Source: Myxococcota bacterium (GTDB taxonomy: Bacteria; Myxococcota_A; UBA796; CAJQPC01). From it: a stretch of DNA of 64,000 nucleotides. The notes under the pieces are model-generated. The model saw only the letters and a list, made by a program, of their open reading frames with translations. It was not told where the DNA came from and did no database searches. The translations under genes were made by a program, and so were the position numbers. The DNA lies in assembly GCA_036012755.1 (NCBI GenBank), contig DASCPX010000183.1:1-64000 (forward strand). Reading direction: 5' to 3'. Shown in pieces: positions 1 to 64,000 of the stretch (within the stretch, counting starts at the first letter, position 1; every line of letters begins with the position of its first letter).

Positions 1-117
1 GGAGGAGTCGGAGGAGTCGGAGGAGTCGGAGGAGTCGGAGGAGTCGGAGGAGTCGGAGGAGTCGGAGGAGTCGGAGGAGTCGGAGGAGTCGGAGGAGTCG
101 GAGGAGTCGGAGGAGTC
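1..117 (+). repeat. Perfect 9-bp tandem repeat (GGAGGAGTC)x13, encodes (Glu-Glu-Ser)n, truncated by window edge
   Basis: Read directly; frame 2 reads EES EES... and stays open into the 245..1300 ORF. Confidence 0.97.
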
Positions 118-1300
118 TCCCTTCGGTGGGCCCATCGACCCGGAGCTCGAGGCCACCCGCATCTCGACGCGCGCGGTCGTCGAGGAAGATCCTGACGACT
201 TCGACGAGGACCTGCAGTCGACCAGCATCCAGCAGGGTCCGCTGATGCCGCTGACTCCCCTGCCGGCTGACTACGCTGCGGAGGAGGCCGAGACCGTCCT
301 GGCTTCGGACGTGCAGCCAGCTCGGCCGTCGGAGCCGCAGCCCCCGGTCCTGGAGCCGGCGCCCATCCGCGCGCACCTGCCGAGCCTCGAGCCCAGCATG
401 GACGACTGGGACGACGTGCCGACACGGATCGAGTCGCTGGCGACGCTGCGGGCCCGGGCCGAGGAACCCTCGACGACCCAGCCCGCGCCGCTCTACACCT
501 CTCCTCCTCCCGGGGTGGACCTCGAGGCGGAGACGATGGTGAACCCCGAGGCGGGCGATCTGCCGCCGGTGGACGCACCTCCTCCTCCTCCGATGACGGC
601 CACGCCGCCTCCGGCATACGACGACCCGGACGCGACCGCGATCCTGTCCGGCAGCGGTGAGGACACCGCGATCCTCCCGGAGTCGCCTCCTCCCTACGCC
701 CCGGACCAGCCGCCTCCGCCCGCGGGCCCCGTTCCCCGGGTGCCGAGCGACGCCGAGCCGAAGAAGTCCAAGCTCCCGCTCATCGCGGGGGGCTGCGTCG
801 GCTTCATGCTCCTGTGCATGGGCTGCGGCGGGGGCGTGTTCTTCTTCCGAGGTCCGTTCGAGACCCAGCTCGCGGACGGCTTCGAGATCCCGGAGCTTCC
901 GGCCGACCTCGCCGAGGTGGACGTCGATCCGGTGCTGAGCGAGACCGGCGCGATCGTCGAGGCGGACATCCTCGAGGTCGCCATCCCCGAAGACCCGCAG
1001 GTGCCGGAGGTCGAGGTGCCAGAGGACCCCGTCGTAGTGGAGGTCGAGGACCCGGTCGCGCCCGATGGCCCCGTGATCTCCTTCCACACGGACCTCGACG
1101 GCATCAAGAAGCTCAAGGTCAGCTGCACCGGAGCCTCCGGCGAGGGGGTCGAGGTCGCTCATGTCGCGCTGGAGTCCGCCGAGAAGTGCCAGATCACTGC
1201 CTACATGAAGGACCGCAGCCGGCACAGCGCGGTCGTCACCGCCGTCGGATCGGGCGACTACCACTGCTTCGTGGACGGAGAGGCCACGTGTGAACCCTGA
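1..1300 (+). CDS. 5'-truncated membrane protein: acidic/Pro-rich linker, one TM helix, small Cys-containing C-terminal domain (possibly the tail of a Ser/Thr kinase-type protein)
   Basis: Frame 2 is open from base 2 to TGA 1298-1300; KKSKLPLIAGGCVGFMLLCMGCGGGVFFF TM segment; the kinase idea is only an inference from architecture. Confidence 0.75.
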   Translation, partial: EESEESEESEESEESEESEESEESEESEESEESEESEESPFGGPIDPELEATRISTRAVVEEDPDDFDEDLQSTSIQQGPLMPLTPLPADYAAEEAETVLASDVQPARPSEPQPPVLEPAPIRAHLPSLEPSMDDWDDVPTRIESLATLRARAEEPSTTQPAPLYTSPPPGVDLEAETMVNPEAGDLPPVDAPPPPPMTATPPPAYDDPDATAILSGSGEDTAILPESPPPYAPDQPPPPAGPVPRVPSDAEPKKSKLPLIAGGCVGFMLLCMGCGGGVFFFRGPFETQLADGFEIPELPADLAEVDVDPVLSETGAIVEADILEVAIPEDPQVPEVEVPEDPVVVEVEDPVAPDGPVISFHTDLDGIKKLKVSCTGASGEGVEVAHVALESAEKCQITAYMKDRSRHSAVVTAVGSGDYHCFVDGEATCEP

Positions 1301-2477
1301 GGTCGTCGTCACCGGCGTCGGCGTCGTGACGGGCTTCGGCCGCACTCCACGGGCTCTGGAAGACGGTCTTCGCAGTGGCGCCTCCGCCCTTCGGCCCCTT
1401 CGAGCCTTCGAGGCCAACGGGCTGCCGATCGAGCTCGCCGCAGAGGTCGATGGCGTCTCAGAGATTCCGGGCTTCCCGGACGACCGCAAGGCCGCGCTCG
1501 CTGTCGCCGCCGCTCTGGACGCCGCCGGTGGCGCCGATCTCAGCGGCGCCGGGGTGTGGCTGGGCACCGGGCTCTCCAGCGTCACCCCGCGAGAGCTCGC
1601 CGAGGACGCCTATCCCCACCTCGTCGACGGCCACCTCGACAGGGACGCCATCATCGCCGACGTCGATCCAGCCCGCGTCGCCCCCGGGCGACACCTGCCG
1701 GAGCGCGTGACGGCGGAGATCGCGGCTCGACTGGGCTGCGAGGGTCCGCAGCAGACCTCGTTCTCGGCCTGCGCGGCCGGAGCCCTCGCCATCGCCAACG
1801 GCGCCCGAGCCATTCGACGCGGCGAGGTCGAGCTGGCCGTCTGCGGGGGGCACGACGCCATGATCCACCCCCTCGGGGTGCTCTCCTTCATCGTCCTGGG
1901 GGCCCTGTCTCCTGACTGGTGTCGCCCCTTCGATCGACGCCGCGGAGGCTTCGCGATCGGCGAGGGGGCCGCCATCCTGGTGCTGGAGCGGGCGGACAGG
2001 GCGCGCGCTCGAGGCGCAGAGGTCCTCGCGGTCCTGCTCGGCGCGGGCTCCAGCGTCGACGCCCACAGCGTCACCGCACCCCACCCGGACGGGGCCGGGG
2101 CCACGCTCAGCATGCAGAGGGCACTGCGGGACGCGGGGCTCGACGAGGTCGACCACGTCAACGCCCACGGCACCGGGACGCCCCTCGGCGACGCGGTCGA
2201 GGCCAAGGCCATCGGCCGCGTGCTCGGCCCGAGCGTGCCCGTGAGCTCGGTCAAGGGTGCCCTCGGCCACTGCATCGCCGCGGCTGGAGCCGTCGAGGCC
2301 GCGGCTTGCGTCACGGCCCTTCGCGGTGGGTGGACCCCCGGGACGGCTGGCTGCCAGAGGCCAGAGGAGCTCGGTATCAACGTGCAGATCGACCCTGGCC
2401 CCGGGGTCGACACGATCCTGTCCAACAGCTTCGGCTTCGGCGGACAGAACTGCTCGCTGGTCTTTGGTCGCGCCTGA
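1290..2477 (+). CDS. fabF: Beta-ketoacyl-ACP synthase II / type II ketosynthase
   Basis: VVVTGVG start, SACAAG catalytic Cys, HGTGT and KGALGH histidines, SNSFGFGGQN C-terminus. Confidence 0.9.
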   Translation: MNPEVVVTGVGVVTGFGRTPRALEDGLRSGASALRPLRAFEANGLPIELAAEVDGVSEIPGFPDDRKAALAVAAALDAAGGADLSGAGVWLGTGLSSVTPRELAEDAYPHLVDGHLDRDAIIADVDPARVAPGRHLPERVTAEIAARLGCEGPQQTSFSACAAGALAIANGARAIRRGEVELAVCGGHDAMIHPLGVLSFIVLGALSPDWCRPFDRRRGGFAIGEGAAILVLERADRARARGAEVLAVLLGAGSSVDAHSVTAPHPDGAGATLSMQRALRDAGLDEVDHVNAHGTGTPLGDAVEAKAIGRVLGPSVPVSSVKGALGHCIAAAGAVEAAACVTALRGGWTPGTAGCQRPEELGINVQIDPGPGVDTILSNSFGFGGQNCSLVFGRA

Positions 2478-3283
2478 TGGGAAGGGCCGTCTACGTCTCG
2501 GGCATCGGGCTGCTCTGCGGCGCCGGCATCGGCGTCGACGGCGCCACCGGCGGGCGGCGCTCGGAGGTCCCCGGCTTCCGCGCGCGGGCCTACGTCGAGA
2601 ACCGCAAGAACCTGAAGCTGATGTCCCGCAGCGTCAAGCTGGGTGTGGCGGCGATCCGACTGGCGCTGTCGGGCTCCTCGGGCTGGGACCAGACGCCTCC
2701 GACCCGCCGCGGCATGTTCGTGGGGAGCACTCCGCTCGGCGGGGAGATGCAGGACCTCGTTCCGGCGCTCGAGGTGGCCACCGACGAGGACGGGAACCTG
2801 GACATCGGGGTCTTCGCGGCGAAGGGCTACGATCTCATCCACCCTCTCTGGCTGGTGAAGGGGCTCTCCAACAACGTGCTCGGCTTTGCCTCGGCCGACT
2901 ACGACTTCCAGGGCGTCAACGCCAACTACTGTGACGGCGACCCCAGCGGGCTGCATGCCTTCTGCGAGGGCTTCCACGCCGTCGCGGAGGGCCGGGCCGA
3001 CTTCGTGGTCGCAGGCGCCAGCGACGCCTGGCTCGGCTTCGACCCGCTGTTGGGGGGCCGCCGCTGCGGGGAGGGCGCCGCCTTCTTCGCGCTTCGCGCC
3101 GAGGGTGGGGCCTGGCGGGTCGAGGACGGGGAGGGGTCCGGGCTTCCCGACGAAGAGGCCACCCTTGGGTACCTCGGCGCTTCGACCCTGCCGGTGGCGT
3201 TGGCGCGGGCGCTGCTTCGGGGCGAAGAACCTGGTCTCGTCGGCCCCTCGGGGCGTCGACTCAGGTTCGTCAAGACCTCTTGA
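2477..3283 (+). CDS. Truncated non-catalytic ketosynthase homologue (chain-length-factor-like)
   Basis: ATG overlaps the fabF stop (TGATG); KS N-terminal-like YVSGIG, LKLMSRSVKLGV, HPLWLVKGLSNN; the catalytic Cys position reads DGDPSG; no His motifs. Confidence 0.75.
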   Translation: MGRAVYVSGIGLLCGAGIGVDGATGGRRSEVPGFRARAYVENRKNLKLMSRSVKLGVAAIRLALSGSSGWDQTPPTRRGMFVGSTPLGGEMQDLVPALEVATDEDGNLDIGVFAAKGYDLIHPLWLVKGLSNNVLGFASADYDFQGVNANYCDGDPSGLHAFCEGFHAVAEGRADFVVAGASDAWLGFDPLLGGRRCGEGAAFFALRAEGGAWRVEDGEGSGLPDEEATLGYLGASTLPVALARALLRGEEPGLVGPSGRRLRFVKTS

Positions 3284-3355
3284 CTTGCGGGTGGAGTTGC
3301 CTCGGCGGTACCCTCCCTGCGCTCCGAGAAAGGGCACCCTCGGCGCGGACATTTG

Positions 3356-3802
3356 ATGACGGTGAATCCGAACCTGACCGCAATCGTGATCGCAGAGACC
3401 GTCGACCACGCCATCTTTTCGAAGGTGCAGGACGCCATCGCCGAGGCTCTGGGCCTCGATGACGACGAGGTCGAGCTCGACGCCAAGCTGATCGATGACC
3501 TCGGAGCCGAGTCCCTCGACTTCCTGGACATCGTGTTCCGACTGGAGCGTGCCTTCGACATCAAGATCCCCCGCGGCGGCGTAGAGAGTCAGGCCCGCGC
3601 GGGCCTCGAGACGGACGTCGTCTACGAAATCGACGGTGTGCTGACCGAGGCCGGGCTGGCCAAGCTGGCCGAGGCGATGCCGGAGGTTCCCCCAGAGGAC
3701 TTCCGCTCCGGCCTCAAGGTCTCCGAGATCGCCACGCTCTTCCGCGTCGCGACCTTCTACCGCATCTGCAAGACCCTCCTGCGGGAGAAGGCGGCGGGCT
3801 GA
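3356..3802 (+). CDS. Acyl carrier protein with long internal insertion
   Basis: DDLGAESLDFLDIVFRLERAFDIKIP phosphopantetheine Ser motif, then about 45 extra residues before the final helix; start could also be 3353 or 3387. Confidence 0.88.
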   Translation: MTVNPNLTAIVIAETVDHAIFSKVQDAIAEALGLDDDEVELDAKLIDDLGAESLDFLDIVFRLERAFDIKIPRGGVESQARAGLETDVVYEIDGVLTEAGLAKLAEAMPEVPPEDFRSGLKVSEIATLFRVATFYRICKTLLREKAAG

Positions 3803-4740
3803 CCCGCTTCGGCTTCCTCGTCCACCCGCTCACCCCCTTCCAGATGTGGGTGGTCGGCGTGCGAGGGGCCTTCGCCGGAGTGCCCGGGGAGCTCTGCCGT
3901 TTCTCCGTCCCCGGCGCCGAGGGTGTCGTGATCAGCATCCCGCGCATGCCCGCGTTCCTGCTGGAGAACCAGGACGAGGCCCAGCGCATGATGGCCGAGG
4001 CCGTGGCCGGGCTGGAGGTAGACGCAGTCGGCCTGGGCTCGCTGCTGGCGGTCGTCGCCGGGCGAGGTGAGTCCCTGGCGGCAGAGGTCGATGTGCCCGT
4101 GACGATCGGCGCCGCCGCGACCTCCTGGGCGGCCATCGAGAACACCCTGGCGGTGTGCGCTGGGCTGGGGGTCGAAGAGGTCGCCGTGCTCGGGTTCTCC
4201 AGCGCGGTGGGCCACGCGGTCGCGGTGAGCCTCAAGGACGCTGGCCTGTCCGTGGTCGCCGGAGGGCGCGGAGCGGCCCTGGTTCGGAGGGCAGAGGCGC
4301 TGGGCCTGCCGTGTGTGGACGACGCCGTGGCGGTCGCCGGCAAGCGCGTCGTGGTCGGCGCGGCGACGACGGGCGGGACCCTCGACGGCATGGCCCTGGA
4401 GCCGAACACGGTGCTGCTCGACGTCGCCCTTCCACCGACGCTCAGGCCCGGGCCGCGGGCTGCTGGGGTGCGGGTCCTCGCGGCAGAGGCCGTCGAGCTC
4501 CCGGAGGGCTGGGCCAAGGGCTTCTGGGGCGCCATCTACCACGTGGTCAGCGGCTATGGCCCATCGCAGGTCTACGCATGCCTGCTGGAGCCGATGGTCC
4601 TTGCAATGAGCGGCCGGACGCGGCCCTACTCCCTCGGCCGCCGGGTCGCGCCAGAGGACCTCGTGGACTTCGCGGACAATGCGAGACAGCTCGGTCTCGA
4701 GCCCCGCCTCGCGGAGGGATGGCGGTTAGCTAGGGTCTGA
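3799..4740 (+). CDS. Acyl-ACP reductase-like / COG5322 NAD(P)-dependent dehydrogenase
   Basis: FGFLVHP N-terminal motif, VGLGSL, VTIG, VLGFSSAVG Rossmann-like, YACLLEPMVLAMSG; proposed CTG start at 3799 (first ATG is 3844). Confidence 0.7.
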   Translation: MTRFGFLVHPLTPFQMWVVGVRGAFAGVPGELCRFSVPGAEGVVISIPRMPAFLLENQDEAQRMMAEAVAGLEVDAVGLGSLLAVVAGRGESLAAEVDVPVTIGAAATSWAAIENTLAVCAGLGVEEVAVLGFSSAVGHAVAVSLKDAGLSVVAGGRGAALVRRAEALGLPCVDDAVAVAGKRVVVGAATTGGTLDGMALEPNTVLLDVALPPTLRPGPRAAGVRVLAAEAVELPEGWAKGFWGAIYHVVSGYGPSQVYACLLEPMVLAMSGRTRPYSLGRRVAPEDLVDFADNARQLGLEPRLAEGWRLARV

Positions 4741-5636
4741 TGTTCGTGTGTCCCTCGTCCCGTGGCTCGCTCGAGGAGTGGTACAGCAACGACGCGGACA
4801 CCCTCTACCCGCTGGTCGACGGCATCCCAGTCCTCGTGCCTCGCCCCTACGACTTCCTCCGTCGGCACGGACCCTGGGATCCCGCCGGCGGCGTCGCGGG
4901 CCAGCGACAGGAGCTGCTCGGCGTCGAGTCTCCGGACGCTGTCACCCCTTTCCTGGCCCCCGCCGGGCTCCAGGCCAGCGGCTCCTTCGGCGACTGGCTG
5001 CTCGACCTCGGCGAGGACGGACCCGACGCCTGGCTCGCCTCGGCCGCGATCGAGCACGCGCCGGTGGGACCTTGCGTCGACGTCGGCTGTGGCCTCGGGC
5101 CGATGGCCCGCCTGATGCATGGGCTGTCTCGCCATGTCGTCTGCCTCGATCGCTCCCCGGACACGATGCTGCTCTGCCGCGAGCTGCTCACGGGTCGCCT
5201 GAAGGAGGCGCTGGTCCCCACCCATCGTCGCGGCTGCGGCATGGTCCAGAGCGCGGCTGGCTCAGAAGCGACGGGCTTCGACTTCGCCATCGCCGAGGCC
5301 CAGCACCCACCGCTCCGAAAGGACTCCTTTGCCTGGGTGCATCTGGGCTTCCTCATCGACGGCCTGGAGGCGGATGACATCGTGAGCGCGCTGGTGGCCA
5401 GCGTCGAGCTCCTCGGACGAGGCGGCATCCTGACGCTGTCGACCGCCTACGACAGCCCACCGGGCACCCCACACCTGCCCGACGAGGCGCTTCCCGGACC
5501 GGAGATGATCGACGTCGTAGGTGAGCTGGGGCTCTCTGTGGTCGACGAGCGCGACAAGGTCCCGCACATCACGCGCCACTACGACCGCTTGTTCACGGTG
5601 CGTCTCGCGCACTGCCTGGTGCTGCGTCGCGCTTGA
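4740..5636 (+). CDS. Class I SAM-dependent methyltransferase-like protein with Trm112-like N-terminus
   Basis: MFVCP...YPLVDGIPVL Trm112-like; VDVGCGLG motif I; TGATG coupling to upstream gene. Confidence 0.72.
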   Translation: MFVCPSSRGSLEEWYSNDADTLYPLVDGIPVLVPRPYDFLRRHGPWDPAGGVAGQRQELLGVESPDAVTPFLAPAGLQASGSFGDWLLDLGEDGPDAWLASAAIEHAPVGPCVDVGCGLGPMARLMHGLSRHVVCLDRSPDTMLLCRELLTGRLKEALVPTHRRGCGMVQSAAGSEATGFDFAIAEAQHPPLRKDSFAWVHLGFLIDGLEADDIVSALVASVELLGRGGILTLSTAYDSPPGTPHLPDEALPGPEMIDVVGELGLSVVDERDKVPHITRHYDRLFTVRLAHCLVLRRA

Positions 5637-5667
5637 CTGGGGCGGCTTTTGGCCCTATCTGCGCGCA

Positions 5668-6975
5668 ATGAAGCGGGTCTACGTCAAGACCTTTGGCTGT
5701 CAGATGAACGAGTACGACAGCGCCAGGATCAAGGCGCTGCTCGGCGAGGACGGCTTCGTCACGGTCGAGGATCCGGCCGAGGCCGACCTGATCCTCGTGA
5801 ACACCTGCTCGGTCCGAGAGAAGCCCGAGCACAAGCTGAGGAGCTTCATCGGCGAGGTCCGCCACCACCGCGCCCGGGGTGCTCGCATCGGCATCGCCGG
5901 CTGCATGGCGCAGCACGCCGGCGAGCAGCTCTTCAAGCGCTACAAGGACGACGTCGACCTCGTCTTCGGCCCCGATCACGTGCCGCGGGTCAAGGAGCTC
6001 GTGCGTCGGACCGGAGAGCACCGTGTCCTCGAGAACAGCTTCCTCGACCAGGACGAGTTCGCCTTCGTGCGGGCGACCTCTGGAGAGGGAAAGGTCGGCG
6101 CCTTCGTCACGATCCAGAAGGGCTGCGACAACAAGTGCACCTTCTGCATCGTGCCGATGACCCGGGGTCCCGAGCTGTCGCGGCCCAGCGGCGAGATCAT
6201 CGACGAGGTCCGCGCCCTCGCCGACGAGGGCGTCATCGAGTTCACGCTCATCGGTCAGAACGTGAACTCCTACGGGCTGAAGGTCCCAGGCGAGCTGCGC
6301 TTCGCCGAGTTGCTCCACGCCGTCGCCGAGGTCGAGGGCGTCGAGCGAATCCGCTACACCACCTCACACCCGCGAGACATGGGCCCGGACGTCGTGCGGG
6401 CCTACGCGGAGCTCCCGAAGCTGACCTCGCACCTGCACCTCCCGGTCCAGTCGGGCAGCGACCACGTCTTGCGGCGCATGAAGCGCTTCTACACGCGCGA
6501 GCGCTACCTGGAGGTGGTCTCCGAGCTGCGCGCTGCGCGTCCTGACATGTGCCTCACGACGGACATCATCGTCGGCTTTCCCGGCGAGACCGACGCCGAC
6601 TTCGACGACACGATGACGCTGCTGGAAGAGGTCGGCTTCGAGGGCTCCTTCAGCTTCAAGTACAGCCCTCGCCCGGGGACCTCCGCGCTCCGGCTGAGCG
6701 AGCCGCCTGTGGCCCCCGAGCTCGCCCAGGAGCGGCTCATGATCTTCCAGAAGCGCCAGCAGGAGATCCTGCTGGCCTCGAACAAGCGGCTCGTGGGCAG
6801 CACCGTCGAGGTGCTCGTCGAGGGACCGTCGAAGTGGGACGAGCGCGTCATGTGCGGTCGAACGGGCACCTTCAAGATGGTCAACTTCCCAGGATCCACC
6901 GAGCTGATCGGGCAGATCGTGACCGTCGACATCCTGCGCGGCCTCACGAACTCGCTGCGAGGCGAGCTCAGCTGA
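5668..6975 (+). CDS. miaB: tRNA-2-methylthio-N6-dimethylallyladenosine synthase MiaB
   Basis: KTFGCQMNEYDS, NTCSVREK, CxxxCxxC (GCDNKCTFC), TTSHPRD, TRAM domain. Confidence 0.95.
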   Translation: MKRVYVKTFGCQMNEYDSARIKALLGEDGFVTVEDPAEADLILVNTCSVREKPEHKLRSFIGEVRHHRARGARIGIAGCMAQHAGEQLFKRYKDDVDLVFGPDHVPRVKELVRRTGEHRVLENSFLDQDEFAFVRATSGEGKVGAFVTIQKGCDNKCTFCIVPMTRGPELSRPSGEIIDEVRALADEGVIEFTLIGQNVNSYGLKVPGELRFAELLHAVAEVEGVERIRYTTSHPRDMGPDVVRAYAELPKLTSHLHLPVQSGSDHVLRRMKRFYTRERYLEVVSELRAARPDMCLTTDIIVGFPGETDADFDDTMTLLEEVGFEGSFSFKYSPRPGTSALRLSEPPVAPELAQERLMIFQKRQQEILLASNKRLVGSTVEVLVEGPSKWDERVMCGRTGTFKMVNFPGSTELIGQIVTVDILRGLTNSLRGELS

Positions 6976-6976
6976 G

Positions 6977-8839
6977 ATGCTGCGTGCGGAGGCGTTGACG
7001 CTGTCGGCTGGGGGGAGGGAGCTCCTCGTCGACTGCAGCCTCCACCTCCGGCCCACAGAGCGGGTCGGGCTCGTCGGCCGCAACGGCACGGGCAAGACCA
7101 CCCTGCTGCGCGCGCTGGCCGGCGAACACGAGGCGGACTCCGGCAGGACCCATGTCCGGGGACGGCTCGGCTACCTGCCCCAGCATCCCCTCGTCGACTC
7201 AGAGGACAGCGTCTGGAACGAGGTCCGCAGCGGCATGGTCGAGGTCCTTCGGCTCGGGGCTGAGCTGGACGCGGCGAGCGAGGCCCTCGACGGGAGCGAG
7301 GAGAGCATCGCCCGCCACGCGGCGCTGGCAGAGGCCTTCGAGGCCGCCGGGGGCTACACGCTCGAGCTGCGTGTCGGCACGGTCTTGTGGGGCCTGGGCT
7401 TCCCGAAGGAGGCCTGGCATCGGCCCGTGCCCGAGCTCAGCGGTGGCTGGCGGGTCCGCGTGGCCCTCGCGCGGCTGCTCGTCGAGGCCCCAGAGGTGCT
7501 GCTCCTCGACGAGCCCACGAACCACCTCGATCTGCACGCCCGCGCCTGGCTCGCCCGCCACCTCGCGGAGCACGCCGGGGCGCTGATCCTGGTGAGTCAC
7601 GACCGCTACGTGCTCGACCACTGCGTGAGCGGCATCGTGGAGCTTCGAGCCGGTGGCCTGGACCGCTACCCGGGCAGCTTCTCGAGCTTCCTCGTAGAGC
7701 GCGAGGCCAGGGCGGAGCGACGCCGGGTGGTGCTCGAAAGGCAAGAGGAGGAGGCAGCGAAGCTCGGACGCTTCGTCGAGCGCTTTCGCTACAAGGCCAA
7801 CAAGGCCAGGCAAGCGCAGTCACGGCTCAAGCGGCTGGAGAAGCTCACCGCCTCGATGGAGGACGTGCAGGCGGACGAGGCTCCTCCCAAGCTGGCCTTC
7901 TCGGCTCGCCAGAGCAGGAGCTTCGAGGTCCTTGGCCTCCGCGAGGCGGCCGGAGGCTATGGCTCGCCGCTGTTCTCTGGCCTCGACTTCGACCTGCACA
8001 GGGGCGAGCGCTGGGTCTTCCTCGGCGCCAACGGCAGCGGAAAGTCGACCCTCCTGAAGCTCTTGTCGGGAAGCCTGAGACCCCTCGCTGGCAACCGGGT
8101 CCTTGGGCGCGGGGTGCGGGTAGGGGTCTTCGAGCAGGACCAGGCCCGGGCGCTGCCCACCGAGCTGCGGGCCGTGGACTTCGTGCTGCACGCGGCGCCG
8201 CTGTGCACCGAGCTCAGAGCGAGGTCAGCGCTGGGAGCGCTCGGGCTCAGCGGCGAGGCCGCGCTCCAGCTGATCGGCACGCTGTCCGGGGGAGAGAAGG
8301 CCCGAGTGGCGCTGGCGGCGCTCTCCGTCCAGCAGTGGGACGTGCTGTTGCTCGACGAGCCCAGCAATCACCTCGACGTGGTCACGGTGGGGGTGCTCTG
8401 CGATGCCCTCCGAGGCTTCGCTGGCGCGGTGGTGCTGGTCAGCCACGACCGCTTCCTGGTCGAGCAGCTCGCGACGCACGTGCTGCGCTTCGACGGGCAG
8501 GGCATCAGCACGCGCGAGGGGCTCCTGCCGGAGCATCTCGAGCCTCCGGTCTCCGCGTCATTGCTCGGCTCGGGCGACAAGTGCGAAGAGCGGGCTGTCG
8601 ACTACGCGGAGCAGAAGCGACTGCAGCGGGAGGCGGACCGCGCTGCTCGGCGCCTGGTCGAGGTCGAGGACATCGTGGAGGGGCTGGAGGGGCGGCTCGC
8701 GGAGCTCGACGAGGGACTCGGTGCCGCGGCGGATGACCCGGAGGAGGTGAGCCGGATCCTCGTAGATCGGGCGCGGGTGGCCACAGAGCTGGAAGCGGCG
8801 ATGGCCGAGTGGGAGGCGCTCGCTCAGCAGGCGCCCTGA
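6977..8839 (+). CDS. ABC-F family ATP-binding protein
   Basis: Two NBDs (GRNGTGKT/LSGGW/LLDEPTNHLD; GANGSGKS/LSGGEK/LLDEPSNHLD), no TM, C-terminal coiled coil. Confidence 0.92.
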   Translation: MLRAEALTLSAGGRELLVDCSLHLRPTERVGLVGRNGTGKTTLLRALAGEHEADSGRTHVRGRLGYLPQHPLVDSEDSVWNEVRSGMVEVLRLGAELDAASEALDGSEESIARHAALAEAFEAAGGYTLELRVGTVLWGLGFPKEAWHRPVPELSGGWRVRVALARLLVEAPEVLLLDEPTNHLDLHARAWLARHLAEHAGALILVSHDRYVLDHCVSGIVELRAGGLDRYPGSFSSFLVEREARAERRRVVLERQEEEAAKLGRFVERFRYKANKARQAQSRLKRLEKLTASMEDVQADEAPPKLAFSARQSRSFEVLGLREAAGGYGSPLFSGLDFDLHRGERWVFLGANGSGKSTLLKLLSGSLRPLAGNRVLGRGVRVGVFEQDQARALPTELRAVDFVLHAAPLCTELRARSALGALGLSGEAALQLIGTLSGGEKARVALAALSVQQWDVLLLDEPSNHLDVVTVGVLCDALRGFAGAVVLVSHDRFLVEQLATHVLRFDGQGISTREGLLPEHLEPPVSASLLGSGDKCEERAVDYAEQKRLQREADRAARRLVEVEDIVEGLEGRLAELDEGLGAAADDPEEVSRILVDRARVATELEAAMAEWEALAQQAP

Positions 8840-11127
8840 GGGTGCGGTCCCCGCCGTGCCTCCACCGCTCGCAGGATGGCCTCCGGCGTCGCCGGCAGCG
8901 CCAGCGAGACCTCGCCAGGCCCGAAGGAGGCGATGGCGTGGCGGAGGGCGTTCACCACGCTGATCGCCAGCAAGAACGGCGGCTCGCCCACAGCCTTGCT
9001 GCCGTGGACCACTCCGGGTCGCGGGGCGCCTTGGAGCAGCTTCACGTTGAACTCCTCTGGCACGTCACCGACCGCCGGCACCTTGTAGGTCGAGGGGCCG
9101 ATCGTGATGCAGGCGCCGGAGTCGTCGAAGAGCAGCTCCTCGCCTGTGAGCCAGCCCATGCCCTGGACGAAGCCTCCCTCGACCTGTCCTCGGTCGATGG
9201 TTGGGATCAGCGAGTCGCCGACGTCCTGGAGCACGTCGACCCGCCGCACGCGGTGCTCGCCGGTGAGACCGCAGACCTCGACCTCGCTCACCGCCATGCC
9301 GTAGGCGTAGTAGAAGAACGGGGTCCCTCGGCCGGAGGCGTGGTCGTAGCCCACCCCGGGGGTGGCGTAGAAGCCCATCGAGGACAGGGAGACCTGCCGC
9401 ACCCAGCAGGTCGTCGCCAGCTCCGCGAAGGCCAACGACGACGACGGCCCCGACACCTGGCCGTCCGCGAAGCGCAGCTCGCTCGGGGCGCAGTCGAGCA
9501 GCTCGGCCGCGACGGCGCTCATCCGCTCGCGCACCGCCTCGCAGGCGAGCCTCACCGCCTGGCCGTTGAGGTCCGAGCCCGAGGATGCGGCGGTGGGCGA
9601 GGTGTTCGGCACCTTGTCCGTGCGCGTCGGCATGTGGCGGATCGAGGAAGCCGGGAGCCCGAAGCTGTGAGCGCAGATCGCGATCATCTTCGTGTAGAGC
9701 CCCTGTCCCATCTCCGTGCCGCCGTGGCTCAGCTGCACGGTGCCGTCGGTGTAGACGAGCACCAGCGCCCCGGCCTGGTTCAGCAGGGAGGCGGTGAAGC
9801 TGATGCCGAACTTCAGCGGCACGACGCCGAGACCGCGACGGGTGAAGCGGCTCTGGGCGTTGAAGGCGTCGATGGCCTCTCGTCTCTTCGCGTAGTCCGA
9901 GGACTCCGACAGCTCCTCCCAGATCCTGTCGAGGCGGTTGAACTCCGCCGGGATTCGCTGGCCGTAGGGCGCCCGGTCGCGGGGGGCCTCGCCGTAGAAG
10001 TTGCGCCGGCGCAGCTCCGCGGGGTCCAGCCCCAGCGCTGTCGCGGCGCGCTCCATGACGTCCTCGACCACGACCACTCCCTGGGGTCCGCCGAAGCCGC
10101 GGAAGGCCGTGTTGCTCTTCTTGTTCGTCCGGCAGACCCGCCCCTCCAGCCGGAGGTGCTCGATGAAGTAGGCGTTGTCGGCATGAAAGAGCGCCCGGTC
10201 CATGATCGCGGTCGACAGATCGGCCACCCAGCCGCCGTCGCCGAAGAGCTCCGCGCGCAGGGCCACCAGCGTGCCGTCGCCGCTGAAGCCTGCCTCCCAG
10301 CGGGTCCAGAAGGGGTGGCGACCGCCGGTTACGCGCATGTCGGTGTCGCGGGGGAGCCAGACCTTCACCGGGCGGCCGGTCTTCCACGCGCCCAGCGCCG
10401 CGAGCACGCCGTAGTTCGTGGCCTGGGACTCCTTGCCGCCGAAGCCCCCGCCGACGCGCGGGACCTCGCAGGTGACCCGCGCCTGGGGCCAGCCCAGCAC
10501 GTGAGCGACCATCTTCTGGATCTCGGTGGGGTGCTGGGTCGAGGCCAGGACGCGGAGTCCGCCCTCCTCGATGAGCGCGAGCGCCGCCTGGGTCTCGAGG
10601 TAGAAGTGGTCCTGCCCACCAGAGGACGTCTCGCCGCTGAGCCGGAGCTCTGCTGTGGCCATGGCAGCCTCGAGGTCTCCGCGCTCGATGACGTGGAGCT
10701 CCGTCAGGAACTCCCCGGCCTCGATCGCTGCGCTGATGGAGAGCGTGGCGTCGAGGACCTCGTAGTCCACCTCGACGAGCTCCATCCCGGCGCGCACCGC
10801 CTCGTAGGTCTCCCCGCAGACCAGCGCGACAGCCTGGCCGCAGAAGTGGACCTCGTCCTCTGCCAGCACCGGCTCGTCGTGCACGATGGGCCCGATGCAG
10901 ACTCCTCCTGGGATGTCCTCTGCGAAGAGCACGGCGACGACACCCTCGACCTCGCGAGCGGCAGCGGCGTCCCGTCGAAGGACGCGAGCGTGGGCGTGGG
11001 GCGACTCGACGATGCCGCAGACGAGCATGCCGGGGGGCGCCGGGAGGTCGTCGACGTAGATGGCCGCGCCGGAGACGTGGAGCTCGGCGCTGTGGTGCGA
11101 GCCGGGTCGGTGCAGTGGGGAGCTCAA
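8824..11127 (-). CDS. xdhB: Xanthine dehydrogenase molybdopterin-binding subunit
   Basis: HSAELHVSG, QDHFYLE, GGGFGGKESQ, NTAFRGFGGPQG, SPTAASSGSD, SKAVGEPP; TTG start overlaps xdhA stop (TTGA). Confidence 0.93.
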   Translation of the reverse strand: MSSPLHRPGSHHSAELHVSGAAIYVDDLPAPPGMLVCGIVESPHAHARVLRRDAAAAREVEGVVAVLFAEDIPGGVCIGPIVHDEPVLAEDEVHFCGQAVALVCGETYEAVRAGMELVEVDYEVLDATLSISAAIEAGEFLTELHVIERGDLEAAMATAELRLSGETSSGGQDHFYLETQAALALIEEGGLRVLASTQHPTEIQKMVAHVLGWPQARVTCEVPRVGGGFGGKESQATNYGVLAALGAWKTGRPVKVWLPRDTDMRVTGGRHPFWTRWEAGFSGDGTLVALRAELFGDGGWVADLSTAIMDRALFHADNAYFIEHLRLEGRVCRTNKKSNTAFRGFGGPQGVVVVEDVMERAATALGLDPAELRRRNFYGEAPRDRAPYGQRIPAEFNRLDRIWEELSESSDYAKRREAIDAFNAQSRFTRRGLGVVPLKFGISFTASLLNQAGALVLVYTDGTVQLSHGGTEMGQGLYTKMIAICAHSFGLPASSIRHMPTRTDKVPNTSPTAASSGSDLNGQAVRLACEAVRERMSAVAAELLDCAPSELRFADGQVSGPSSSLAFAELATTCWVRQVSLSSMGFYATPGVGYDHASGRGTPFFYYAYGMAVSEVEVCGLTGEHRVRRVDVLQDVGDSLIPTIDRGQVEGGFVQGMGWLTGEELLFDDSGACITIGPSTYKVPAVGDVPEEFNVKLLQGAPRPGVVHGSKAVGEPPFLLAISVVNALRHAIASFGPGEVSLALPATPEAILRAVEARRGPHPQGAC

Positions 11128-12521
11128 GGGACCACCGTGCCGGAGTGGCCTACGGGCAGGGTCGGCACGCGCTCCTCGATGGTCTCGAGGAAGAAGCCCA
11201 GGGCGAGGTTTCGGGCCACCGTCTCCCGGTACCAGGCGGAGCCGCGGTGATCCGAGATCGGGCTGAAGTCCTCTCGCAGGACCTCGGCCGAAGCCAGGAC
11301 GCGGTCCTCGGTCCAGGGCCGCCCCACGAGCGCCTCCTCGAAGCGATGAGCACGACGCGTCGTCGCCGCCATGCCACCGAAGGCAACCCGCGCCGAGCGC
11401 ACGACCTGGTCCTCGACGACGACGTTGAAGCCGGCGCTGACCGCCGAGATGTCCAGCTCGCGGCGCTTGCTGACCTTGTACGCGGCGAGCCGTGCCCGGG
11501 GGTCGGGGCGGGGGATGTCTACTCGCAGCAGCACCTCGCCTGCTCGCAGCTCGGTCTGGCGATAGCCCAGGAAGAACTTGGAGATCGGCACGTGCCTGGC
11601 CCCAGCCGCGTTGCCGAGCACCACCACCGCATCCAGCGCCATCAGGACCGGGGCCAGGTCGCCGATGGGAGAGGCGTTGCAGAGGTTGCCGCCGACGGTG
11701 GCGCGGTGCTTGATCTGGCGGCTCGCGAAGTAGCGGAGCGAACGCGCCAGGACCGGCAGCTCCGGCGCCGCCCAGGCCTCCAGATCGGTCAGGCGCACAC
11801 AGGCCCCGACGCGGAAGCCGCCGAACTCCACCTCGAGGACGCGCAGCTCCGGGACGGCCTCCAGGGAGACCAGGCAGGGCCAGCTCCGGCCTTCCCTGTT
11901 CACCTCGAGCCCGAGGTCGGTCCCCCCCGAGACGAGGCGATGATCCGGGTAGGCGTCGAGCACGCTCCACAGCGCCGGCAGCGAGCGGGGCTGTTCGAAG
12001 CGCTCGCCGTCGATCTCGAAGGAGCTGGTGCGCTCCATGACCGCTGTCTCGCCCTCCAGTCCATCGGCCGGATGGGTCCCGGCCACCGCGCGCAGGGCCT
12101 CTCGGATGGGCCGATAGCCGGTGCAGCGGCAGAGGTTGCCGCAGATCTGGTCGTCGAGCTCCGCGGCCCCGAGGTCGTCGCGGTGGCAGGCCTCGACCAG
12201 GCTCATCACGAAGCCGGGGGTGCAGTAGCCGCACTGGGAGCCGAGGGCTTCGACCAGGGCTCTCTGCGCCGGGTGGTCGCCGCCGAGGCCCTCGATGGTC
12301 CACACCTCGAGGCCCTCGAGGGCAGCGACGAGCTGCAAGCAGGAGTTCACCGTGCGCAGCCTCCTGCCGTCGCGCACGAGCACGGTGCAGGCGCCGCAGT
12401 CACCCTCCGCGCAGCCCTCCTTCGTGCCGACGAGCCCCTCGCTGCGCAGCCACGGCAACAAGGTCGCGCTCGGGCGCACCACTGTCGAGATCACTCGACC
12501 GTTCAAGCGGAAGCGGGTCAT
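11124..12521 (-). CDS. xdhA: Xanthine dehydrogenase small subunit (2Fe-2S + FAD)
   Basis: GTKEGCAEGDCGACTV, SQCGYCTPG, GNLCRCTGY, NASPIGD, YKVSKR. Confidence 0.93.
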   Translation of the reverse strand: MTRFRLNGRVISTVVRPSATLLPWLRSEGLVGTKEGCAEGDCGACTVLVRDGRRLRTVNSCLQLVAALEGLEVWTIEGLGGDHPAQRALVEALGSQCGYCTPGFVMSLVEACHRDDLGAAELDDQICGNLCRCTGYRPIREALRAVAGTHPADGLEGETAVMERTSSFEIDGERFEQPRSLPALWSVLDAYPDHRLVSGGTDLGLEVNREGRSWPCLVSLEAVPELRVLEVEFGGFRVGACVRLTDLEAWAAPELPVLARSLRYFASRQIKHRATVGGNLCNASPIGDLAPVLMALDAVVVLGNAAGARHVPISKFFLGYRQTELRAGEVLLRVDIPRPDPRARLAAYKVSKRRELDISAVSAGFNVVVEDQVVRSARVAFGGMAATTRRAHRFEEALVGRPWTEDRVLASAEVLREDFSPISDHRGSAWYRETVARNLALGFFLETIEERVPTLPVGHSGTVVP

Positions 12522-12583
12522 CGCCCGAAGACTACCGCTGTCGCGACGTCTCGGCGGAGAGGCGGTTCAGGTCCGGCCTCCGG

Positions 12584-14329
12584 TCACTGGCGCTCCGTGA
12601 TGAAGAAGTCCACCCGCCTGTTCTTGTCCCAGGCTTCCGGGACCTCTCGGTCATCGACCGGACGGGACTCTCCATAGCCCTCGGCGCGCAGGCGGGTTGC
12701 GTCGATACCGCCCTCGATGAGGTAGGCGCGGACCGCCTCGGCGCGCTCCTCCGAGAGCTGCTGGTTGAAGTCGTCGTCCGCCCGGCTGTCCGTGTGGCCC
12801 TCGATGCGGATGCCCAGGATCTCCGGGTGAGCCGCCAGCGTCGCGACCACGTCGTCGAGGAGTCCGAAGCTGTCGGGGAGGATGACGGCGTTCCCGGTCT
12901 CGAAGTAGATGCTCCCCCCGAGTTCGATGCGCTCCGCGGTCACCCGCACGGTCGTCGGCTTCAAGGTCAGGGCGACCGTGTGACTGAAGCCCACCTCGAC
13001 CGGGACCTCCTGGGAGTCGGGCAGGTGTCCGTCGGCGTAGCCGCTCACGGTGTAGGTGCCTGGCGGGATCCGGATCTTCTTCTCGGCACCCTGTGCCTCG
13101 CCGTCCAGAGCCCAGAAGGCGCCGGCCACGTCGTCGCCCTCTGGATCGAGCAGGAGCACCTTGATCGTGCCGAGGCCCTGCGGCCTGAGGTCTTCGGTGG
13201 CCTCCCAGGGCGGTCCGTTGGGCACCTCGATGAGGAAGCGGGCGGGCTGGAAACCCTCCGCGCGGGCCTCGACCAGGTGCTGGCCGGGCTCGAGGTTCTC
13301 GCCCCCTCCGTCGTGGATGGCGCCGTCGATTTTCACGGCCACCGCCGGGACCGGGATGCCCTCTGGATCCAGGAAGCGCACGGTGACCCACACGGGCTCG
13401 GGGCAGCCGTCCTCGTCGCGCCAGCCGTCGATGTCCTCTGGCACGTCGGGGCAGGGGTCGCGCTCGTCGGGGAGGCCGTCCTCGTCTCGATCGCTCACCT
13501 CTCGCGAGGGCTCGTAGGCGAAGACCCAGACCGCCCGCGCGCGCGGGACGCCGACTCCGCGGGAGAGGCCCTTGCCGACGCCGAGGCGCATCTGGAAGGC
13601 ATCGCCCAGGTAGAGGAAGCCGCTGCCGAGGGCCTCTGCCTGGAGGCTTCCGGGAGCCAGCACGCCGGGCTGGAAGGCGGTGTTGGCCTCCAGCGCCAGG
13701 CCGCCTTGTGTGGAGGGGAGCCAGGCGAGGCCTGCCCGGATCGCCAGCTGGTCGTCCTGGGCGAAGTTCTCCAGCTCGACGGTCGGCATGCCCCGCCAGG
13801 CCACGTTCAGGGCGAGGAGGTGGTGCTCCCAGCGCCGGTCGAGGATTGCCTGGAGCTCCCACCCGAGGCCGTCGTTGCCCAGGGCGTCGACCGTGGCGAT
13901 GGGGAGCACGACCCTGCCGCTCGCGGCGAGGCCCCAGGGTTTTTCGCCTTCGACGAGCGTCGCTTTCAGATCGAAGGCGAGGTCGCCCCGGCCATTGGAG
14001 CGGCCGGCTTCGCCGTCGACGTAGGCGTAGTAGGGCAGGGTGGTGCCGAGCCGGAAGCGACCCAGCGTGGTCGCCACGAGGGTGTCCTCGCGCTGGACGT
14101 GCTCGACCAGGGCCTGCGGGTCTCCGTCGACGCCGGTGTATGCCAGGGGCCGGTTGGCGTAGCTGACGAGCAGGCGGGCGTTGGTGTGGAGGAGCGGGCC
14201 GTGACCGGACTCGTCGACCGTCAGCATCCAGGGGTTGTCGACCGAGGGGCGGAAGACATCCGCGGTCAGGGGGGGCACCTCGCCGTCGGTGACGGGGTCT
14301 GCGAGCGCGAGGGCGACGAGCCACGTCAT
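12584..14329 (-). CDS. OmpA-family outer membrane protein with beta-barrel-like N-terminus and thrombospondin type 3 repeats (TraB-like architecture)
   Basis: MTWLVALALA signal; DRDEDGLPDERDPCPDVPEDIDGWRDEDGCPE; IEGHTD...NQQLSEERA...GYGE...NRRVDF OmpA domain; ATGA overlap with upstream gene. Confidence 0.88.
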   Translation of the reverse strand: MTWLVALALADPVTDGEVPPLTADVFRPSVDNPWMLTVDESGHGPLLHTNARLLVSYANRPLAYTGVDGDPQALVEHVQREDTLVATTLGRFRLGTTLPYYAYVDGEAGRSNGRGDLAFDLKATLVEGEKPWGLAASGRVVLPIATVDALGNDGLGWELQAILDRRWEHHLLALNVAWRGMPTVELENFAQDDQLAIRAGLAWLPSTQGGLALEANTAFQPGVLAPGSLQAEALGSGFLYLGDAFQMRLGVGKGLSRGVGVPRARAVWVFAYEPSREVSDRDEDGLPDERDPCPDVPEDIDGWRDEDGCPEPVWVTVRFLDPEGIPVPAVAVKIDGAIHDGGGENLEPGQHLVEARAEGFQPARFLIEVPNGPPWEATEDLRPQGLGTIKVLLLDPEGDDVAGAFWALDGEAQGAEKKIRIPPGTYTVSGYADGHLPDSQEVPVEVGFSHTVALTLKPTTVRVTAERIELGGSIYFETGNAVILPDSFGLLDDVVATLAAHPEILGIRIEGHTDSRADDDFNQQLSEERAEAVRAYLIEGGIDATRLRAEGYGESRPVDDREVPEAWDKNRRVDFFITERQ

Positions 14330-15198
14330 CGCCTTCTCCGCAGGGCGGCCAGCGCGAGCAGCGCGGCCCAGATGCCACCGCCACTCGAGGAGCAGCCGGT
14401 GCAGACACCGCCGGTGTAGCCGACGACGGTCCCGTCCTCGCGGCAGACGCTGAGCTGGTCGGGGACCACCAGCTCGAAGGTGGCCTCCTCCTGGGAGAAG
14501 GCGTAGAAGCCGAGGGGTCCGGCCGGGTGGTTGCCCTCGAGATCGAGGACCTCGAGCCCGTCGACGCTGACCGTGACCCGGGTCGAGGTCGCATCGACGA
14601 TGACGTCGTAGGTCGTCTGGGGGTCCCAGCCCTCGTCCGAGAGGTCGCCGAGGCCGGCGATCTCGGAGACCGTGTTCTCGTGGCACCAGAGGTCGCTGGT
14701 GTCGGCTGGTCCGTTGACGAGGCTTACGCTCAGCCCCTCGGTCGCGTAGCCGCAGACCTCTGACTCCCCGCTGCCCTTCCAGTCGAAGAGCAGGTAGCTG
14801 GCCTCGTCGGTGCGGGCCTCGTTGGGCTCCAGCCCGAGGGTCCAGCCCACGAAGCCGGTGCCGCTGGCGTCGTCGACCCGGATCGTGAACTCCATGGAGC
14901 CCTCGTCGACCATGACCTCCGTCGTGTACGCGCTGGGCGCGGCGTCGAGGAGCTGGGTGACGGTGCGCTTGTCGCTGGAGAAGAACCAGGCGGGCTCGGC
15001 CAGGCCCCAGTCGTCGTCGAAGCCCTGGTCGGTGACAACGGTCACGGGGTCCTGGTTGCACTTCCAGCCGTCCTCGACCCGACACACGGAGTCGCAGCCG
15101 TCGCCGTCGTCGAGGTTTCCGTCGTCGCAGAGCTCGATCGGGTTGTCGAGGATGCGGTCCCCGCAGACGGCCCAGGCGGTGGTCGACAACAGCAGCAC
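14326..15198 (-). CDS. Surface protein with Myxococcus Cys-rich repeat, lectin/TSP-C-like domain and MYXO-CTERM sorting signal
   Basis: CGDRILD...CDDGNLDDGDGCDSVCRVEDGWKC repeat; C-terminus GCSSSGGGIWAALLALAALRRRR. Confidence 0.85.
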   Translation of the reverse strand: MLLLSTTAWAVCGDRILDNPIELCDDGNLDDGDGCDSVCRVEDGWKCNQDPVTVVTDQGFDDDWGLAEPAWFFSSDKRTVTQLLDAAPSAYTTEVMVDEGSMEFTIRVDDASGTGFVGWTLGLEPNEARTDEASYLLFDWKGSGESEVCGYATEGLSVSLVNGPADTSDLWCHENTVSEIAGLGDLSDEGWDPQTTYDVIVDATSTRVTVSVDGLEVLDLEGNHPAGPLGFYAFSQEEATFELVVPDQLSVCREDGTVVGYTGGVCTGCSSSGGGIWAALLALAALRRRR

Positions 15199-17169
15199 CT
15201 ACAGGTCGACCTCGATCTCGTCCCCGTCTCTGTCGACCAGCAAGCTGACGCCTGGTCCGTCGTAGCTCTCCAGGATGAAGTTGGTCATCGTGTCGTCCCA
15301 GCCCGGCACCACCTGGGCCGGGTCGGTCCCGAAGATACGCAAGCCGGTGAGGGTGTCGCCCTCCTGGAGTCCCGCGGCCTCTGCGGAAGAGCCCTCGTCG
15401 ACTGCGTCCACGACCATGGCGCCGTCATCTGCGGTGGCGAGTCCGAAGCCGTGCGTGTCGAGCAGATCGGCGCCGCCGGTCTCCAGCTCTACGTCCCCCT
15501 GATTCTCTCCGTCGACCACCGTGACGCTCACCGTCTCGAAGGGGGAGGTCGAGACGAAGACGTCGTAGTCACCGTCGGGCAGGCCGTAGATCGTGAACCG
15601 GCCCTCGTTCCGGCTGATGCCGTTTCCCATGTTGGGCATCGTGCCGTCGAGGTCGTCTGGCATGTTCACGCCCATCTTCATGTTGCCGGACTCCACCGCG
15701 CTCACGGGCACGTTCGGCGCGCCCTCGCCGGTGAGGCCCTCGAGCACGAACCCCGTGATCTGCCCGCCCCCCTGCAGCTCGACGTCGCCGAGATCGATGA
15801 CCGCGTCGGAGATCAGGTGTGTGCCGAGGCTGCGCGTCGTGCCGCCGTTGCGAACATCCACCATCCAGCTTCCCGGGCGCAGCCCGACGTGAGAGAAGCT
15901 CCCGTCCTCCTCGCAGCGCACCATGCGCACCGCCGAGAGTCCGGCCACCAGGTCGGAGTTGGACGTGGGCAACCACACGGCGATCGCCTCGCACTCGGCC
16001 GGCTCCCCGTCGATCAAGACCCGGCCCATGACGCCGCCGCCGTAGCGGAAGTCGAGCCAGACCTCCGTGTCCGGTGGCTCGACGCGGACGGCCTCTGCGC
16101 TGGCGCGGACCGTGGCGACGCCCTCGGGGCAGCTGCAGACGACGGGATCCTCCTCGGGATTGCAGGGCTCGCCGAAGGGGAGCCAGGGGTGGGTGCACAT
16201 GATGAGCCCGACGTCCTGGCAGGAGTCCTCGGGCAGACCTGCGCAGTAGACCGTGACCTCGCGGGTGGGCAACAGCACGTAGTCGTGCTCGGCGTAGTCC
16301 TGATCGGCGCCGACGCGCACCACCGCGGTCTCGCTCTCGTAGCCTTCCTTGCTGGCGATCGTGAAGGACAGCGAGGCGGGGTTGACGAGCATCGAGAACA
16401 GCCCGTCCGGGCCCGTGCTGATGCTGTCGTGAGCGGCGTTGATCAGGGCCTCGTCGAGGGGCTCGCCCTCGCCGTCGGTGACGCTGCCCTCGAAGAGCAC
16501 TCCGTCGACCAGGCGCATCGTGATCTCCTGGGTGACCACCGTGTCGACGTCGTCGCGGTAGCCGAGGGGGTAGCCCTCCGCCCGCGCCTTCACCGTCGCC
16601 ACGCCGCAGCTGGTGGCCGGCAGCTGCGCGAGGCCATCCTCCGTCATGGCCTCTCCGGCGCCTCCCGTCCCCAGCTCGCTGAAGACGTAGACCTGGACCG
16701 TCGCCTCTGCCGGCGAGCCGTCCGGTAGCTCCACCCGGACATCAAGGGGGCAGGCGTAGGGCACCACGAAGACGAGGTCGTCCCGGTCCCCCCTCGCGAT
16801 GATCTCCTTGGGCCTGGAGGCCACGTCGTCGGGACGGATCTTCGCCGGCCCCTCGATCTCGAGGCCGAAGCTGCCGTCGTAGCCCGTGATGACCTCGGCC
16901 CGGACCTCGGAGGGTCCGAAGGCCTCGACGACCATCTCTTCGGCCGGGCTGCCGTCCGCGTAGACGAGCCGACCGGAGAGCGCGAGCGGGCCGGTGGGGG
17001 GCTCTTCCTCCAGGCGGGTGGTCCTCGCGGTGACGCGCTCGCGCTCCCGCAGCTCCGGCGCCGTCGGCTCCGCGTCCATCGCCTCGCCCCAGAGCCAGAT
17101 CATCGAGCCCACAGCCAGGATCCCGAGGAGCAGACAGGCGACGGCGACGTGCCAGATGCGCAGCTTCAT
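15199..17169 (-). CDS. Membrane-anchored protein with carboxypeptidase-regulatory-like beta-sandwich repeats and C-terminal PDZ-like domain
   Basis: N-terminal TM; repeated G.V...G.P / DG.F units; VDEGSSAEAAGLQEGD PDZ-like motif. Confidence 0.8.
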   Translation of the reverse strand: MKLRIWHVAVACLLLGILAVGSMIWLWGEAMDAEPTAPELRERERVTARTTRLEEEPPTGPLALSGRLVYADGSPAEEMVVEAFGPSEVRAEVITGYDGSFGLEIEGPAKIRPDDVASRPKEIIARGDRDDLVFVVPYACPLDVRVELPDGSPAEATVQVYVFSELGTGGAGEAMTEDGLAQLPATSCGVATVKARAEGYPLGYRDDVDTVVTQEITMRLVDGVLFEGSVTDGEGEPLDEALINAAHDSISTGPDGLFSMLVNPASLSFTIASKEGYESETAVVRVGADQDYAEHDYVLLPTREVTVYCAGLPEDSCQDVGLIMCTHPWLPFGEPCNPEEDPVVCSCPEGVATVRASAEAVRVEPPDTEVWLDFRYGGGVMGRVLIDGEPAECEAIAVWLPTSNSDLVAGLSAVRMVRCEEDGSFSHVGLRPGSWMVDVRNGGTTRSLGTHLISDAVIDLGDVELQGGGQITGFVLEGLTGEGAPNVPVSAVESGNMKMGVNMPDDLDGTMPNMGNGISRNEGRFTIYGLPDGDYDVFVSTSPFETVSVTVVDGENQGDVELETGGADLLDTHGFGLATADDGAMVVDAVDEGSSAEAAGLQEGDTLTGLRIFGTDPAQVVPGWDDTMTNFILESYDGPGVSLLVDRDGDEIEVDL

Positions 17170-17177
17170 GGGTGTTT

Positions 17178-19106
17178 CTATTGCAGGGGGATGTCGTGCA
17201 GCCCGTCATCCCGTTCGACGACGAGGTCCACGCCGGGCCCACTGTAGTTGTCCAGCACCCAGCGCGTCGCCTCGTCCGCGTACTGGGGCGCCCACGCGAG
17301 GACATCCATGCCCATGACGACCACACCGACGATGACGTCGCCCTCCGCCAAGCCGTTGTCTTCCGCGGCGCCGCCTGGCTCCAGCTCGGCGATCTCCAGC
17401 TCGCCGTCGGCGGTCCTCGCCACCGCGAAGCCGTTTTCGTCCAACAGGTCCGCTTCGCCGGTCTCGAGGACGACCTGCAGTGCGCTGTCGTCCTCGACGC
17501 CCAGCGTGACGACTTCGAGCGGGCGCCTGGCGAGGAAGACGTCGTAGACGCCTGGCGGCAGCCCGGTCATCTCCACGACGCCCTCGGAGTCGCTCATGCC
17601 GCCGTGACCCACGGGGTTCACCGAGTCCCTGTCGCGCAGGTTGGCCAACACCGCCTCCCAGGCGGCCGGCTCCCCGGTGAGCCCGTCGTAGACCGTGACG
17701 GTGATGGCCCCGCCCTCGGAGAGATCGATGTCGCCAAGGTCCACGACGGTCCCTTCGACGTACACGTCGTCCTGGGGCCACCTGCCGTCCGTGCTGTAGA
17801 TCTCCACGACCCACCGACCTTCTTCCAGGCCGAGGATCTCGAAGGTGCCGTCATCCTCGCAGGAGCCGGTCCGCGCGTGTGTGCCGCCGCCGAGGACCTC
17901 GTCGACACCCTCTGGCATGCGGGCGGCGCCGTACCAGCAACGGAAGGGCGTCTCGTCTCTCCAGACCACGCCGCGGAGGCCGCCAGGGCTGCGGAAGTCG
18001 AGCCAGGCTGCGTCCTCGTCGGGGCCGACCTCGACCGCCTGGCCGCCACCGCGGAGGGCCACCTGGCCTTCGGGGCAGACGCAGGTCGTCGTCGCGTAGC
18101 TCTCGCAGAGCTCGCCGACCGGTGACAGCGGATGGGTGCAGAGGATGGGCACGACGGTCTCGCAGGAGTCGTCTGGGAGGCCCGCGCAGTAGACCTCGAC
18201 CAGCCGGAAGGACCTGGCGACGAAGTCGACTCGAAGCTCCTCTGCCCCCTCTGGGACGTGGACGCTGCGGGTCTCTCCGAGCCAGCCCGCCTCCGCCGGA
18301 GAAGCGACCAGCCTCCAGTCCCTGCCCGAGGCCAGGTGGATCTCCCACACGCCCTCTGCGTCCACCTCGCCCCGGAGCTCTCGAAAGCGGGCCCAGACCG
18401 CGCCGTCGATGGGATCTCCGGCGGGGGTCGTGAAGGTGCCCCACACACGGGTCCCCTCTCCGAGGGTGAGCTCGATCCGGCGGGGCCCGGTGTGCTCGTC
18501 GCGGTGCTCGACGGTGCCGTAGCCTTCGCGTACGGCCAGCAGCGATACGCGTCCGCAAGCAGCGAGCGGGAACTCGTGGTGCCCGTCGACGGTCTCGACC
18601 GAGCGGCTGGAGGTGAAGGGGAAGCCCTCGCTGTAGACGGAGAACAACAGCGTGGCGTCCAGCGGCTCGGCGTGCTCGTCGACGACCTCCACGGTGACCG
18701 GGCAGAGGTCGGGGACCAGGAAGTCGAGGCCTTCGGCGGGCTCCGTCGCCGCGACGCGCCTGGGCTGGCTGGTGAGCTCGACGGGGTGGATCCAGGTCGA
18801 GGCCGAGAGCTTCAGCCGGTAGCTCCCGTCGGCGCTGGTCTTCACGGACTCGCCCTCGCTCGAGCGGATCGTGAGGCCCTCGACGGGCTCGCCGCCGAGG
18901 GTGTGGACGGCGCCCGCGACCTCGAAGGCGGCCTCGGCCTCGGGCAGCACCGGCCTGCTCCGGGTGCGCTGCTTCACCTCGTTCCCGAGCACCGCTCGCT
19001 GGGGTCGCAGGCCCTCCAGGATCCAGGCGCCCAGACCGGCGCATGCCACCAGGAGGGTGATCGACAGCGCAGAGAGCGCGATGCGCCGGTTCTTGACGGG
19101 GCTCAG
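17178..19106 (-). CDS. Paralogue of 15199..17169 (beta-sandwich repeats + PDZ-like domain)
   Basis: Shared VYCAGLPxDSC...CTHP...CxCPEG...WLDFR block and PGGAAEDNGLAEGD; a complete signal anchor needs CTG start at 19106 (first GTG is 19049). Confidence 0.78.
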   Translation of the reverse strand: MSPVKNRRIALSALSITLLVACAGLGAWILEGLRPQRAVLGNEVKQRTRSRPVLPEAEAAFEVAGAVHTLGGEPVEGLTIRSSEGESVKTSADGSYRLKLSASTWIHPVELTSQPRRVAATEPAEGLDFLVPDLCPVTVEVVDEHAEPLDATLLFSVYSEGFPFTSSRSVETVDGHHEFPLAACGRVSLLAVREGYGTVEHRDEHTGPRRIELTLGEGTRVWGTFTTPAGDPIDGAVWARFRELRGEVDAEGVWEIHLASGRDWRLVASPAEAGWLGETRSVHVPEGAEELRVDFVARSFRLVEVYCAGLPDDSCETVVPILCTHPLSPVGELCESYATTTCVCPEGQVALRGGGQAVEVGPDEDAAWLDFRSPGGLRGVVWRDETPFRCWYGAARMPEGVDEVLGGGTHARTGSCEDDGTFEILGLEEGRWVVEIYSTDGRWPQDDVYVEGTVVDLGDIDLSEGGAITVTVYDGLTGEPAAWEAVLANLRDRDSVNPVGHGGMSDSEGVVEMTGLPPGVYDVFLARRPLEVVTLGVEDDSALQVVLETGEADLLDENGFAVARTADGELEIAELEPGGAAEDNGLAEGDVIVGVVVMGMDVLAWAPQYADEATRWVLDNYSGPGVDLVVERDDGLHDIPLQ

Positions 19107-19723
19107 AGCTGGTAGTCGACCGAGCGGGAGAACAGCGCGCTCGACGGGGCGCCAGAGGCGGAGGCGGTGCCGACGGTGATCTCCAGCGTGCCGCGCTGAT
19201 CGGGGACCGGGACGAGCATCTTCACGAAGGCGATGGTGGGACCTGCCTGGGCGATGGCGGCCTTGTTGACCTGCTGGCGGGACTCGGCGACCTTCAAGCC
19301 GTCGGCGTAGACCTCTGCGGTCAGCCAGTAGGTCCGACCCTCGTAGTCCCCCGGGTTGCGGGCGAGCAGGATCGGGAGCTCGACGACGACCGCGTCGCGG
19401 TCAGCGAACACGACAATGGCTTCGTAGTTGTCGGCCAGCGGCGACTTGCCGACGACGGAGTAGGGGAGGGAGGTCGCCTTGTTGGTTCCCAGCGAAGGGC
19501 TCGAGCGCTCGGAGATGTCCGGTGCGGGGCCGAGGTTTCGCTCGTCGGGCGGGGCGGCGTCCTGCCAGTCGCCGAAGTCCGCCTCCTCCTCGACGTCGAA
19601 GTCGCTCGCCTCGATCGCCGCTGCCTTCGCGGCTGCCGCGGCCTCGTCGCCTTCGTCGAGGAAGCCGAAGTCGTCGTCGTCTTCGGCGAGGGCGAGGCTG
19701 ACAACAGTGAGGAGCCAGAGCAT
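19103..19723 (-). CDS. Exported hypothetical protein with acidic N-terminal region
   Basis: MLWLLTVVSLALA signal, co-oriented and coupled with the downstream operon. Confidence 0.8.
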   Translation of the reverse strand: MLWLLTVVSLALAEDDDDFGFLDEGDEAAAAAKAAAIEASDFDVEEEADFGDWQDAAPPDERNLGPAPDISERSSPSLGTNKATSLPYSVVGKSPLADNYEAIVVFADRDAVVVELPILLARNPGDYEGRTYWLTAEVYADGLKVAESRQQVNKAAIAQAGPTIAFVKMLVPVPDQRGTLEITVGTASASGAPSSALFSRSVDYQL

Positions 19724-19763
19724 GTCGGTGTCCTATGAGCCTGCAAGATAAGGGGCTTGCCAG

Positions 19764-21110
19764 ATGCGACGCAATCCCTACTCGATCGCCTGGAGGCGCC
19801 GGAGGTTCCATCGTTCTCGCGTGGAGGGCTGGCCTCGGAGGCTCCTGGGGCTGGTCCCGCTGGTGGCGCTGGCGGCCGCCGGACCGCTCGTGGAGCCGGT
19901 GTTCATGGGCTTCCTCTCCCGCCCTGGTGGGCTGCCGGCGGGGCTCAGCGGACTGGGGCTGAGGATCGGCATGCTGCTCTGCGGGGCGACGGTGCTGGCG
20001 AGCTACACGGCCCTGGTGCGCGGGCCGGAGCGCGCAATCCTCGACCCACATCCTGCCGACGCCCCGGCGCTGTTGCGCTACCTCGGCCTGCGCACGGCGG
20101 TGGAGCGCCTGGGGTGGGTCCTGGCCGCCGGGGTGCTGCTCTTGCCCATCATCCTGGCCGGCGAGCCCGTGGCATACGGGCTCGGAGTCTGGATCGCCTT
20201 GTCCGGCTGGCTGCTCGGGCTCGCCGTCGGCTTTCCGGTTCACCTCGGCAGCGTCTGGGCGGCGGAGTCGCCGGGCCTCTCGGGGGTGCTGAACCTGCTC
20301 CGCGGCGACAACCCATCGCTGCAGGCGGCGCTCATCTACGGCCCTGGCGTCGCCCTGACGGTGGGTGGCTGTGGGGTCTGGCTGGCCTGCCTCGGGGCCG
20401 AGCGAGTCCTGGGTACGGGGCTCGATCCGGCAGCTGTCGCCTTCTTGCTCGCGCCCCTCCCCCTGGCCTTGCTGAGCTGGCTCCCGGTCTCGGGGCTGGC
20501 CCGGCGCTACCACGTCGCGACCACGCTCATCCTCGCGGACATCGACGCCGCGGTGGCTGGGACGGAGGATCCCCAGGAGGCTCGGCGGGTCTACTTCGAG
20601 TGGGCGGTGCGCTTCGTGCCGGCAGCCCTGCGCTCGGAGCTCCTCAAGGAGCTGCGACATGGCTGGAGGGGTCTGCGCAGCTGGGTCCTGGGCGCCGCCT
20701 GGGGTTCGGGGCTGCTCGCGGCCATTTCGGCCTGGAGCGACGACCCGACCGCGGCGGACCGGACGCGACTCGTCGCCGGCGCGGGCATCGTGCTGGTCGG
20801 CATCGTGGGCGTGCGCCTCGCGATGACCGATCCGGCCTGGCTCGACAAGGCCCTGCCCCACGTCGTCGGCAGGCGCCTGGGCGCCCGGCTGCTGGCGCTG
20901 TGGTTCTGGTTCCAGCCGGTCGTGGTGTTGCCGGTCCTGGCCCTGGGCATCCGTCAGGGGCGGGTCGGCCTCGAGCTGTTCGGATGGCTGGAGCTCCTGG
21001 CCCTCGCCGCCGGGCTGGCGGCGGTCTTCGCGAGTCCCTTGCGCGCCCGGGGGCTCCCGACCTACCTGTTCGCGGCCCTCTTGTTGTGGGCTGGAGTCTC
21101 GAGCGCATGA
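19764..21110 (+). CDS. Polytopic membrane protein, probable ABC exporter permease
   Basis: Many hydrophobic helices, central LLKELR motif, ATGA-coupled to an ABC ATPase. Confidence 0.78.
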   Translation: MRRNPYSIAWRRRRFHRSRVEGWPRRLLGLVPLVALAAAGPLVEPVFMGFLSRPGGLPAGLSGLGLRIGMLLCGATVLASYTALVRGPERAILDPHPADAPALLRYLGLRTAVERLGWVLAAGVLLLPIILAGEPVAYGLGVWIALSGWLLGLAVGFPVHLGSVWAAESPGLSGVLNLLRGDNPSLQAALIYGPGVALTVGGCGVWLACLGAERVLGTGLDPAAVAFLLAPLPLALLSWLPVSGLARRYHVATTLILADIDAAVAGTEDPQEARRVYFEWAVRFVPAALRSELLKELRHGWRGLRSWVLGAAWGSGLLAAISAWSDDPTAADRTRLVAGAGIVLVGIVGVRLAMTDPAWLDKALPHVVGRRLGARLLALWFWFQPVVVLPVLALGIRQGRVGLELFGWLELLALAAGLAAVFASPLRARGLPTYLFAALLLWAGVSSA

Positions 21111-21784
21111 TCGAAGTCCGCGGACTGAGGAAGCAATACGGCCACGTCGTCGCGGTCGAGGACGTCAGCTTCTCGGTCGGCGCCGGAGAGCTGGTCGGGC
21201 TCATCGGTCACAACGGCGCCGGCAAGTCGACGACGATCAAGATGCTCACGGGGCAGCTGCGGCCGACTGGGGGTGCGGTCACCGTCGGTGGAGTGGACGT
21301 GCTCGCGGACCCCGGTGGAGCGCGGCGTGTCTTCGGCTACGTGCCGGAGGATCCGCAGCTCTACGACTACCTCACCTGCCGCGAGTTCCTCGAGCTGGTC
21401 CTCGATCTGCGGGGCGAGGGCGATCTCGACTTCGCCCTGGAGTTGGCTGGGCTGGGCGAGGACGCGGACCGGCTGATCCGCGAGTACAGCCAGGGCATGC
21501 GGCGCCGCACGGCCCTGGCGGCCGCGGTGGTCGGCCGCCCTCCGGTCCTTGTTCTCGACGAGGCCCTCAACGGCCTGGACCCGCCCTCAGCAGCCCGGGT
21601 GAAGGGCCACCTCCGGGATCTCTGTGACGAGGGCGCTTGTGTGCTCTTGTCCACCCACGTCCTCGAGACGGTGGAGAAGCTCGCCGACCGCGTGGTGATG
21701 CTCGCCCACGGACGGGTGGTCGCGGACGAGGTTGTGGGCGATCAGGACCTCGAGGCGATGTTCCTGGAGCACCTCCGGGACTAG
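21107..21784 (+). CDS. ABC transporter ATP-binding protein
   Basis: MIEVRGLRKQYG, GHNGAGKST, YSQGM, LVLDE, LSTH. Confidence 0.92.
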   Translation: MIEVRGLRKQYGHVVAVEDVSFSVGAGELVGLIGHNGAGKSTTIKMLTGQLRPTGGAVTVGGVDVLADPGGARRVFGYVPEDPQLYDYLTCREFLELVLDLRGEGDLDFALELAGLGEDADRLIREYSQGMRRRTALAAAVVGRPPVLVLDEALNGLDPPSAARVKGHLRDLCDEGACVLLSTHVLETVEKLADRVVMLAHGRVVADEVVGDQDLEAMFLEHLRD

Positions 21785-21785
21785 C

Positions 21786-21836
21786 GCCATCGAGCCATCG
21801 AGCCATCGAGAACGATCATCGATCCATCGAGCATCG
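21786..21836. repeat. Short intergenic tandem repeat (GCCATCGA)x3 plus degenerate CATCGA copies
   Basis: Read directly between convergent genes. Confidence 0.8.
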
Positions 21837-21879
21837 GGGCGGGCAGCCCGGAAGCTCCAGTTGCGTACCTGTGGGGTAC

Positions 21880-23628
21880 CTAGGACAGCGTCGCGTCGAG
21901 GGACTCCGGGCTGAAGCCCGCGTCGTGGAGGTGGGCGTAGAGGCCGCCGAGCTCGATGAGCTCCTTGTGCGTGCCGACCTCTGCGACCTTGCCGGCGCGG
22001 AGCACGACGATGCGGTCGGCGGCGGCGATGGTCGAGAGCCGGTGGGCGATGACGATGACGGTCTTGCGCTCGAAGATGCGGGCGATGGCGTCCTGGACGA
22101 GCTGCTCGGTGACCGGGTCGATCGAGGCGGTGGCCTCGTCGAGGATGACCACCACCGGGTCGTAGGCCATGGTGCGGGCGAAGGTGAGGAGCTGGCCCTC
22201 GCCGACGCTCAGGTTCGAGCCGCGCTCCTTGAGGATCTGCCGCCAACCTTCTGGCAGATCCGAGATGAACTCGCGGGCGTGGACGAGCTCCGCTGCGCCC
22301 TCCAGGCGCGCCTCGTCCACCGCCGGGTTGTCGAGAGCGACGTTGAAGCGCACGGTCTCGGGGAAGAGCTGGATGTCCTGGCGCACAGCCGCGACGGCCT
22401 TGCGCACCGTGTCCAGCTTGAGCTCGCGGAGCTCGTGACCGTCGAGGGTGATCGAGCCGCGGTAGCCCTCGTAGCTGCGATCGACGAGCCGGGTCAGCGT
22501 CGTCTTGCCGCAGCCGGTCGGACCGACGATCGCCACCACCTCGCCGGGGTCGACCTGGAGGCTCACGCCCTTGAGGACGTCTTCGCCCTCGACGTAGCCG
22601 AACTCGACCTCGTCGAGGCGAACACGGCCCTCGATCCCCTCGAGCGAGACCTCGCCGTCGCTGATCTCCTCCGTCGTGTCCATCAGCCTGAAGATCTTGT
22701 CCAGCGCCGCCAGGGCCCGCTGGATGATCGTGATCTTCTGCGAGAGCTGGCGCAGCGGCTGGAAGAGCCGGTTGAGGTAGTCGATGAAGGCCGCCAACAG
22801 GCCCGCCGAGACCACCGCTGTGAAGAGGTCGCCGGTCGCGTACCAGAGCATCAGGGCGATGCACATCGAGCCCACGCCGTCCACCGCTGCGTACATCAGC
22901 GCGTCGAAGATGTTCGAGCGGATCGTCGCGTCCCGGAAGGGCGTGTTCAGGGCGACGAAGCGCTCGTAGGCCCGCTGCTCGTCGTTGAAGAGCTGGATGA
23001 TCTCCATGCCGCTGACGCGCTCGGCCATGTAGGCGTTGACCGCGGCGAGGGTCTCCCGGATGCGGTTGAAGTAGACCCTCAGCCGCCGCCTGCAGAGCTC
23101 GATGATCAAGAGCAGCGGCGGGGCCACCAAGAGCAGCACCAGCGTCATCCGCCAGTTCAGCACGAACATCGCGGCGAGCACGCCGAAGACCATCAGCACG
23201 TCGAGGACGACCGTGATCACCCCAGAGCTGAGCGACTCGCCTAGGGACTCGACGTCCGAGGTCGCCCGGGTCAACAGCTCCCCAGCCGGTCGGCGGTCGA
23301 AGAAGCGGGGCGCCCTCGTCAGCAGGTGCCTGAAGATGCCTTCTCTCAGGCGCAGGATCGTGCGCTGGCCACCGATGCCCAGGCAGATGCCGTAGGTCGT
23401 CTCCACGAGGTAGGCGGCGACGATGCAGCCGAGGTAGACGCCCGCGAGCTCGGCGAGGCCCTCGACCCGGCCGGTCACGACGTGCTCGTCCAGGATCTCC
23501 TTCATCAGCAGGGGCTGGTACAGGGCCAGACCCGCGGACAGCGGCGTGAGCAACATGGCCAGCAGGAACAGGGGAGCGTCCGCCTTCGCGTAGGGCCAGA
23601 TGCGAGCGAGCAGCTTGAGGTCCTTCAC
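21880..23628 (-). CDS. ABC exporter half-transporter (TMD+NBD), heterodimer subunit B
   Basis: GTG start in GTGA overlap; GPTGCGKT, degenerate signature LSVGEGQ, canonical ILDEAT, IAHRLST. Confidence 0.9.
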   Translation of the reverse strand: MKDLKLLARIWPYAKADAPLFLLAMLLTPLSAGLALYQPLLMKEILDEHVVTGRVEGLAELAGVYLGCIVAAYLVETTYGICLGIGGQRTILRLREGIFRHLLTRAPRFFDRRPAGELLTRATSDVESLGESLSSGVITVVLDVLMVFGVLAAMFVLNWRMTLVLLLVAPPLLLIIELCRRRLRVYFNRIRETLAAVNAYMAERVSGMEIIQLFNDEQRAYERFVALNTPFRDATIRSNIFDALMYAAVDGVGSMCIALMLWYATGDLFTAVVSAGLLAAFIDYLNRLFQPLRQLSQKITIIQRALAALDKIFRLMDTTEEISDGEVSLEGIEGRVRLDEVEFGYVEGEDVLKGVSLQVDPGEVVAIVGPTGCGKTTLTRLVDRSYEGYRGSITLDGHELRELKLDTVRKAVAAVRQDIQLFPETVRFNVALDNPAVDEARLEGAAELVHAREFISDLPEGWRQILKERGSNLSVGEGQLLTFARTMAYDPVVVILDEATASIDPVTEQLVQDAIARIFERKTVIVIAHRLSTIAAADRIVVLRAGKVAEVGTHKELIELGGLYAHLHDAGFSPESLDATLS

Positions 23629-25352
23629 CCCTTGCCCCCCTTGTCCTGCTGGGCCAGCCAGGCCTCCCGGTAGGGCCCCGGCATGCCCACGAGGTCCTCG
23701 TGCCGCCCCTCGGCGACCTTCCTGCCTTTGTCGAGGACCAGGACGCGATCGACGCGCCGCAGCACACTCATGCGGTGGCTGACCAGGATGGTCGTGGGTC
23801 TCTGGTCGCCGCTGGCGAGGCTCTCGAGGGTGTCGATGAGGTCGCGCTCGGTCGCCTGGTCGACGGCAGAGAGCACGTCGTCGAGCACGAGCAGGTCGTA
23901 GCGGCGGTACAGCGCCCGGGCCAGCGCCGTGCGCTGCCGCTGACCGCCGCTGAGCATGATCCCGCGCTCCCCGACGATGGTGTCCAGGCCGTCCGGGAGG
24001 GCCGGGAGGTCGGCCCGCAGCGCCGCCCGATCGACGGCGAGCTCGACGTCGCCCTCTCGGCCCATCGCCACGTTGTCGCGGATCGAGTCGGAGAAGAGGA
24101 AGGGCACCTGGGGTGCCACCGCCAGCTTCTGCCTCCAGGCGGCCAGGTCGAGCTCCCGCAGGTCCGTGCCGTCCACCTCGACCGCACCTGGCGGAGGGTT
24201 CCAGGTCCGCGTGAGGAGGCGCAACAGCGTGGTCTTTCCAGAGCCGGTCGGCCCGTAGATGCCGAGCACGCAGCCTGGCTCGATGTCCACGTCGAGCTCT
24301 GAGAGCGCCTCCTCGGCGCCCTCGCCGTAGGTGAAAGAGAGCCCCCGGATCCGGATGTGTGGGGCCCCCTCTGGGAGCTCGACCCGCGTGTCCCGGTCCG
24401 GCCTCTCCGGCTCCCGGTAGAGGATCTCGTCGATGCGCTCCAGCGAGATCATGCCTCGCTGGAAGACCGACACGAGCCAGCCCAGCGACATCAGCGGCCA
24501 CAGCAGGTAGGCGATGAAGGTCACGAAGGCGACGAGCTCGCCGACGCTGACCTCGCCTGCGATGGCCATCGGGCCGCCACGGGACAACAGGAGGTAGATG
24601 CCCGTCGCTCCAGAGGCGCCCAGGAGAGGGAAGATGCTCGAGCGGACCAAGGCCAGCTTCACGTTCGTCCGCTTGTAGGCCTCGTTGCGCTCGGCGAAGC
24701 GTGCGACGAAGGCCTCTTCTGCCGTGAAGCCCTGGATGGTCTGCACGCCCTGGAGCGACGACAACACGACGTCCGAGAGCGCCGCCAGCTGCTGCTGGGC
24801 GACTCGGACGAGCTTGTGGAGGCGGAGGATGCCGACCTGCAGGATCACCATCCCGATGAGGATCGGGGCGGTGACCATCAGCGTCAGCGTTGGCGACAGG
24901 CGGACCATCTCGCCGCCGGTCAACAACAGGGCCAGCGTCACGTTGCAGATCTGGAGCCCACCGAAGCCGACGAGCGCCCGCAGGTAGGCGATGTCGTTGC
25001 TGGCGCGGCTGACGATGTCGCCGGTCTCCATGCCCGCGTAGAAGCGCGGCTGGACCCGGGTGAGCTGGGCGAACAGGTCGTTCTTCAGGTGGAACTCGAC
25101 GAGCCGTCCCGGGGTGAAGAAGAGCACGCGGGACAGGCTGCGCACGCCGATCACGGAGAGCCCCATCAGGGCGATGACGACCACCTCCTCGCGGACCTTC
25201 TCGGCGTCGGAGAGCGAGTCGATGGCCGAGGCCATGTGGAGTGGGATCTGGACCGCCAGCCAGTTCGTCAGCGCGAGGAAGACGAAGCCGCCGATGTACC
25301 ACTGCCAGTAGCGGGCCGCGTAGCGCAGCCCGAAGCGCCCCAGGCCCTTCAA
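23625..25352 (-). CDS. ABC exporter half-transporter (TMD+NBD), heterodimer subunit A
   Basis: TTG start in TTGA overlap; GPTGSGKT, LSGGQRQR, degenerate Walker B LVLDD. Confidence 0.9.
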   Translation of the reverse strand: MKGLGRFGLRYAARYWQWYIGGFVFLALTNWLAVQIPLHMASAIDSLSDAEKVREEVVVIALMGLSVIGVRSLSRVLFFTPGRLVEFHLKNDLFAQLTRVQPRFYAGMETGDIVSRASNDIAYLRALVGFGGLQICNVTLALLLTGGEMVRLSPTLTLMVTAPILIGMVILQVGILRLHKLVRVAQQQLAALSDVVLSSLQGVQTIQGFTAEEAFVARFAERNEAYKRTNVKLALVRSSIFPLLGASGATGIYLLLSRGGPMAIAGEVSVGELVAFVTFIAYLLWPLMSLGWLVSVFQRGMISLERIDEILYREPERPDRDTRVELPEGAPHIRIRGLSFTYGEGAEEALSELDVDIEPGCVLGIYGPTGSGKTTLLRLLTRTWNPPPGAVEVDGTDLRELDLAAWRQKLAVAPQVPFLFSDSIRDNVAMGREGDVELAVDRAALRADLPALPDGLDTIVGERGIMLSGGQRQRTALARALYRRYDLLVLDDVLSAVDQATERDLIDTLESLASGDQRPTTILVSHRMSVLRRVDRVLVLDKGRKVAEGRHEDLVGMPGPYREAWLAQQDKGGKG

Positions 25353-26083
25353 GCAGGGTCGACCAGGAAGCGATGCAGCGCGAGCAGGGCCCGGCCGAGC
25401 ACGAGTCGCGCTGGACCGTCCGTCGGTCGGAGGGTGAGCAGGGTGTCGACGCGACGCCCTTCGATGTCCAGCGTCAAGACGACCGTCTCGGGAGCGCTCC
25501 CGCGGAGGAGCTCCAGCTCCCCGGTCTCGAGCTGGAGCACGACGTTCCCTCGCTCGCCGTCGCTCCAGTTGCAGACCAGCCAGGACTTCGACTCGGACAG
25601 GTCGATCGCAGCGGGCATGCGGAGCCCGTCGTGCAGCAGCAGCTTGGTGATGGGTCGCCAGCTGACGACCATCGGCTCGAGCTCGTCCGTGTCGTCCGGT
25701 GGAAGGAGCGGGCTGTGCCAGGAGGGCTCGGTGGAGTCGTCCTCGCTGTCGTCTTCGTCGACGTCTTCGGCCGGGTCGGGGATCGGGAGGTGGTCGTCGG
25801 GATCCTCGAGGATGTCGTCCCACTCGCCGACATCCTCCCAGCCCTCCTCGCCGTCGATCGTGGCCTCGTCCCAGGCGGGATCCGATGGCGCCAGGTCGTC
25901 GGCCTTCTCCAAGAGGTCCTCTGGCTCCCACAGCTCGTCATCGGCCGAGGTCTCCTCGTCCTCGTCGAGGTCCTCGTCGACCTCGAGCGGGTCATCGAGG
26001 AGGTCCTCGTCCTCCCACCAGGCCTCGTCCTCGACGTCGTCGGGGCTCTCCAAGGGGAGCTCGACGCTCTTGTCACGGCTCAC
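25349..26083 (-). CDS. Very acidic protein with degenerate retropepsin-like (RimK-associated protease-like) C-terminal domain
   Basis: GTG start in GTGA overlap; D/E/W-rich N-half; VVSWR...PAAIDLSESKS...LVLGRALL...FLVDP resembles the AKIDTGARTS...LLGR..L...LVDP family. Confidence 0.6.
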   Translation of the reverse strand: MSRDKSVELPLESPDDVEDEAWWEDEDLLDDPLEVDEDLDEDEETSADDELWEPEDLLEKADDLAPSDPAWDEATIDGEEGWEDVGEWDDILEDPDDHLPIPDPAEDVDEDDSEDDSTEPSWHSPLLPPDDTDELEPMVVSWRPITKLLLHDGLRMPAAIDLSESKSWLVCNWSDGERGNVVLQLETGELELLRGSAPETVVLTLDIEGRRVDTLLTLRPTDGPARLVLGRALLALHRFLVDPA

Positions 26084-26697
26084 TGGTTGCGCTGGAGCTT
26101 GAAGTAGGAGAACGCGATGTTGGAGATGCGGGCGCTGTTCTGCTCCCACCAGAAGCCGCCGATGTCGCTCGCCGCCTCCACGACCGCCTGGGTCGCGAAG
26201 GTCTCTCCGCCGGTGGCGATGTCCTCGCCGAGCTTGCTGGCGAGGTTCACCTCGTGGCCGTAGAAGTCGTCGCCGTCGATGTCGAGGATCTCGCCCCAGC
26301 CGAGCCCGAGGCTCACGCTGACGCTGTCGTTGAAGTGCCGCCCGACCGCATCCGCGAGGCAGGCCTCGTGCATGCCCACCGCGGCTCGAACAGCATCGCT
26401 CGGAGTCTGGAAGGTCGCGTAGAGGTTGTCCGCCTCTGCCTTCACCAGGTTTCCGCCGTGCTCGGCGATCACCGGCCCGACGAGCTCGCGCATGCGCTGG
26501 ATGAGGCCCAGGAAGTGGAGGATGCCCTCCTCCTGGGTGATGCGTGAGAAGCCGGACATGTCCGAGATCAACACCGCGCGGCGAGCCAGGAAGCGCTGCT
26601 GGATGAGCCCATCGACCTCGGCGCGGCCGGCCGCGTCGATGTGCCGGTTTCGCGCCTGGAGGAGCGCGTTGAGCTCTTCGACGGCTGGTGTGGACAT
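26080..26697 (-). CDS. Soluble class III adenylate/guanylate cyclase
   Basis: LISDMSGFS, VKAEADNL, SLGLGWG, DFYGHEVNLASKL. Confidence 0.88.
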   Translation of the reverse strand: MSTPAVEELNALLQARNRHIDAAGRAEVDGLIQQRFLARRAVLISDMSGFSRITQEEGILHFLGLIQRMRELVGPVIAEHGGNLVKAEADNLYATFQTPSDAVRAAVGMHEACLADAVGRHFNDSVSVSLGLGWGEILDIDGDDFYGHEVNLASKLGEDIATGGETFATQAVVEAASDIGGFWWEQNSARISNIAFSYFKLQRNQ

Positions 26698-26759
26698 CGC
26701 CAGAGCCTATCGCGCTCCGTCCGACGAGGGATGCCTGCGCCGAATCGACGCAGCGCACC

Positions 26760-26776
26760 TGCTCCGATCTGGAGCA
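26760..26776. promoter_or_regulatory. Palindrome TGCTCC-N5-GGAGCA, candidate upstream activator site
   Basis: Perfect 6-bp arms in the divergent intergenic region, about 40 bp upstream of the sigma54-like motif. Confidence 0.4.
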
Positions 26777-26817
26777 CACCCGCCCTGCCTTTCACCTGAT
26801 TTCAGCCCCTTACAGCC

Positions 26818-26833
26818 TGGCCCGCCTCGTGCA
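26818..26833 (+). promoter_or_regulatory. Candidate sigma54 (-24/-12) promoter TGGCCCGCCTCGTGCA
   Basis: GG-N10-GC spacing with TGGC and TGCA, 33 nt before an operon encoding a sigma54 activator. Confidence 0.55.
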
Positions 26834-26866
26834 TTGTTCGGTCTCCCAACGAGACAGGGAGCCAAC

Positions 26867-27658
26867 ATGGACGTCCGATTCTGGGGAGTGCGCGGCAGCA
26901 TTCCCGTCTCCGGCGCGCGCTACCTCGGCGCCGGCGGCAACACATCCTGCGTCGAGTTCCTGCATCGGGGGCGTCGGCTGGTCATCGACGGGGGCACTGG
27001 TTTGCGCGCCCTCGGGGCCAGCCTGGGCTTCCGGCCCGTCGAGGCGACCTTCTTGTTCACCCACGTGCACTGGGATCACATCCAGGGCGTTCCCTTCTTC
27101 GGGCCGGCCTTCCACCCGGACAGTCGCTTCGTCTTCGGCGGTGCGGCGGGTCTCCAGGAGGCCCTCTCCGAGCAGATGAAGGCCCCACAGTTCCCCATCA
27201 CGCTGGAGGCCGTCCGAGCTGGAATCGACTGGTTGGAGCTCGAGAGCCAGCGCACCTTTCGCGTCGGCCCGTTTTCCGTGACTCCGCTGTCCATGAACCA
27301 CCCGGACGGTGTCTTCGCCTACCGGGTCGAGACCGGGGACCACAGCGTCGTCTTCGCCACCGACGTCGAGCACGCCGGGGTCGTCGACGAGGCCCTCGTG
27401 GAGCTCTCCGCCGGCGCGGACCTGCTCGTGCACGACGCCCAGTACACCCCGGACGAGTACGCCGTGCGCCGGGGCTGGGGCCACTCCACCGTCGACGAGG
27501 CCATCGAGGTCGCGCGCCGAGCCGAGGTCGGAGCGCTGGCTCTCTTCCACCACGACCCGGCGCGGGACGACGAGGCCCTGTGCCGCTTGGAGGCCCGAGC
27601 TCGCAGCCGGCTTCCCGGTGCCTTCGTGGCGCGGGAGGGGCCGGCCCTGGCGCTTTGA
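26867..27658 (+). CDS. MBL-fold metallo-hydrolase (cyclic-nucleotide phosphodiesterase-like / RNase Z-like)
   Basis: MDVRFWGVRGSIP, GGNTSC, THVHWDH, TDVEH, GWGHS, LFHHDP; RBS AGGGAG. Confidence 0.9.
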   Translation: MDVRFWGVRGSIPVSGARYLGAGGNTSCVEFLHRGRRLVIDGGTGLRALGASLGFRPVEATFLFTHVHWDHIQGVPFFGPAFHPDSRFVFGGAAGLQEALSEQMKAPQFPITLEAVRAGIDWLELESQRTFRVGPFSVTPLSMNHPDGVFAYRVETGDHSVVFATDVEHAGVVDEALVELSAGADLLVHDAQYTPDEYAVRRGWGHSTVDEAIEVARRAEVGALALFHHDPARDDEALCRLEARARSRLPGAFVAREGPALAL

Positions 27659-29106
27659 CGTCCCGGTCGGCGAGGCAGTACGCTGAGGACATCCTTCGCC
27701 GAGTCCTCGATCGTCGCGTCACGCTGGGCCGAGTCGAGCTGGATCGCGTGCTGGAGCGGATCATCGACGAGGTGCGGGTTCAGCTCGGCGCCGATCGCGG
27801 CACCCTCTACCTCGTCGACCACGCCACCTGCGAGCTGGTCTCCCGGGTCGCCCACCTCCCGGAGATCCGGCGCATCCGGCTGCGCATCGGCGAGGGCGTC
27901 GCCGGACGCGTCGCGGCCACGGGCGAGGTCGTGCGCGTACCCCCTGGGCCCACGGCTCGCGGCATCGACGCCCTGACCGGCTACGTCACGAAGAACCTCG
28001 TCGCCGCCCCAGTGGTCTCTGGCGGCGCCGTCGTCGCCGTGCTGCAGGTGCTCAACAAGCCGGGAGGCTTCTCGGACGAGGACGTCGAGCTCCTCGCTGT
28101 CCTCTCCGAGCGGGTCGCCGAGCTCTTGGACCAGACCTCGCTGTCCGCGCAGCTCCGCCCTGGACACCGCCAGCCGCTGGCCTTTCGCTTCAACCACATC
28201 GTGGGGGACTCCGCGGTGATGCAGGCGGTCTACGAGCGCACCGCGAAGGCGGCGAGGTCCATGGCGACCGTGCTGGTGCGCGGAGAGTCGGGCACCGGCA
28301 AGGAGCTCATCGCCCGGGCCATCCACGAGAACTCGGGCCGGGCCGGGTGCCCTTTCGTCAAGGTCGACTGCGCCGCGCTACCCGAGAACCTCGTCGAGAA
28401 CGAGCTCTTCGGCCACGTCCGAGGGGCCTACACCTCGGCTGGCAGCGACGCCTCCGGCAAGGTCGACGCTGCACTGGGAGGCACCCTCTTCCTCGACGAG
28501 ATCGGCGAGCTCGGGCTGCCGGTCCAGACCCGCCTGCTCCGGCTCTTGCAAGACCGGTGCTTCGTCCGGGTCGGCGGCACGCAGTCGATCGAGGCGGACG
28601 TTCGCTTCGTCTGCGCGACCCACGTCGACCTCGAGGAGGCCGTGCGGGACAAGCGCTTCCGCCAGGACCTCTACTACCGGCTGCGGGTCATCGAGGTCCG
28701 CACTCCGGCGCTGAGGGAGCGAGGGGGAGGGGACCTCGACCGACTCGTCGACCACTTCCTCCACCGCTTCTGCCGGGAACACGATCGGGACGTCGAGCTG
28801 AGCGATGCGGCGCGAGCCGCGCTCCATGGCCACGACTGGCCCGGCAACGTGCGGGAGCTGGAGCACTGCCTGGAGTCGGCGGTGGTCCTCGCGGAGGGGA
28901 GCACGATCGAGCGGGAGAGCCTGGCGCTGGGGCCCCACCGGCCGGCGGTCCCGGGGGTCTTCCGCTCCGGGGTCGTCCCGCTGGAGGAGCTCGAGCGCAG
29001 CTACGTCCAGCACGTGCTGGAGCTCTGCGGGGGCAACAAGTCAGAGGCCGCCCGGGTGCTCGGGATCGGCCGGAACCGGCTCTCCAGGAAGCTCTCCGAC
29101 CGCTGA
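27655..29106 (+). CDS. GAF-domain sigma54-dependent Fis-family transcriptional activator
   Basis: TTG start in TTGA overlap; GAF N-terminus; [21 protein letters not shown] (GAFTGA variant), [26 protein letters not shown]. Confidence 0.92.
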
Positions 29107-29166
29107 CAATCGGTTTCAACTCAAGGACAATTGGTGTTTTCCCGATGCTCTCGTCAGGGATAGACT
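29105..29166 (+). promoter_or_regulatory. flp promoter region: direct repeats GACAAT(C/T)GGT at 21-bp spacing and -10-like TAGACT
   Basis: GACAATCGGT 29105-29114, GACAATTGGT 29126-29135, TAGACT 29161-29166 in an AT-rich gap. Confidence 0.55.
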
Positions 29167-29188
29167 GTCGTCTTCCCCCGGAGGCCTC

Positions 29189-29365
29189 ATGTCGTCCTTC
29201 CTTCGTCGTTTCCTGGCTGACGAGTCGGCCGCCACGTCGATCGAATACGGGCTGATCGCCGTGGTCGTGAGCGTTGGCATCCTCGCCAGCGTGCAGGCCT
29301 TCAGCGGCTCGCTGGCCAACCTCTGGAACTACACCGCGACGAACATCACGGCGAACCTGCCCTAG
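29189..29365 (+). CDS. flp: Flp/Fap family type IVb (Tad) pilin
   Basis: 58 aa MSSFLRRFLADESAATSIEYGLIAVVVSVGIL..., Flp EY motif, RBS GGAGG. Confidence 0.92.
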   Translation: MSSFLRRFLADESAATSIEYGLIAVVVSVGILASVQAFSGSLANLWNYTATNITANLP

Positions 29366-29367
29366 GG

Positions 29368-31449
29368 CTGCGCTACGGGGCGCTCCTGTGCGCCTCGGGG
29401 GCTTGCGCGCTGGCCTACGAGGTGTTGTGGATGCGGCGCTTCGCGCTGCTCTTCGGCGCCTCTGCGATCGCCACGACCTTGACCCTGGCCACGGTCTTCG
29501 GGGGGCTGGGGCTCGGGGGACTGCTCGGTGGTCGCCTGCCAGCGCACCGTCCGAACCGGACCTACGCCCTGCTCGAGGTCTCCGCGGCGCTCTGGGCCCT
29601 TGCCCTGCCCTTCGGGCTCGTCGCCCTCACGCCTCTGGTCCAGCGAGCGGACTCCCTGCTGGTCGACGCCTTGGTCGTCGCGCTGCTCGCCGGGCCTCCA
29701 GCGGTGGCCTTGGGCGCCACGCTCCCGGTGCTGGCCCGGGGCTTTCGGAGCCGGGCCACCGTCGCCGGGCTCTACGCGGCGAACACCGCCGGGGCAGTGA
29801 TCGGCGCGCTGGCGGTTCCGGCTCTGTTGCTCCCGCTCTTCGGCGTCACGGGCTCCGAGCGCCTCGTCGCCATCAGTGGCATCGCCGTCGCGGTCGTCGC
29901 TGGCCTCAGCGGTCTCCAGCGACGGGAGCGGGCGGTGGATCGGGTGCTGCGAGCCGACGCCCTGCTCGCCGTCGCCGCCGCGGGGTTCTCGGCGATGGTG
30001 CTGGAGGTCGCGTGGACACGCCTGGGCGCGGTGCTGCTCGGTCCCTCGATCCATGCCCTCGCCTGGGTGCTGGCGGCCTTCCTGGGCGGTATCGCCGTCG
30101 GTGCGGCCCTCGGTCGTCGCAGAGGTCGCCTCGACCACGCGTTGGGGGCCATGGCCCTCTGCGCGCTCGCTGGCACCTTCGTCTACGCCCAGGCGCCCCT
30201 GATGTTCGCGAGCCTGTATGACCGCCTCGGCCCGGAGGGTCTCTGGCTCGCTTCGGTCGGTCTCGCGGTGCTCACGATGGCCGGGGCCCCCATCGCCAGT
30301 GGCTTCGTCTTCGCTCGAGCCCTGGAGCAGGGCGAGGTCGGCGCGCTCTACGGCGCCAACACGCTGCTGGGTGTGGTCGGCGCCGCGCTGGCCGGGCTGG
30401 TCCTCGTGCCAGCCCTCGGGGTGCAGGGGACCGTCGTCGTCGCCGCAGTCGTGGTGGCGCTCGCGGCCTCCGTGGTGGGCCGGAGACCGTGGTGGATCCT
30501 GGCCGCTGTCGCCCTCGCGGCGCTGATGCCGGACTGGGACGCCAGGCTGTATGCGGTCGGGATCTACAGCCGGGTCAGCGATCTCGGGGACCGCAGCCGC
30601 GAGGGCATCCGGAGCTTCGCGCAGGAGGGCTGGGACCTGCTCTTCTACGAGGACGGTCGGACCGCGGCGGTGGCGGTCGGCCAGAGCACTACGACGGGCA
30701 CGATCTGGCTGTCCATCAACGGCAAGGTCGACGCCTCCACCGGTGACGACATGCCGACCCAGGTGCTCTCCGGCCAGATCCCGCTGCGCATGCACGGCGC
30801 CGCCAGGGACGTCCTCGTCGTGGGGCTCGCCTCCGGAGTCACGGCAGGGGCTGTGCTCGACGAGGGCGTGGAGTCCCTGGTCATCGTCGAGCTCGAGCCC
30901 AGGGTGGTCGAGGCCAGCCACTACTTCGACGATTACTCCGGAGCCCCGCTGTCCGACGAGCGCACGCGCCTGCGGGTCGACGACGCCCGGGCGGTCCTCT
31001 CGGAGCCCCAGACCTTCGACGTCATCATCAGCGAGCCCAGCAACCCCTGGATCACGGGGGTGTCGAACCTCTTCACCCTCGAGTACTGGGAGCTGGGGCG
31101 CAGCCGGCTCCGGGAAGGCGGGGTCTTCTGCCAGTGGATCCAGCTCTACGGGCTCGGGACCCGGGAACTCCTCAGCGTCGTCGCTACCTTCGTCGAGGTC
31201 TTCCCCCAGACCTGGCTGTACGAGCCGCTCGAGGGCGGCGACGTGCTCCTCGTCGGTGCGCTCGGAGAGGTCTTGCTGGACGATCTCGACCCCGTGTTGG
31301 GCCCCGACGGCGTCCAGCGTCTGGCCGGTGGGGCCCGCCTCAACACCGACGAGCACCCCTGGGTCGAGCTCGAGGCGCCCAGGGCGATGCACCTCGCGAC
31401 GGTTGTGGCCAACAAGGAGGCCATCCGGCGCGTTAGCGGCCGACAGTGA
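29368..31449 (+). CDS. Fused multi-TM membrane domain / spermidine synthase-like protein
   Basis: SGACALAYEVLW, GATLP, LYAANTAGA, VLVVGLASGVT, FDVIISEPSNPW; proposed CTG start at 29368 (first GTG is 29422). Confidence 0.85.
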   Translation: MRYGALLCASGACALAYEVLWMRRFALLFGASAIATTLTLATVFGGLGLGGLLGGRLPAHRPNRTYALLEVSAALWALALPFGLVALTPLVQRADSLLVDALVVALLAGPPAVALGATLPVLARGFRSRATVAGLYAANTAGAVIGALAVPALLLPLFGVTGSERLVAISGIAVAVVAGLSGLQRRERAVDRVLRADALLAVAAAGFSAMVLEVAWTRLGAVLLGPSIHALAWVLAAFLGGIAVGAALGRRRGRLDHALGAMALCALAGTFVYAQAPLMFASLYDRLGPEGLWLASVGLAVLTMAGAPIASGFVFARALEQGEVGALYGANTLLGVVGAALAGLVLVPALGVQGTVVVAAVVVALAASVVGRRPWWILAAVALAALMPDWDARLYAVGIYSRVSDLGDRSREGIRSFAQEGWDLLFYEDGRTAAVAVGQSTTTGTIWLSINGKVDASTGDDMPTQVLSGQIPLRMHGAARDVLVVGLASGVTAGAVLDEGVESLVIVELEPRVVEASHYFDDYSGAPLSDERTRLRVDDARAVLSEPQTFDVIISEPSNPWITGVSNLFTLEYWELGRSRLREGGVFCQWIQLYGLGTRELLSVVATFVEVFPQTWLYEPLEGGDVLLVGALGEVLLDDLDPVLGPDGVQRLAGGARLNTDEHPWVELEAPRAMHLATVVANKEAIRRVSGRQ

Positions 31450-32261
31450 GTATCCGCGATCGTGCAAGGACCGGGCTGCAGGCGCTGCCTCGAAGACTCA
31501 GGCGGCGACTGGGTTCCCGCGGCATACGACGCGAGGACATCGAGCTCCAGAGCCTCGTCGGCTACCGCATCGCCGGCACCATCTGGAGAGCCCCCGGGGC
31601 CAGGACCGCGATCATCCTGACGCCGGGAACCAACGACCCCGGGAGCGTGTTCGAGGGCTGGACCCAGCCGGTGAATGCCATGGAGATCGCCAGCCTCGGC
31701 TACGTGTGCGCGCACTTCGACCCGGCGGGTCGGGGGAGGAGCTGGGGCGAAGAGGACTACGGCGGCCCCGAGCACCAGGACGACCTCCGGGTGGTCATCG
31801 AGCACCTCCGCCCACAGGTGGAAAGCCTGGGCGTGCTCAGCATCTCGTTGGGAATCGCGATGGCGGCGGGAGCCCTGACAGAGGACCTCGGCGTCGACTG
31901 GCTGCTGGACTGGGAGGGCCCCTGTGATCGCGAGATCATCTGCGCGGGCGGTCGCATGATGGCCCCGGCGCTGGGCCACGACCTCGAGGACGACACCTAC
32001 TGGTGCCCGCGCGAGGCGGTCGTCCACGTCCCGAGGCTCCGCTGCGGCTACGTGCGCGTCCAGTCCAGCCGCGACCACGCTCAGCCCGGCGAGCTGCGTC
32101 ATGCCACCCGCATGATCGAGGCGGCCGCCGGCGGAGATCTCCCCTTCTTTCATCTCAACGAGCACGGCGACGGGGTCGTGCCCGAAGAACCCGACTGGTA
32201 CGCTCCCGGGCGCGCAGTCGCGAACCGGACCCTGCTTGGCTGGGTACAGAGGTTGACATGA
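31446..32261 (+). CDS. Alpha/beta hydrolase family protein
   Basis: HFDPAGRGRSWG, LSISLG nucleophile elbow, DWEGP. Confidence 0.78.
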   Translation: MSIRDRARTGLQALPRRLRRRLGSRGIRREDIELQSLVGYRIAGTIWRAPGARTAIILTPGTNDPGSVFEGWTQPVNAMEIASLGYVCAHFDPAGRGRSWGEEDYGGPEHQDDLRVVIEHLRPQVESLGVLSISLGIAMAAGALTEDLGVDWLLDWEGPCDREIICAGGRMMAPALGHDLEDDTYWCPREAVVHVPRLRCGYVRVQSSRDHAQPGELRHATRMIEAAAGGDLPFFHLNEHGDGVVPEEPDWYAPGRAVANRTLLGWVQRLT

Positions 32262-32731
32262 TGCTCTGGCTCCTCACATCGCTCGCGCTCGCTGGCGCGC
32301 GCAGTCTGGACATGACCCTGCAGGTGGACGGGGTGGCGATCTCCGAAGGCAGCTACGTGCTGCCGACCCAGCCCGAGAGCGTCGAGTTCGACGTCGAGGG
32401 AGCGCCGCACCTCGCCACCGCGACCTTCGAGAGCCGACACGACACGGTGCGTGTGCACATCCGCGTCGACGAGCTCAAGGGCAAGAAGCGCAAGCCCTCC
32501 GAGGTGACCGCGCTGGAGCTCACGCTCTACGAGGACTACCCCGGCGTCCTGGACCGCAGCGTCGAGGGCAGCGCCTACAAGCTCGAGGCGGTCTGGACCG
32601 ACACCAACCCGAAGAAGACACGCCTCGAGGTGCCCCCGGTCCCGCCGGAGGCGCTCGAGGCCCCGCCCGCAGGGGAGACACCGGAGGCCCCGCCCGCAGG
32701 GGAGACACCGGCCGAGGAGCCAGCCGGCTGA
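32258..32731 (+). CDS. Exported hypothetical protein with Pro-rich tail
   Basis: MMLWLLTSLALA signal; ATGA overlap; 27-bp duplication 32657-32710 (EAPPAGETP x2). Confidence 0.72.
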   Translation: MMLWLLTSLALAGARSLDMTLQVDGVAISEGSYVLPTQPESVEFDVEGAPHLATATFESRHDTVRVHIRVDELKGKKRKPSEVTALELTLYEDYPGVLDRSVEGSAYKLEAVWTDTNPKKTRLEVPPVPPEALEAPPAGETPEAPPAGETPAEEPAG

Positions 32732-32733
32732 CC

Positions 32734-34717
32734 GTGCTCCTCCTCGTCGCTGCTGCCCTGGCTCAGGAGCCCGAGGGCCAACCCATCGACGAGGTCGTCG
32801 AGCGCACCGCCACGGCCTTCGAGGAGTCGCGGGTCCTGCGGGTCGTCCCGGCGGTGCTCGATGAGCTGCAGGTCAAGGAGCTCGTGCCCATCCTGCGCGA
32901 GGTCGAGACCAGGGACGACAAGGACGTCCGGGACTACATCCTCCTGTCCCGGCTGTACAGGCACCTCGACGAGCCAGACCAGGCCGTCAGGGCGCTGTCG
33001 GAGGGAGGCCTTGAGCCTCGAACCCGACAACGCCCAGCTCCGCATCGAGTACGCCTACGCCCTGCTGGAGAAGGGGGAGCTGGAGGAGGCCCGCGCCAGC
33101 GCGCGTGAGGGCGTGCTGCTCGACGAGTCACAGATCCGCGTCGCCACCGTCTACGCCGCCGCGCTGGGGTGGCCCTGGCCCTTTCTCGGCGCCAGCCTCG
33201 GCTCGATCTGGATCGCCGGGCTGCTGGGCTGGCGACGTCACCGGGGCGTCTCGGCCTGGATCGGCCGCACGGATGGAATCGCCGGGAGTCGGCACATCCT
33301 CCCGGCCCTGGCTCTCTGCGTCAGCGTCTCGCTCGGGCTGCAGTTCCTCTTCACCGCCCACAAGGTGGCCTTCGTGCTGCTGTCGTCCTGGGCGATCCTC
33401 AGCGCGGCATGGCTCGTCTTCGATCCCTTCCGCGAGCCGCTCGGACGCGCGGCCCGGGCCGTCGGCGGCTCTCTCTCCCGGCTCGCCACGGGGCGCCTCG
33501 GGGCTCCGCTGTCACGGCTGCCCCCCGGGACCCAGGTGCTGTTGCTCCTGGCCAGCGCCTTCTTCCTCGTGTCGGTGGCGCCCTTCATCGAAAACGCGGA
33601 TCTGCGGCTCGTCGCGATCTTCCTCGGCGGGATGCTGTTCTTCTCCACCCTCGGCGGGATCATCCTGCGCCTGCTCGGACGCTCCGCCAGCCTGCGCCGT
33701 AGCCTGCGATGGCTGGCTCTCGGCGGCACGCTGCCCTTCCTGGTCTTCTTCGTCTACGCCGAGCACGAGTCCATCCGCGTCTCCATCCAGTCAGCAGAGG
33801 CGCTCAGCAGCGCCGCGGCCGATCGCCTGGTCGGCTACCTCGTCGTCTGGGGCATCGGCGCGCTGCTCGCGCTGCTGCTCGCAGGCATCATCAGCCGCAG
33901 CATCCTCGACCCGGTGCGCAGCATCCTCAGCGCCGTCGAGGCGGTTCGGGCCGGCGACCTGGGGTCCCGCACACAGGTCGATCGTAGAGACGAGATCGGC
34001 ACGCTGGCCGGTGCGGTCGACGAGATGGCGGCGGGACTGGCCGAGCGGCGCCGCATCGAGCAGACCTTCCGCCAGTACGTCGCCGGCGCGGTCGCCGAGC
34101 GCTTGATCGCCGGGGACACCCTGGTCTCGGAGCCTCGCCGTGTGCACGCGGTCGTGCTGTTCTGCGACGTGCGTGGCTTCACGGCGCTGTCCGAGAAGCT
34201 CGAGCCCGAAGACGTCGTCCGCCTCCTCAACGGGGTCTTCGGCCGCATCGCCCCGGTGGTCCGCACCTGGGGTGGGGTCGTCGACAAGTTCCTCGGCGAC
34301 GGCATGATGGCCGTCTGGGGCGTGCCCGAGCCTCTCCGCAAGGGGGCCCACGTGGGGGTCTCGGGCGAGGAGCTCGCTTCCCGCGCGGCGCTGCAGATGG
34401 TGGCCGAGGTGGAGGCGCTCGAGGCCGAGCTCTGACAGCGGGGGCTGCCCGCGATCTCGATCGGTGTCGGCGTCAACGCCGGCGAGGTCGTCGCCGGTCC
34501 CATCGGGAGCACCGAGCGCAAGGAGTACACGGTCATCGGCGACGCGGTGAACACGGCGCAGCGGGCCGAGTCCCAGGCCCGGGGCGAGGTCGTGCTCACC
34601 GAGGCGGTCATCGAGGTGCTCGGTGACCTCGTCGAGGTCGTGCCACGCGATCCTGTGGCGCTGAAGGGGAAGTCCGAGCCCGTCCTGCTCTACACCCTCA
34701 CTCGCCTCCGCAGATAG
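32734..34717 (+). pseudogene. Disrupted membrane adenylate cyclase (signal, TPR, multi-TM, HAMP, class III cyclase): frameshift near 33004 and in-frame TGA at 34433
   Basis: TPR continues across frames at GAGGGAGG (33001-33008); past TGA 34433-34435 the frame continues [34 protein letters not shown] to TAG 34715-34717. Confidence 0.85.
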
Positions 34718-35138
34718 CGGTCTCGGCGTCGCACTCGAAGAGCACGCCCAGGTCGCGGCAGGGGCCCGTGCCGCTGTCGAGGCAGTCGCCGACGGCGAGC
34801 GAGGTGATCGCGTGGCCGTGCCACCAGGCGCAGCGCTCCGCCGGGTCGTAGAGGACCTGGAGCTCAAAGGTCATCTCCGGGGGCACCTCGATGCAGAACA
34901 CCCCGCCGACGTTGGCGGTGGTCTCGTTCAGCAGCGTGCAGTCCGTCGGGTCCCAGGCCCGGACCGCCGCGCTGGGGGCCCCCTGGTTGTCGTAGTCGCG
35001 CGCGACTCCGCTCACGCAGGCGTCGTTGGTGCGGCTGTCCTCGTCTTCGCTGTCCTCGTCTTCGCTGTCCGAGTCGTCCGTCGGCGAGCTGTCCACCGAG
35101 TCCTTCGGAGACGTGCAGGCCAGCAGGATCAGGAGCAT
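34698..35138 (-). CDS. Small Cys-rich lipoprotein
   Basis: MLLILLA-C lipobox, D/S-rich tether, eight further Cys. Confidence 0.75.
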
Positions 35139-35145
35139 GTGGACA

Positions 35146-36369
35146 TCATGGATCACCCACCCGGTGGATGGCACCGTGACCGAGGCTCTCCTTGGTTCCG
35201 GTGACCTCGACCAACGGGTCGAGCACGAAGACCGCGCCGCCCTCGCTCCTCACCGCCGAGCCGCGATGGCCAGCGATGCGTCCCCCCTCCACCGTCGCTC
35301 TGGCGGCGTCCTGGCCAAGCAGACCGCAGTCCATGCCCTCGACGATCGTGCAGTCCACCAGGCCCAGGCGGGCCTTGTCGCGGAGCAGCACGCCGTGGCT
35401 GGTCATCCTGGAGAGCGTGCACCCTTCTGCGCGCACCTCGGCGTTGTCGGAGATCTCGAGCGCTTGGAAGGCGCAGCGGTTGACCTCGAAGTCCACGAGC
35501 TCGGCGACCGCGTCGTCGTGCACCCAGATCCCACCGGAGTTGGAGCCCTCGAGCAGGCCTCGCTCGAGCTCGGGCCGGGCGTCTTCGGAGATCTCGATGG
35601 ACGCCAGCGCCCCCCCCTCGACCTGGATCTCCAGGTAGGTCCCCTTGCTCTGGCCGTGCAGGAAGAGACCGCTGGCTCCGCTGTCGCGCACCAGGAAGCC
35701 GTCGATGGTCGGGTCCGCGTCGCCCGTCACCTCGAGGGCAGCCAGGCCGCAGTGCAGGGCCGCGCAGCCGTGCAGCCGGGGCTTCGCGTTGCCGTGGATG
35801 AAGAAGGCCCCCCGTCCCGCGGCAGCCACGGTCACGCCGACCAGGGTGGGGGCGGCGTCGGCTCCGACCTCGACCCCCGCCATCTGGCCGGCCGCGATCG
35901 CGCAGGCGCTGACGGTGCCGCGGGCCTCTCCCGTGAAGAAGAGCCCAGAGCCCGAAGCGGTGATCTTGAGGTCCTCTGCGATCGGCGCTGCTTTGTCCTG
36001 CACCGAGAGCCCGATGGCGCAGCGCTCGGCGCGAACCCTGTTGATGCGTGGGGTGACCTCCCACCCGCAGGCGATCGCCGTTCCGCCGACAGACAGCTCC
36101 AGGTCTTCCAGCGTCGGGCTGCCGGCCTTGACGACGATGCCGTGGTGGTCGTTCTCCACGCGAAGACCCGTGATGGTCGCGTCGGCCCTGATGGCCAGCA
36201 CCACGGGCTCCTTGCCACGGAGCACGCCGCCCCTGATGGTCACGGCCTTGGTCACGATCGTCATCTCGACGATGTGGACGCCTTCGAGCTGCAGGACGTC
36301 GCCTTCGGCCGCGGCGGCCAGGCCAGCCTCGAGATTGGGCACATCGCCGGGTACGGTCCAGGTCTTCAT
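35146..36369 (-). CDS. Right-handed parallel beta-helix repeat protein
   Basis: VPGDVPNL..A...GD start, repeated ~23-aa GV.V...A.P.L units. Confidence 0.85.
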   Translation of the reverse strand: MKTWTVPGDVPNLEAGLAAAAEGDVLQLEGVHIVEMTIVTKAVTIRGGVLRGKEPVVLAIRADATITGLRVENDHHGIVVKAGSPTLEDLELSVGGTAIACGWEVTPRINRVRAERCAIGLSVQDKAAPIAEDLKITASGSGLFFTGEARGTVSACAIAAGQMAGVEVGADAAPTLVGVTVAAAGRGAFFIHGNAKPRLHGCAALHCGLAALEVTGDADPTIDGFLVRDSGASGLFLHGQSKGTYLEIQVEGGALASIEISEDARPELERGLLEGSNSGGIWVHDDAVAELVDFEVNRCAFQALEISDNAEVRAEGCTLSRMTSHGVLLRDKARLGLVDCTIVEGMDCGLLGQDAARATVEGGRIAGHRGSAVRSEGGAVFVLDPLVEVTGTKESLGHGAIHRVGDP

Positions 36370-36376
36370 CGCGTCC

Positions 36377-37393
36377 TCAGGTGTCGGCGATGACGCGTGG
36401 GTCCCTCACCGATGCTCGGGCCGTCTCTAAGGTGATGATCTCGTCGCGCAACAAGCGACGGATCGTGTGATCCATGAGACTCATGCCCACGCGCCGCCCG
36501 ATGGTCATCGCCTGCGGGATGGCCTCGAGCTCGTCGCTCCTGATCGCCTGGCGCACGGACTCCGTCGAAACCAGGAACTCGCTGGCCAGCACGCGTCCCC
36601 CATTCGCCCTCGGCAGGAGGCGTTGGGCATGGATGCCCAGCAGCGTGGTGGCAAGCTGACGGCAGGCGGCCGGACGGCGACCCTCCGACCAGGCGTCGAG
36701 CAGGCACCCGATCGTGTCCTGGACCGTCGCGAAGTGCAGCGTCACGAGCACGAGGTGGCCGGCCTCTGCTGCCATCATCGCCAGCTGCACGCTCTCCAGG
36801 TCGGGCAGATCGGAGAGCGCCAGGACGTCTGCGTCCATGCGCATGGCGAGCTCCAGTCCGCTGGCGATGTCGGGCACGTCCGGTCCCACCCCCAGGGGAA
36901 CGACGACGCCGTGCTTGTGGGAGTGGATGCGCTCGACCGGATCCTCGATGCAGACGACGGTGGACCGGGTGCGCTGGTTGAGCTGGTCGACGAGGGCGTG
37001 GAGCGTGGTCGTGGTCCCCGCCCCGGCGGTCCCGGTCAGGAGCAGGAGCCCCGAAGGTCTCTGGAGGAGCGCGACGAGGTGAGGGGAGAGGCTGAGCTCG
37101 TCTGGGGTCTGGGGTGGGGCGATCACCCGGACGCTCGCACCACTGCGACCCTGGGCCGTGAACACCGTCACCCGGAACGTGCCGAGGCCCTCTACGGTGC
37201 GCCGAAAGGTCGAGCGGGTCTCGTCCTTGGCGATCTCGGCCACGAAGGCCGCTGTCTCGGTGGAGTGCAGCGCCGGCGCCCTGAGCAGCTTGATTCGCCC
37301 GTCGACGCGCACGGCGGGTGGCGCGCCAGCGTGAACGTGCAGATCGGAGGCTCCCAGCTTCACCGCCGTCCTGAGCAGCTTCAACACGTCCAT
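36377..37393 (-). CDS. PilT/PilU family ATPase homologue with degenerate Walker motifs
   Basis: GASDLH, RVDG, IEDPVE, AAEAGHLVLVTLH, GMSLMD; Walker A GTAGAGTTT lacks Lys, Walker B reads LALSDLPD. Confidence 0.88.
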   Translation of the reverse strand: MDVLKLLRTAVKLGASDLHVHAGAPPAVRVDGRIKLLRAPALHSTETAAFVAEIAKDETRSTFRRTVEGLGTFRVTVFTAQGRSGASVRVIAPPQTPDELSLSPHLVALLQRPSGLLLLTGTAGAGTTTTLHALVDQLNQRTRSTVVCIEDPVERIHSHKHGVVVPLGVGPDVPDIASGLELAMRMDADVLALSDLPDLESVQLAMMAAEAGHLVLVTLHFATVQDTIGCLLDAWSEGRRPAACRQLATTLLGIHAQRLLPRANGGRVLASEFLVSTESVRQAIRSDELEAIPQAMTIGRRVGMSLMDHTIRRLLRDEIITLETARASVRDPRVIADT

Positions 37394-37430
37394 CGAGCCG
37401 ATGCTATCTCGGCTGTGGCAGCCTGGGTGC

Positions 37431-39539
37431 ATGTGGCTGCTCGTCGTCCTGTCCTGTCGCGAGAACATCGGCATCGCCGATGTCGGCTCGGGCGAGGGAG
37501 AGCCCTGCGAGGATCACGAGACCTGCGCCAGCGGGCTGGTCTGCGCCCACGACGGAACCTGCCAGGTCGAAGACAGCCCAGGGACCTACGCCATCGGCGA
37601 GGAATGCCTCCACGCAGAGGAGTGCCAGCTGGGCCTGATCTGCGACTCCGACGGACAGTGCGCCGAGCCTGGCGCCGAGGGCACCGGACAGGCGGACGAC
37701 GCCTGCGAGGACGACGGGGACTGCGCGCTGGGACTGGTCTGCTCGGACGGGCTCTGCGAGGACCTCGGCGTGCCCTACTGGGAGGGCGTCACGTGCGAGG
37801 CGGACTCGGGCGACTTCCGCATCTACACCGAGGTCCCGAGCCTGCCCGAGGAAGACACCATCGAGTTCTACCGGATGCCCTTCGCCTCCGACGCGCGTGT
37901 CGACGGAGATGGCCACCTCGAGCTCTCCGGCCACAGCTCTCCTGGAGGCGCGGTCGACTCCTGGCTCGCGGCCGCCCTGCGACCCTCCGACCTGGGACTC
38001 ACGCCCACGGTGTTGTTTCGAGCCAGCGGTCGCCTGGACACGGACAGCGTGCGTGGTCTCTCCGACGACGACACCCTGTCGATGGCCGACCTCGACCAGA
38101 GCTCAGAGGACTACGGCTTTCGAGGCAGCTTCACCTGGCGTGTGAGCCCGGGACGCGGCCGCTACCACTGCGAGAACTGGATCGGGGTCCAGACCTTCCC
38201 GGGTGTGCCGCTGGCCGCTGACGGCAGCTACGGCGTCTGGCTCACCAGCGGGGTCCAGAGCGCCACCGGCGAGTCGGCTTCCCGAGACGAGGATCTCGAC
38301 GCGCTGCTCTCGGAGGAGACCCCCACCGACGCCCGCCTGCTCGTCGCGTGGAATGCGTGGTCCCCGCTCCGCGACTTCTTCTCTCGCAACGGGGTCGACC
38401 CCGACACGGTCGTCGGGGCGGCGGTGCTCAGCACTGGGAATCCCGCCGCTCGGGTCCGCTCCATCGAGGACCGGCTCGAGGGCGAGGCCGTCTCCTCGGA
38501 CTTCCCCGAGCTGGTCGACTGCGCCTCCAGTCCTTGCGAAGGGGGCTGCGCAGACGACGTCACGGAGCTCCATGGGCAGCTCGCACTGCCGATCTTCCAG
38601 GACGAGGCCGGCGCCTGGGACTGGGACACCTTCGGAAACCCCTACCTGCGCGGCGAGGAGCTGGCCTGCGTCGCCATGACGACCCCTGGAGCTGGCGAGG
38701 ACTGGCCTGTCGTCGTGGTCGTCCAGGACGAGGGCGCCGGCTTCCGGGACTGGATCGACACGGGGCTGGCCAGGGAGCTGGCGGAGGCTGGCTTCGCGGC
38801 GATCAGCGTCGAGCTGCCCCACCACGGCACCCGCGGTCGAGGGGACGGCAGCCTCTACGACCTCGAGGATCCGGAGCGTTGGCTCGGCGATCGGCTCCAG
38901 CTGGTCGCGGACCTCGTCCAGCTCTCGCGAGTCCTGGAGGGGCGCGAAGTCCACGCCGTCGGTCATGGCGTCGGCGGTGAGATCGCGCTGGGCTGGGCAT
39001 CGACCCGGCGGGACGTGTCCACGCTGGTCGTCGGCGGAGTTGGGGGCGGGCTCACGGACCGCCTGCTCGAGGTGGAGCGCGACGGGGTGCCCGTCCACTA
39101 CAGGCTCCAGGTCATGCTCGCGGACTCCAAGCTCGGCAGCTACCACCCGATGCTGGCGCTGATGCAGTACGTGCAGGAGCGTGCCGATCCCCTCGTTTGG
39201 GCCGAGGACGTCTGGAAGAACCCCCCCACCGCGACCGAACCCAGCCACGTGCTCCATCTCTACGGCGCCGAGGACGAGGTGGTCGGCGCCCCGGCTCAGC
39301 AAGCCCTGCAGCGGGCCCTCGGCCTCCCCACGCTGGAGCCGGTGTTGGTGGACTTCGAGCAGTCCACTGTTACCGGCTCCGCCTCGCGCAACCTGCTGAA
39401 CGACCGCGGTGATCGCATCACCGGCGCGTCGGTGCAGCTCGACGCGGGCCACGACGCGATCTGGTCCGACGAAGGACGTGACTACGTCGTGCGCTTCCTG
39501 GCGTCCTCGCTCGAGGCGGACGAGCCGACGATCGAGTGA
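37431..39539 (+). CDS. Lipoprotein with Cys-rich repeats and alpha/beta-hydrolase (lipase-like) domain lacking the nucleophile Ser
   Basis: MWLLVVLS-C; three C..C...L.C...C repeats; FYRMPFASD, ELPHHGTR, VGHGVGG. Confidence 0.75.
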   Translation: MWLLVVLSCRENIGIADVGSGEGEPCEDHETCASGLVCAHDGTCQVEDSPGTYAIGEECLHAEECQLGLICDSDGQCAEPGAEGTGQADDACEDDGDCALGLVCSDGLCEDLGVPYWEGVTCEADSGDFRIYTEVPSLPEEDTIEFYRMPFASDARVDGDGHLELSGHSSPGGAVDSWLAAALRPSDLGLTPTVLFRASGRLDTDSVRGLSDDDTLSMADLDQSSEDYGFRGSFTWRVSPGRGRYHCENWIGVQTFPGVPLAADGSYGVWLTSGVQSATGESASRDEDLDALLSEETPTDARLLVAWNAWSPLRDFFSRNGVDPDTVVGAAVLSTGNPAARVRSIEDRLEGEAVSSDFPELVDCASSPCEGGCADDVTELHGQLALPIFQDEAGAWDWDTFGNPYLRGEELACVAMTTPGAGEDWPVVVVVQDEGAGFRDWIDTGLARELAEAGFAAISVELPHHGTRGRGDGSLYDLEDPERWLGDRLQLVADLVQLSRVLEGREVHAVGHGVGGEIALGWASTRRDVSTLVVGGVGGGLTDRLLEVERDGVPVHYRLQVMLADSKLGSYHPMLALMQYVQERADPLVWAEDVWKNPPTATEPSHVLHLYGAEDEVVGAPAQQALQRALGLPTLEPVLVDFEQSTVTGSASRNLLNDRGDRITGASVQLDAGHDAIWSDEGRDYVVRFLASSLEADEPTIE

Positions 39540-39540
39540 G

Positions 39541-39837
39541 TCACTGCCCGAGCTTGGGCGGCGGTGTCAGGCCGATGCCCCCACCCGCGCCGGGCCCGCC
39601 GAGCTGAGGGGGTCCTCCACCCAGGGTAGGCGCTCCGGTGGTCCCGCCGAGCTGTGGTGGGGTACCCAGGGTCGGGGCTCCGGTCGAGGTCGTCGCGGGT
39701 GGGACCTCGTCGGGCACCTCGGGTGCCACCTCCGTGACCTCCTCGAGCACGATCTCCTCTTCCTCGACCGGTGGGGGCGTCGGCTCGGGTGTCGCCTCTT
39801 CGGAACAGGCGAGGATCGCAGCAAAAAGCAGGCTCAT
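39541..39837 (-). CDS. Small Pro/Gly-rich lipoprotein
   Basis: MSLLFAAILA-C; TGATG coupling; repeated TGAPTLG..PPQLGG. Confidence 0.7.
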   Translation of the reverse strand: MSLLFAAILACSEEATPEPTPPPVEEEEIVLEEVTEVAPEVPDEVPPATTSTGAPTLGTPPQLGGTTGAPTLGGGPPQLGGPGAGGGIGLTPPPKLGQ

Positions 39838-41858
39838 CAGTGCTCCTTCAGCCGACAAGGTAGCCCGACCATCTCCGGACTACCCGACAAGGGATCGACA
39901 TCCTCGGTTCCGACGACCTCTCCGACCTCGACGGACCAGCCCCACGGCACGACCACACCGATGGGATGGACGTCCTCGTCGAGGACGACGCGTCCCGACA
40001 CGGAGCCGTGTGCGGTCTCCAGGACCACGGAGGCGCCGCCTTTGAGTCCGAGATCCGGGTGGACCCGGATCCCAGGCTCCACCGCGTCCGCGGACCGATA
40101 GCGCCAGCCCTTGCCGCCAGCCCAGGTGATGGCCGTCGTCAGGCGGAGTGGGTAGGCATCGGAGATCGGCGGCGGGTCGAGGTCGCGGATGATCTCGCCG
40201 ATCGGTGCAGGGGCCAGGTTCAGGCGCTCGTCGTCGTCGGCGGGTCGCCAGCCGGCGCGGTCGGTCTCCCCAGCGTCGAGTCCGCTCGGCATCTTCTCGA
40301 GCGTCGCCCGATCCGGCAGCCCGGACCAGTCCAGCGCCTGGTCGATCCAGGCGTCGAGGTCCGCGCCCCCGAGGAACCGACCCAGGAGCCTGAGGTGCCC
40401 GCCCCACTCGCCGCCTCTGAGCGGCGGCGCCGCGGCCTCCAGGAGGTCCCCGAGGATGGCGGCGACATCGCGGGCCTGCCCGTGCGGAGGGAGCAGCGCC
40501 GGGGTGGCCTGGGTGTAGCGGCTGGGCAGGCTGGATGTATCCAGCAGGTGGAGGTCGGCCCGCTCCCAGAAGTGGGTGCTCGGCAGGATCCAGTCGGCTC
40601 GCGCGGTCGTGGCGCCGGGCATGGAGTCGATGGCGACGAGGAGCTCGAGGGCTTCGAAGGCGGCCCCGGTCCTCTCGGGATCCGGGAGCTCGGTGAGGGG
40701 GCAGCCGTCCACGCAGACCAGCGCCCTGACGGGGGTCGAGCTCTGGAGGATCTCCTCGGCCAGGGCGGTGCCGGGGAGCTGGGCCAAGAGCGCCTTGAAG
40801 CCGCGCACACTGCTCGCTGGCGCGCCAGAGGTCGGGAAGCTCCCCAGGATCGCGCTCAGATCCACGAGTCCACCGGTCTCGTACAGCCCGCCTGGGCGGA
40901 GCAGGTTCGCCGTGACCGCTGCGTGCACGAGCCAGGCCCAGCTGGCCACCGTGCCGTGCCTGGACTGGGTCAGGGTGGGGGATGCAACGACGCAGCCCAT
41001 GGCCGACCGCCCGAACTTCAGGCCGACGCCTGCGAGCACCTCGACGTCGATTCCGCAGATCTCCGCGCAGCGAGCTGGCGTCCACGGTTCGAGCCACTCG
41101 AGCGCCTGGTCGAAGCCGCGGGTGTAGTCGGAGACGTACTGCTTGTCGATCCAGCGGTTCTCGAGCGTCGCGCTTGCGAGCCCGAGCATGTAGAAGACCT
41201 CTGTCCCGGGTCGGACCTGGATGAAGGAGTCGGCCCCCTCCGCCAGCGCTGTCTTGCGGGAGTCGACGACGACGAGCTTGGTGCCCTTGCGGCGGCCGCG
41301 GAAATAGCTGAGCGCCTGGTGGTGGACGGTGCCGGCCTGCATCGGGCCCCAGTTGCCCTCCTCCTGGCCGCCGCCGATGAGGATCGTGTAGTGGCTGCGG
41401 CCCACGTCGGCCTGCAGCGCCATCGGCGCGCCCATCACCAGGTCGGTCGCGTAGAGCTTGCTCGCCCCGTACATCGCGAGCTCGGTGAAGACATTCGGCG
41501 TCCCCATCGCGAAGGCGAAGGCGCCCAGTCGCAGCACTCCGGCGTGGTCGTTGGCCAGGGGCCCCCCGGCATAGAGACCGATCGATCGCGGCCCGTGCTC
41601 TCGGCGGAGTCCCTTCAGCGTCGAGGCGATCGCGCACACGGCTTCGTCCCAGGAGACGGGCTGGTAGCCGGAGCCGACTCGCTTCAGCGGCGTGGCGAGG
41701 CGCTCCCGGGGGACGGCGCTGTTTTCGCCGACAGGGCAGAGTGCGCCTGCGCTCTTCGGGTTGGCTGGATCCCCGCGGAGCGCCGTGATGCGGCCGTCCT
41801 GGACCTCGGCGTGGACTCCGCAGAGACCTTCGCAGACGCGGCAATAGCTTGAGATCAT
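39837..41858 (-). CDS. Molybdopterin-dependent oxidoreductase (DMSO reductase family, 4Fe-4S N-terminus)
   Basis: YCRVCEGLCG...C, RLATPLKR, VSWDEA, LVVVDSRKT, ADWILP, C-terminal molydopterin dinucleotide-binding domain. Confidence 0.88.
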   Translation of the reverse strand: MISSYCRVCEGLCGVHAEVQDGRITALRGDPANPKSAGALCPVGENSAVPRERLATPLKRVGSGYQPVSWDEAVCAIASTLKGLRREHGPRSIGLYAGGPLANDHAGVLRLGAFAFAMGTPNVFTELAMYGASKLYATDLVMGAPMALQADVGRSHYTILIGGGQEEGNWGPMQAGTVHHQALSYFRGRRKGTKLVVVDSRKTALAEGADSFIQVRPGTEVFYMLGLASATLENRWIDKQYVSDYTRGFDQALEWLEPWTPARCAEICGIDVEVLAGVGLKFGRSAMGCVVASPTLTQSRHGTVASWAWLVHAAVTANLLRPGGLYETGGLVDLSAILGSFPTSGAPASSVRGFKALLAQLPGTALAEEILQSSTPVRALVCVDGCPLTELPDPERTGAAFEALELLVAIDSMPGATTARADWILPSTHFWERADLHLLDTSSLPSRYTQATPALLPPHGQARDVAAILGDLLEAAAPPLRGGEWGGHLRLLGRFLGGADLDAWIDQALDWSGLPDRATLEKMPSGLDAGETDRAGWRPADDDERLNLAPAPIGEIIRDLDPPPISDAYPLRLTTAITWAGGKGWRYRSADAVEPGIRVHPDLGLKGGASVVLETAHGSVSGRVVLDEDVHPIGVVVPWGWSVEVGEVVGTEDVDPLSGSPEMVGLPCRLKEH

Positions 41859-41863
41859 TGCGC

Positions 41864-42622
41864 CTAGCCTATGTCAGCGCGCATCCCGGCGCTGATGATG
41901 GCCAGGAGCTTCCACTCCTCTGGGAAGGGAGACAGATCACGTTGCAGTCGCTCGGCCGCGGCGCGGCTCCGAAGACGGGGGAGCAGCGCGCGGATGAGGA
42001 CCCTGACGCCCGCTCCTCTGGCTGCGCACACATAGGGCACGATCGGACAGGAGGGGTCGGCCTCGAGCGCCCGAGCGGCGGCCTGGACGAAGGCCTCGTC
42101 GTGTCCGTTGGCGGCCAGCGCAGCGATGATCTCCGGGCGGGCGCTCTCCGCCAGATCGACCAGGGCGTCGACGTGCCCCCGGGCGGCGTACGCGGTGCAG
42201 ACGCTGGCGAAGGCCGGGTGGTCGAGCGCCGAGGTGAGGTGGCGACGCCCGACCGGGGTCTCCACCTGCTCGGACAGCGCCAGCATCCAGCCCGCCGCGG
42301 GGTGGCGCCCTGCGGCGAGCTCGAGCAGCTCGACGGACAGGTCGGGGGCCAGGTCCGACAGCCGCCGGTAGACGGCGGCGGGGGTGGCGCCCTTCTCCAC
42401 GGCCTCGATCACCGTCATGGCGGCCAGTACGGCTTGCCGACCCGAGAGCGCCTTGGGTCCGAGCACGAGATCCCCGAGCGCCAGGGGCTCGCTCTCCGCC
42501 AGCGCCGCGTAGAGCGGTCCGAGGTCCACGCCATCGGCGAGGGCGTTCCGGGCGTCATCGCGGAGCACCTCCAGGTCCCGAGGGAGGAGCAGCCCAGACA
42601 GATCGCCGCTTGTCCAGCTCAT
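41864..42622 (-). CDS. Hypothetical alpha-helical protein
   Basis: Long ORF with genome-like codon use, ATGA-coupled to upstream gene. Confidence 0.65.
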   Translation of the reverse strand: MSWTSGDLSGLLLPRDLEVLRDDARNALADGVDLGPLYAALAESEPLALGDLVLGPKALSGRQAVLAAMTVIEAVEKGATPAAVYRRLSDLAPDLSVELLELAAGRHPAAGWMLALSEQVETPVGRRHLTSALDHPAFASVCTAYAARGHVDALVDLAESARPEIIAALAANGHDEAFVQAAARALEADPSCPIVPYVCAARGAGVRVLIRALLPRLRSRAAAERLQRDLSPFPEEWKLLAIISAGMRADIG

Positions 42623-43083
42623 CCGACGAGGGCCTCGATGTCGTCCATGTCGCGGGGCTCGGGGTCTCCCTCGCCGAGGGCGACGAGAGCTTCGGAGATC
42701 GCCTCGCCCTCCTGGACCGGGCGCAGCCCCTCCACCGTCCAGACCCGCGCCAGCCCGCGTCCGGCCCAGGACCAGCCGAGCTCGTCACTGGCGACGATCA
42801 GCAGCGCGAGGTCCTCGCCCCGGGCAGGGCCCAGCCCCTCCGCGCCTTCGTCGAGTCGGCGGATGACCTCGGCGATCAGGGCCAGGCCGTTGCCCTCTGA
42901 GGGCACGTCGTGGAGCAGCCGGTGCAGCTCGACCACGGCGGCCCAGGCCTGGACGGGAGGACAGCCCGCGGCGACCCTGGCGGCGATGTCCGCGGAGGCG
43001 GTCGCGTCCCCGACCCGGAAGCGCACGTGTCCGTTGAACCGCAGGCGCCCGGAGGCGCCGATCAAGAGGGCGCGCTGCAACAC
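42619..43083 (-). CDS. Hypothetical protein
   Basis: ORF coupled to downstream gene; no motif recognised. Confidence 0.55.
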   Translation of the reverse strand: MLQRALLIGASGRLRFNGHVRFRVGDATASADIAARVAAGCPPVQAWAAVVELHRLLHDVPSEGNGLALIAEVIRRLDEGAEGLGPARGEDLALLIVASDELGWSWAGRGLARVWTVEGLRPVQEGEAISEALVALGEGDPEPRDMDDIEALVG

Positions 43084-43150
43084 CGATGCGGCCTAACGCT
43101 ATTGCCGGAGGACGGCCTGCGGGCTATTTCGGCGGCCCCGGGAGGCACCT

Positions 43151-43396
43151 GTGCACCAGTACCTCATTCCCTTCGGTGGCGTCGTCGCTGGCGCCGGATT
43201 CATGACCATGCTGTTTGGCTGGGAAGGCCCTGGTGGCGTGCACATCGCGGAGCAGATCTCGATGGTGGGCTTCTCCGCGGTCGGCGACATCAGCCTCAAT
43301 TCCCTCGGTCAGCTCGCCTTTGCGTTGATTCTGATCGGAATCGGGATGATGGTGTGGGGAAACCGCACGGCTTGGAAGGAGACCAGCGGCTACTAG
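43151..43396 (+). CDS. Small membrane protein (two TM)
   Basis: RBS GGAGG, two hydrophobic segments. Confidence 0.7.
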   Translation: MHQYLIPFGGVVAGAGFMTMLFGWEGPGGVHIAEQISMVGFSAVGDISLNSLGQLAFALILIGIGMMVWGNRTAWKETSGY

Positions 43397-43405
43397 GTAC
43401 ACGCT

Positions 43406-44467
43406 GTGTCACGCGACCCCTTCGAGAGCGTCGAGTCTCCCTACCGGCCCCGACTCCACCGTGGCCTCAAGCGCTTGGCGCGCCCCCTCATCACGGAGCT
43501 CGAGCGAGCCTTCGACGAGTTCGAGGAGCCCCTCGGACGCATAGAGAGGAGCGTCGCCGAGCTCATGCTCGGTCATGGCCTGCCGACCGGCGTCTCCCCG
43601 GGCAGCCACATCGCGCCCGGTGTTCCGCGTGTCCGTCCGGTCCTCGTCCTGCTGGCGACCCGGGCGGCTGGCGGAGATCAGGACGCCGAAGAGGCCGCCT
43701 TCTCTGCGGAGCTCCTCCACAAGGCGGTCGTACTCCACGACGCGGCTCTGGGACGGCAGGACGGTCGTCGTCGTCGCATCACGCGGCGGCTGCTCGGGGG
43801 AGCGGCACATTGGCTCGGCGGTCACCATCTCGGTCTGCGCGCCCTCGAGGTCGTGCGAGCGTCTCGGCCGGAGCTCCTCGGCGAGGTCCTCGACACCATG
43901 CGCGAGATCACGGAGGGGCACGCCCTGGCAGAGCGACTCCGCGATGCTGACCCGGACCTCGAGGACTGGCGCGACTACGCTGAGCTCCACATCGGCGCTG
44001 TGTACGCATTCTCCTGCCGGGCCGGGGCGCGCCTCGCCGGAGCCCCGCGAGAGATCGGCTCGGCCCTGGGGCGGTACGGCCGCCACATGGGCATCGCCTG
44101 GCACGCGCTGGAGGACCAGTGGCTGATCACGGTCTCAGCAGAGGAGCTCCCGAAGATCCTGGCCCACCGCACAGCCTCCGGTCGCCCGGTGCTCCCTCTC
44201 ATCGTCGCTCTCGAGGAGGACCCGGAGGTCGACGCCCTGGTCGACCGCGTGCTCGCAGACGGTGACGTCGCCGCCGCCCGTGAGCTCCAGCGACGGCTGG
44301 TCTGCACAGAGGGTCTCTTCGAGACGCGCAAGACGATGGTCGAGCACAGCCTCGCCGCGCGGCGCGCGCTGCGCGTCCTCCGTCCTGGCCCTCACCGTGA
44401 CGCGCTCGACCGGCTGGCCTACAGCCTCGCGGCCAGCGGGGCGCGGATCGCCGAGGAGAACGAATAG
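43406..44467 (+). CDS. Polyprenyl synthetase family protein with both DDxxD motifs degenerate
   Basis: RVRPVLVLL, AELLH..VLHDAALG..RRRR, EITEG, LGRYGRHMGIAWHALEDQW, GRPVLPLI. Confidence 0.78.
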   Translation: MSRDPFESVESPYRPRLHRGLKRLARPLITELERAFDEFEEPLGRIERSVAELMLGHGLPTGVSPGSHIAPGVPRVRPVLVLLATRAAGGDQDAEEAAFSAELLHKAVVLHDAALGRQDGRRRRITRRLLGGAAHWLGGHHLGLRALEVVRASRPELLGEVLDTMREITEGHALAERLRDADPDLEDWRDYAELHIGAVYAFSCRAGARLAGAPREIGSALGRYGRHMGIAWHALEDQWLITVSAEELPKILAHRTASGRPVLPLIVALEEDPEVDALVDRVLADGDVAAARELQRRLVCTEGLFETRKTMVEHSLAARRALRVLRPGPHRDALDRLAYSLAASGARIAEENE

Positions 44468-44644
44468 GAGCTTGGTGCACGTTGATCCCGGCTTGTCGAG
44501 GCTCGACCTCGGGACTCGTCGCCGCGGACGTGCGCTTTGGCTCGTCTCCTCCGGCCGCTCGGGCTGGCAGCGGCGACCCCCGCTTGGGCGAGGGGCCGCC
44601 TCGCCAACGAGAGCGGCCTCCGGGTGAGCCTTCTCAACGCGAAG

Positions 44645-44713
44645 CGCCACAAACTGTGGCGTTTCGGCCCGAGAAGCCTGTCTTGTCCGTCCCATCCGCC
44701 ACACTTTGTGGCG
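44645..44713. repeat. Two copies of 17-bp palindrome CGCCACA-N3-TGTGGCG (REP-like pair)
   Basis: 44645-44661 and 44697-44713 in the gap between convergent genes. Confidence 0.75.
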
Positions 44714-44731
44714 ATCGGCTGGCGCAGAGAC

Positions 44732-46051
44732 TCAGAGCGGGTAGTCCGTCTGGAAGACCGTGAAGCGGTAGTAGGCAGCGGGGCCGTACTCGGTCCCGTC
44801 GTCGTTGGTCACCTGGATGAAGTACTGCCCTCCGTCGAGGGGACCGATGGGGCCGACGTCGCTGAAGTCGTCGTCCGTGCCGATGTCGTCGCCCTCTCCG
44901 ACGACCTCGCCGTCCTCGTCGTAGATCGTGACCTCGGCGTCGATCAGCGAGCCGAAGAGATCGGCGGTGCCGTTGAGGTAGAGGTAGTTGTCCGGGTCGA
45001 CCGAGATGCTGTACCAGTCCTCGTCGTAGCCGTAGTCCATGATGCCCCAGGCCAGGGCGGTGCCCTGCTCGCCGTCGTCGTTGGTCTCCCACACGAAGTC
45101 CATGACGTTGGCTTCGCCGTCGTAGTCGTTCGGCTCGAGCTCGGCCTCGTAGTGGTAGCCACGATCGTAGACGCGGACGTAGACGAAGCCCCAGTGGCTC
45201 TCGCCCCCATCTCCGCTGGCGTCGCTGACCGCCAAGGTGGCCTCGCCGCCGTCGACCTCGAAGTAGAAGCCCGAGCCGTTGTCGCCGCCCGGGGACTCCT
45301 TGCGCAGCAACAGGTCGCCCTCGATGTCGTAGAGCTCGTAGAGCGGCGTGGCGTCGGAGTCGACGGCGTAGGAGCTGCCGGTCAGCACGGTCGGGCACTC
45401 CTCGTAGGGCAGGGCGAGCTCGATGTAGTCGGTGTCGCCCTCCTCCTCGAGCAGCCAGCCGACGGCGTAGAAGTAGCCGGAGTCGACCTCGAGGAGCTCT
45501 CCGTTCTCGAAGCTGTCCGGGTCCTCTGTGCGGCGGCCGTACTCGGCCACCTCGAGCGTGTAGCTGAAGTCCGGGATGCCGATGTCGTTGATGTCCTCGA
45601 CCATGACCGTCCAGGCGCCTTCCTCGGGCAGGTAGGCAAAGAGCACCGTGTCGTAGGTCGTCACCGGGCCGAGGGCGTGGTCGTTCTCCTGAGCGTGGAG
45701 CTTGCCGGTGGGGCTGTACAGGGAGAGGAGGGTGTCGTTGTCTTCGTCATCGGTGATCGTGTCGATGCGGATGAACTCACCACCATCGGCGTTGAAGGTG
45801 AAGAAGTCCTGGTCGTCGTCGTCCTGCAGGACGCCTTCGACGGGAGCGTCCCAGAGGATCGACTCGGCCTCTTCCAGGGAGTTGTTCCGGTCCCCGGTGG
45901 TGCACTCCTCCTCGTCGCAGATCTGCCAGCTGCTGCAGTCGGTGTCCTCGGCGCAGGGAGTTTCGTCTGGGGGCGAGTCGTCGTTCGGCAGGTAGCCGGA
46001 GTCATCGGGGTTGCCGCGGTTGCAGCCCAGGACCAAGAGAGAGATCAGCAT
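44732..46051 (-). CDS. Acidic lipoprotein with repeated PPC-like beta-sandwich domains
   Basis: MLISLLVLG-C; DQDFFTF, DTLLSLY...NDD, EPND, DEDWYSI repeats. Confidence 0.8.
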   Translation of the reverse strand: MLISLLVLGCNRGNPDDSGYLPNDDSPPDETPCAEDTDCSSWQICDEEECTTGDRNNSLEEAESILWDAPVEGVLQDDDDQDFFTFNADGGEFIRIDTITDDEDNDTLLSLYSPTGKLHAQENDHALGPVTTYDTVLFAYLPEEGAWTVMVEDINDIGIPDFSYTLEVAEYGRRTEDPDSFENGELLEVDSGYFYAVGWLLEEEGDTDYIELALPYEECPTVLTGSSYAVDSDATPLYELYDIEGDLLLRKESPGGDNGSGFYFEVDGGEATLAVSDASGDGGESHWGFVYVRVYDRGYHYEAELEPNDYDGEANVMDFVWETNDDGEQGTALAWGIMDYGYDEDWYSISVDPDNYLYLNGTADLFGSLIDAEVTIYDEDGEVVGEGDDIGTDDDFSDVGPIGPLDGGQYFIQVTNDDGTEYGPAAYYRFTVFQTDYPL

Positions 46052-46121
46052 GAGCGAAACTTAGCTTGCCAGCCGCACCATGGCGGCTAATACGGGCGGC
46101 TGTCGCCTCTGGAGGTCCACC

Positions 46122-47105
46122 ATGCCGCGTCCGCGTGCTCTCACGGGCATCCAGCCATCCGGGATCCCGCACGTCGGGAACCTCAAGGGCATGATCGAGC
46201 CGGCCCTGTCCCTCCAGGAGACCCACGAGCCCTTCTACTTCATCGCCAGCTACCACGCCCTGACGACCCTCAAGGACCCCCGGCTCCTTCGCGAGTACCA
46301 GCGCGAGGCGGCCATGTCGTTCATGGCCTTCGGCCTGGACCCGGGCGTCACCGCGTTGTTCCTGCAGCAGGACGTGCCAGAGGTCTGCGAGCTCGGTTGG
46401 ATTCTGGGCTGCCACGTGAACACAGGAGTGCTCGAGCGCGCACATGCATACAAAGCGGCGCGGGATGCGGGCCGCGAGATCAACCTCGGGACCTTCAGCT
46501 ACCCCGTGCTCATGGCAGCGGACATCCTCATCTACGACTCCCACCATGTCCCCGTCGGCAAGGACCAGAAGCAGCACGTGGAGATGGCGCGGGACATGGC
46601 CGCGGGCTTCAACCACCGCTACGGCGCGGATGTCTTCGTCCTTCCGGAGCCGCTCATCCGCGAAGAGGTCGCGACGGTCCCTGGAGTCGACGGGCGCAAG
46701 ATGTCCAAGTCCTACGACAACACGCTGCCGCTGTTCCTCCCGCCGAAGGAGCTGCGCAAGCGCATCATGAAGATCGTCACCGACAGCAAGGGTGTCGAAG
46801 AGGCGAAGGACCCGGAGACCTGCAACGTCTTCGGGCTCTACCAACTCTTCGCGACGACGGAGGAGCAGGAAGCCCTCGCGATCCGCTATCGCGCCGGAGG
46901 CATGGGGTACGGGCAGGCCAAGCAGGAGCTCTTCGAGGTCATGGACCGCTCCCTCGCCGAACCCCGTGAGCGCTACGGTGCTCTCTGTTCTGATCCGTCG
47001 ACGGTGGATCGGGTGCTCGCCCAAGGGGCCGAAAAAGCGAGATTCATTGCCCAGCAGACCTTGGCGCGCGTCCGTGGGGCCGTAGGTTTGGGGTCCGCGC
47101 GTTAA
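46122..47105 (+). CDS. trpS: Tryptophan--tRNA ligase
   Basis: TGIQPSG.PHVGN, YPVLMAADIL, VPVGKDQKQH, KMSKSY; RBS GGAGG. Confidence 0.96.
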   Translation: MPRPRALTGIQPSGIPHVGNLKGMIEPALSLQETHEPFYFIASYHALTTLKDPRLLREYQREAAMSFMAFGLDPGVTALFLQQDVPEVCELGWILGCHVNTGVLERAHAYKAARDAGREINLGTFSYPVLMAADILIYDSHHVPVGKDQKQHVEMARDMAAGFNHRYGADVFVLPEPLIREEVATVPGVDGRKMSKSYDNTLPLFLPPKELRKRIMKIVTDSKGVEEAKDPETCNVFGLYQLFATTEEQEALAIRYRAGGMGYGQAKQELFEVMDRSLAEPRERYGALCSDPSTVDRVLAQGAEKARFIAQQTLARVRGAVGLGSAR

Positions 47106-47110
47106 TTCGG

Positions 47111-47148
47111 TGTCAGGGGACTGTCAGCTGATTGACGCGGTCTTGACA
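47111..47148. promoter_or_regulatory. Four TGTCA-type half-sites at 11-bp phase (two direct, two inverted), Pho-box-like operator
   Basis: TGTCA 47111 and 47122; TGACG 47133; TGACA 47144. Confidence 0.55.
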
Positions 47149-47279
47149 AACAGTTCGGGCAGGTGGCTGTAGAACCCCTCCGGAACGCCTCCACCCTGGG
47201 AACCTAATGCACCACCCCCGGGCTCAGACGAACAAAACCCCCAGAACGGTTGTCCCATGTCGGGACCTCAGGAGACTCG

Positions 47280-48353
47280 ATGCCTTCGTATCGACCCGAA
47301 TCCTTTGACGAAGAAAACCCCTTCCAGCAGCGGAGCACGGGTCGCGGTGAGCGGCTGAGCGCCGAGGAAGAGAAGGACATGGCGCGCCGGATCCGCGTCG
47401 CCGAGGATGCAGCCCGGGACGCCATCATCGACATTCCCGACGCGCGCGCCATCATCGGTCGCCGTCCGGACCGTGCCGAGCGCACTCGAGCCGGCGCCGT
47501 CAGCCGCCTGGAAGAGGCCGTCATGGCGACCTGTGCCCAGGCCAAGACCAACCGGGAGTTCCGGCAGCCGGCCCGCAAGGCCTCGGGCGCCTGGCAGGCC
47601 GCCGAGAACCTCCGCTGGCGCCTCGCGATGTCCGGCCGCCGGATCGCCCATGGAGAGGCCCGCAAGCTTGCCGGGCCGTTCATGGACGAAGAGGACCTGG
47701 TCCAGGAGGGCTACATCGGCCTCCTCCGCGCCGCCAAGCGCTTCGACCCCGACCGTGGCATTCGCTTCAGCACCTACGCGCGCTGGTGGGTCAGGGCACA
47801 GATGACCCGCGCCATCGACCACACGGGCCGCCCTGTGCGCCTCCCCGGGTGTGCCGTCGAGCAGACCCGCAACCTCCGCAAGGCCATGAAGCGCTTCGAG
47901 TCCGGCGGCGTGGAATACAACGTCCAGGATCTCGCGGAAGAGGTCGGCATCGACAAGGAGCGCGCGGAGCTCCTCCTGTCCCAGGGCAACACGATCTCGC
48001 TCGAGCAGCCGGTGGACGACGGACCCCGCCCCAGGCCGCTGGAGCGCTTCCTCTCGGACGACGACGCCCCGCCGCCCGATGGCGAGGCCATCCAGTCCCA
48101 GGAGCTCGCGCGGATGCACACCGCCTTCGCCGCCGTGCTCTCCGATCGCCAGCGCTTCGTCCTGACCCGTCGGTACGGGCTCGACGACGGCGAGTTCCGC
48201 ACCCTGTCAGAGGTCGGCAAGGAGATGGGGCTTTCCCGCGAGCGCGTCCGCCAGATCGAGCGCGAAGCCCTCATCAGGCTGCGCGACCACAGCGGCATTC
48301 GGGACAACCCCTTCTTCCTCCGCCAGCTCGCGCGGGTCGCCGCCCAGGCATAG
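47280..48353 (+). CDS. Sigma-70 family RNA polymerase sigma factor (RpoD/RpoS-like, no region 1.1)
   Basis: LSAEEE, DLVQEGYIGLLRAAKRFDPDRGIRFSTYARWW, TLSEVG..GLSRERVRQIE; RBS AGGAG. Confidence 0.93.
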   Translation: MPSYRPESFDEENPFQQRSTGRGERLSAEEEKDMARRIRVAEDAARDAIIDIPDARAIIGRRPDRAERTRAGAVSRLEEAVMATCAQAKTNREFRQPARKASGAWQAAENLRWRLAMSGRRIAHGEARKLAGPFMDEEDLVQEGYIGLLRAAKRFDPDRGIRFSTYARWWVRAQMTRAIDHTGRPVRLPGCAVEQTRNLRKAMKRFESGGVEYNVQDLAEEVGIDKERAELLLSQGNTISLEQPVDDGPRPRPLERFLSDDDAPPPDGEAIQSQELARMHTAFAAVLSDRQRFVLTRRYGLDDGEFRTLSEVGKEMGLSRERVRQIEREALIRLRDHSGIRDNPFFLRQLARVAAQA

Positions 48354-48451
48354 CGGGCGGCCTCGGGGGCAGTTTTCTGGCACACAGAACCTCACGTACG
48401 CGTGAGGAATCCGCTTGCTCGTTGGTTCCGCGTCGCTATTATGGTTGACCT

Positions 48452-49093
48452 ATGAGTACGCGCATTCCCGACCTCGACCTCGTCAGGGCCTACCTCGACG
48501 AAGATGACATCCAGGCCTTCGAGCTCATCTACAAGCGCTACGCGAACGACGTCTACAGGGCGATGTCCCGGGCCCTTTCGGGCTTCTCCTTCGCAGAGGT
48601 CGACGAGTTCAGCCAGGAGCTCTGGGCCCGTGGTCGCGCGCTGCTCGAGCCCTATGACCCGGAGCGCGGCACCCTGCGCACCTACCTGGTCGTGCAGGCC
48701 ACCTGGGGTGCTCGCTCGGCGGAGGCCAAGCGCATGCGGCGCCACGCCAGCCGCCGCGCCGCCCAACTCCCTGCCACTGGCCAGGATCCCGCGGCGATGC
48801 GCTGCATGAGCGCCTGGTCCCTCGAGAACGCGGACGGCGCTGTCGCGCGCATGGGCGGAAACGGAGCCCGCAAGGCTGGCGCCACCCGCGCGGTGCGCAC
48901 CTACCTCGCCCAGAACACCGATCGTCCCGCCCAGGTGCTCGAGGCCTGGCTGGAAGGCCGCACCGGCCGTGACATCGCGCAGGAGCTGGGTGTCCACCCG
49001 GCGCAGATCAGCCGCGACCTCGCCCGCGCCCGCTCCAGGATGGAGGGCTTCCTCCCGGCCCGCCCCCGGCTGGCCGCCCCGAGCGACGACTAG
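48452..49093 (+). CDS. Divergent ECF-like sigma factor
   Basis: D.QAFELIYKRY, QELW, YDPERGTLRTYL (region 2); DIAQELGV.....RDLARAR (region 4 HTH). Confidence 0.7.
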   Translation: MSTRIPDLDLVRAYLDEDDIQAFELIYKRYANDVYRAMSRALSGFSFAEVDEFSQELWARGRALLEPYDPERGTLRTYLVVQATWGARSAEAKRMRRHASRRAAQLPATGQDPAAMRCMSAWSLENADGAVARMGGNGARKAGATRAVRTYLAQNTDRPAQVLEAWLEGRTGRDIAQELGVHPAQISRDLARARSRMEGFLPARPRLAAPSDD

Positions 49094-49205
49094 CGCCCCT
49101 CGGCAGAAGTCGCGATGCGCCTTCCACCGGCGCCTTCGGCGCGCGGCGCGGCGCATCGTTCACCCCGTCGCAGCCCGACTGCGTCGGAACTCGTGCCGGA
49201 GAGAA

Positions 49206-49913
49206 CTAGCGCTTCTGCTTCAAGGCATGGGCCGCCCGGCGGCGCCGGCCCAGGTCCGAGACCTCCTTGACGGCGTCTAGCTGATCGAGCACGTCGTCGA
49301 CCTCGTCGATGGCCAGATCGGCCGTGACGCGGGTCGAGGCCACGTGCAGCGTGCGCACCGTCTCGATGAGGTCCTCCACCTCCTCCTCGTCCTCCGCGTT
49401 TCCAAGAGGCACTCGGAGCAAGGCCGAGCGGAAGGCCTCGCGGATCCGGCGGGCGGCCTCGACCACGCGCGGGTTCTCGTGGCGGGCCAACTCGTCGAGC
49501 AGGGTCAGCGCCGCCTGCTGGCGGGTGTCGCCAGGTGCGATCTGCGAGGTGGCGGGCGGTGCGATCTGCGAGGTGGCGGGCGGTGCGATCTTCTTGACCT
49601 GCTCCGTCGTGAACAGGATGCGGTCTCCCTCCCAGGCCGTGCAGTGCATCGTGAAGCCGTTGTAGGAGACGACCTGGATCCTGAGCGTGCGGCCCGAGAC
49701 GACCACCTGGTGGATCGCCTCGGTGACGTAGTTGCCGCCGATCCGAGTCGTGTCCTGGACGACGCCGCTGACGGCGACGGTCTCCCGCAGGCCGTAGTTC
49801 CGGATCTTGATCGTGCTGCCGGCGAACTCGAACTCCCAGCTGTGGAAGGGGATGACCCACATCAGCGTCGGCAGCACACCGAGCAGGAAGACGAGCAGGG
49901 CTAGGACCTCCAT
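49206..49913 (-). CDS. Membrane-anchored hypothetical protein
   Basis: N-terminal TM; TGATG-coupled to dipeptidase; 24-bp tandem repeat 49534-49591 (IAPPATSQ). Confidence 0.7.
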   Translation of the reverse strand: MEVLALLVFLLGVLPTLMWVIPFHSWEFEFAGSTIKIRNYGLRETVAVSGVVQDTTRIGGNYVTEAIHQVVVSGRTLRIQVVSYNGFTMHCTAWEGDRILFTTEQVKKIAPPATSQIAPPATSQIAPGDTRQQAALTLLDELARHENPRVVEAARRIREAFRSALLRVPLGNAEDEEEVEDLIETVRTLHVASTRVTADLAIDEVDDVLDQLDAVKEVSDLGRRRRAAHALKQKR

Positions 49914-50914
49914 CAGCCGGCGACCTCCGTGAGCACGCGCAGGAAGTTCCCTCCCCAGCAGGCAAGGATCTCGGGCGCCGTCCATCCCCGCTCGAGCAGG
50001 GCCTGGGTCAACAGCGGCAGCTTGTCGGCGCCGTCGAGGTCGCGAGGGTAGAGGCTCCAGCCCTCCCAGTCGCTGCCGATGGCGCAGTGCTCGACGCCGA
50101 CCACGTCGCGGATGTGGGTGAGGTGGTCGACGACCGCGGCCAGGCCGCCTGGGCCGATGAAGGGCGTGACGAAGATCACACCGATGACACCGCCGGTGTC
50201 CGCGATAGCGCGCAGCTGGGAGTCGTCGAGTCCGCGCGGGCTGTGGTGGACGCTGTTGCAGGCGGTGTGGGAAGCGATGACCGGGGCCCGGGTCCGCTCG
50301 CAGAGCTCGAGCAGCCCCGCTCGGTTCAAGTGCGCGACGTCGATGACCATCTGCAAGCGGTTCAGCTCGTCGACGAGGTCACGACCGTAGTCCGTCAGGC
50401 CAGCCTTCGGGTCCTGACCCCAGCCGACCATCGGCTTGCAGGCCTCGTTCTCGCTGAAGTGGGCGAAGCCGACGTAGCGCATGCCGCGGTCGCGGTAGTG
50501 GGAGAGCTTCCCGAGCGAACCGACCAGTCCGTGGGCGCCCTCCAGGCCCGCGAAGCAGGCGATGCGACCAGCCTCGCAGGAGGCACGGATCGTCGCGCTG
50601 GTCGTGGCCAGCTCGAGGTCGTCGGGGTGGGCGGCGAGCTTGGCGTGCATCCGGTCGAGCATGCGCTCGATCTTCGTGGGGCCGCGGCGGCCCGCCAGGG
50701 GGGAGACCACCACACCCAGGGCCAGGCAGCCGACGTTGCCGGCGCGCAGACGAGGCAGGTCGACGTGCCCCATCAGGGCGGCGCCCGGGAGCAGGTTCGG
50801 GCGGTGCTCCCGAGCCCAGTTCCACGCGAGGAAGGTGGTCGTGAGCAGGACGTCGCAGTGGAGATCGATGATCAGCGCCTGCTCGTGGATCGCCCGGGCC
50901 TCTTCGCTGATCAC
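49913..50914 (-). CDS. Membrane/renal dipeptidase family (peptidase M19)
   Basis: IIDLHCD, GHVDLPRL, GLEGAH, IDVAH, IASH, IGSDWEG, GGNFLRVL; GTGA overlap. Confidence 0.9.
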   Translation of the reverse strand: MISEEARAIHEQALIIDLHCDVLLTTTFLAWNWAREHRPNLLPGAALMGHVDLPRLRAGNVGCLALGVVVSPLAGRRGPTKIERMLDRMHAKLAAHPDDLELATTSATIRASCEAGRIACFAGLEGAHGLVGSLGKLSHYRDRGMRYVGFAHFSENEACKPMVGWGQDPKAGLTDYGRDLVDELNRLQMVIDVAHLNRAGLLELCERTRAPVIASHTACNSVHHSPRGLDDSQLRAIADTGGVIGVIFVTPFIGPGGLAAVVDHLTHIRDVVGVEHCAIGSDWEGWSLYPRDLDGADKLPLLTQALLERGWTAPEILACWGGNFLRVLTEVAG

Positions 50915-51819
50915 AGGAGCCTCCCGACCACGTCGACACCTTCCCAGCTCCCGTTGTCGACAGGTCGCTGGAGCTGGCCCGGGGCGCAGAGGGTGTGGAA
51001 GCCCACGGGCTCGACGTCGGTCGCACAGGCTCCGAGCGGGAGACCCTCCAGGATGGCGAGATCGTCCAGCGTCGCGATGGCGTGGACCGGCAGCATGCGG
51101 GGCAGGGGCGCCGGCGCGAGGAACTCCAGCGGCAACAGCGGGACCGCCCACTCGTTGCCGCTCCAGCAGCGCCCGCGGACCCGCCCGAGCCCGCAGCGTC
51201 GGCGCCACTCGGGGCCGACGGCCGGGTCGACCTCGCCGCGCGGCATGCTGATCGCGAGCTCGCGAAGGGCCTGGGCGACGCGCATCGCGAGGCGCTCGGC
51301 GTCCCCGAGGCAGAAGATCGCGGCGGGGCTGCGGCACCCCGCCCCGTCGTAGAGCGCCGCGTCCTCTGCCAGGGCTCGCGCGGTCGCATTGGAGATGTCC
51401 TCTACGACGGCGAAGCTGACCCGGTGGCCGAAGAGGGCCTTCGGACCAGCGAAGGCGCTCTCGAGGGTGGACATCGCCGCGTCGGCGCCAAAGGCGAGGA
51501 GGGCGTCGACCTGCTCCAGCAGGGTGAGATCGTGGCCCTCGACGCAGCGGACGCCGTAGGCCTCTGCGATGGCGCGAGTCGCCTCGGGCCTGCGGGACGG
51601 GGCCTTGAGCACCACCTCGCAGCCGAGCCTGGTGAAGCGGTCGACCCAGCGCAGAGGCGCGGTGAAGACGTTCTGCGCGCACCAGATGGCCACCCTGCGT
51701 GCGCTGCCGCTTCGCGTGGTCGCCGTCGAGATGCACTCCAACTCGACGCGCAGTGCCTCTCGGGCGCCCTCCTCCGAGAGGCCGGTGTTCCAGGTCGCGG
51801 GGTCGCCGAGAGCTCTCAC
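50911..51819 (-). CDS. luxC: LuxC-like acyl-CoA/acyl-protein reductase (compact)
   Basis: LKAPS, AFGADA, FGHRVSFAVV, DAALYDGAGCRSP catalytic Cys motif, PGQLQRP. Confidence 0.72.
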   Translation of the reverse strand: MRALGDPATWNTGLSEEGAREALRVELECISTATTRSGSARRVAIWCAQNVFTAPLRWVDRFTRLGCEVVLKAPSRRPEATRAIAEAYGVRCVEGHDLTLLEQVDALLAFGADAAMSTLESAFAGPKALFGHRVSFAVVEDISNATARALAEDAALYDGAGCRSPAAIFCLGDAERLAMRVAQALRELAISMPRGEVDPAVGPEWRRRCGLGRVRGRCWSGNEWAVPLLPLEFLAPAPLPRMLPVHAIATLDDLAILEGLPLGACATDVEPVGFHTLCAPGQLQRPVDNGSWEGVDVVGRLL

Positions 51820-52670
51820 TCGGCCGCCAGCGAGCAGCCTCGGGGCTCGGCTCTCTGAAGTCGGCCCTGGAGGAAGACGCGACCCCCGCGGACCTCGCCG
51901 AGATCTTCGGTCTCGATCGCGAGCAGGCTGCTCCAGTTCGCCAGGTCCACGAAGCGCAAGAGCCCGACTCCCTCCGTGGGCTCGCCGCTGAGCGGATCGA
52001 CCGCGTAGGGAACGAGCCAGCGGGGCGGAAGGTAGCCCTCACCGGGGGCACCCCACAGCTGGGAGGACAGCTCCGTCATGCCGTACTCGTCGATGCGCCG
52101 GAAGTGGGGCCCCAGGCCAGCGCGAAGGTCGAGGTGCTCCGGGGAGTCACCCTTGAAGCCACCCGTGACCATCACGACCGAGCCCGGCGGGAGCTCCATG
52201 ACAGGCAGCTCGGCGGCTCGGGACGCGGTGGTGGCGACGAACACCGGGCCCTCGCCTGAGGGGGCATCAGCGGTGGCGTCCGGGAAGAGCATTCGCATCA
52301 TGTGACCCAGGGAGCTGTCAGCTGCCCTCGGGCAGAGGTTCAGGGCTTGTGGGGGCGGGTCCGTCACGCAGGCCTCGAAGTGGAGACGCGCGGCCACATC
52401 GTAGGCCTCTGTGTCGGCCATCATGTGCACGCCCCGCTCCCCGGTCGTGCCGCTGGTGCGGAAGGTGACGCCCTGTCTCGAGGTGCAGAACACGAGCGCC
52501 CGGCAGAGTCGGACAGGCACCGCCGGGATCTCGTGGAGCGAGGTCGGCTCGACCCCCGCGGCGAAGTCCCGGTGGACCGGGGACACGGTGACCTGCCAGC
52601 GGAAGAGCTCCAGCGCGAAGGCCTCGACGTCGCCGCCGTGCCGGAGGAAGTCCAGGACACGAGCCCTCAC
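51816..52670 (-). CDS. luxE: LuxE-like acyl-protein synthetase
   Basis: ALELFRWQ, IPAVPV, FRTSGTTG, TGGFKG, EYGMTELSSQ, DLAN, TEDLG, GR..AEPRGCS. Confidence 0.82.
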   Translation of the reverse strand: MRARVLDFLRHGGDVEAFALELFRWQVTVSPVHRDFAAGVEPTSLHEIPAVPVRLCRALVFCTSRQGVTFRTSGTTGERGVHMMADTEAYDVAARLHFEACVTDPPPQALNLCPRAADSSLGHMMRMLFPDATADAPSGEGPVFVATTASRAAELPVMELPPGSVVMVTGGFKGDSPEHLDLRAGLGPHFRRIDEYGMTELSSQLWGAPGEGYLPPRWLVPYAVDPLSGEPTEGVGLLRFVDLANWSSLLAIETEDLGEVRGGRVFLQGRLQRAEPRGCSLAAE

Positions 52671-53908
52671 GACAGCTCTCCGAGGGCGCCCAGGAAGGCC
52701 TCGAGCTGCTCCTTGGTGACGGTCAGCGGTGGGGTCAGGGCCAGGACCTCGGCCTGCTCCCCGGCTGGCAGCGCGATGAACCCGCGCTCCAGCAGCCCGC
52801 GGCTCAGGGCCAGGCTGTCGGTGACCTCGAGACCCAGCAGGAGCCCGCGACCCCTGACCTGGCCGAAGCCGGCCAGCTCATCGGCGAACCAGCGCCCGAG
52901 CTCGGCAGCGCGCTGGGGAAGGGCCGTCTCGAGGATCACCTGGATGCAGGCCAGCGCCATCGCGCAGCCCGGGGGATGACCGAGGAAGGTCTGGGTGTGG
53001 AGCGCCTCGCCAGCGCTGGCGCCCCAGGCCTCCATGATCTCCCGGCGACCGACACAGGCCGAGATGGGCGCCCCTCCGGCCATGCCCTTGCCGAGGCAGA
53101 CGAGGTCGGGGAGGAGGCCCTCTGCCTGGAAGGCGAAGAGGCTGCCGGTGCGCCCGAAGCCCGTGTAGATCTCGTCGAGGATCAAGACGGCGCCTGCCTG
53201 ATCGCAGGCCTCGCGCAGGTCCCCGAGCCAGCCGGCCGGGGGCACGCGGATGCCGCCGCGTCCCTGGATCGGCTCGACGAGCACGGCGCCGGCGTCGCCG
53301 AGATCGATCGCCCCACCAAAGGGGGCGTGGCGCACGTGGTGGCCGAGCTGCTCCTCGAAGGGCGCGCGGAAGGAAGCTGACTTGTAGGCGGTGGCGGCGA
53401 GCGCACCGTAGGAGAGGCCGTGGTAGCCGCCGGAGAAGGCCAGCACGCCTGGGCGCCCGCTGGCGATGCGTGCCGTCTTCAGCGCCGCCTCCACCGCGTC
53501 GGAGCCAGAGGTCCCGAGGATGCTGTGGTCGAGCCCCGTGATCGCCGCGAGGCGCTCCAGGAGCTCGATGCGTCGCGGGTCCGGGAAGGCGTCTCCCATC
53601 GCGTGGGGAAGGCGCGAGAGCTGGGCTCGCCCCGCGGCGACGACCCGGGGGTGGCGGTGACCGACGCTGGCCGCGCCGAAGCCAGCGGTGAGGTCGACGA
53701 AGACGTTGCCGTCGACATCACGGACGTTGGCTCCCAGGGCCTCGTCCCAGACCATCGGATCGGTGTCGGCGGTGCCGAGGGTCGCAGCGCGACGGGCTCG
53801 CCGCGCCGTGATCGCGGGGCACTCCCGCCGGGCGAGCCGGTCCACCCAGGCGCGCGAAGTCGGGCCCGGGACCGCGGTCTTCAGCGCTGGCAGGGAGCGA
53901 CCGTCCAC
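52667..53908 (-). CDS. Class III PLP-dependent aminotransferase (GabT-like)
   Basis: DVDGNVFVDL, GHRHP, SGSDAVE, YHG, EPIQGRGG, DEIYTGFGRTG, LGKGMAGG. Confidence 0.92.
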   Translation of the reverse strand: MDGRSLPALKTAVPGPTSRAWVDRLARRECPAITARRARRAATLGTADTDPMVWDEALGANVRDVDGNVFVDLTAGFGAASVGHRHPRVVAAGRAQLSRLPHAMGDAFPDPRRIELLERLAAITGLDHSILGTSGSDAVEAALKTARIASGRPGVLAFSGGYHGLSYGALAATAYKSASFRAPFEEQLGHHVRHAPFGGAIDLGDAGAVLVEPIQGRGGIRVPPAGWLGDLREACDQAGAVLILDEIYTGFGRTGSLFAFQAEGLLPDLVCLGKGMAGGAPISACVGRREIMEAWGASAGEALHTQTFLGHPPGCAMALACIQVILETALPQRAAELGRWFADELAGFGQVRGRGLLLGLEVTDSLALSRGLLERGFIALPAGEQAEVLALTPPLTVTKEQLEAFLGALGELS

Positions 53909-53935
53909 CTCGGCCCTCTAACCCCAGGCAAGATA

Positions 53936-55366
53936 GTGGAGCGCGTGCTCCTCCCCATCCTGCTGGCCTGCACAGGTGGGCCGACGCTGGTCCAGCCCGA
54001 GGGCACCATCGTGCTGGACCTCGTCAACCCGACCCCGACCGACGCGTTCAGCGGCGTCGACGAGATCTCGATCGAGCTCCGCGTCGGCGGCGTCGTAGTG
54101 GCGTCGGAGACCTTCGGCGTCGACGAGCCGGCCGAGATTCCAGGCCTCGATGCCTTCGGCACAGGGCGCTTCCACGTCGCTGGGCTCTCCGGCGGCACCG
54201 TCATCAGCTATGGCCGCTCGCCAGAGATCCTGCTTGGACCCGACCAGGACCACAACGTCGCGATCACCTTCCTGCCGGTCAACCAGGTCCTTTCCATCGC
54301 GGACTCGATGGCCGAGCCCCGCTCGCAGCATGGCGCCGTCCGGCTCCCCGACAACCGCATCCTGCTGCTCGGCGGGGCCAATCCGAACCGGGACGCCAGC
54401 TACGACGACGTCGAGATCTACGACCCGAGCGAGGGCATCTTCAAGCCCACCGGGACCTACCTGCCGCTGTCGCTGTACGACGTCGAGCTGTCGTTCTCGA
54501 CGGACCGGACGATCTGGCTCAACGGAGGGCGGACGCTGTTGTCAGAGGGGCCGAAGGTGCAGGCCATTTTCTTCGAGTACGACCCGGTCACCGAGCAGAT
54601 AGAGATGGCCGCCGACATGAACGTGTCCCGGGCCGGTCACTGCTTCCACGAGTTCCGCGACGGCTTCGGCGCCGCCATGGGTGGGAACCGGGACACCCCC
54701 GCGATCGACTACCTGCGTCCGGACCCCGACACCGGCGAGTGGACCTGGTCAGAGGTCGTGATCAGCGGCCTGGACCAGACGGCGATGACGGGCTGCGCCG
54801 CGCTGCCCACCGGCGAGGTCTTCGTCCAGGGCCTCAGTGACGACTCCACCGGCCTCTTCGACTTCAGCGAGGACGCCGCCGCAGCCAACCCGAACATCTC
54901 TGACGCCTTCTACGCCGTCGAGAGCGGGACCTACGAGCTGCTCGACGGCGCGATGCTGATCCCCGTCTCCGATGAGCAGGTCTGGGTCGGCGGTGGGCGC
55001 ACCATCGGTGGCGTGTCCGACACCACCGGGCGCATCTTCGACGTCCCGACCCGCAGCTTCGTGGGTGGGGTGGATCCCTCTCGCGAGCGGGTCGACGGCC
55101 AGTGGGACGAGTGGATCGAGGATGGCTGGTACGCCCTGGGCTGCGGCTCGCCCGACGGCGACAACTCTCGCTCCCAGACCACGATCGAGCTCATCAACCT
55201 GCTCTCCGGCGAGCGCTACTCCTACGTCGAGGGGGACCGCAGCCGTCCAGGTTGTGAGCTGACGGTGCAAGCCGACGGCGCGATCCTCATCACCGGTGGC
55301 TTCGAGTCCGGCGGTGACGCCGAAGCGAGCGCCGCCGTGATGGTCCCCTACAACCCCCAGGAGTGA
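53936..55366 (+). CDS. Kelch-repeat lipoprotein
   Basis: LLPILLA-C; PRSQHGAVRLPDNRILLLGG..VEIYDP and related repeats; start 53936 or 53945. Confidence 0.8.
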   Translation: MERVLLPILLACTGGPTLVQPEGTIVLDLVNPTPTDAFSGVDEISIELRVGGVVVASETFGVDEPAEIPGLDAFGTGRFHVAGLSGGTVISYGRSPEILLGPDQDHNVAITFLPVNQVLSIADSMAEPRSQHGAVRLPDNRILLLGGANPNRDASYDDVEIYDPSEGIFKPTGTYLPLSLYDVELSFSTDRTIWLNGGRTLLSEGPKVQAIFFEYDPVTEQIEMAADMNVSRAGHCFHEFRDGFGAAMGGNRDTPAIDYLRPDPDTGEWTWSEVVISGLDQTAMTGCAALPTGEVFVQGLSDDSTGLFDFSEDAAAANPNISDAFYAVESGTYELLDGAMLIPVSDEQVWVGGGRTIGGVSDTTGRIFDVPTRSFVGGVDPSRERVDGQWDEWIEDGWYALGCGSPDGDNSRSQTTIELINLLSGERYSYVEGDRSRPGCELTVQADGAILITGGFESGGDAEASAAVMVPYNPQE

Positions 55367-55367
55367 G

Positions 55368-56804
55368 TCACGGGCCGAAGCGGTGGGTCAGCGCGGCGAT
55401 GAGCCTGGCGTGGATGCCGTCGAAGCTGCCGTTGCTGAAGATCGCGACGACGTCCCCCTCGACGGCGTTGGCAGCGACGGCGGCGACGATGTCCTCTGTG
55501 TGGTCGAGGCAGGTCGCCTCCACGCCACGGGCTCGGATGTCGCTGGCGAGGGCGTGGGGGTCGAGGCGCTCCTCCGCCCCGATGCGCTCGTCGTAGGTGG
55601 CCTTGATGATCACGCAGTCCGCGCCGTCGAAGGCCTCTGCGTAGGGTCGCTGGAAGATCTTGCGGCGAGATGTGTTCGAGCGCGGCTCGAAGACGACCCA
55701 GAGGCGGCGCCCCCCGAAGCGGAGGCGGAGGGCCTCTGTGGTCACCCGCACGGCGGTCGGGTGGTGGGCGAAGTCGTCGACGACGGTCACACCTCCGACC
55801 TCGCCGATGATGTCCTGGCGCCGCTTGATGCCGCGGAAGGTGTCGAAGCCGCGAGACAGCTGATCCGCTGAGAGCCCCTCGCGCTCGAGCGCCGCGACAG
55901 CCGCGACCTGGTTGTAGAGGTTGTGCTCGCCGACGAGGATCGAGCTGAACACGCCGAAGGGCTGGCCCTCGCGCAGCACCGAGAAGCGCATGACGCCGCG
56001 GTCGTGGTCGACGGCCTCGACGCGCCCGTCCCACTGCTGGTTTGGCCCGTACTTCCGGACCTCGCAGGGGGCGTCCTCGCAGACCGCGCGAACCGTCGGG
56101 TGGTCCCAGCGCGCGACGAGGCAGCCGTCCTCTGGCATCGACGCCACCAGCTCGCGGAAGGCCTCCTGGCAGTGCTCCAGGTCCCGGTAGATGTCCGCGT
56201 GGTCGAACTCGACGCTCGTGATGATCGCGGTGTCGGCGCGGTAGCTCAGGAACTTCGGGCGCTTGTCGAAGAAGGCGGTGTCGTACTCGTCCCCCTCGAT
56301 GACGAAGTGACTGCCGCCACCGGCCCTCGCCGTGCGATCCCAGCCGTGCACCACGCCGCCGACGAGGTAGCCGGGATCGAGCCCGGCGTCGTCGGCCAGC
56401 CAGGCGGCGATCGCGGTCGTGGTCGTCTTTCCGTGGGTGCCGGCGCAGACGATGGACCTGGCCTCGCGCAGGAAGAGCTCGCCGAGCACGTGCGGGAAGG
56501 AACAGTAGGCGAGGTCCCGCTCGAGCACGGCCGCGGCCTCTTCGTAGACCGCTCGGATGACGTTGCCGACGACCACGAGGTCGGGGCCGTGGTCGAGGTT
56601 CGAGGCGACGTAGCCCTTCTGGATCTCGATCCCGAGCGAGGCGAGGTAGTCGCTCATCGGTGGGTAGGCGCCGGTGTCGGAGCCGGTCACGGTGAAGCCG
56701 GCGTCCGACAACATGCCGGCGATGGCACCCATGGCCGTGCCGCAGATGCCCATCACGTGGATGGTCTTCAGCTCCTCTGGGAGCCCTTGGTCGTAGAGAG
56801 GCAT
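55368..56804 (-). CDS. mpl: UDP-MurNAc:L-Ala-gamma-D-Glu-meso-DAP ligase (murein peptide ligase)
   Basis: MGICGTAMG, YPPMS, GTHGKTTT, EGDEYDTAFFDK, DDFAHHPTA, FEPRSNTS, SNGSFDG. Confidence 0.92.
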   Translation of the reverse strand: MPLYDQGLPEELKTIHVMGICGTAMGAIAGMLSDAGFTVTGSDTGAYPPMSDYLASLGIEIQKGYVASNLDHGPDLVVVGNVIRAVYEEAAAVLERDLAYCSFPHVLGELFLREARSIVCAGTHGKTTTTAIAAWLADDAGLDPGYLVGGVVHGWDRTARAGGGSHFVIEGDEYDTAFFDKRPKFLSYRADTAIITSVEFDHADIYRDLEHCQEAFRELVASMPEDGCLVARWDHPTVRAVCEDAPCEVRKYGPNQQWDGRVEAVDHDRGVMRFSVLREGQPFGVFSSILVGEHNLYNQVAAVAALEREGLSADQLSRGFDTFRGIKRRQDIIGEVGGVTVVDDFAHHPTAVRVTTEALRLRFGGRRLWVVFEPRSNTSRRKIFQRPYAEAFDGADCVIIKATYDERIGAEERLDPHALASDIRARGVEATCLDHTEDIVAAVAANAVEGDVVAIFSNGSFDGIHARLIAALTHRFGP

Positions 56805-57391
56805 GCTCGGGTGTGCGGAGCGACGGTGGAGGGGAGGGTGCGGAGTGACTGACGCAGCATGGACAGCGCGTCGGGGGTGTCCACGTCATACCAGAAGGGA
56901 AGCAGATCGCAGTCGAGGTGTGCGGCTCGCAGCAGGGTCTCGGCGAGGACGGCGTCCGTGCTCCAGGGCATCTCCGCCATCAACTCCGGGTGCGGGCGCT
57001 GCCAGGCGATGCCCCAGTAGCCTCCGTCGAAGGCCGGGCCTATGGCGAGCTCGTGTCGCCCGGCGGCGAGGCGCTGGAGCAGCTCTGGCGGCAGGGTAGG
57101 GGAGTCCGTTCCCAGCGCCACAGACGGCCCCCGCATCGCGTGGAGCATGCGCGCGCCGAGGTCCCCCTGGACCTGGGCTTCGACCGGACAGTCGAGAGCC
57201 TGCACCCAGGGATGGTCGAGGTCTCCGGCGATCGAGGCGGTGAGCTCCAGGTCACAGGACCGCACCAGCGCGAAGACATCCGCGGCCATCGCGGCGTGGA
57301 GCTCGGCAGCGCCCTCTGGACCGAGGGCCGGGATCAGCCGGGTCTTCACCGTGCCCGGGACCGGAGGCCTGGTGAACACGACGGCCCTCAC
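56768..57391 (-). CDS. DUF2064 / TIGR04282-type glycosyltransferase-like protein
   Basis: FTRPPVPGTVKTRL, QGDLGARM, GTDSPTL, GPAFDGGYW, WYDVDT; GTGA overlap. Confidence 0.88.
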   Translation of the reverse strand: MRAVVFTRPPVPGTVKTRLIPALGPEGAAELHAAMAADVFALVRSCDLELTASIAGDLDHPWVQALDCPVEAQVQGDLGARMLHAMRGPSVALGTDSPTLPPELLQRLAAGRHELAIGPAFDGGYWGIAWQRPHPELMAEMPWSTDAVLAETLLRAAHLDCDLLPFWYDVDTPDALSMLRQSLRTLPSTVAPHTRACLSTTKGSQRS

Positions 57392-58068
57392 GTTCGATGC
57401 CGCCAGGTCGCGCGCAGGATGCCGATGCCTGCTCGGATCGTGCCGCGGACGGTGCCCGAGATCTTCGAGCGACCGCCGCCCCGAGGCCGGTAGCGCACGG
57501 GCACCTCCTGGACCCGAAGGCCGTTCTGGACTGCCTTCATCTGCATCTCCACGTTCCAGCCGTAGGTCATCTCCGACATGCGCAGGGCCAGCAGCACGTC
57601 CCAGCGGAGGGCTCGGAAGGGGCCCATGTCCCGGTAGGTCCAGCCCGTCCAGCGGCGGATGAGGCGGGTCGCCAGCAGGTTCCCGAAGCGCTGGTTGGGC
57701 AGGAGCGCGCCCTGCTCGGCGAGGCTGACGCGCTCTCCCAGGACCATGTCGGCTTCGCCCTTGAGGATGGGCCTCAACAACAGCGGCAGGTCGTCCACGT
57801 TGTCGCTTCCGTCCGCGTCGAGGATGACGATGATGTCCGGTGGTGTCTCCTCCAGGTGTGCAAAGCCCGCGAGACAAGCAGAGCCGTAGCCCCTGCGCTC
57901 CTCGATCACGAGCTCGGCGCCCCCTTCCAGCGCGATGTCTCTGGTGCGGTCCGTGGAGCCGTTGTCGACGACGATGACCCGCCCGGGACGAAGTCTGCGG
58001 AGGTCCGCGAGCACCGACGGGAGGGCCTCCTCCTCGTTGAGGGCGGGGATGACGACCGCGACGCGCAC
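57388..58068 (-). CDS. Family 2 glycosyltransferase
   Basis: VVIPALNEE, VVDNGSTD, GYGSAC, LDADGSD, DMGPFRA, YGWNVEMQ. Confidence 0.92.
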   Translation of the reverse strand: MRVAVVIPALNEEEALPSVLADLRRLRPGRVIVVDNGSTDRTRDIALEGGAELVIEERRGYGSACLAGFAHLEETPPDIIVILDADGSDNVDDLPLLLRPILKGEADMVLGERVSLAEQGALLPNQRFGNLLATRLIRRWTGWTYRDMGPFRALRWDVLLALRMSEMTYGWNVEMQMKAVQNGLRVQEVPVRYRPRGGGRSKISGTVRGTIRAGIGILRATWRHRT

Positions 58069-58091
58069 CGTCGGTGGTTAATGTGCACCTG

Positions 58092-58532
58092 ATGCTCGCG
58101 CTTGCACTGCTGTTGTCCGTCGACGCCGCCGACAACCCCTTCCGCGTGCAGCCCCAGGGGCTCTCCGTGCCTGCTGGGTCCTCTGCCAAGGCCACCTTCG
58201 TCATCACCGTCCCCGACGGCACCTTCCTGTACCAGGACATGACGGAGGTGAAGGTGGTGGCCTCCGCGCCGCTGACCGCTGGTGCGCCCGACCTGCCTCC
58301 TGCGGTCGAGAAGGAGGACCCGGTCCTGGGCATGACGCGATCCATCTGGGATCAAGACGTCTACATCGAGATCCCGGTCACGGCTCCGGCAGAGCTGGGC
58401 GACCACTCGCTGGTCCTCGAGGCCAGGTACCAGGGCTGCAAGGGCACGCTCTGCTACATGCCGGTGACAGAGGAGGTCACGATCCCCGTGCGCGTCCTAG
58501 CCGCCGTAGATGCCGACGCTGGAGCTCCCTGA
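58092..58532 (+). CDS. Stand-alone DsbD N-terminal (alpha) domain protein
   Basis: Short signal; I.VPDGTFLY; YQGCKGTLCYMP Cys pair. Confidence 0.78.
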   Translation: MLALALLLSVDAADNPFRVQPQGLSVPAGSSAKATFVITVPDGTFLYQDMTEVKVVASAPLTAGAPDLPPAVEKEDPVLGMTRSIWDQDVYIEIPVTAPAELGDHSLVLEARYQGCKGTLCYMPVTEEVTIPVRVLAAVDADAGAP

Positions 58533-60173
58533 GACCACGTCACCGCGGGTCGAGCCCGTCGTCTCGAGCGACAGCGTGCCCTCGCCCAGGTACGCCCAGA
58601 CCTGCCAGTTGTCCAGGTCGCCCGCGTCGTAGAGCAGGTAGGCCTGCACCCTGTTCCAGTCCACCGGCAGCGTGCCTTCCTGGGTGAGGTCGTCGGTCTC
58701 GGCCAGGGCGTAGTAGGCGATGGCGTCGCCGCCCTCGAGCCGCCCCGAGGCGAAGAGGATGGACGAGCCGGTCTCGTGCTCGCCGATGACGGCGCTCATG
58801 AACTCCACCGGCATCTCCTCCCCGTAGAGGGTCACCTCGAAGGAGCCTGAGCCGTAGGCGAAGGTGTTCTCTGTTCCGTAGCTGCCCCAGGTCGTGTCGA
58901 AGGTGACATCGAAGCGTCCCTGCTCGGCGAGGCAGATCGCCTCCCGAAGCGAGTCGTCGATGGTGGGGGGACCGCTGGCGAGCTCGTCTTCGATGTGTCC
59001 GCGCCTCGAGGTGATGAAGTCACCCATGTTCTGGATGGTCTGGCGCCGCAGGGACTTGTCCTCGTAGTCGCTCAGGTAGGGCTTGGTCAGCGCCTCCATC
59101 TCGTCGAGCCGGGTCGCCCAGTGGGACTCGTCCCAGGTCGTCTCGAGCAGGCCATCGAGGGCCTCGAAGTAGCGGTCCTGACCCTCGGCCGTGTTGTAGA
59201 TCCGCCATGCCAGCATGCTCTCACCGGTCACGCTGGTCGGGCTGTAGGCGCCGAAGGGCTGCTCGCCCTCCAGGACGGCGTCGACACCCCACGGGATGAA
59301 GTGGAAGCGGTCGCCGTCGTCCGGATCCGCGTAGACGTAGAAGTTGTTGGTGTTGGCCGTGTAGCTGTCCCAGTGGCCGATGAGCACCTCTGTGGCCCAT
59401 GCCCGCAGGAAGGCGTCGACGTCCACGACCTCGTCCAGCTCGGCCAGCACCTCGTCGTCATCGGCCTCGAGCGCGGCCACCACGGCGGCGAGGTCCGCTC
59501 GGTCGCTGCCACCCCACTCGTCCTCGAAGGTGTCTGTCCAGCCCTCGCGGAAGTCCGACAGGGTGCCCTCGTAGAGGTGGCCGTCGCCGTCGCCGAACTC
59601 CCGTCGAAGCAGCTGGCGCTTGACCGGCTCGATGTTGGAGTACAGCCCGAGATCCTCGCCGTTGACGACCACGTGGGCGAAGTTGCAGCGCGACGCGGGC
59701 ACCCCGGCGGCCTCGTAGATCTCGAGGGCCATGCAGGTCTTCAGCCGCGAGGGGTCCTGGCGGGTGTTGTTGAGCGTCAGGTGCTCGACCTCGTGCCAGC
59801 GCTGTCCGCTGACGATGTCGTCGAGGTCCAGCTTGATGCCCGGACGTGTCGACTCCTGGGAGCCGATGAGCCCCTTCTTCCTGATGGCGACTGACTCCAT
59901 GAGGTCGCCGTCGAGGGTCACGTCAGCCTCGAACCAGGTGTAGGGATGAGCGAAGGGCTCATCCATGCAGTCCTCGCCGGCGAGGATGTCGAAGATGTTC
60001 CGCGCCTGGTTCCGCATCTCCTCGAAGTCCGCCTCCGACATCTCGATCTCGACCTCGATGACGTGGTCGGGGTCGTAGACGACCGCGGTCGGGTCGGTCT
60101 CCGGAGCGGCCGAGTCGTCGACGGGCAGGTTCGGGACGCTGTTCCGGGTGCAGGCCAGCAGGAGGATGGTCAC
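58497..60173 (-). CDS. CotH kinase family lipoprotein
   Basis: MTILLLA-C; IRKKG, LTLNN..QDPS, NGEDLGLYSNIE, LYEG, HWDSY..NNFY.Y, FIPWG.D. Confidence 0.88.
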   Translation of the reverse strand: MTILLLACTRNSVPNLPVDDSAAPETDPTAVVYDPDHVIEVEIEMSEADFEEMRNQARNIFDILAGEDCMDEPFAHPYTWFEADVTLDGDLMESVAIRKKGLIGSQESTRPGIKLDLDDIVSGQRWHEVEHLTLNNTRQDPSRLKTCMALEIYEAAGVPASRCNFAHVVVNGEDLGLYSNIEPVKRQLLRREFGDGDGHLYEGTLSDFREGWTDTFEDEWGGSDRADLAAVVAALEADDDEVLAELDEVVDVDAFLRAWATEVLIGHWDSYTANTNNFYVYADPDDGDRFHFIPWGVDAVLEGEQPFGAYSPTSVTGESMLAWRIYNTAEGQDRYFEALDGLLETTWDESHWATRLDEMEALTKPYLSDYEDKSLRRQTIQNMGDFITSRRGHIEDELASGPPTIDDSLREAICLAEQGRFDVTFDTTWGSYGTENTFAYGSGSFEVTLYGEEMPVEFMSAVIGEHETGSSILFASGRLEGGDAIAYYALAETDDLTQEGTLPVDWNRVQAYLLYDAGDLDNWQVWAYLGEGTLSLETTGSTRGDVVSGSSSVGIYGG

Positions 60174-60850
60174 GAACCCAAGGGTAGCGTCGGATCGGCG
60201 AGGTGGGCGTGGTCGTTGAGGCGATGGACGCGCAGACCGGACTCCGACCAGCCGAGCAGCGACAGCGCCGTGTTCGGTTGGCGGACGTAGGGCAGGAAGC
60301 GGAAGGGGAGACCAACAGCGGTGAGCACGGCCACCGCCAGCGCCATCTGGTGGGTGACGATGACGACGGGGACGCCTGGACCGTGACGCCTGCCGAGGTC
60401 TTCCAGCGCTGGGATCACTCGGGCTGCCAGCTCTCGCAGGGTCTCTCCGCCGGGGACCCGCACGTCGGTCGGGTCGATGGCCCAGGCGGTGAAGATCTCG
60501 GGGTTGTCCGGGACCACCTCCTGTGCGAGCAGGCCCTCGAAGTCGCCCTGGTCGAGCTCCTGGAGGGCTGGGAGCAGCCGAGGTGGCCCGAGAGGCTCCG
60601 CGGTCTGGGCCGCCCTCGACAGCGGCGAGCTGTAGAGCGCCGCCCGGGGGAGGGATCGGAGCCGGCGGCACACGGCCTCTGCCTGGTCACGTCCCACCTC
60701 GTCCAGAGGGACGTCCATGCAGCCCACGAAGCGGCGCTCGACGTTGGCTCGTGTGCGGCCGTGTCGGAGCAGCAACAGCGGCGTCTCGCCCCCCTCCGCG
60801 CACTCGGCGAGGGCTCGTGAGAGAGGGTCGGGCGGGGGCAGTTTTTGCAC
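60170..60850 (-). CDS. Histidine phosphatase (phosphoglycerate mutase) family protein
   Basis: LLRHGRT, YSSPLSRA.QTA, ELDQGDFEG, PGGET, VTH; start uncertain (GTG 60850 or 60859). Confidence 0.88.
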   Translation of the reverse strand: MQKLPPPDPLSRALAECAEGGETPLLLLRHGRTRANVERRFVGCMDVPLDEVGRDQAEAVCRRLRSLPRAALYSSPLSRAAQTAEPLGPPRLLPALQELDQGDFEGLLAQEVVPDNPEIFTAWAIDPTDVRVPGGETLRELAARVIPALEDLGRRHGPGVPVVIVTHQMALAVAVLTAVGLPFRFLPYVRQPNTALSLLGWSESGLRVHRLNDHAHLADPTLPLGS

Positions 60851-60913
60851 GCTCTGCACGTACCCCCTACCACCGGGGCGGGGTAGGGTGAAGTGCACTC
60901 TCGAGGCGGAGAA

Positions 60914-61891
60914 ATGGCTGACCCAAAGAAGGGCTTCGACCCCCTGGCGAGCCTGTTCGACGGGCCTGATCTCAGGGACTTCTCTGGCGCTGGCTCGCCG
61001 CTGCCGGAGGTGGACGAGTCCATCGAGTTCACGGATCCATCGCCGGAGGCCACCGATCCCCTGATCTCGATGCCGGTCGACGGCCTGCCGCTGGAGACCC
61101 TCAAGGGCTCCGAACCGGGCAGCTCGCCGGCTCCGGCACCCATCCCGCCTCGGGCGCGCGCTGAGATGCCCAGCGCCCTGGAGCCCCCCGAGCCCGCCGC
61201 GCTGGAGCCCACGCCCATCGCTCCGAGCGCCGAGCCCGACGCTGCGGAGGACGCCCCGACAGAGGAGGGTCCCACGAGCGAGGACAAGGCAAAGCTGGCG
61301 AAGGCGCTGGCCGCCGCCGCGCTCGCAAAGGCCCAGGAGAAGCAGAAGATCGAGGGCCTGGCCAAGGCCGAGAGCAAGCGTCGCCGCTCTATTCCTCCCC
61401 CTCCGGAGATGGCGGAGCCCGAGGCACCGAAGAGCCGTCTGGAGGGCCTGGCGGCGCGCGCACCCAGGCCAGTCTCTGCGTTGGAGGCAGCTCGGGCCGC
61501 CGCCAGCGCCGAGGCCGCAAGGAAGGAGGCTGCCGACGTCGCGCATCTGCTCGAGCTGCCGAACCGGATCGACAAGATCTTGCGCCGCCAGCTCAAGGGC
61601 ATCCGCACCCTCGACGTCGTCAACGCGCTGTTGATGGACGACAGGCCCCTGCTGCAGGCCCTCTGGAAGGGGCATCGAGCCCGCTTTGCTGCGACGGGGA
61701 GCCTCTCAGAGGTCGTCGCCACGACCAACGTCATCCGGGCGCTCGGGGCCGTGCCCAAGGGCCAACTCGTCGCGGCGATCGTGGAGACCGAGAAGACCGA
61801 CTACCTCGTCTGGGTGGACCTTGGCAGCGAAGCGACCATCGCGGCCTTCCCCGATGCCCGCGCCTGGTACGCCCACGCTCGGGACACCTAG
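60914..61891 (+). CDS. Hypothetical protein with Pro/Ala-rich N-terminal region and globular C-terminus
   Basis: ATG with GAGGCGGAG upstream; long ORF with genome-like codon use. Confidence 0.7.
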   Translation: MADPKKGFDPLASLFDGPDLRDFSGAGSPLPEVDESIEFTDPSPEATDPLISMPVDGLPLETLKGSEPGSSPAPAPIPPRARAEMPSALEPPEPAALEPTPIAPSAEPDAAEDAPTEEGPTSEDKAKLAKALAAAALAKAQEKQKIEGLAKAESKRRRSIPPPPEMAEPEAPKSRLEGLAARAPRPVSALEAARAAASAEAARKEAADVAHLLELPNRIDKILRRQLKGIRTLDVVNALLMDDRPLLQALWKGHRARFAATGSLSEVVATTNVIRALGAVPKGQLVAAIVETEKTDYLVWVDLGSEATIAAFPDARAWYAHARDT

Positions 61892-63735
61892 GTCGGTCCC
61901 CAGGGCGATCCCCGCCACCTCGACAGGGTCAACAGGGTCCACAGTCTCCGACGGTGGTCCCGGTGGCCGCGCTCGTGTTCATCCAGGATCCGCCTGACCG
62001 TTTGCGGGTCACACAGACCCTCGAGGGACTCGGGCAGGTCGTCCAGCAGGTGCTTGCACGGGCCGGCCAGCCAGTGGGCCAGGGGGGTGCCGAAGCCCTT
62101 CTTGGGGCGCTCCACGACCCAGTCGGGGACGAGCCCGGAGAGCGCCCGGCGAAGGAGGACCTTGGTCTTCCTCCCTCGGATCTTGTGCCGTACCGGCAGG
62201 TTCTGGGCGAGCTCGACGAGGCGGTGGTCCAGGAAGGGGCTGCGGAGCTCGATGGAGTGGAGCATCGTCGCCCGGTCCGCCTTCGCGAGGACACCCTCTC
62301 CGAGGTAGAGGCGCTGGTCGAGGAACATCGCCGCCTCGGCCACGTCCAGGCCCTGGACCACGCGACCCCAGCGGTCCACGGTGTCCCAGGGGTCGACCTG
62401 GAGGCCGAGCAGCGGCTCGAGCTCGTCGGGGAGGAAGGCTCCCAGCCAGACCTGGTTGCGTCTGGCCAGGGCATGGGGCAGGCCGGCCGTGAAGCGACGG
62501 GCGAGGTAGCCGGCGCCGAGGTTCTCACGGCTGGCCGGGAGTCGCCCGGCGACTCGCCCGAGGAGCCCGCTCCCCACGCTGGCGGGAGCTGCGATGCGGT
62601 GTGCGAAGTAGGTGGGGTAGCCGCCGAAGTGCTCGTCGGCGCCGTCGCCGCTTATCGCCAGCTTGTGACCGGCGGCTCGGATGCCTTCGGCGAGCACCCA
62701 GGTCGAGGGCAGGGAGCCGTCCGCGAGGGGCTCGCACATGCCGGCGCTCAAGGCGTCCAGGACCTCTGGCATCCGGCCCGCCCGGAAGCGGACCTCCGTG
62801 TGCTCCAGGCAGAGGTGCTCGGCGACCGCGCGGGCCGGTCCGGACTCGTCGAAGCTCTGCTCGTCGAAGACCAGGGAGAAGGAATGCAGCGGCGCCTTCC
62901 GCTCCTTCACCGCCAGCGCCGCGATGGCCGAGCTGTCGATTCCACCGCTCAACAGGATGGCGAGCGGCAGGTCCGTGTCGCAGCGCTTGCGTACAGCCAT
63001 GCGCAAGGAGGTGGTGATGGCTTCGACCCAGCGCTCCTCGGCGATGCCCTTTCGCTGGGCCCCGTGTCCGGGCAGCGGCGGGTCCCACCAGCGCTCGAGC
63101 CGCTCGCCCTCGGCCGTGCAGACCAGGACGGTCCCGGCCTCGAGCTTGTGGATGTCCGCGTAGATGCTGCGTGGCGCCGGCACGTACTCGAACATCAGGT
63201 ACTGGGACAGCGCCACCTCGTCGATCCGCCTGGAGACCCCTGGGTGGACGAGGAGTCCCTTGAGCTCGGAGGCGAAGAGCACCGTGCCGTCCTCCAGCCG
63301 CGTCCAGTAGAGGGGCTTCTGGCCGAGCCGGTCCCGCGCCAGCCAGAGGGTGCCGGGCTGCCAGGCGGCGACCGCGAACATGCCCTCTGTACGGCGCAGC
63401 CCACGCTTCAGGCCGACCTCTGCAGTCAGCGCCGCGAGCACCTCTGTGTCGCACTCCGTGTCGAAGCGGAAGCCCAGCGCCGCGTGCTCGGAGCGCAGGG
63501 GGTTGTGGTTGTAGATCTCGCCGTTGAAGGCGACCCACACCCCGCCTCCCGAGAGCGGCTGCCGGCCGTTTTCGCGGTCGACGATGGCCAGCCGCCGCGC
63601 GGCCAGCGCGCCCTCGGCGACCTCGACGATGTGCTCGTCGTCGGGGCCGCGGTGCTCCAGCACCCGGACCATCTTCGCGACGGGTCCTCGGTCGACGGGC
63701 CCCCTGAAGTTGAAGGCCCCGGCGATGCCGCACAT
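61888..63735 (-). CDS. asnB: Asparagine synthase (glutamine-hydrolysing) family amidotransferase
   Basis: MCGIAG, HRGPD, FNGEIYN, RDRLGQKPLY, LSGGIDSS, SGDGADE.FGGY, RPKKGF. Confidence 0.93.
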   Translation of the reverse strand: MCGIAGAFNFRGPVDRGPVAKMVRVLEHRGPDDEHIVEVAEGALAARRLAIVDRENGRQPLSGGGVWVAFNGEIYNHNPLRSEHAALGFRFDTECDTEVLAALTAEVGLKRGLRRTEGMFAVAAWQPGTLWLARDRLGQKPLYWTRLEDGTVLFASELKGLLVHPGVSRRIDEVALSQYLMFEYVPAPRSIYADIHKLEAGTVLVCTAEGERLERWWDPPLPGHGAQRKGIAEERWVEAITTSLRMAVRKRCDTDLPLAILLSGGIDSSAIAALAVKERKAPLHSFSLVFDEQSFDESGPARAVAEHLCLEHTEVRFRAGRMPEVLDALSAGMCEPLADGSLPSTWVLAEGIRAAGHKLAISGDGADEHFGGYPTYFAHRIAAPASVGSGLLGRVAGRLPASRENLGAGYLARRFTAGLPHALARRNQVWLGAFLPDELEPLLGLQVDPWDTVDRWGRVVQGLDVAEAAMFLDQRLYLGEGVLAKADRATMLHSIELRSPFLDHRLVELAQNLPVRHKIRGRKTKVLLRRALSGLVPDWVVERPKKGFGTPLAHWLAGPCKHLLDDLPESLEGLCDPQTVRRILDEHERGHRDHRRRLWTLLTLSRWRGSPWGPT

Positions 63736-63742
63736 CCTGAGC

Positions 63743-64000
63743 TCAGACCTCTCTCAAGGAGGCACGAGCGATGACCTCTTCGTCGGTCTCGAGGTTTCGC
63801 ACGCTGTGGATGCGATACGGCGCCTTGTCGCGGACGTCGTAGTGCATCCGGATGAGGACCTCGGCGACGATGCCGAGCGTGACCTCGACGACACCGAGCA
63901 TCGCCATCAAGGCCGCGCCGACGCCCAGGACGGCGACGACGGCAGGGTCCAGCCAGAGCGCAGCGACGAAGGCCCCGGCTCCGGTCAGCACGCCCAGCAG
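63743..64000 (-). CDS. C-terminal end of a probable ArnC-like family 2 glycosyltransferase (5'-truncated by window)
   Basis: Open to window edge; two TM helices then LGIVAEVLIRMHYD...PYRI. Confidence 0.65.
   Translation of the reverse strand: MLGVLTGAGAFVAALWLDPAVVAVLGVGAALMAMLGVVEVTLGIVAEVLIRMHYDVRDKAPYRIHSVRNLETDEEVIARASLREV

Follow-up and report, generated by a model that had tools for sequence, protein, structure and literature searches.

We found that most predicted lipoproteins of an uncultured Myxococcota bacterium (GenBank assembly GCA_036012755.1), as well as its BamA and other obligate envelope proteins, begin with very short leaders that lack a basic n-region. These leaders are probably real signal peptides reduced to an h-region and a cleavage motif, and their passengers would use ordinary Sec export and processing under relaxed signal requirements, with candidate enabling changes in SecY, SecA, and LepB. 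By the textbook rule, a signal peptide is tripartite and has a basic n-region; lipoprotein signals usually have about 15 residues or more, and signals for signal peptidase I (SPase I) carry a basic n-region and have about 18-30 residues.

The leaders came to attention in the window, a stretch of 64,000 nucleotides of contig DASCPX010000183.1, in which a reading of the letters alone (the sequence-only reading) had placed twelve such N-termini (Table 1). All 12 were confirmed at their positions and strands, and the 7 proteins that were looked up by exact sequence are all present in public gene calls with the same starts. Its claim that several starts cannot be extended also held, as in-frame stops occupy the codon just before 15198 and the fourth codon before each of 19723 and 46051, and four starts (14329, 32258, 39837, and 60173) do overlap the stop of the previous gene. 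The signals had been called uncharged, which fits most of them; the exceptions, strictly taken, are 53936 (MERVLLPILLA-C) and 58092, which has Asp at -2. Of the passenger domains named, OmpA, CotH, DsbD_N, Kelch, and MYXO-CTERM were recovered, whereas the PPC domain proposed at 46051 gave no Pfam match (E ≤ 0.001); a Pfam match was absent for six of the twelve proteins. The ORF at 32734..33108 probably represents the 5' portion of a longer TPR/HAMP gene, separated from the rest by a frameshift. All five homologues found for the DsbD N-domain protein start with a short signal without Lys or Arg, and a query with the CotH protein against named genomes found no relative.

Table 1. Short-leader proteins and -10-like hexamers in the window
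Feature	Position	Strand	Leader and start
OmpA-domain protein	12584..14329	-	10-residue SPase I-type signal MTWLVALALA; ATGA start overlaps upstream stop
Cys-rich-repeat MYXO-CTERM protein	14326..15198	-	10-residue signal; GTG start right after in-frame TAG, non-extendable
Acidic exported-type protein, no family match	19103..19723	-	13-residue signal; in-frame stop is 4th codon upstream
Exported-type protein	32258..32731	+	12-residue signal; ATGA start overlaps upstream stop
Short-signal ORF	32734..33108	+	10-residue signal; no upstream in-frame start
Predicted lipoprotein	34698..35138	-	7-residue signal MLLILLA-C
Predicted lipoprotein	37431..39539	+	8-residue signal; start ambiguous
Small predicted lipoprotein	39541..39837	-	10-residue signal; TGATG overlap, GGAG upstream
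Predicted lipoprotein	44732..46051	-	9-residue signal; no upstream in-frame start
-10-like hexamer TAAGTT	46058..46063	-	6 nt before the leaderless-type ATG start at 46051; its first three letters (TAA) form the in-frame stop
Kelch-repeat predicted lipoprotein	53936..55366	+	11 residues with Glu and Arg if started at 53936, 8 uncharged residues if at 53945
-10-like hexamer TAATGT	58079..58084	+	7 nt before 58092 ATG
Stand-alone DsbD N-terminal-domain protein	58092..58532	+	12-13 residue signal
CotH-family predicted lipoprotein	58497..60173	-	7-residue signal; GTGA start overlaps upstream stop
-10-like hexamer TACCCT	60181..60186	-	7 nt before 60173 start

The genome-wide survey of Cys distance and n-region charge that the sequence-only reading had proposed gave the same picture. 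The lipobox Cys lies within 14 residues of the start in 706 of 801 lipobox proteins, as called from DNA signals alone by a home-made gene caller that penalizes signal-coding DNA and may thus place some starts too short. The distance is at most 9 residues in 616 of the 801, with a mode of 7, and 680 of the 706 short signals have no Lys or Arg. The remaining 95 signals are longer than 14 residues and 87 of them do carry Lys or Arg. Lengths are bimodal (modes 7 and 15-18), and about 90 canonical lipoprotein signals coexist with the short ones. The search pattern itself required a lipobox with Cys at +1; ATGs served as chance controls. Of the ATGs near a coding onset, 467 of 4429 (10.5%) open a short uncharged lipobox leader; the corresponding counts are 17 of 26000 (0.07%) for internal ATGs and 53 of 41734 for those in non-gene frames. 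Short signals are carried mainly by lipoproteins in this genome. Strict matching to an SPase I-type pattern, with small residues at -3 and -1, picked out 149 of 5661 starts versus 8 of 22423 internal ATGs; these signals mostly have 9-13 residues and no n-region, and their A-x-A sites precede polar mature starts. The h-regions of short signals are hydrophobic, with Leu at 47%, Ala at 18%, Ile at 8%, and Phe at 6% of residues. The twin-arginine motif is absent from the short leaders, which have no Arg, and the whole genome gave 10 loose Tat-like calls. A specially acidic mature start as an adaptation was rejected, as the charge of the early mature region does not differ between proteins with short and with canonical lipoprotein signals (-3.05 vs -2.96, p=0.76).

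The signals would be canonical if the true starts lay farther upstream, at near-cognate codons, beyond stops that are read through, or under another genetic code. Start positions are predicted here from DNA alone, and four supporting features are all missing at 143 of 757 short starts. A plausible longer start also exists for 37431, where initiation at an ATG 10 codons upstream (37401) would make the signal 18 residues long and include Arg, and GTG or TTG alternatives lie within 12 codons upstream of 35138, 39837, and 58092. Even so, we consider this explanation highly improbable. At least one of the four features backs 614 of the 757 short starts: no farther in-frame start upstream (408), a leaderless-type -10 box TAnnnT at -12/-13 (120, vs 61 of 73046 internal starts), a GGAG Shine-Dalgarno sequence (211, vs 1812 of 73046), or translational coupling (148). 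An in-frame stop lies within 8 codons upstream of 177 (TAG 88, TGA 66, TAA 23), and all three stop codons end genes, with no TAG or TAA suppressor tRNA found among 55 tRNAs. In-frame upstream Lys/Arg content equals that of other frames, and near-cognate starts with a Shine-Dalgarno sequence number 36 in frame versus 23 and 33 in the others. Starts beyond near stops are more frequent in frame (64 vs 38 and 44), but this excess is due to stops that end an upstream gene and vanishes once these are set aside (36, 36, and 38). An alternative code, read-through, and near-cognate upstream starts were therefore rejected on stop usage, tRNAs, and frame comparisons.

Export by 7-13 residue signals without a basic n-region, as the sequence-only reading had proposed, is well supported by these counts and by the passengers, although we infer the export itself. 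BamA, identified by TIGR03303 (592 bits; cut-off 297), uses the earliest start codon that its open frame offers, so that its 13-residue signal, which has no Lys or Arg, is non-extendable, and short uncharged signals are also found on TonB-dependent receptors and TolC-like and OmpA-family proteins. Judged by eye, a basic n-region is absent from 5 of 5 Omp85-family proteins, from about 14 of the 19 closed proteins of the OmpA family, and from 4 of 10 TonB-plug proteins. The presence of the leaders on such proteins makes it extremely unlikely that they are decayed relics on cytoplasmic or non-functional proteins. The many passengers without a known family, such as half of those in the window, would be compatible with decay without supporting it directly, but about 14% of genes carry affected leaders and would all be hit, and homologues retain short hydrophobic leaders of varied sequence.

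The genome encodes SecYEG, SecA, SRP, YidC, Lgt, LspA, Lnt, and LepB, and also LolA. SecY and SecA are each present once, Lgt in 5, LspA in 2, and LepB-family proteins in 3 copies, and the LepB catalytic motifs are intact. Loss of SRP was rejected as an explanation, since Ffh and FtsY are present here and Ffh was found in 16 of 16 genomes of the order. Deformylase loss was likewise rejected, as 2 copies were found. SecD, TatC, Fmt, and trigger factor gave no match to motif probes, a result that does not indicate their absence. When the machinery was compared with that of relatives, order-specific changes appeared in SecY, SecA, and LepB, whereas LspA and Lgt (19 Lgt sequences from 15 genomes) looked ordinary, each with one order-specific column and none at a catalytic motif; altered LspA or Lgt was thus rejected. 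The earlier proposal of unusual Sec/SRP targeting or Lgt/LspA/LepB processing did not gain clear support: the components are present, about 90 canonical signals are kept, the four core SecY pore-ring Ile are intact, and the candidate changes only correlate with the trait.

A dedicated route for the short leaders, with canonical signals on the normal one, could involve YidC-only insertion, a lineage-specific targeting factor, or specialized Lgt or LepB paralogues. The bimodal lengths, the multiple Lgt, LspA, and LepB-family copies, the order-wide LepB anchor motif, and the mostly canonical signals of core LolA and BamD in the order (the LolA signal is basic in 14 of 16 genomes) all speak for it. 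We nevertheless regard it as unlikely. Same-class genomes with canonical signals also have multiple LspA and Lgt copies, and there is a single SecY and a single SecA. BamA signals across the order grade from 13 uncharged residues to canonical, and in eleven paralogue pairs with a shared domain, left after one of 12 was set aside for a mis-parsed signal, one member has a short and the other a canonical signal; both observations fit drift under relaxed constraint.

Under the preferred reading of ordinary Sec export, a leader would consist of Met and 4-8 Leu-rich residues, followed by the lipobox Cys (mode 7) or an A-x-A site (mostly 9-13). It would enter the one SecYEG/SecA translocon and be processed by ordinary Lgt, LspA, Lnt, or LepB. 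Its task would be limited to opening the lateral gate and reaching enzymes that act in the membrane's outer half, for which a bilayer-spanning helix would be unnecessary, and the acidic early mature region would hold an N-in, C-out orientation. A translocon that takes short and canonical signals alike would allow n-regions to be lost gene by gene, to differing extents in different members of the order. Exported proteins might instead keep many of the leaders as small uncleaved anchors, or be lipidated at Cys without LspA cleavage. However, the cleavage motifs are canonical (-1 Ala 527, Gly 133, and Ser 97, and -3 Leu 504, of 757, partly imposed by the search pattern), A-x-A sites stand before polar mature starts, and LspA, Lnt, and LolA are encoded. 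Beta-barrel proteins, which are among the passengers, normally lose their signal peptide. Such a lack of cleavage is thus very unlikely, even if a 6-7 residue peptide is far below the helix that LspA is modelled to bind in PMC9360617.

The order-wide changes are SecY I187A/S and F192T/S/A and SecA L372Y, all in 16 of 16 order genomes, and a W-G/V-P motif (a Trp-Gly-Pro kink) in the LepB membrane anchor; the SecY and LepB DNA patterns were built from in-order sequences, so that zeros outside the order are partly circular. SecY I187 and F192 lie on TM5, where the changes are one turn from pore-ring I191, and SecA L372Y adjoins the known Prl site A373. It is possible, though we hold this tentatively, that I187A/S with F192T, L372Y, and W-G/V-P contribute as enablers. 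On present data they are correlated candidates and none is taken as causal, because the core pore ring is unaltered, 20 of 147 diverse SecY representatives from outside the order also have A/S187, and two order members (G056 and G126) have A187, yet only 1 of 10 and 0 of 5 of their sampled lipobox genes are short. The core ring and plug residues compared (I82, I86, I191, I278, I408, and F67), the four core pore-ring Ile among them, are unchanged in 16 of 16 order genomes. Columns specific to the order number 8 of 439 for SecY, 17 of 889 for SecA, and 9 of 491 for Ffh; Adk and L15 give a baseline of 1-4%. According to the supplement of PMC13537251, I187M and F192S had little effect on translocation in a cell-free E. 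coli screen (log2 +0.47 and +0.28), versus +2.45 for I191S. The intact ring, A/S187 elsewhere, and the weak effect of I187M weaken the idea of I187A/S as a lesion of the core pore ring. A single-sequence AlphaFold model of SecY (pLDDT 39) was left out of the analysis.

Prl mutants are a precedent for export of signal-defective precursors (PMC3164448; bioRxiv 10.1101/2021.08.31.458331). The E. coli prlA/prlD (SecY, SecA) suppressors export proteins with truncated or charge-less signals, which would happen here too, and the order-specific changes lie near two of their sites, one turn from I191 and beside A373. They differ in that the present case is natural and genome-wide and leaves the strong sites I86, I191, I278, I408, F67, and A373 unchanged, so that any Prl-like character would be putative. 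A bolder and likewise doubtful version is a naturally proofreading-relaxed Sec, in which SecY TM5, the SecA stem, and the kinked LepB anchor would have co-evolved. Met (possibly still formylated) and 5-6 hydrophobic residues would then be a complete, non-bilayer-spanning export and lipidation signal, the lipoproteome would thereby have expanded to about 14% of genes, and the residues would be transplantable to E. coli to permit 7-residue signals.

The short leaders share with Sec/SPase II signals of the E. coli Lpp type a Leu-rich h-region, an Ala/Gly/Ser-Cys lipobox, and a polar linker after Cys, and the Lgt, LspA, Lnt, and LolA that would lipidate and sort them are encoded; they differ in having no basic n-region and a mode of 7 residues instead of the 15-18 of the genome's canonical minority. 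With Sec/SPase I signals they share a hydrophobic core, the A-x-A site, periplasmic or outer-membrane passengers, and the LepB catalytic motifs, and differ in length (BamA 13) and in the absent n-region. A positively charged n-region is described as standard for lipoprotein signals in PMC9360617, and SignalP 6.0 presupposes n-regions no shorter than 2 residues and averaging about 4 (bioRxiv 10.1101/2021.06.09.447770). A literature search, thin on subscription journals, found no description of such short uncharged signals, nor does the accessible text of PMC3824201, the SignalP 6.0 paper, or PMC11495043 describe them. With about 700 predicted lipoproteins and BamA lacking a basic n-region at about half the textbook length, the usual signal-peptide rules would not be universal, and envelope proteomes of the order may be under-predicted by tools with a built-in n-region. 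These proteins offer natural test cases for how little SecYEG, SecA, Lgt, LspA, and LepB may require; peptides of this size lend themselves to direct E. coli or cell-free tests, with the three named changes as a concrete hypothesis, and minimal signals or permissive translocon variants could aid secretion engineering.

The short-signal trait was found in 45 of 60 genomes of one order versus 22 of 341 others (3 of 18 from the same class and 19 of 323 from elsewhere). Its use within the order is uneven, G056 and G126 being mostly canonical. Among the matches listed for SecY, a relative stands at 87%.

The window spans 64 kb from the beginning of contig C183 in a source genome of 6.73 Mb (68% GC, 96% complete). 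All 12 short N-termini listed in the sequence-only reading match at their positions, and the in-frame stops reported one codon upstream of 15198 and four codons upstream of 19723 and of 46051 are present, as are the overlaps of four of the 12 starts with an upstream stop. The signals had been called uncharged; two of them, 53936 and 58092, are not strictly so. A longer start is plausible for 37431. Public gene calls carry the same start for each of the seven window proteins (7 of 12) checked by exact sequence. Among the passenger domains, OmpA, CotH, DsbD_N, Kelch and MYXO-CTERM were recovered and PPC was not confirmed. All five homologues of the DsbD_N protein retain short leaders of differing sequence. 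The MYXO-CTERM and OmpA-domain pair presumably resembles the myxobacterial traAB layout; the top NCBIfam match of the OmpA-domain gene is TraB, at 113 bits far under the cut-off of 700. The short-signal ORF 32734 shows an apparent frame shift near 32990, probably an assembly error or a pseudogene.

Coordinates of the features discussed (G000, source genome; G266, a comparison genome; C, contig)
Feature	Location	Strand	Observation
Cys-rich MYXO-CTERM gene coupled to OmpA-domain gene	window 12584-15198	-	profile matches
ORF shifting into a longer frame	window 32734-34435	+	TPR-like stretch and HAMP-type matches in longer frame
BamD-like protein	G000:C149:39926-40537		SPase I-type signal, without lipobox Cys
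Tandem BamA-like pair	G266:C1:1163267-1168160		second gene 38% identical to query
Tandem lspA-lspA-lgt-lgt cluster	G000:C59:99943-102615		similar duplications in order and class genomes
Ffh (M-domain finger loop)	G000:C27:286578-288062		6 order-specific columns, residues 368-374, vs outgroups

A purpose-written gene caller found 5776 genes, and starts were picked blind to the peptide, from coding score, start codon and upstream DNA signals (5661 genes). Among the 801 lipobox proteins of this set the short class dominates: in 706 no more than 14 residues separate the start from the Cys (119 at length 6, 225 at 7, 163 at 8 and 96 at 9); 680 of these 706 signals lack Lys and Arg. The pattern seen in the window holds genome-wide. 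The longer signals number 95 of 801, and 87 of them contain Lys or Arg. Where a coding region begins, 467 of 4429 nearby ATGs are followed by a short leader, compared with two chance controls, 17 of 26000 internal ATGs and 53 of 41734 in non-gene frames. A strict SPase I-type pattern of at most 14 residues marks 149 starts, peaking at 10-11 residues, and 8 of 22423 internal ATGs; a looser SPase I class gave many false calls and its count was disregarded. Lipobox proteins make up about 14% of genes and are very acidic, at net -13.8 per 100 residues in the short class.

The caller penalises signal-coding DNA and may call some starts too short; therefore, independent start support was required. 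For this we used 757 short uncharged lipoprotein starts drawn from 848 lipobox-like genes. No more distant in-frame ATG, GTG or TTG precedes a stop for 408 of them, and for 177 a stop in frame comes within 8 codons upstream; SD motifs accompany 275, and 148 are coupled to the preceding gene by overlap with its stop. Moreover, a TAnnnT hexamer lies at -12/-13 in 120 of 757, versus 61 of 73046 internal starts. Such spacing is typical of leaderless transcripts; in that case transcription would start with the start codon itself and upstream extension would be impossible. At least one of forced start, hexamer, SD motif and coupling accompanies 614 of the 757. Stop read-through and near-cognate upstream starts, either of which could have supplied longer N-termini, both occur at chance level. 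We are highly confident that the short starts are correctly placed. Starts of the leaderless type (TAnnnT, then 6-7 nt, then the start codon) are widespread, at 629 of 5661 chosen starts, cytoplasmic genes included; window examples are 46051, 58092 and 60173. ARAGORN found 55 tRNAs in this genome, including tRNA-SeC; none is labelled Ile, which is probably unassembled.

Envelope families were then chosen by profile, ignoring the leader; these passengers must be exported. BamA, identified by TIGR03303 above cut-off, uses the earliest start codon that its open frame offers, which overlaps the upstream stop, and has 13 Lys/Arg-free residues ahead of the first POTRA-like sequence. By eye, a basic n-region is missing in all five Omp85-family proteins, in about 14 of 19 OmpA-family proteins (2 further ones are cut by contig ends), in 4 of 10 TonB-plug proteins (3 canonical, 3 unclear) and in two or three of four TolC-like proteins, a fifth row displaying another frame. 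In eleven paralogue pairs the two copies differ, one having a short signal and its partner a canonical signal.

The trait belongs largely to the order. A DNA pattern (SD, ATG, four hydrophobic codons, lipobox) occurs in 45 of 60 order genomes, with 25 matches in the source genome and a maximum of 31, versus 3 of 18 other class genomes and 19 of 323 others, at no more than two matches each. With about 800 kb sampled per side, short calls made up 18 of 49 lipobox genes in seven order genomes and 3 of 35 in eight class outgroups, where all three were, by eye, internal codons of canonical signals. The trait is uneven: nearly all signals are canonical in two order genomes, G056 and G126, and the LolA signal is still basic in 14 of the 16 genomes compared within the order. 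BamA N-termini could be compared in 28 of 30 genomes, two being without the N-terminal part; among 21 order members Lys/Arg is absent from 6 and present in 11, with 4 unreadable, and it is present in six of seven outgroups, the remaining one lying out of view. E. coli BamD is a lipoprotein; across BamD-like loci of 30 class genomes (L095-L124) nearly all have an SPase I-type signal and lack the lipobox Cys, and G161 may have one. Adk, beside secY (L125-L153), has a short order-specific insertion, possibly a marker for the order. The presence of MYXO-CTERM, together with a Myxococcota label on one LepB homologue (other homologues bear Alpha-, Delta- or Proteobacteria labels), suggests that the order may be an uncultured one within Myxococcota.

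Short signals probably take the ordinary Sec route, with its requirements relaxed. A seven-residue peptide spans about 10 Å when helical and about 24 Å when extended; the membrane core measures about 30 Å. LspA cleaves inside the membrane, and short h-regions are an established feature of lipoproteins (PMC9360617, available text); therefore, a lipoprotein signal needs no bilayer span. The short leader would open the SecY lateral gate, orientation would be fixed by the acidic beginning of the mature protein (net -3 across its first 20 residues; positive in 4%), and processing would then fall to the usual Lgt, LspA, Lnt or LepB. In their predicted mode of action these leaders match Sec/SPase II and Sec/SPase I signals; they differ in n-region and length, and are therefore classed as a variant of them. 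In Prl mutants, small changes let Sec take signal-defective precursors (PMC3164448, in part). A permissive translocon may have come first, with n-regions then lost gene by gene, which is in keeping with the coexistence of both signal types, with the mixed paralogue pairs and with the graded distribution inside the order. A literature search, with most subscription journals outside its reach, returned no description of such signals; the accessible text of PMC3824201 lists, for an archaeon, 31 N-termini predicted to be uncharged, a prediction left untested there.

Profile searches recovered one SecY, one SecA, Ffh, FtsY, three LepB-family proteins, two LspA, five Lgt, Lnt, two LolA and two deformylases; SecE, SecG, SecF and YidC were detected by motif alone. 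Unusual targeting or processing had been proposed: LspA and Lgt are unremarkable beside relatives, and order-wide changes were found in SecY, SecA and LepB (E. coli numbering, via alignments). In SecY (30 genomes searched, one without a match), I187 is Ala/Ser in 16/16 order genomes versus Ile/Met in 13/13 outgroups, and F192 is Thr/Ser/Ala in 16/16 versus 1/13. SecA L372 is Tyr in 16/16 versus Leu/Val/Met in 14/14 and adjoins A373, a site at which hydrophobic substitutions cause Prl phenotypes (bioRxiv 10.1101/2021.08.31.458331, in part). A LepB anchor W-G/V-P occurs in 16/16 versus 0 of 8 outgroups examined, 6 further ones having no match. DNA patterns built from order sequences, in genomes that are kin and not independent, matched 47 of 60 order genomes for SecY and 40 of 60 for LepB, versus 0 of 341 others for each.

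The named residues are candidates whose contribution to short-signal export is rather doubtful. We take SecY I187 to be a member of an older six-residue pore ring. The core ring has four residues in the available text of PMC11186639 and PMC13537251, and all four are unchanged in this lineage. The accessible parts of PMC2585858, PMC7023257 and PMC5427846 do not name I187 as a ring residue, and that of PMC11186639 gives Sec61 I179, which we infer to be its equivalent, merely as a nearby residue. Ala or Ser at 187 occurs in 20 of 147 diverse SecY representatives, only 3 of which also have a small residue at 192; 76 readable named loci have Ile (50), Thr (19), Ala (2), Val (2), Ser (2) or Gln (1). 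In a cell-free E. coli screen, log2 values were +0.47 for I187M, the sole I187 variant found in the rows consulted, +0.28 for F192S, +1.31 for F192L and +2.45 for I191S (PMC13537251 supplement). Order-specific columns make up 1-4% in housekeeping neighbours, the baseline. Moreover, A187 coexists with canonical signals in G056 and G126, and the change is therefore at most permissive.

What the first reader, a model, noticed from the sequence alone, without database searches (positions are those of the whole stretch)
49206..53908. Luciferase-free luxE-luxC coupled to a class III aminotransferase and an M19 dipeptidase: candidate acid-to-aldehyde-to-amine pathway
Seen: five translationally coupled genes (GTGA/TGATG overlaps): aminotransferase, LuxE-like, LuxC-like, dipeptidase, membrane protein; no luxA, luxB or luxD in the window. 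Established: LuxE plus LuxC reduce a carboxylic acid to an aldehyde, and class III aminotransferases convert aldehydes to primary amines; reductase plus transaminase is how tambjamine TamH makes a fatty amine. Inference: the operon may make a fatty/alkyl amine or amino-lipid, with the amidohydrolase making, cleaving or recycling an amide. Both Lux proteins are unusually compact (284 and 302 aa).
Basis: partly seen in the sequence, partly recalled or inferred. Interest (0 to 1): 0.75.

Follow-up and report, generated by a model that had tools for sequence, protein, structure and literature searches.

The report
Three-enzyme bypass in queuosine synthesis
Three of these five genes form a conserved acid-to-aldehyde-to-amine relay that most likely makes preQ1, the precursor of the tRNA base queuosine, in bacteria that lack the two usual enzymes, rather than a fatty amine as first proposed.

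Summary
The five overlapping genes are real, but only aminotransferase, luxE-like and luxC-like form a conserved unit. Of 201 genomes sampled from the phylum (Myxococcota by record titles), 164 carry the aminotransferase and/or luxE-like gene, and fusions occur. The dipeptidase is a local neighbour; gene 5 had no homologue in 220 loci. The acid-aldehyde-amine chemistry holds; the fatty-amine product probably does not. QueC passed its cut-off in 1 of 164 triad genomes (inside a DNA-modification cluster) versus 34 of 37 others; QueF in 0 versus 30. QueA stays in 160 of 164. This genome has folE2, queD-like, queE, tgt, queA and queG but no queC or queF. queE lies just upstream of the aminotransferase in 11 of 80 metagenome loci. 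Best reading (0.75): 7-carboxy-7-deazaguanine to 7-formyl-7-deazaguanine to preQ1, replacing QueC and QueF. No enzyme was assayed. The scan noted this trio and this reading before on other DNA; I took the lead from those notes and tested it here. Ten paper searches found no description of it.

The parts
52667..53908 (-). Class III PLP aminotransferase of a distinct subfamily (EPIQGRGG with Arg217; Asp106; Lys274); proposed 7-formyl-7-deazaguanine to preQ1 transaminase
   Evidence: PF00202 E 1.5e-82; below the cut-off of each of the 25 best NCBIfam models shown; R217 and D106 invariant in 30 of 30, present in 131 and 125 of 150 representatives; 160 of 201 phylum genomes
51816..52670 (-). LuxE-like acyl-protein synthetase (adenylation motif FRTSGTT; C-terminal Cys279 in RGCSL); proposed activator of 7-carboxy-7-deazaguanine (CDG)
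   Evidence: Orthologue profile vs 7xc6_E E 1.2e-38; PF04443 in 35 of 40; C279 invariant in 40 of 40; model pLDDT 91.4, closest solved folds are PaaK-type aryl-acid adenylases
50911..51819 (-). LuxC-like acyl-thioester reductase (catalytic Cys162); proposed source of 7-formyl-7-deazaguanine
   Evidence: PF05893; profile vs 7xc6_A E 8.7e-36; C162 invariant in 41 of 41; 39 of 41 genomes of the order
49913..50914 (-). M19 membrane-dipeptidase family amidohydrolase; coupled here, but probably an independent gene
   Evidence: PF01244; neighbour only in close relatives; an M19 gene lies elsewhere in 5 of 5 other triad genomes, with 3 stops in G125
49206..49913 (-). Unknown protein with an N-terminal hydrophobic segment and a short internal repeat; lineage-specific passenger
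   Evidence: No Pfam or NCBIfam family; no homologue at 30 bits or more in 220 loci; Atlas hits below 0.8

Best explanation
The aminotransferase, LuxE-like and LuxC-like proteins are a non-orthologous replacement for QueC and QueF in queuosine biosynthesis. FolE2, QueD and QueE (encoded elsewhere in the genome) make 7-carboxy-7-deazaguanine (CDG). The LuxE-like enzyme adenylates CDG with ATP and carries it as a thioester on Cys279. The acyl group passes to Cys162 of the LuxC-like enzyme and is reduced by NAD(P)H to 7-formyl-7-deazaguanine. The PLP enzyme transaminates the aldehyde to preQ1, which Tgt inserts into tRNA and QueA/QueG finish. No amide or nitrile (preQ0) is formed. Shown: the families, conserved catalytic residues, linkage and fusions, mutual exclusion with queC/queF, the rest of the pathway, and queE clustering. 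Inferred: the substrate, the aldehyde intermediate, the amino donor and the direction. The dipeptidase and gene 5 are not part of it.
For: 1) Pathway hole in this genome (95.95% complete): folE2, PTPS/QueD-like, queE, two tgt genes with the bacterial Val233-type GGLSVGE motif (PMC3660597), queA and queG (86) are present. queC and queF were not found by family search, by tblastn with 6+6 queries, or by profiles that score controls at 138-340 bits. 2) Mutual exclusion in 201 genomes: queC over cut-off in 1 of 164 triad genomes vs 34 of 37 others; queF in 0 of 164 vs 30 of 37. The one exception, G210, has queC inside a dpdB-folE2-queE-queD cluster. 3) Switches within groups: family f11 in the same class has queC/queF and no trio; G166 has queC and a bimodular QueF and no trio, while 4 other members of its family have the trio. 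G164 lacks trio, queC, queF, queE and queA together. 4) queA in 160 of 164 and a queE-model match in 156 of 164 triad genomes; 3 of 5 re-searched misses carry the Cx14CxxC QueE. 5) queE within 2 kb upstream on the same strand in 11 of 80 metagenome loci, in 4 of 47 aminotransferase lineages, including queE-AT-fused luxE/luxC in L329. A 40%-identical aminotransferase sits in a queE-queC-queD-folE-queF cluster (L392). 6) Fusions: 4 AT-LuxE and 1 LuxC-AT among the best 150 representatives; LuxE-LuxC in L155 and L329. 7) A 1.8-Mb genome (G125) keeps the trio, folE, queD, queE, tgt and queA while lacking argC, proA and lysA.
Against: No biochemistry. Kin are not independent, so the Fisher p-values overstate the case, and the anti-correlation was tested in one phylum only. 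No queuosine gene lay in any of the 140 Myxococcota loci scanned except one folE, so the physical link comes from other lineages. Other neighbour families recur in as many lineages as queE or more (Gfo/Idh/MocA-like 6; sigma factor, SDR, kinase, metallophosphoesterase and two unnamed families 4 each). This genome's queE (262.9 bits vs 300) and queD-like protein (59.9 vs 89.25) are below the curated cut-offs, and no folB hit was found, so the PTPS protein could serve folate synthesis. Many queE matches are weak (E 1e-10 to 1e-25); the 9 examined best match QueE models but fall below cut-off. Four triad genomes had no queA match (G142, G195, G209, G219; 86-93% complete), and queG is in pieces in G125. 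Six triad genomes of family f3 have a QueF-like gene below cut-off; the 2 aligned lack the catalytic Cys (89), but E. coli QueF Cys variants were reported to keep activity (PMC13740343). In 12 of 34 metagenome loci with room the aminotransferase had no luxE within 2.6 kb. No preQ1 riboswitch was found in the 11 queE-linked loci or the window.
Confidence: 0.75

Rival explanations
1. One reading: fatty acid to fatty aldehyde to fatty amine or amino-lipid, with the dipeptidase making or cleaving an amide (TamA/TamH-like logic).
For: LuxE and LuxC of luminous bacteria act on myristic acid (PMC9157457). TamH and TabE/TabA reduce and transaminate C12 chains (bioRxiv 2025.08.11.669332). A lipid would also explain near-core retention.
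Against: It does not explain the exclusion with queC/queF or the queE clustering. No acyl carrier, thioesterase or acyltransferase recurred as a neighbour. The LuxC-like proteins end a median 15 residues after the HDG-equivalent glycine, against 44 in 7xc6_A, so most lack the segment said to build the long hydrophobic cleft (the numbering offset is my inference, and a non-triad paralogue also has a short tail). The dipeptidase is not conserved.
Confidence: 0.07
2. The trio reduces and aminates another small (hetero)aromatic acid in cofactor metabolism, such as a pterin/folate or thiamine-pyrimidine intermediate, and these bacteria get preQ1 in another way.
For: folK is a divergent neighbour in 7 of 40 phylum loci and 15 of 80 metagenome loci, and folB lies directly upstream in L185. 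The closest solved folds of the LuxE-like model activate aryl acids.
Against: The folK link did not reach two lineages in the neighbour count. It leaves the queC/queF hole and the mutual exclusion unexplained. No riboswitch was found in the window or in 11 loci.
Confidence: 0.08
3. The anti-correlation reflects shared ancestry or lifestyle: these largely predatory lineages salvage preQ1 from prey, have lost queC/queF, and the trio does something unrelated or works on deazaguanines in the degradative direction.
For: The genomes are related and the pattern follows families. The L392 aminotransferase sits beside intact queC and queF, where it may deaminate preQ1. Transaminations are reversible (established).
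Against: Salvagers have no use for queE, yet it is matched in 156 of 164 triad genomes. E. coli YhhQ had no match in this genome (one query, other transporters not tested). There are switches within a class and within a family. ATP-driven LuxE activation favours reduction (established).
Confidence: 0.07
4. A bypass in amino-acid synthesis (glutamate or aminoadipate to semialdehyde to ornithine, proline or lysine; Lys2-like).
For: argC was not found over cut-off in this genome. A separate luxE-luxC paralogue sits with homocitrate-synthase-like and homoaconitase-like genes in G008 and G026.
Against: G053 has the trio plus argC, proA and lysA; G125 has the trio and none of them; G052 lacks the trio and all three. 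Only 5 genomes were tested.
Confidence: 0.03

Closest known systems
LuxC-LuxE fatty acid reductase of luminous bacteria (Photobacterium phosphoreum, PDB 7XC6; PMC9157457)
   Same: Homologous synthetase and reductase (profile E 1.2e-38 and 8.7e-36) with both catalytic cysteines; adjacent genes; ATP- and NAD(P)H-driven acid-to-aldehyde chemistry expected.
   Different: An aminotransferase partner, often fused, instead of luciferase; shorter proteins lacking most of the LuxC C-terminal segment; P0002 has no match and P0003 only 20 bits to the NCBIfam LuxE/LuxC equivalogs; predicted substrate is CDG, not a fatty acid.
QueC + QueF (preQ0 synthase and nitrile reductase) of canonical queuosine synthesis (PMC5699537, PMC11130926, PMC13740343)
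   Same: Same predicted input (CDG from QueE) and output (preQ1 for Tgt and QueA); both begin with ATP-dependent activation of the carboxylate.
   Different: No sequence relation; goes through a thioester and an aldehyde instead of an amide and a nitrile; nitrogen comes from an amino donor via PLP; nearly mutually exclusive with queC/queF in the genomes searched.
TamA/TamH and TabE/TabA tambjamine alkylamine-tail enzymes (bioRxiv 2025.08.11.669332)
   Same: Adenylation, thioester reduction and transamination in series; TabE is an ALDH-fold reductase clustered with LuxC.
   Different: These are secondary-metabolite clusters using a carrier protein and C12 chains; the trio is single-copy, near-core and has no carrier gene as a recurring neighbour.
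Class III omega-aminotransferases GabT, YgjG/PatA, ArgD (PDB 1sff, 4uox, 1vef)
   Same: Fold, PLP lysine and YHG / DE..TG.GRTG motifs.
   Different: Arg217 replaces the EPIQGEGG glutamate, the C-terminal arginine of YgjG aligns to alanine, and Leu follows YHG; the roles of those residues in GabT are recalled, not read. Scores are far below the equivalog cut-offs shown.

Membership tests
LuxE acyl-protein synthetase family (PF04443) | Profile match | tested here: met
   Not for P0002 alone, but 35 of 40 orthologues and profile vs 7xc6_E 1.2e-38
LuxE acyl-protein synthetase family (PF04443) | AMP-binding motif and C-terminal acylated cysteine | tested here: met
   F70, S73 and R277 G278 C279 invariant in 40 of 40
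LuxC acyl-CoA reductase family (PF05893) | Profile match and catalytic cysteine | tested here: met
   45.4 bits vs cut-off 21; C162 invariant in 41 of 41; 7xc6_A 8.7e-36
Bioluminescence lux operon (luxCDABE) | LuxE and LuxC equivalog scores | tested here: not met
   NF052251 20.2 bits vs 750; no NF052244 match for P0002
Bioluminescence lux operon (luxCDABE) | luxAB and luxD beside luxCE | tested here: not met
   Flanking genes are an aminotransferase, a dipeptidase, sigma factors and a kelch protein; no luciferase or LuxD recurred among neighbours (one luciferase-like monooxygenase in L162 only). Whole genome not searched for luxAB.
Class III aminotransferase (PF00202) | Profile match, PLP lysine and aspartate | tested here: met
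   277.9 bits; D245 and K274 invariant in 30 of 30
GABA / ornithine / putrescine aminotransferase equivalogs | Equivalog cut-off and canonical substrate-site residues | tested here: not met
   The 25 best of 69 models shown are all below cut-off; GRGG instead of GEGG
De novo queuosine pathway | FolE/FolE2, QueD, QueE upstream | tested here: met
   folE2, PTPS/QueD-like and queE found in this genome; queD and queE below TIGR cut-offs
De novo queuosine pathway | Bacterial-type Tgt, QueA, QueG downstream | tested here: met
   Val233-type motif in both tgt copies, the Cys158-type motif seen in the copy beside queA and not checked in the other
De novo queuosine pathway | QueC and QueF | tested here: not met
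   Not found in this genome; this is the hole the trio is proposed to fill
De novo queuosine pathway | Queuosine present in tRNA; CDG turned into preQ1 by the trio | not testable with these tools
   Needs tRNA analysis and enzyme assay
TamH-type fatty-amine pathway | Carrier protein and acyl-chain processing genes in the cluster | tested here: not met
   No such recurring neighbour among the clustered neighbours
M19 dipeptidase (PF01244) | Profile match and metal-binding motifs | tested here: met
   267.6 bits; motifs located (their roles are recalled)

The most novel reading that the evidence does not exclude
A second, widespread de novo route to preQ1 that avoids the amide and nitrile: a luciferase-free LuxE-LuxC pair reduces 7-carboxy-7-deazaguanine to its aldehyde and a dedicated Arg-switch aminotransferase completes preQ1. 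It would be the normal route in most of one bacterial phylum and in parts of others (Verrucomicrobiia and Bdellovibrionota by source labels), and would suggest that the bioluminescence fatty-acid reductase has a housekeeping relative acting on a nucleobase.
Probability: 0.72. Interest if true: 0.85.

Novelty: new variant of a known kind. Interest (0 to 1): 0.72.

Why it matters
Queuosine synthesis is described with one route, through QueC and QueF. Most genomes of this phylum sample keep queE, tgt and queA but lack both genes, so they would be classed as salvagers or as incomplete. A three-gene replacement would close that hole, give a function to a large unannotated group of LuxE/LuxC homologues and to an aminotransferase subfamily now labelled GABA transaminase, and offer a carrier-free carboxylate-to-amine cascade for a heteroaromatic acid. 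One complementation experiment in E. coli tests it.

Tried and rejected
Amino-acid bypass (argC, proA, lysA in 5 genomes): no fit. Dipeptidase and gene 5 as members: rejected. Viral or plasmid carriage: no LuxE-like relative in viral contigs; the viral aminotransferase hits were distant, at most 39% identity, and I did not examine them further; no plasmid match at 1e-70. Riboswitch or other RNA family: none in the window or in 11 queE-linked loci apart from one tRNA; no tRNA in the window. Complex prediction of the three proteins: no answer, score 0.00, no evidence either way. Aminotransferase model and Foldseek: only generic class III matches. The first phylum search with the narrow alignment found 113 of 201 and missed whole families, so it was replaced by the broad alignment. 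A re-search of the luxE-negative genomes with the broad LuxE alignment gave no result, so their negative status rests. LuxC was not searched phylum-wide; it was found in 32 of 40 hand-picked phylum loci. Paper searches: LuxE+LuxC+aminotransferase+myxobacteria 0 papers; LuxE+LuxC+class III aminotransferase 1, on Aeromonas flagellar glycosylation, unrelated; LuxE+LuxC+Myxococcus 2, irrelevant; acyl-protein synthetase terms 5; queuosine genes with LuxE, none of the 20 listed of 24 holds LuxE (76); preQ1+CDG+aldehyde+aminotransferase 1, a Bacillus annotation review not opened; alternative pathway 4; LuxC-LuxE structure, 6 listed of 13; 7-formyl-7-deazaguanine 1, whose passage was not displayed; non-orthologous queC with Myxococc 9. 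The library lacks most subscription papers, and I read no supplements.
Full report
1. The observation. Five minus-strand genes lie at 53908-49206 and overlap by GTGA, GTGA, GTGA and TGATG. Pfam gives a class III aminotransferase (E 1.5e-82), LuxC (6.7e-12) and an M19 dipeptidase (1.8e-79); gene 2 and gene 5 have no family on their own. Gene 2 is nonetheless LuxE-like. It hits 7xc6_E weakly, 35 of 40 orthologues hit PF04443, their profile hits 7xc6_E at 1.2e-38, and the C-terminal RGC cysteine is invariant. The LuxC-like profile hits 7xc6_A at 8.7e-36 with an invariant catalytic cysteine. The window's copies are among the shortest in their alignments, and the exact 284-aa sequence is on record on 13 contigs, which argues against a one-off assembly slip. 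Record titles of close relatives read Myxococcota or Deltaproteobacteria UBA796, among clearly mislabelled titles.

2. What the unit is. In 41 genomes of the order, the LuxE-like gene was found in 40, the aminotransferase in 41 and the LuxC-like gene in 39. In 201 genomes drawn from the phylum, the LuxE-like gene matched in 164 and the aminotransferase subfamily in 160, one copy each (paralogues reached at best 3e-93). Both were found in 159. G006 has a split aminotransferase; G220, G106 and G197 gave LuxE only and G213 the aminotransferase only. I count these 164 as triad genomes. The other 37 had neither gene, or (G177) only a weak LuxE match; 17 of the LuxE-negative handles were inferred from their absence in the printed list. 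Where at least 2.6 kb was held on both sides, luxE lay within 2.6 kb of the aminotransferase in 41 of 46 genome loci and 22 of 34 metagenome loci. In family f17 the aminotransferase is present but unlinked. Among the best 150 representatives at 50% identity there are four aminotransferase-LuxE fusions and one LuxC-aminotransferase fusion, and LuxE-LuxC fusions occur in L155 and L329; single fusions could be assembly artefacts. The aminotransferase is a distinct subfamily: Arg217 (GRGG for GEGG) and Asp106 are invariant in 30 of 30 phylum sequences and present in 131 and 125 of 150 representatives. The dipeptidase was in the locus in 19 of 44 close-relative loci with room, but 0 of 31 phylum and 0 of 33 metagenome loci. 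An M19 gene lies elsewhere in 5 of 5 other triad genomes and has three stops in G125, whose trio is intact. Gene 5 had no homologue in 220 loci.

3. Finding the substrate. Before consulting earlier notes I had tested amino-acid bypasses in 5 genomes and found no fit. I had also seen that the 1.8-Mb genome G125 keeps the trio, and that folK and folB are occasional neighbours. Earlier notes of this scan proposed replacement of QueC and QueF; I treated that as a lead and tested it. This genome (95.95% complete) has folE2, a PTPS/QueD-like gene, queE, two tgt genes with the bacterial Val233-type motif, queA and queG. It gave no queC or queF by family search, by tblastn with twelve queries, or by profiles that score control proteins at 138-340 bits; the best queC score was 19.5 bits over 65 positions. 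Across the 201 genomes, queC passed its cut-off in 1 of 164 triad genomes and 34 of 37 others, and unimodular queF in 0 of 164 and 30 of 37. The one exception, G210, has its queC genes in a dpdB-folE2-queE-queD DNA-modification cluster. G166 carries queC and a bimodular QueF and no trio, while four other members of its family carry the trio; family f11 in the window's own class has queC/queF and no trio. G164 lacks trio, queC, queF, queE and queA together. queA matched in 160 of 164 triad genomes and a QueE model in 156 of 164; of 5 of the 8 misses re-searched, 3 have a Cx14CxxC QueE over cut-off. With a query from other lineages, 11 of the 80 metagenome loci kept (of more than 600 matches) have queE within 2 kb upstream on the same strand, in 4 of 47 aminotransferase lineages. 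L329 reads queE, aminotransferase, fused luxE/luxC, and the largest such clade carries a Verrucomicrobiia label. L392 has a 40%-identical aminotransferase in a queE-queC-queD-folE-queF cluster without lux genes.

4. How it most likely works. Established: QueE makes CDG and QueC converts it to preQ0 in two ATP-dependent steps (PMC5699537); QueF reduces the nitrile (PMC13740343); LuxE and LuxC use ATP and NADPH to turn an acid into an aldehyde through cysteine thioesters (PMC9157457); reductase plus transaminase gives primary amines in tambjamine synthesis (bioRxiv 2025.08.11.669332). Inferred: the LuxE-like protein adenylates CDG and holds it on Cys279, the LuxC-like protein takes it on Cys162 and releases 7-formyl-7-deazaguanine, and the aminotransferase makes preQ1. 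Arg217 may bind the amino donor's carboxylate in place of the missing C-terminal arginine, and Asp106 may read the guanine face; both are guesses from position. Weak structural support: most LuxC-like proteins lack the C-terminal segment said to build the long fatty-acyl cleft, and the LuxE-like model (pLDDT 91.4) is closest to aryl-acid adenylases. The second point may simply reflect the family fold, as only 118 LuxE residues are resolved in 7XC6. Confidence 0.75.

5. Against. Nothing was assayed. The genomes are kin and come from one phylum. No que gene other than one folE lay in the 140 Myxococcota loci scanned. Other neighbour families recur in as many lineages as queE or more. This genome's queE and queD-like proteins are below TIGR cut-offs and no folB was found, so the PTPS protein may serve folate. 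Many queE matches are weak; 9 examined best match QueE models but below cut-off. Four triad genomes had no queA match, and G125's queG is in pieces. Six f3 genomes have QueF-like genes; two aligned lack the catalytic cysteine, though E. coli cysteine variants were reported to keep activity. Salvage was tested with one transporter query only.

6. Comparison and novelty. The Lux-like proteins are members of the LuxE and LuxC Pfam families, but this is not a lux operon; the aminotransferase is class III but none of the named equivalogs shown. The trio is unrelated in sequence to QueC and QueF and is proposed to work in their place. Ten paper searches showed no description of this trio or of an aldehyde route to preQ1; the library lacks most subscription journals. 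Papers seen: passages of PMC7874193, PMC11130926, PMC3660597, PMC9157457, PMC5699537, PMC13740343 and bioRxiv 2025.08.11.669332; all others as search listings only; no supplements. The scan has reported this trio and this reading on other genomes; those notes are the source of the idea, not evidence for it.

Noticed in passing
L149:2479-10994 (G008) and L150:6608-15016 (G026): A second, divergent luxE-luxC pair without the aminotransferase sits with homoaconitase-like large and small subunits and a TrxB-like flavoprotein; in L150 also a homocitrate-synthase-like gene and a TIGR04190-like B12 radical SAM gene. It looks like a separate chain-elongation and reduction cluster of unknown product.
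   Followed up: partly
L392:2048-12132: Low-GC cluster queE-queC-queD-folE-queF, a heme-oxygenase-like protein, three ATP-grasp ligases, an aminotransferase of this subfamily and an MFS exporter; its QueC clusters with Aneurinibacillus thermoaerophilus proteins. Candidate 7-deazaguanine-peptide natural product cluster.
   Followed up: partly
L224:4653-5231, L225:4618-5196 (family f3): 193-aa QueF-like proteins with an N-terminal extension and no catalytic cysteine, in genomes without queC; 6 of 14 genomes of the family have such a match. Function unknown.
   Followed up: partly
G000 contigs C27 and C190; also G053, G070, G156: Two tgt genes over the bacterial Tgt cut-off in 4 of 5 genomes tested; the role of the second copy is unknown.
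   Followed up: no
L332:6689-6946, L334:6707-6946, L335:6679-6918, L384:5918-6157: An 80-86 aa ORF with no Pfam family lies between queE and the aminotransferase in the Verrucomicrobiia-labelled clade.
   Followed up: no
L214, L215, L216, L217, L218, L235 (about 253-263 aa radical SAM genes): A divergent QueE-like type with insertions, far below all QueE cut-offs, in several triad-bearing families.
   Followed up: partly
L223:5719-11995 (G210): A dpd-type cluster with dpdB, folE2, Cx14CxxC queE, queD and two queC genes in a genome that also has the trio.
   Followed up: partly
window 49540-49590: Gene 5 holds a tandem repeat encoding IAPPATSQ about two and a half times; other members of its cluster are 243 aa.
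   Followed up: no
window 53909-53935: Only about 27 bases separate the aminotransferase start from a divergent kelch-repeat gene, so both promoters must overlap coding DNA.
   Followed up: no
L341:8251-9279 and 11 other loci: A Gfo/Idh/MocA-like oxidoreductase is the most widely recurring neighbour (6 of 47 lineages); in the loci viewed it follows the aminotransferase in luxE-luxC-AT order.
   Followed up: no
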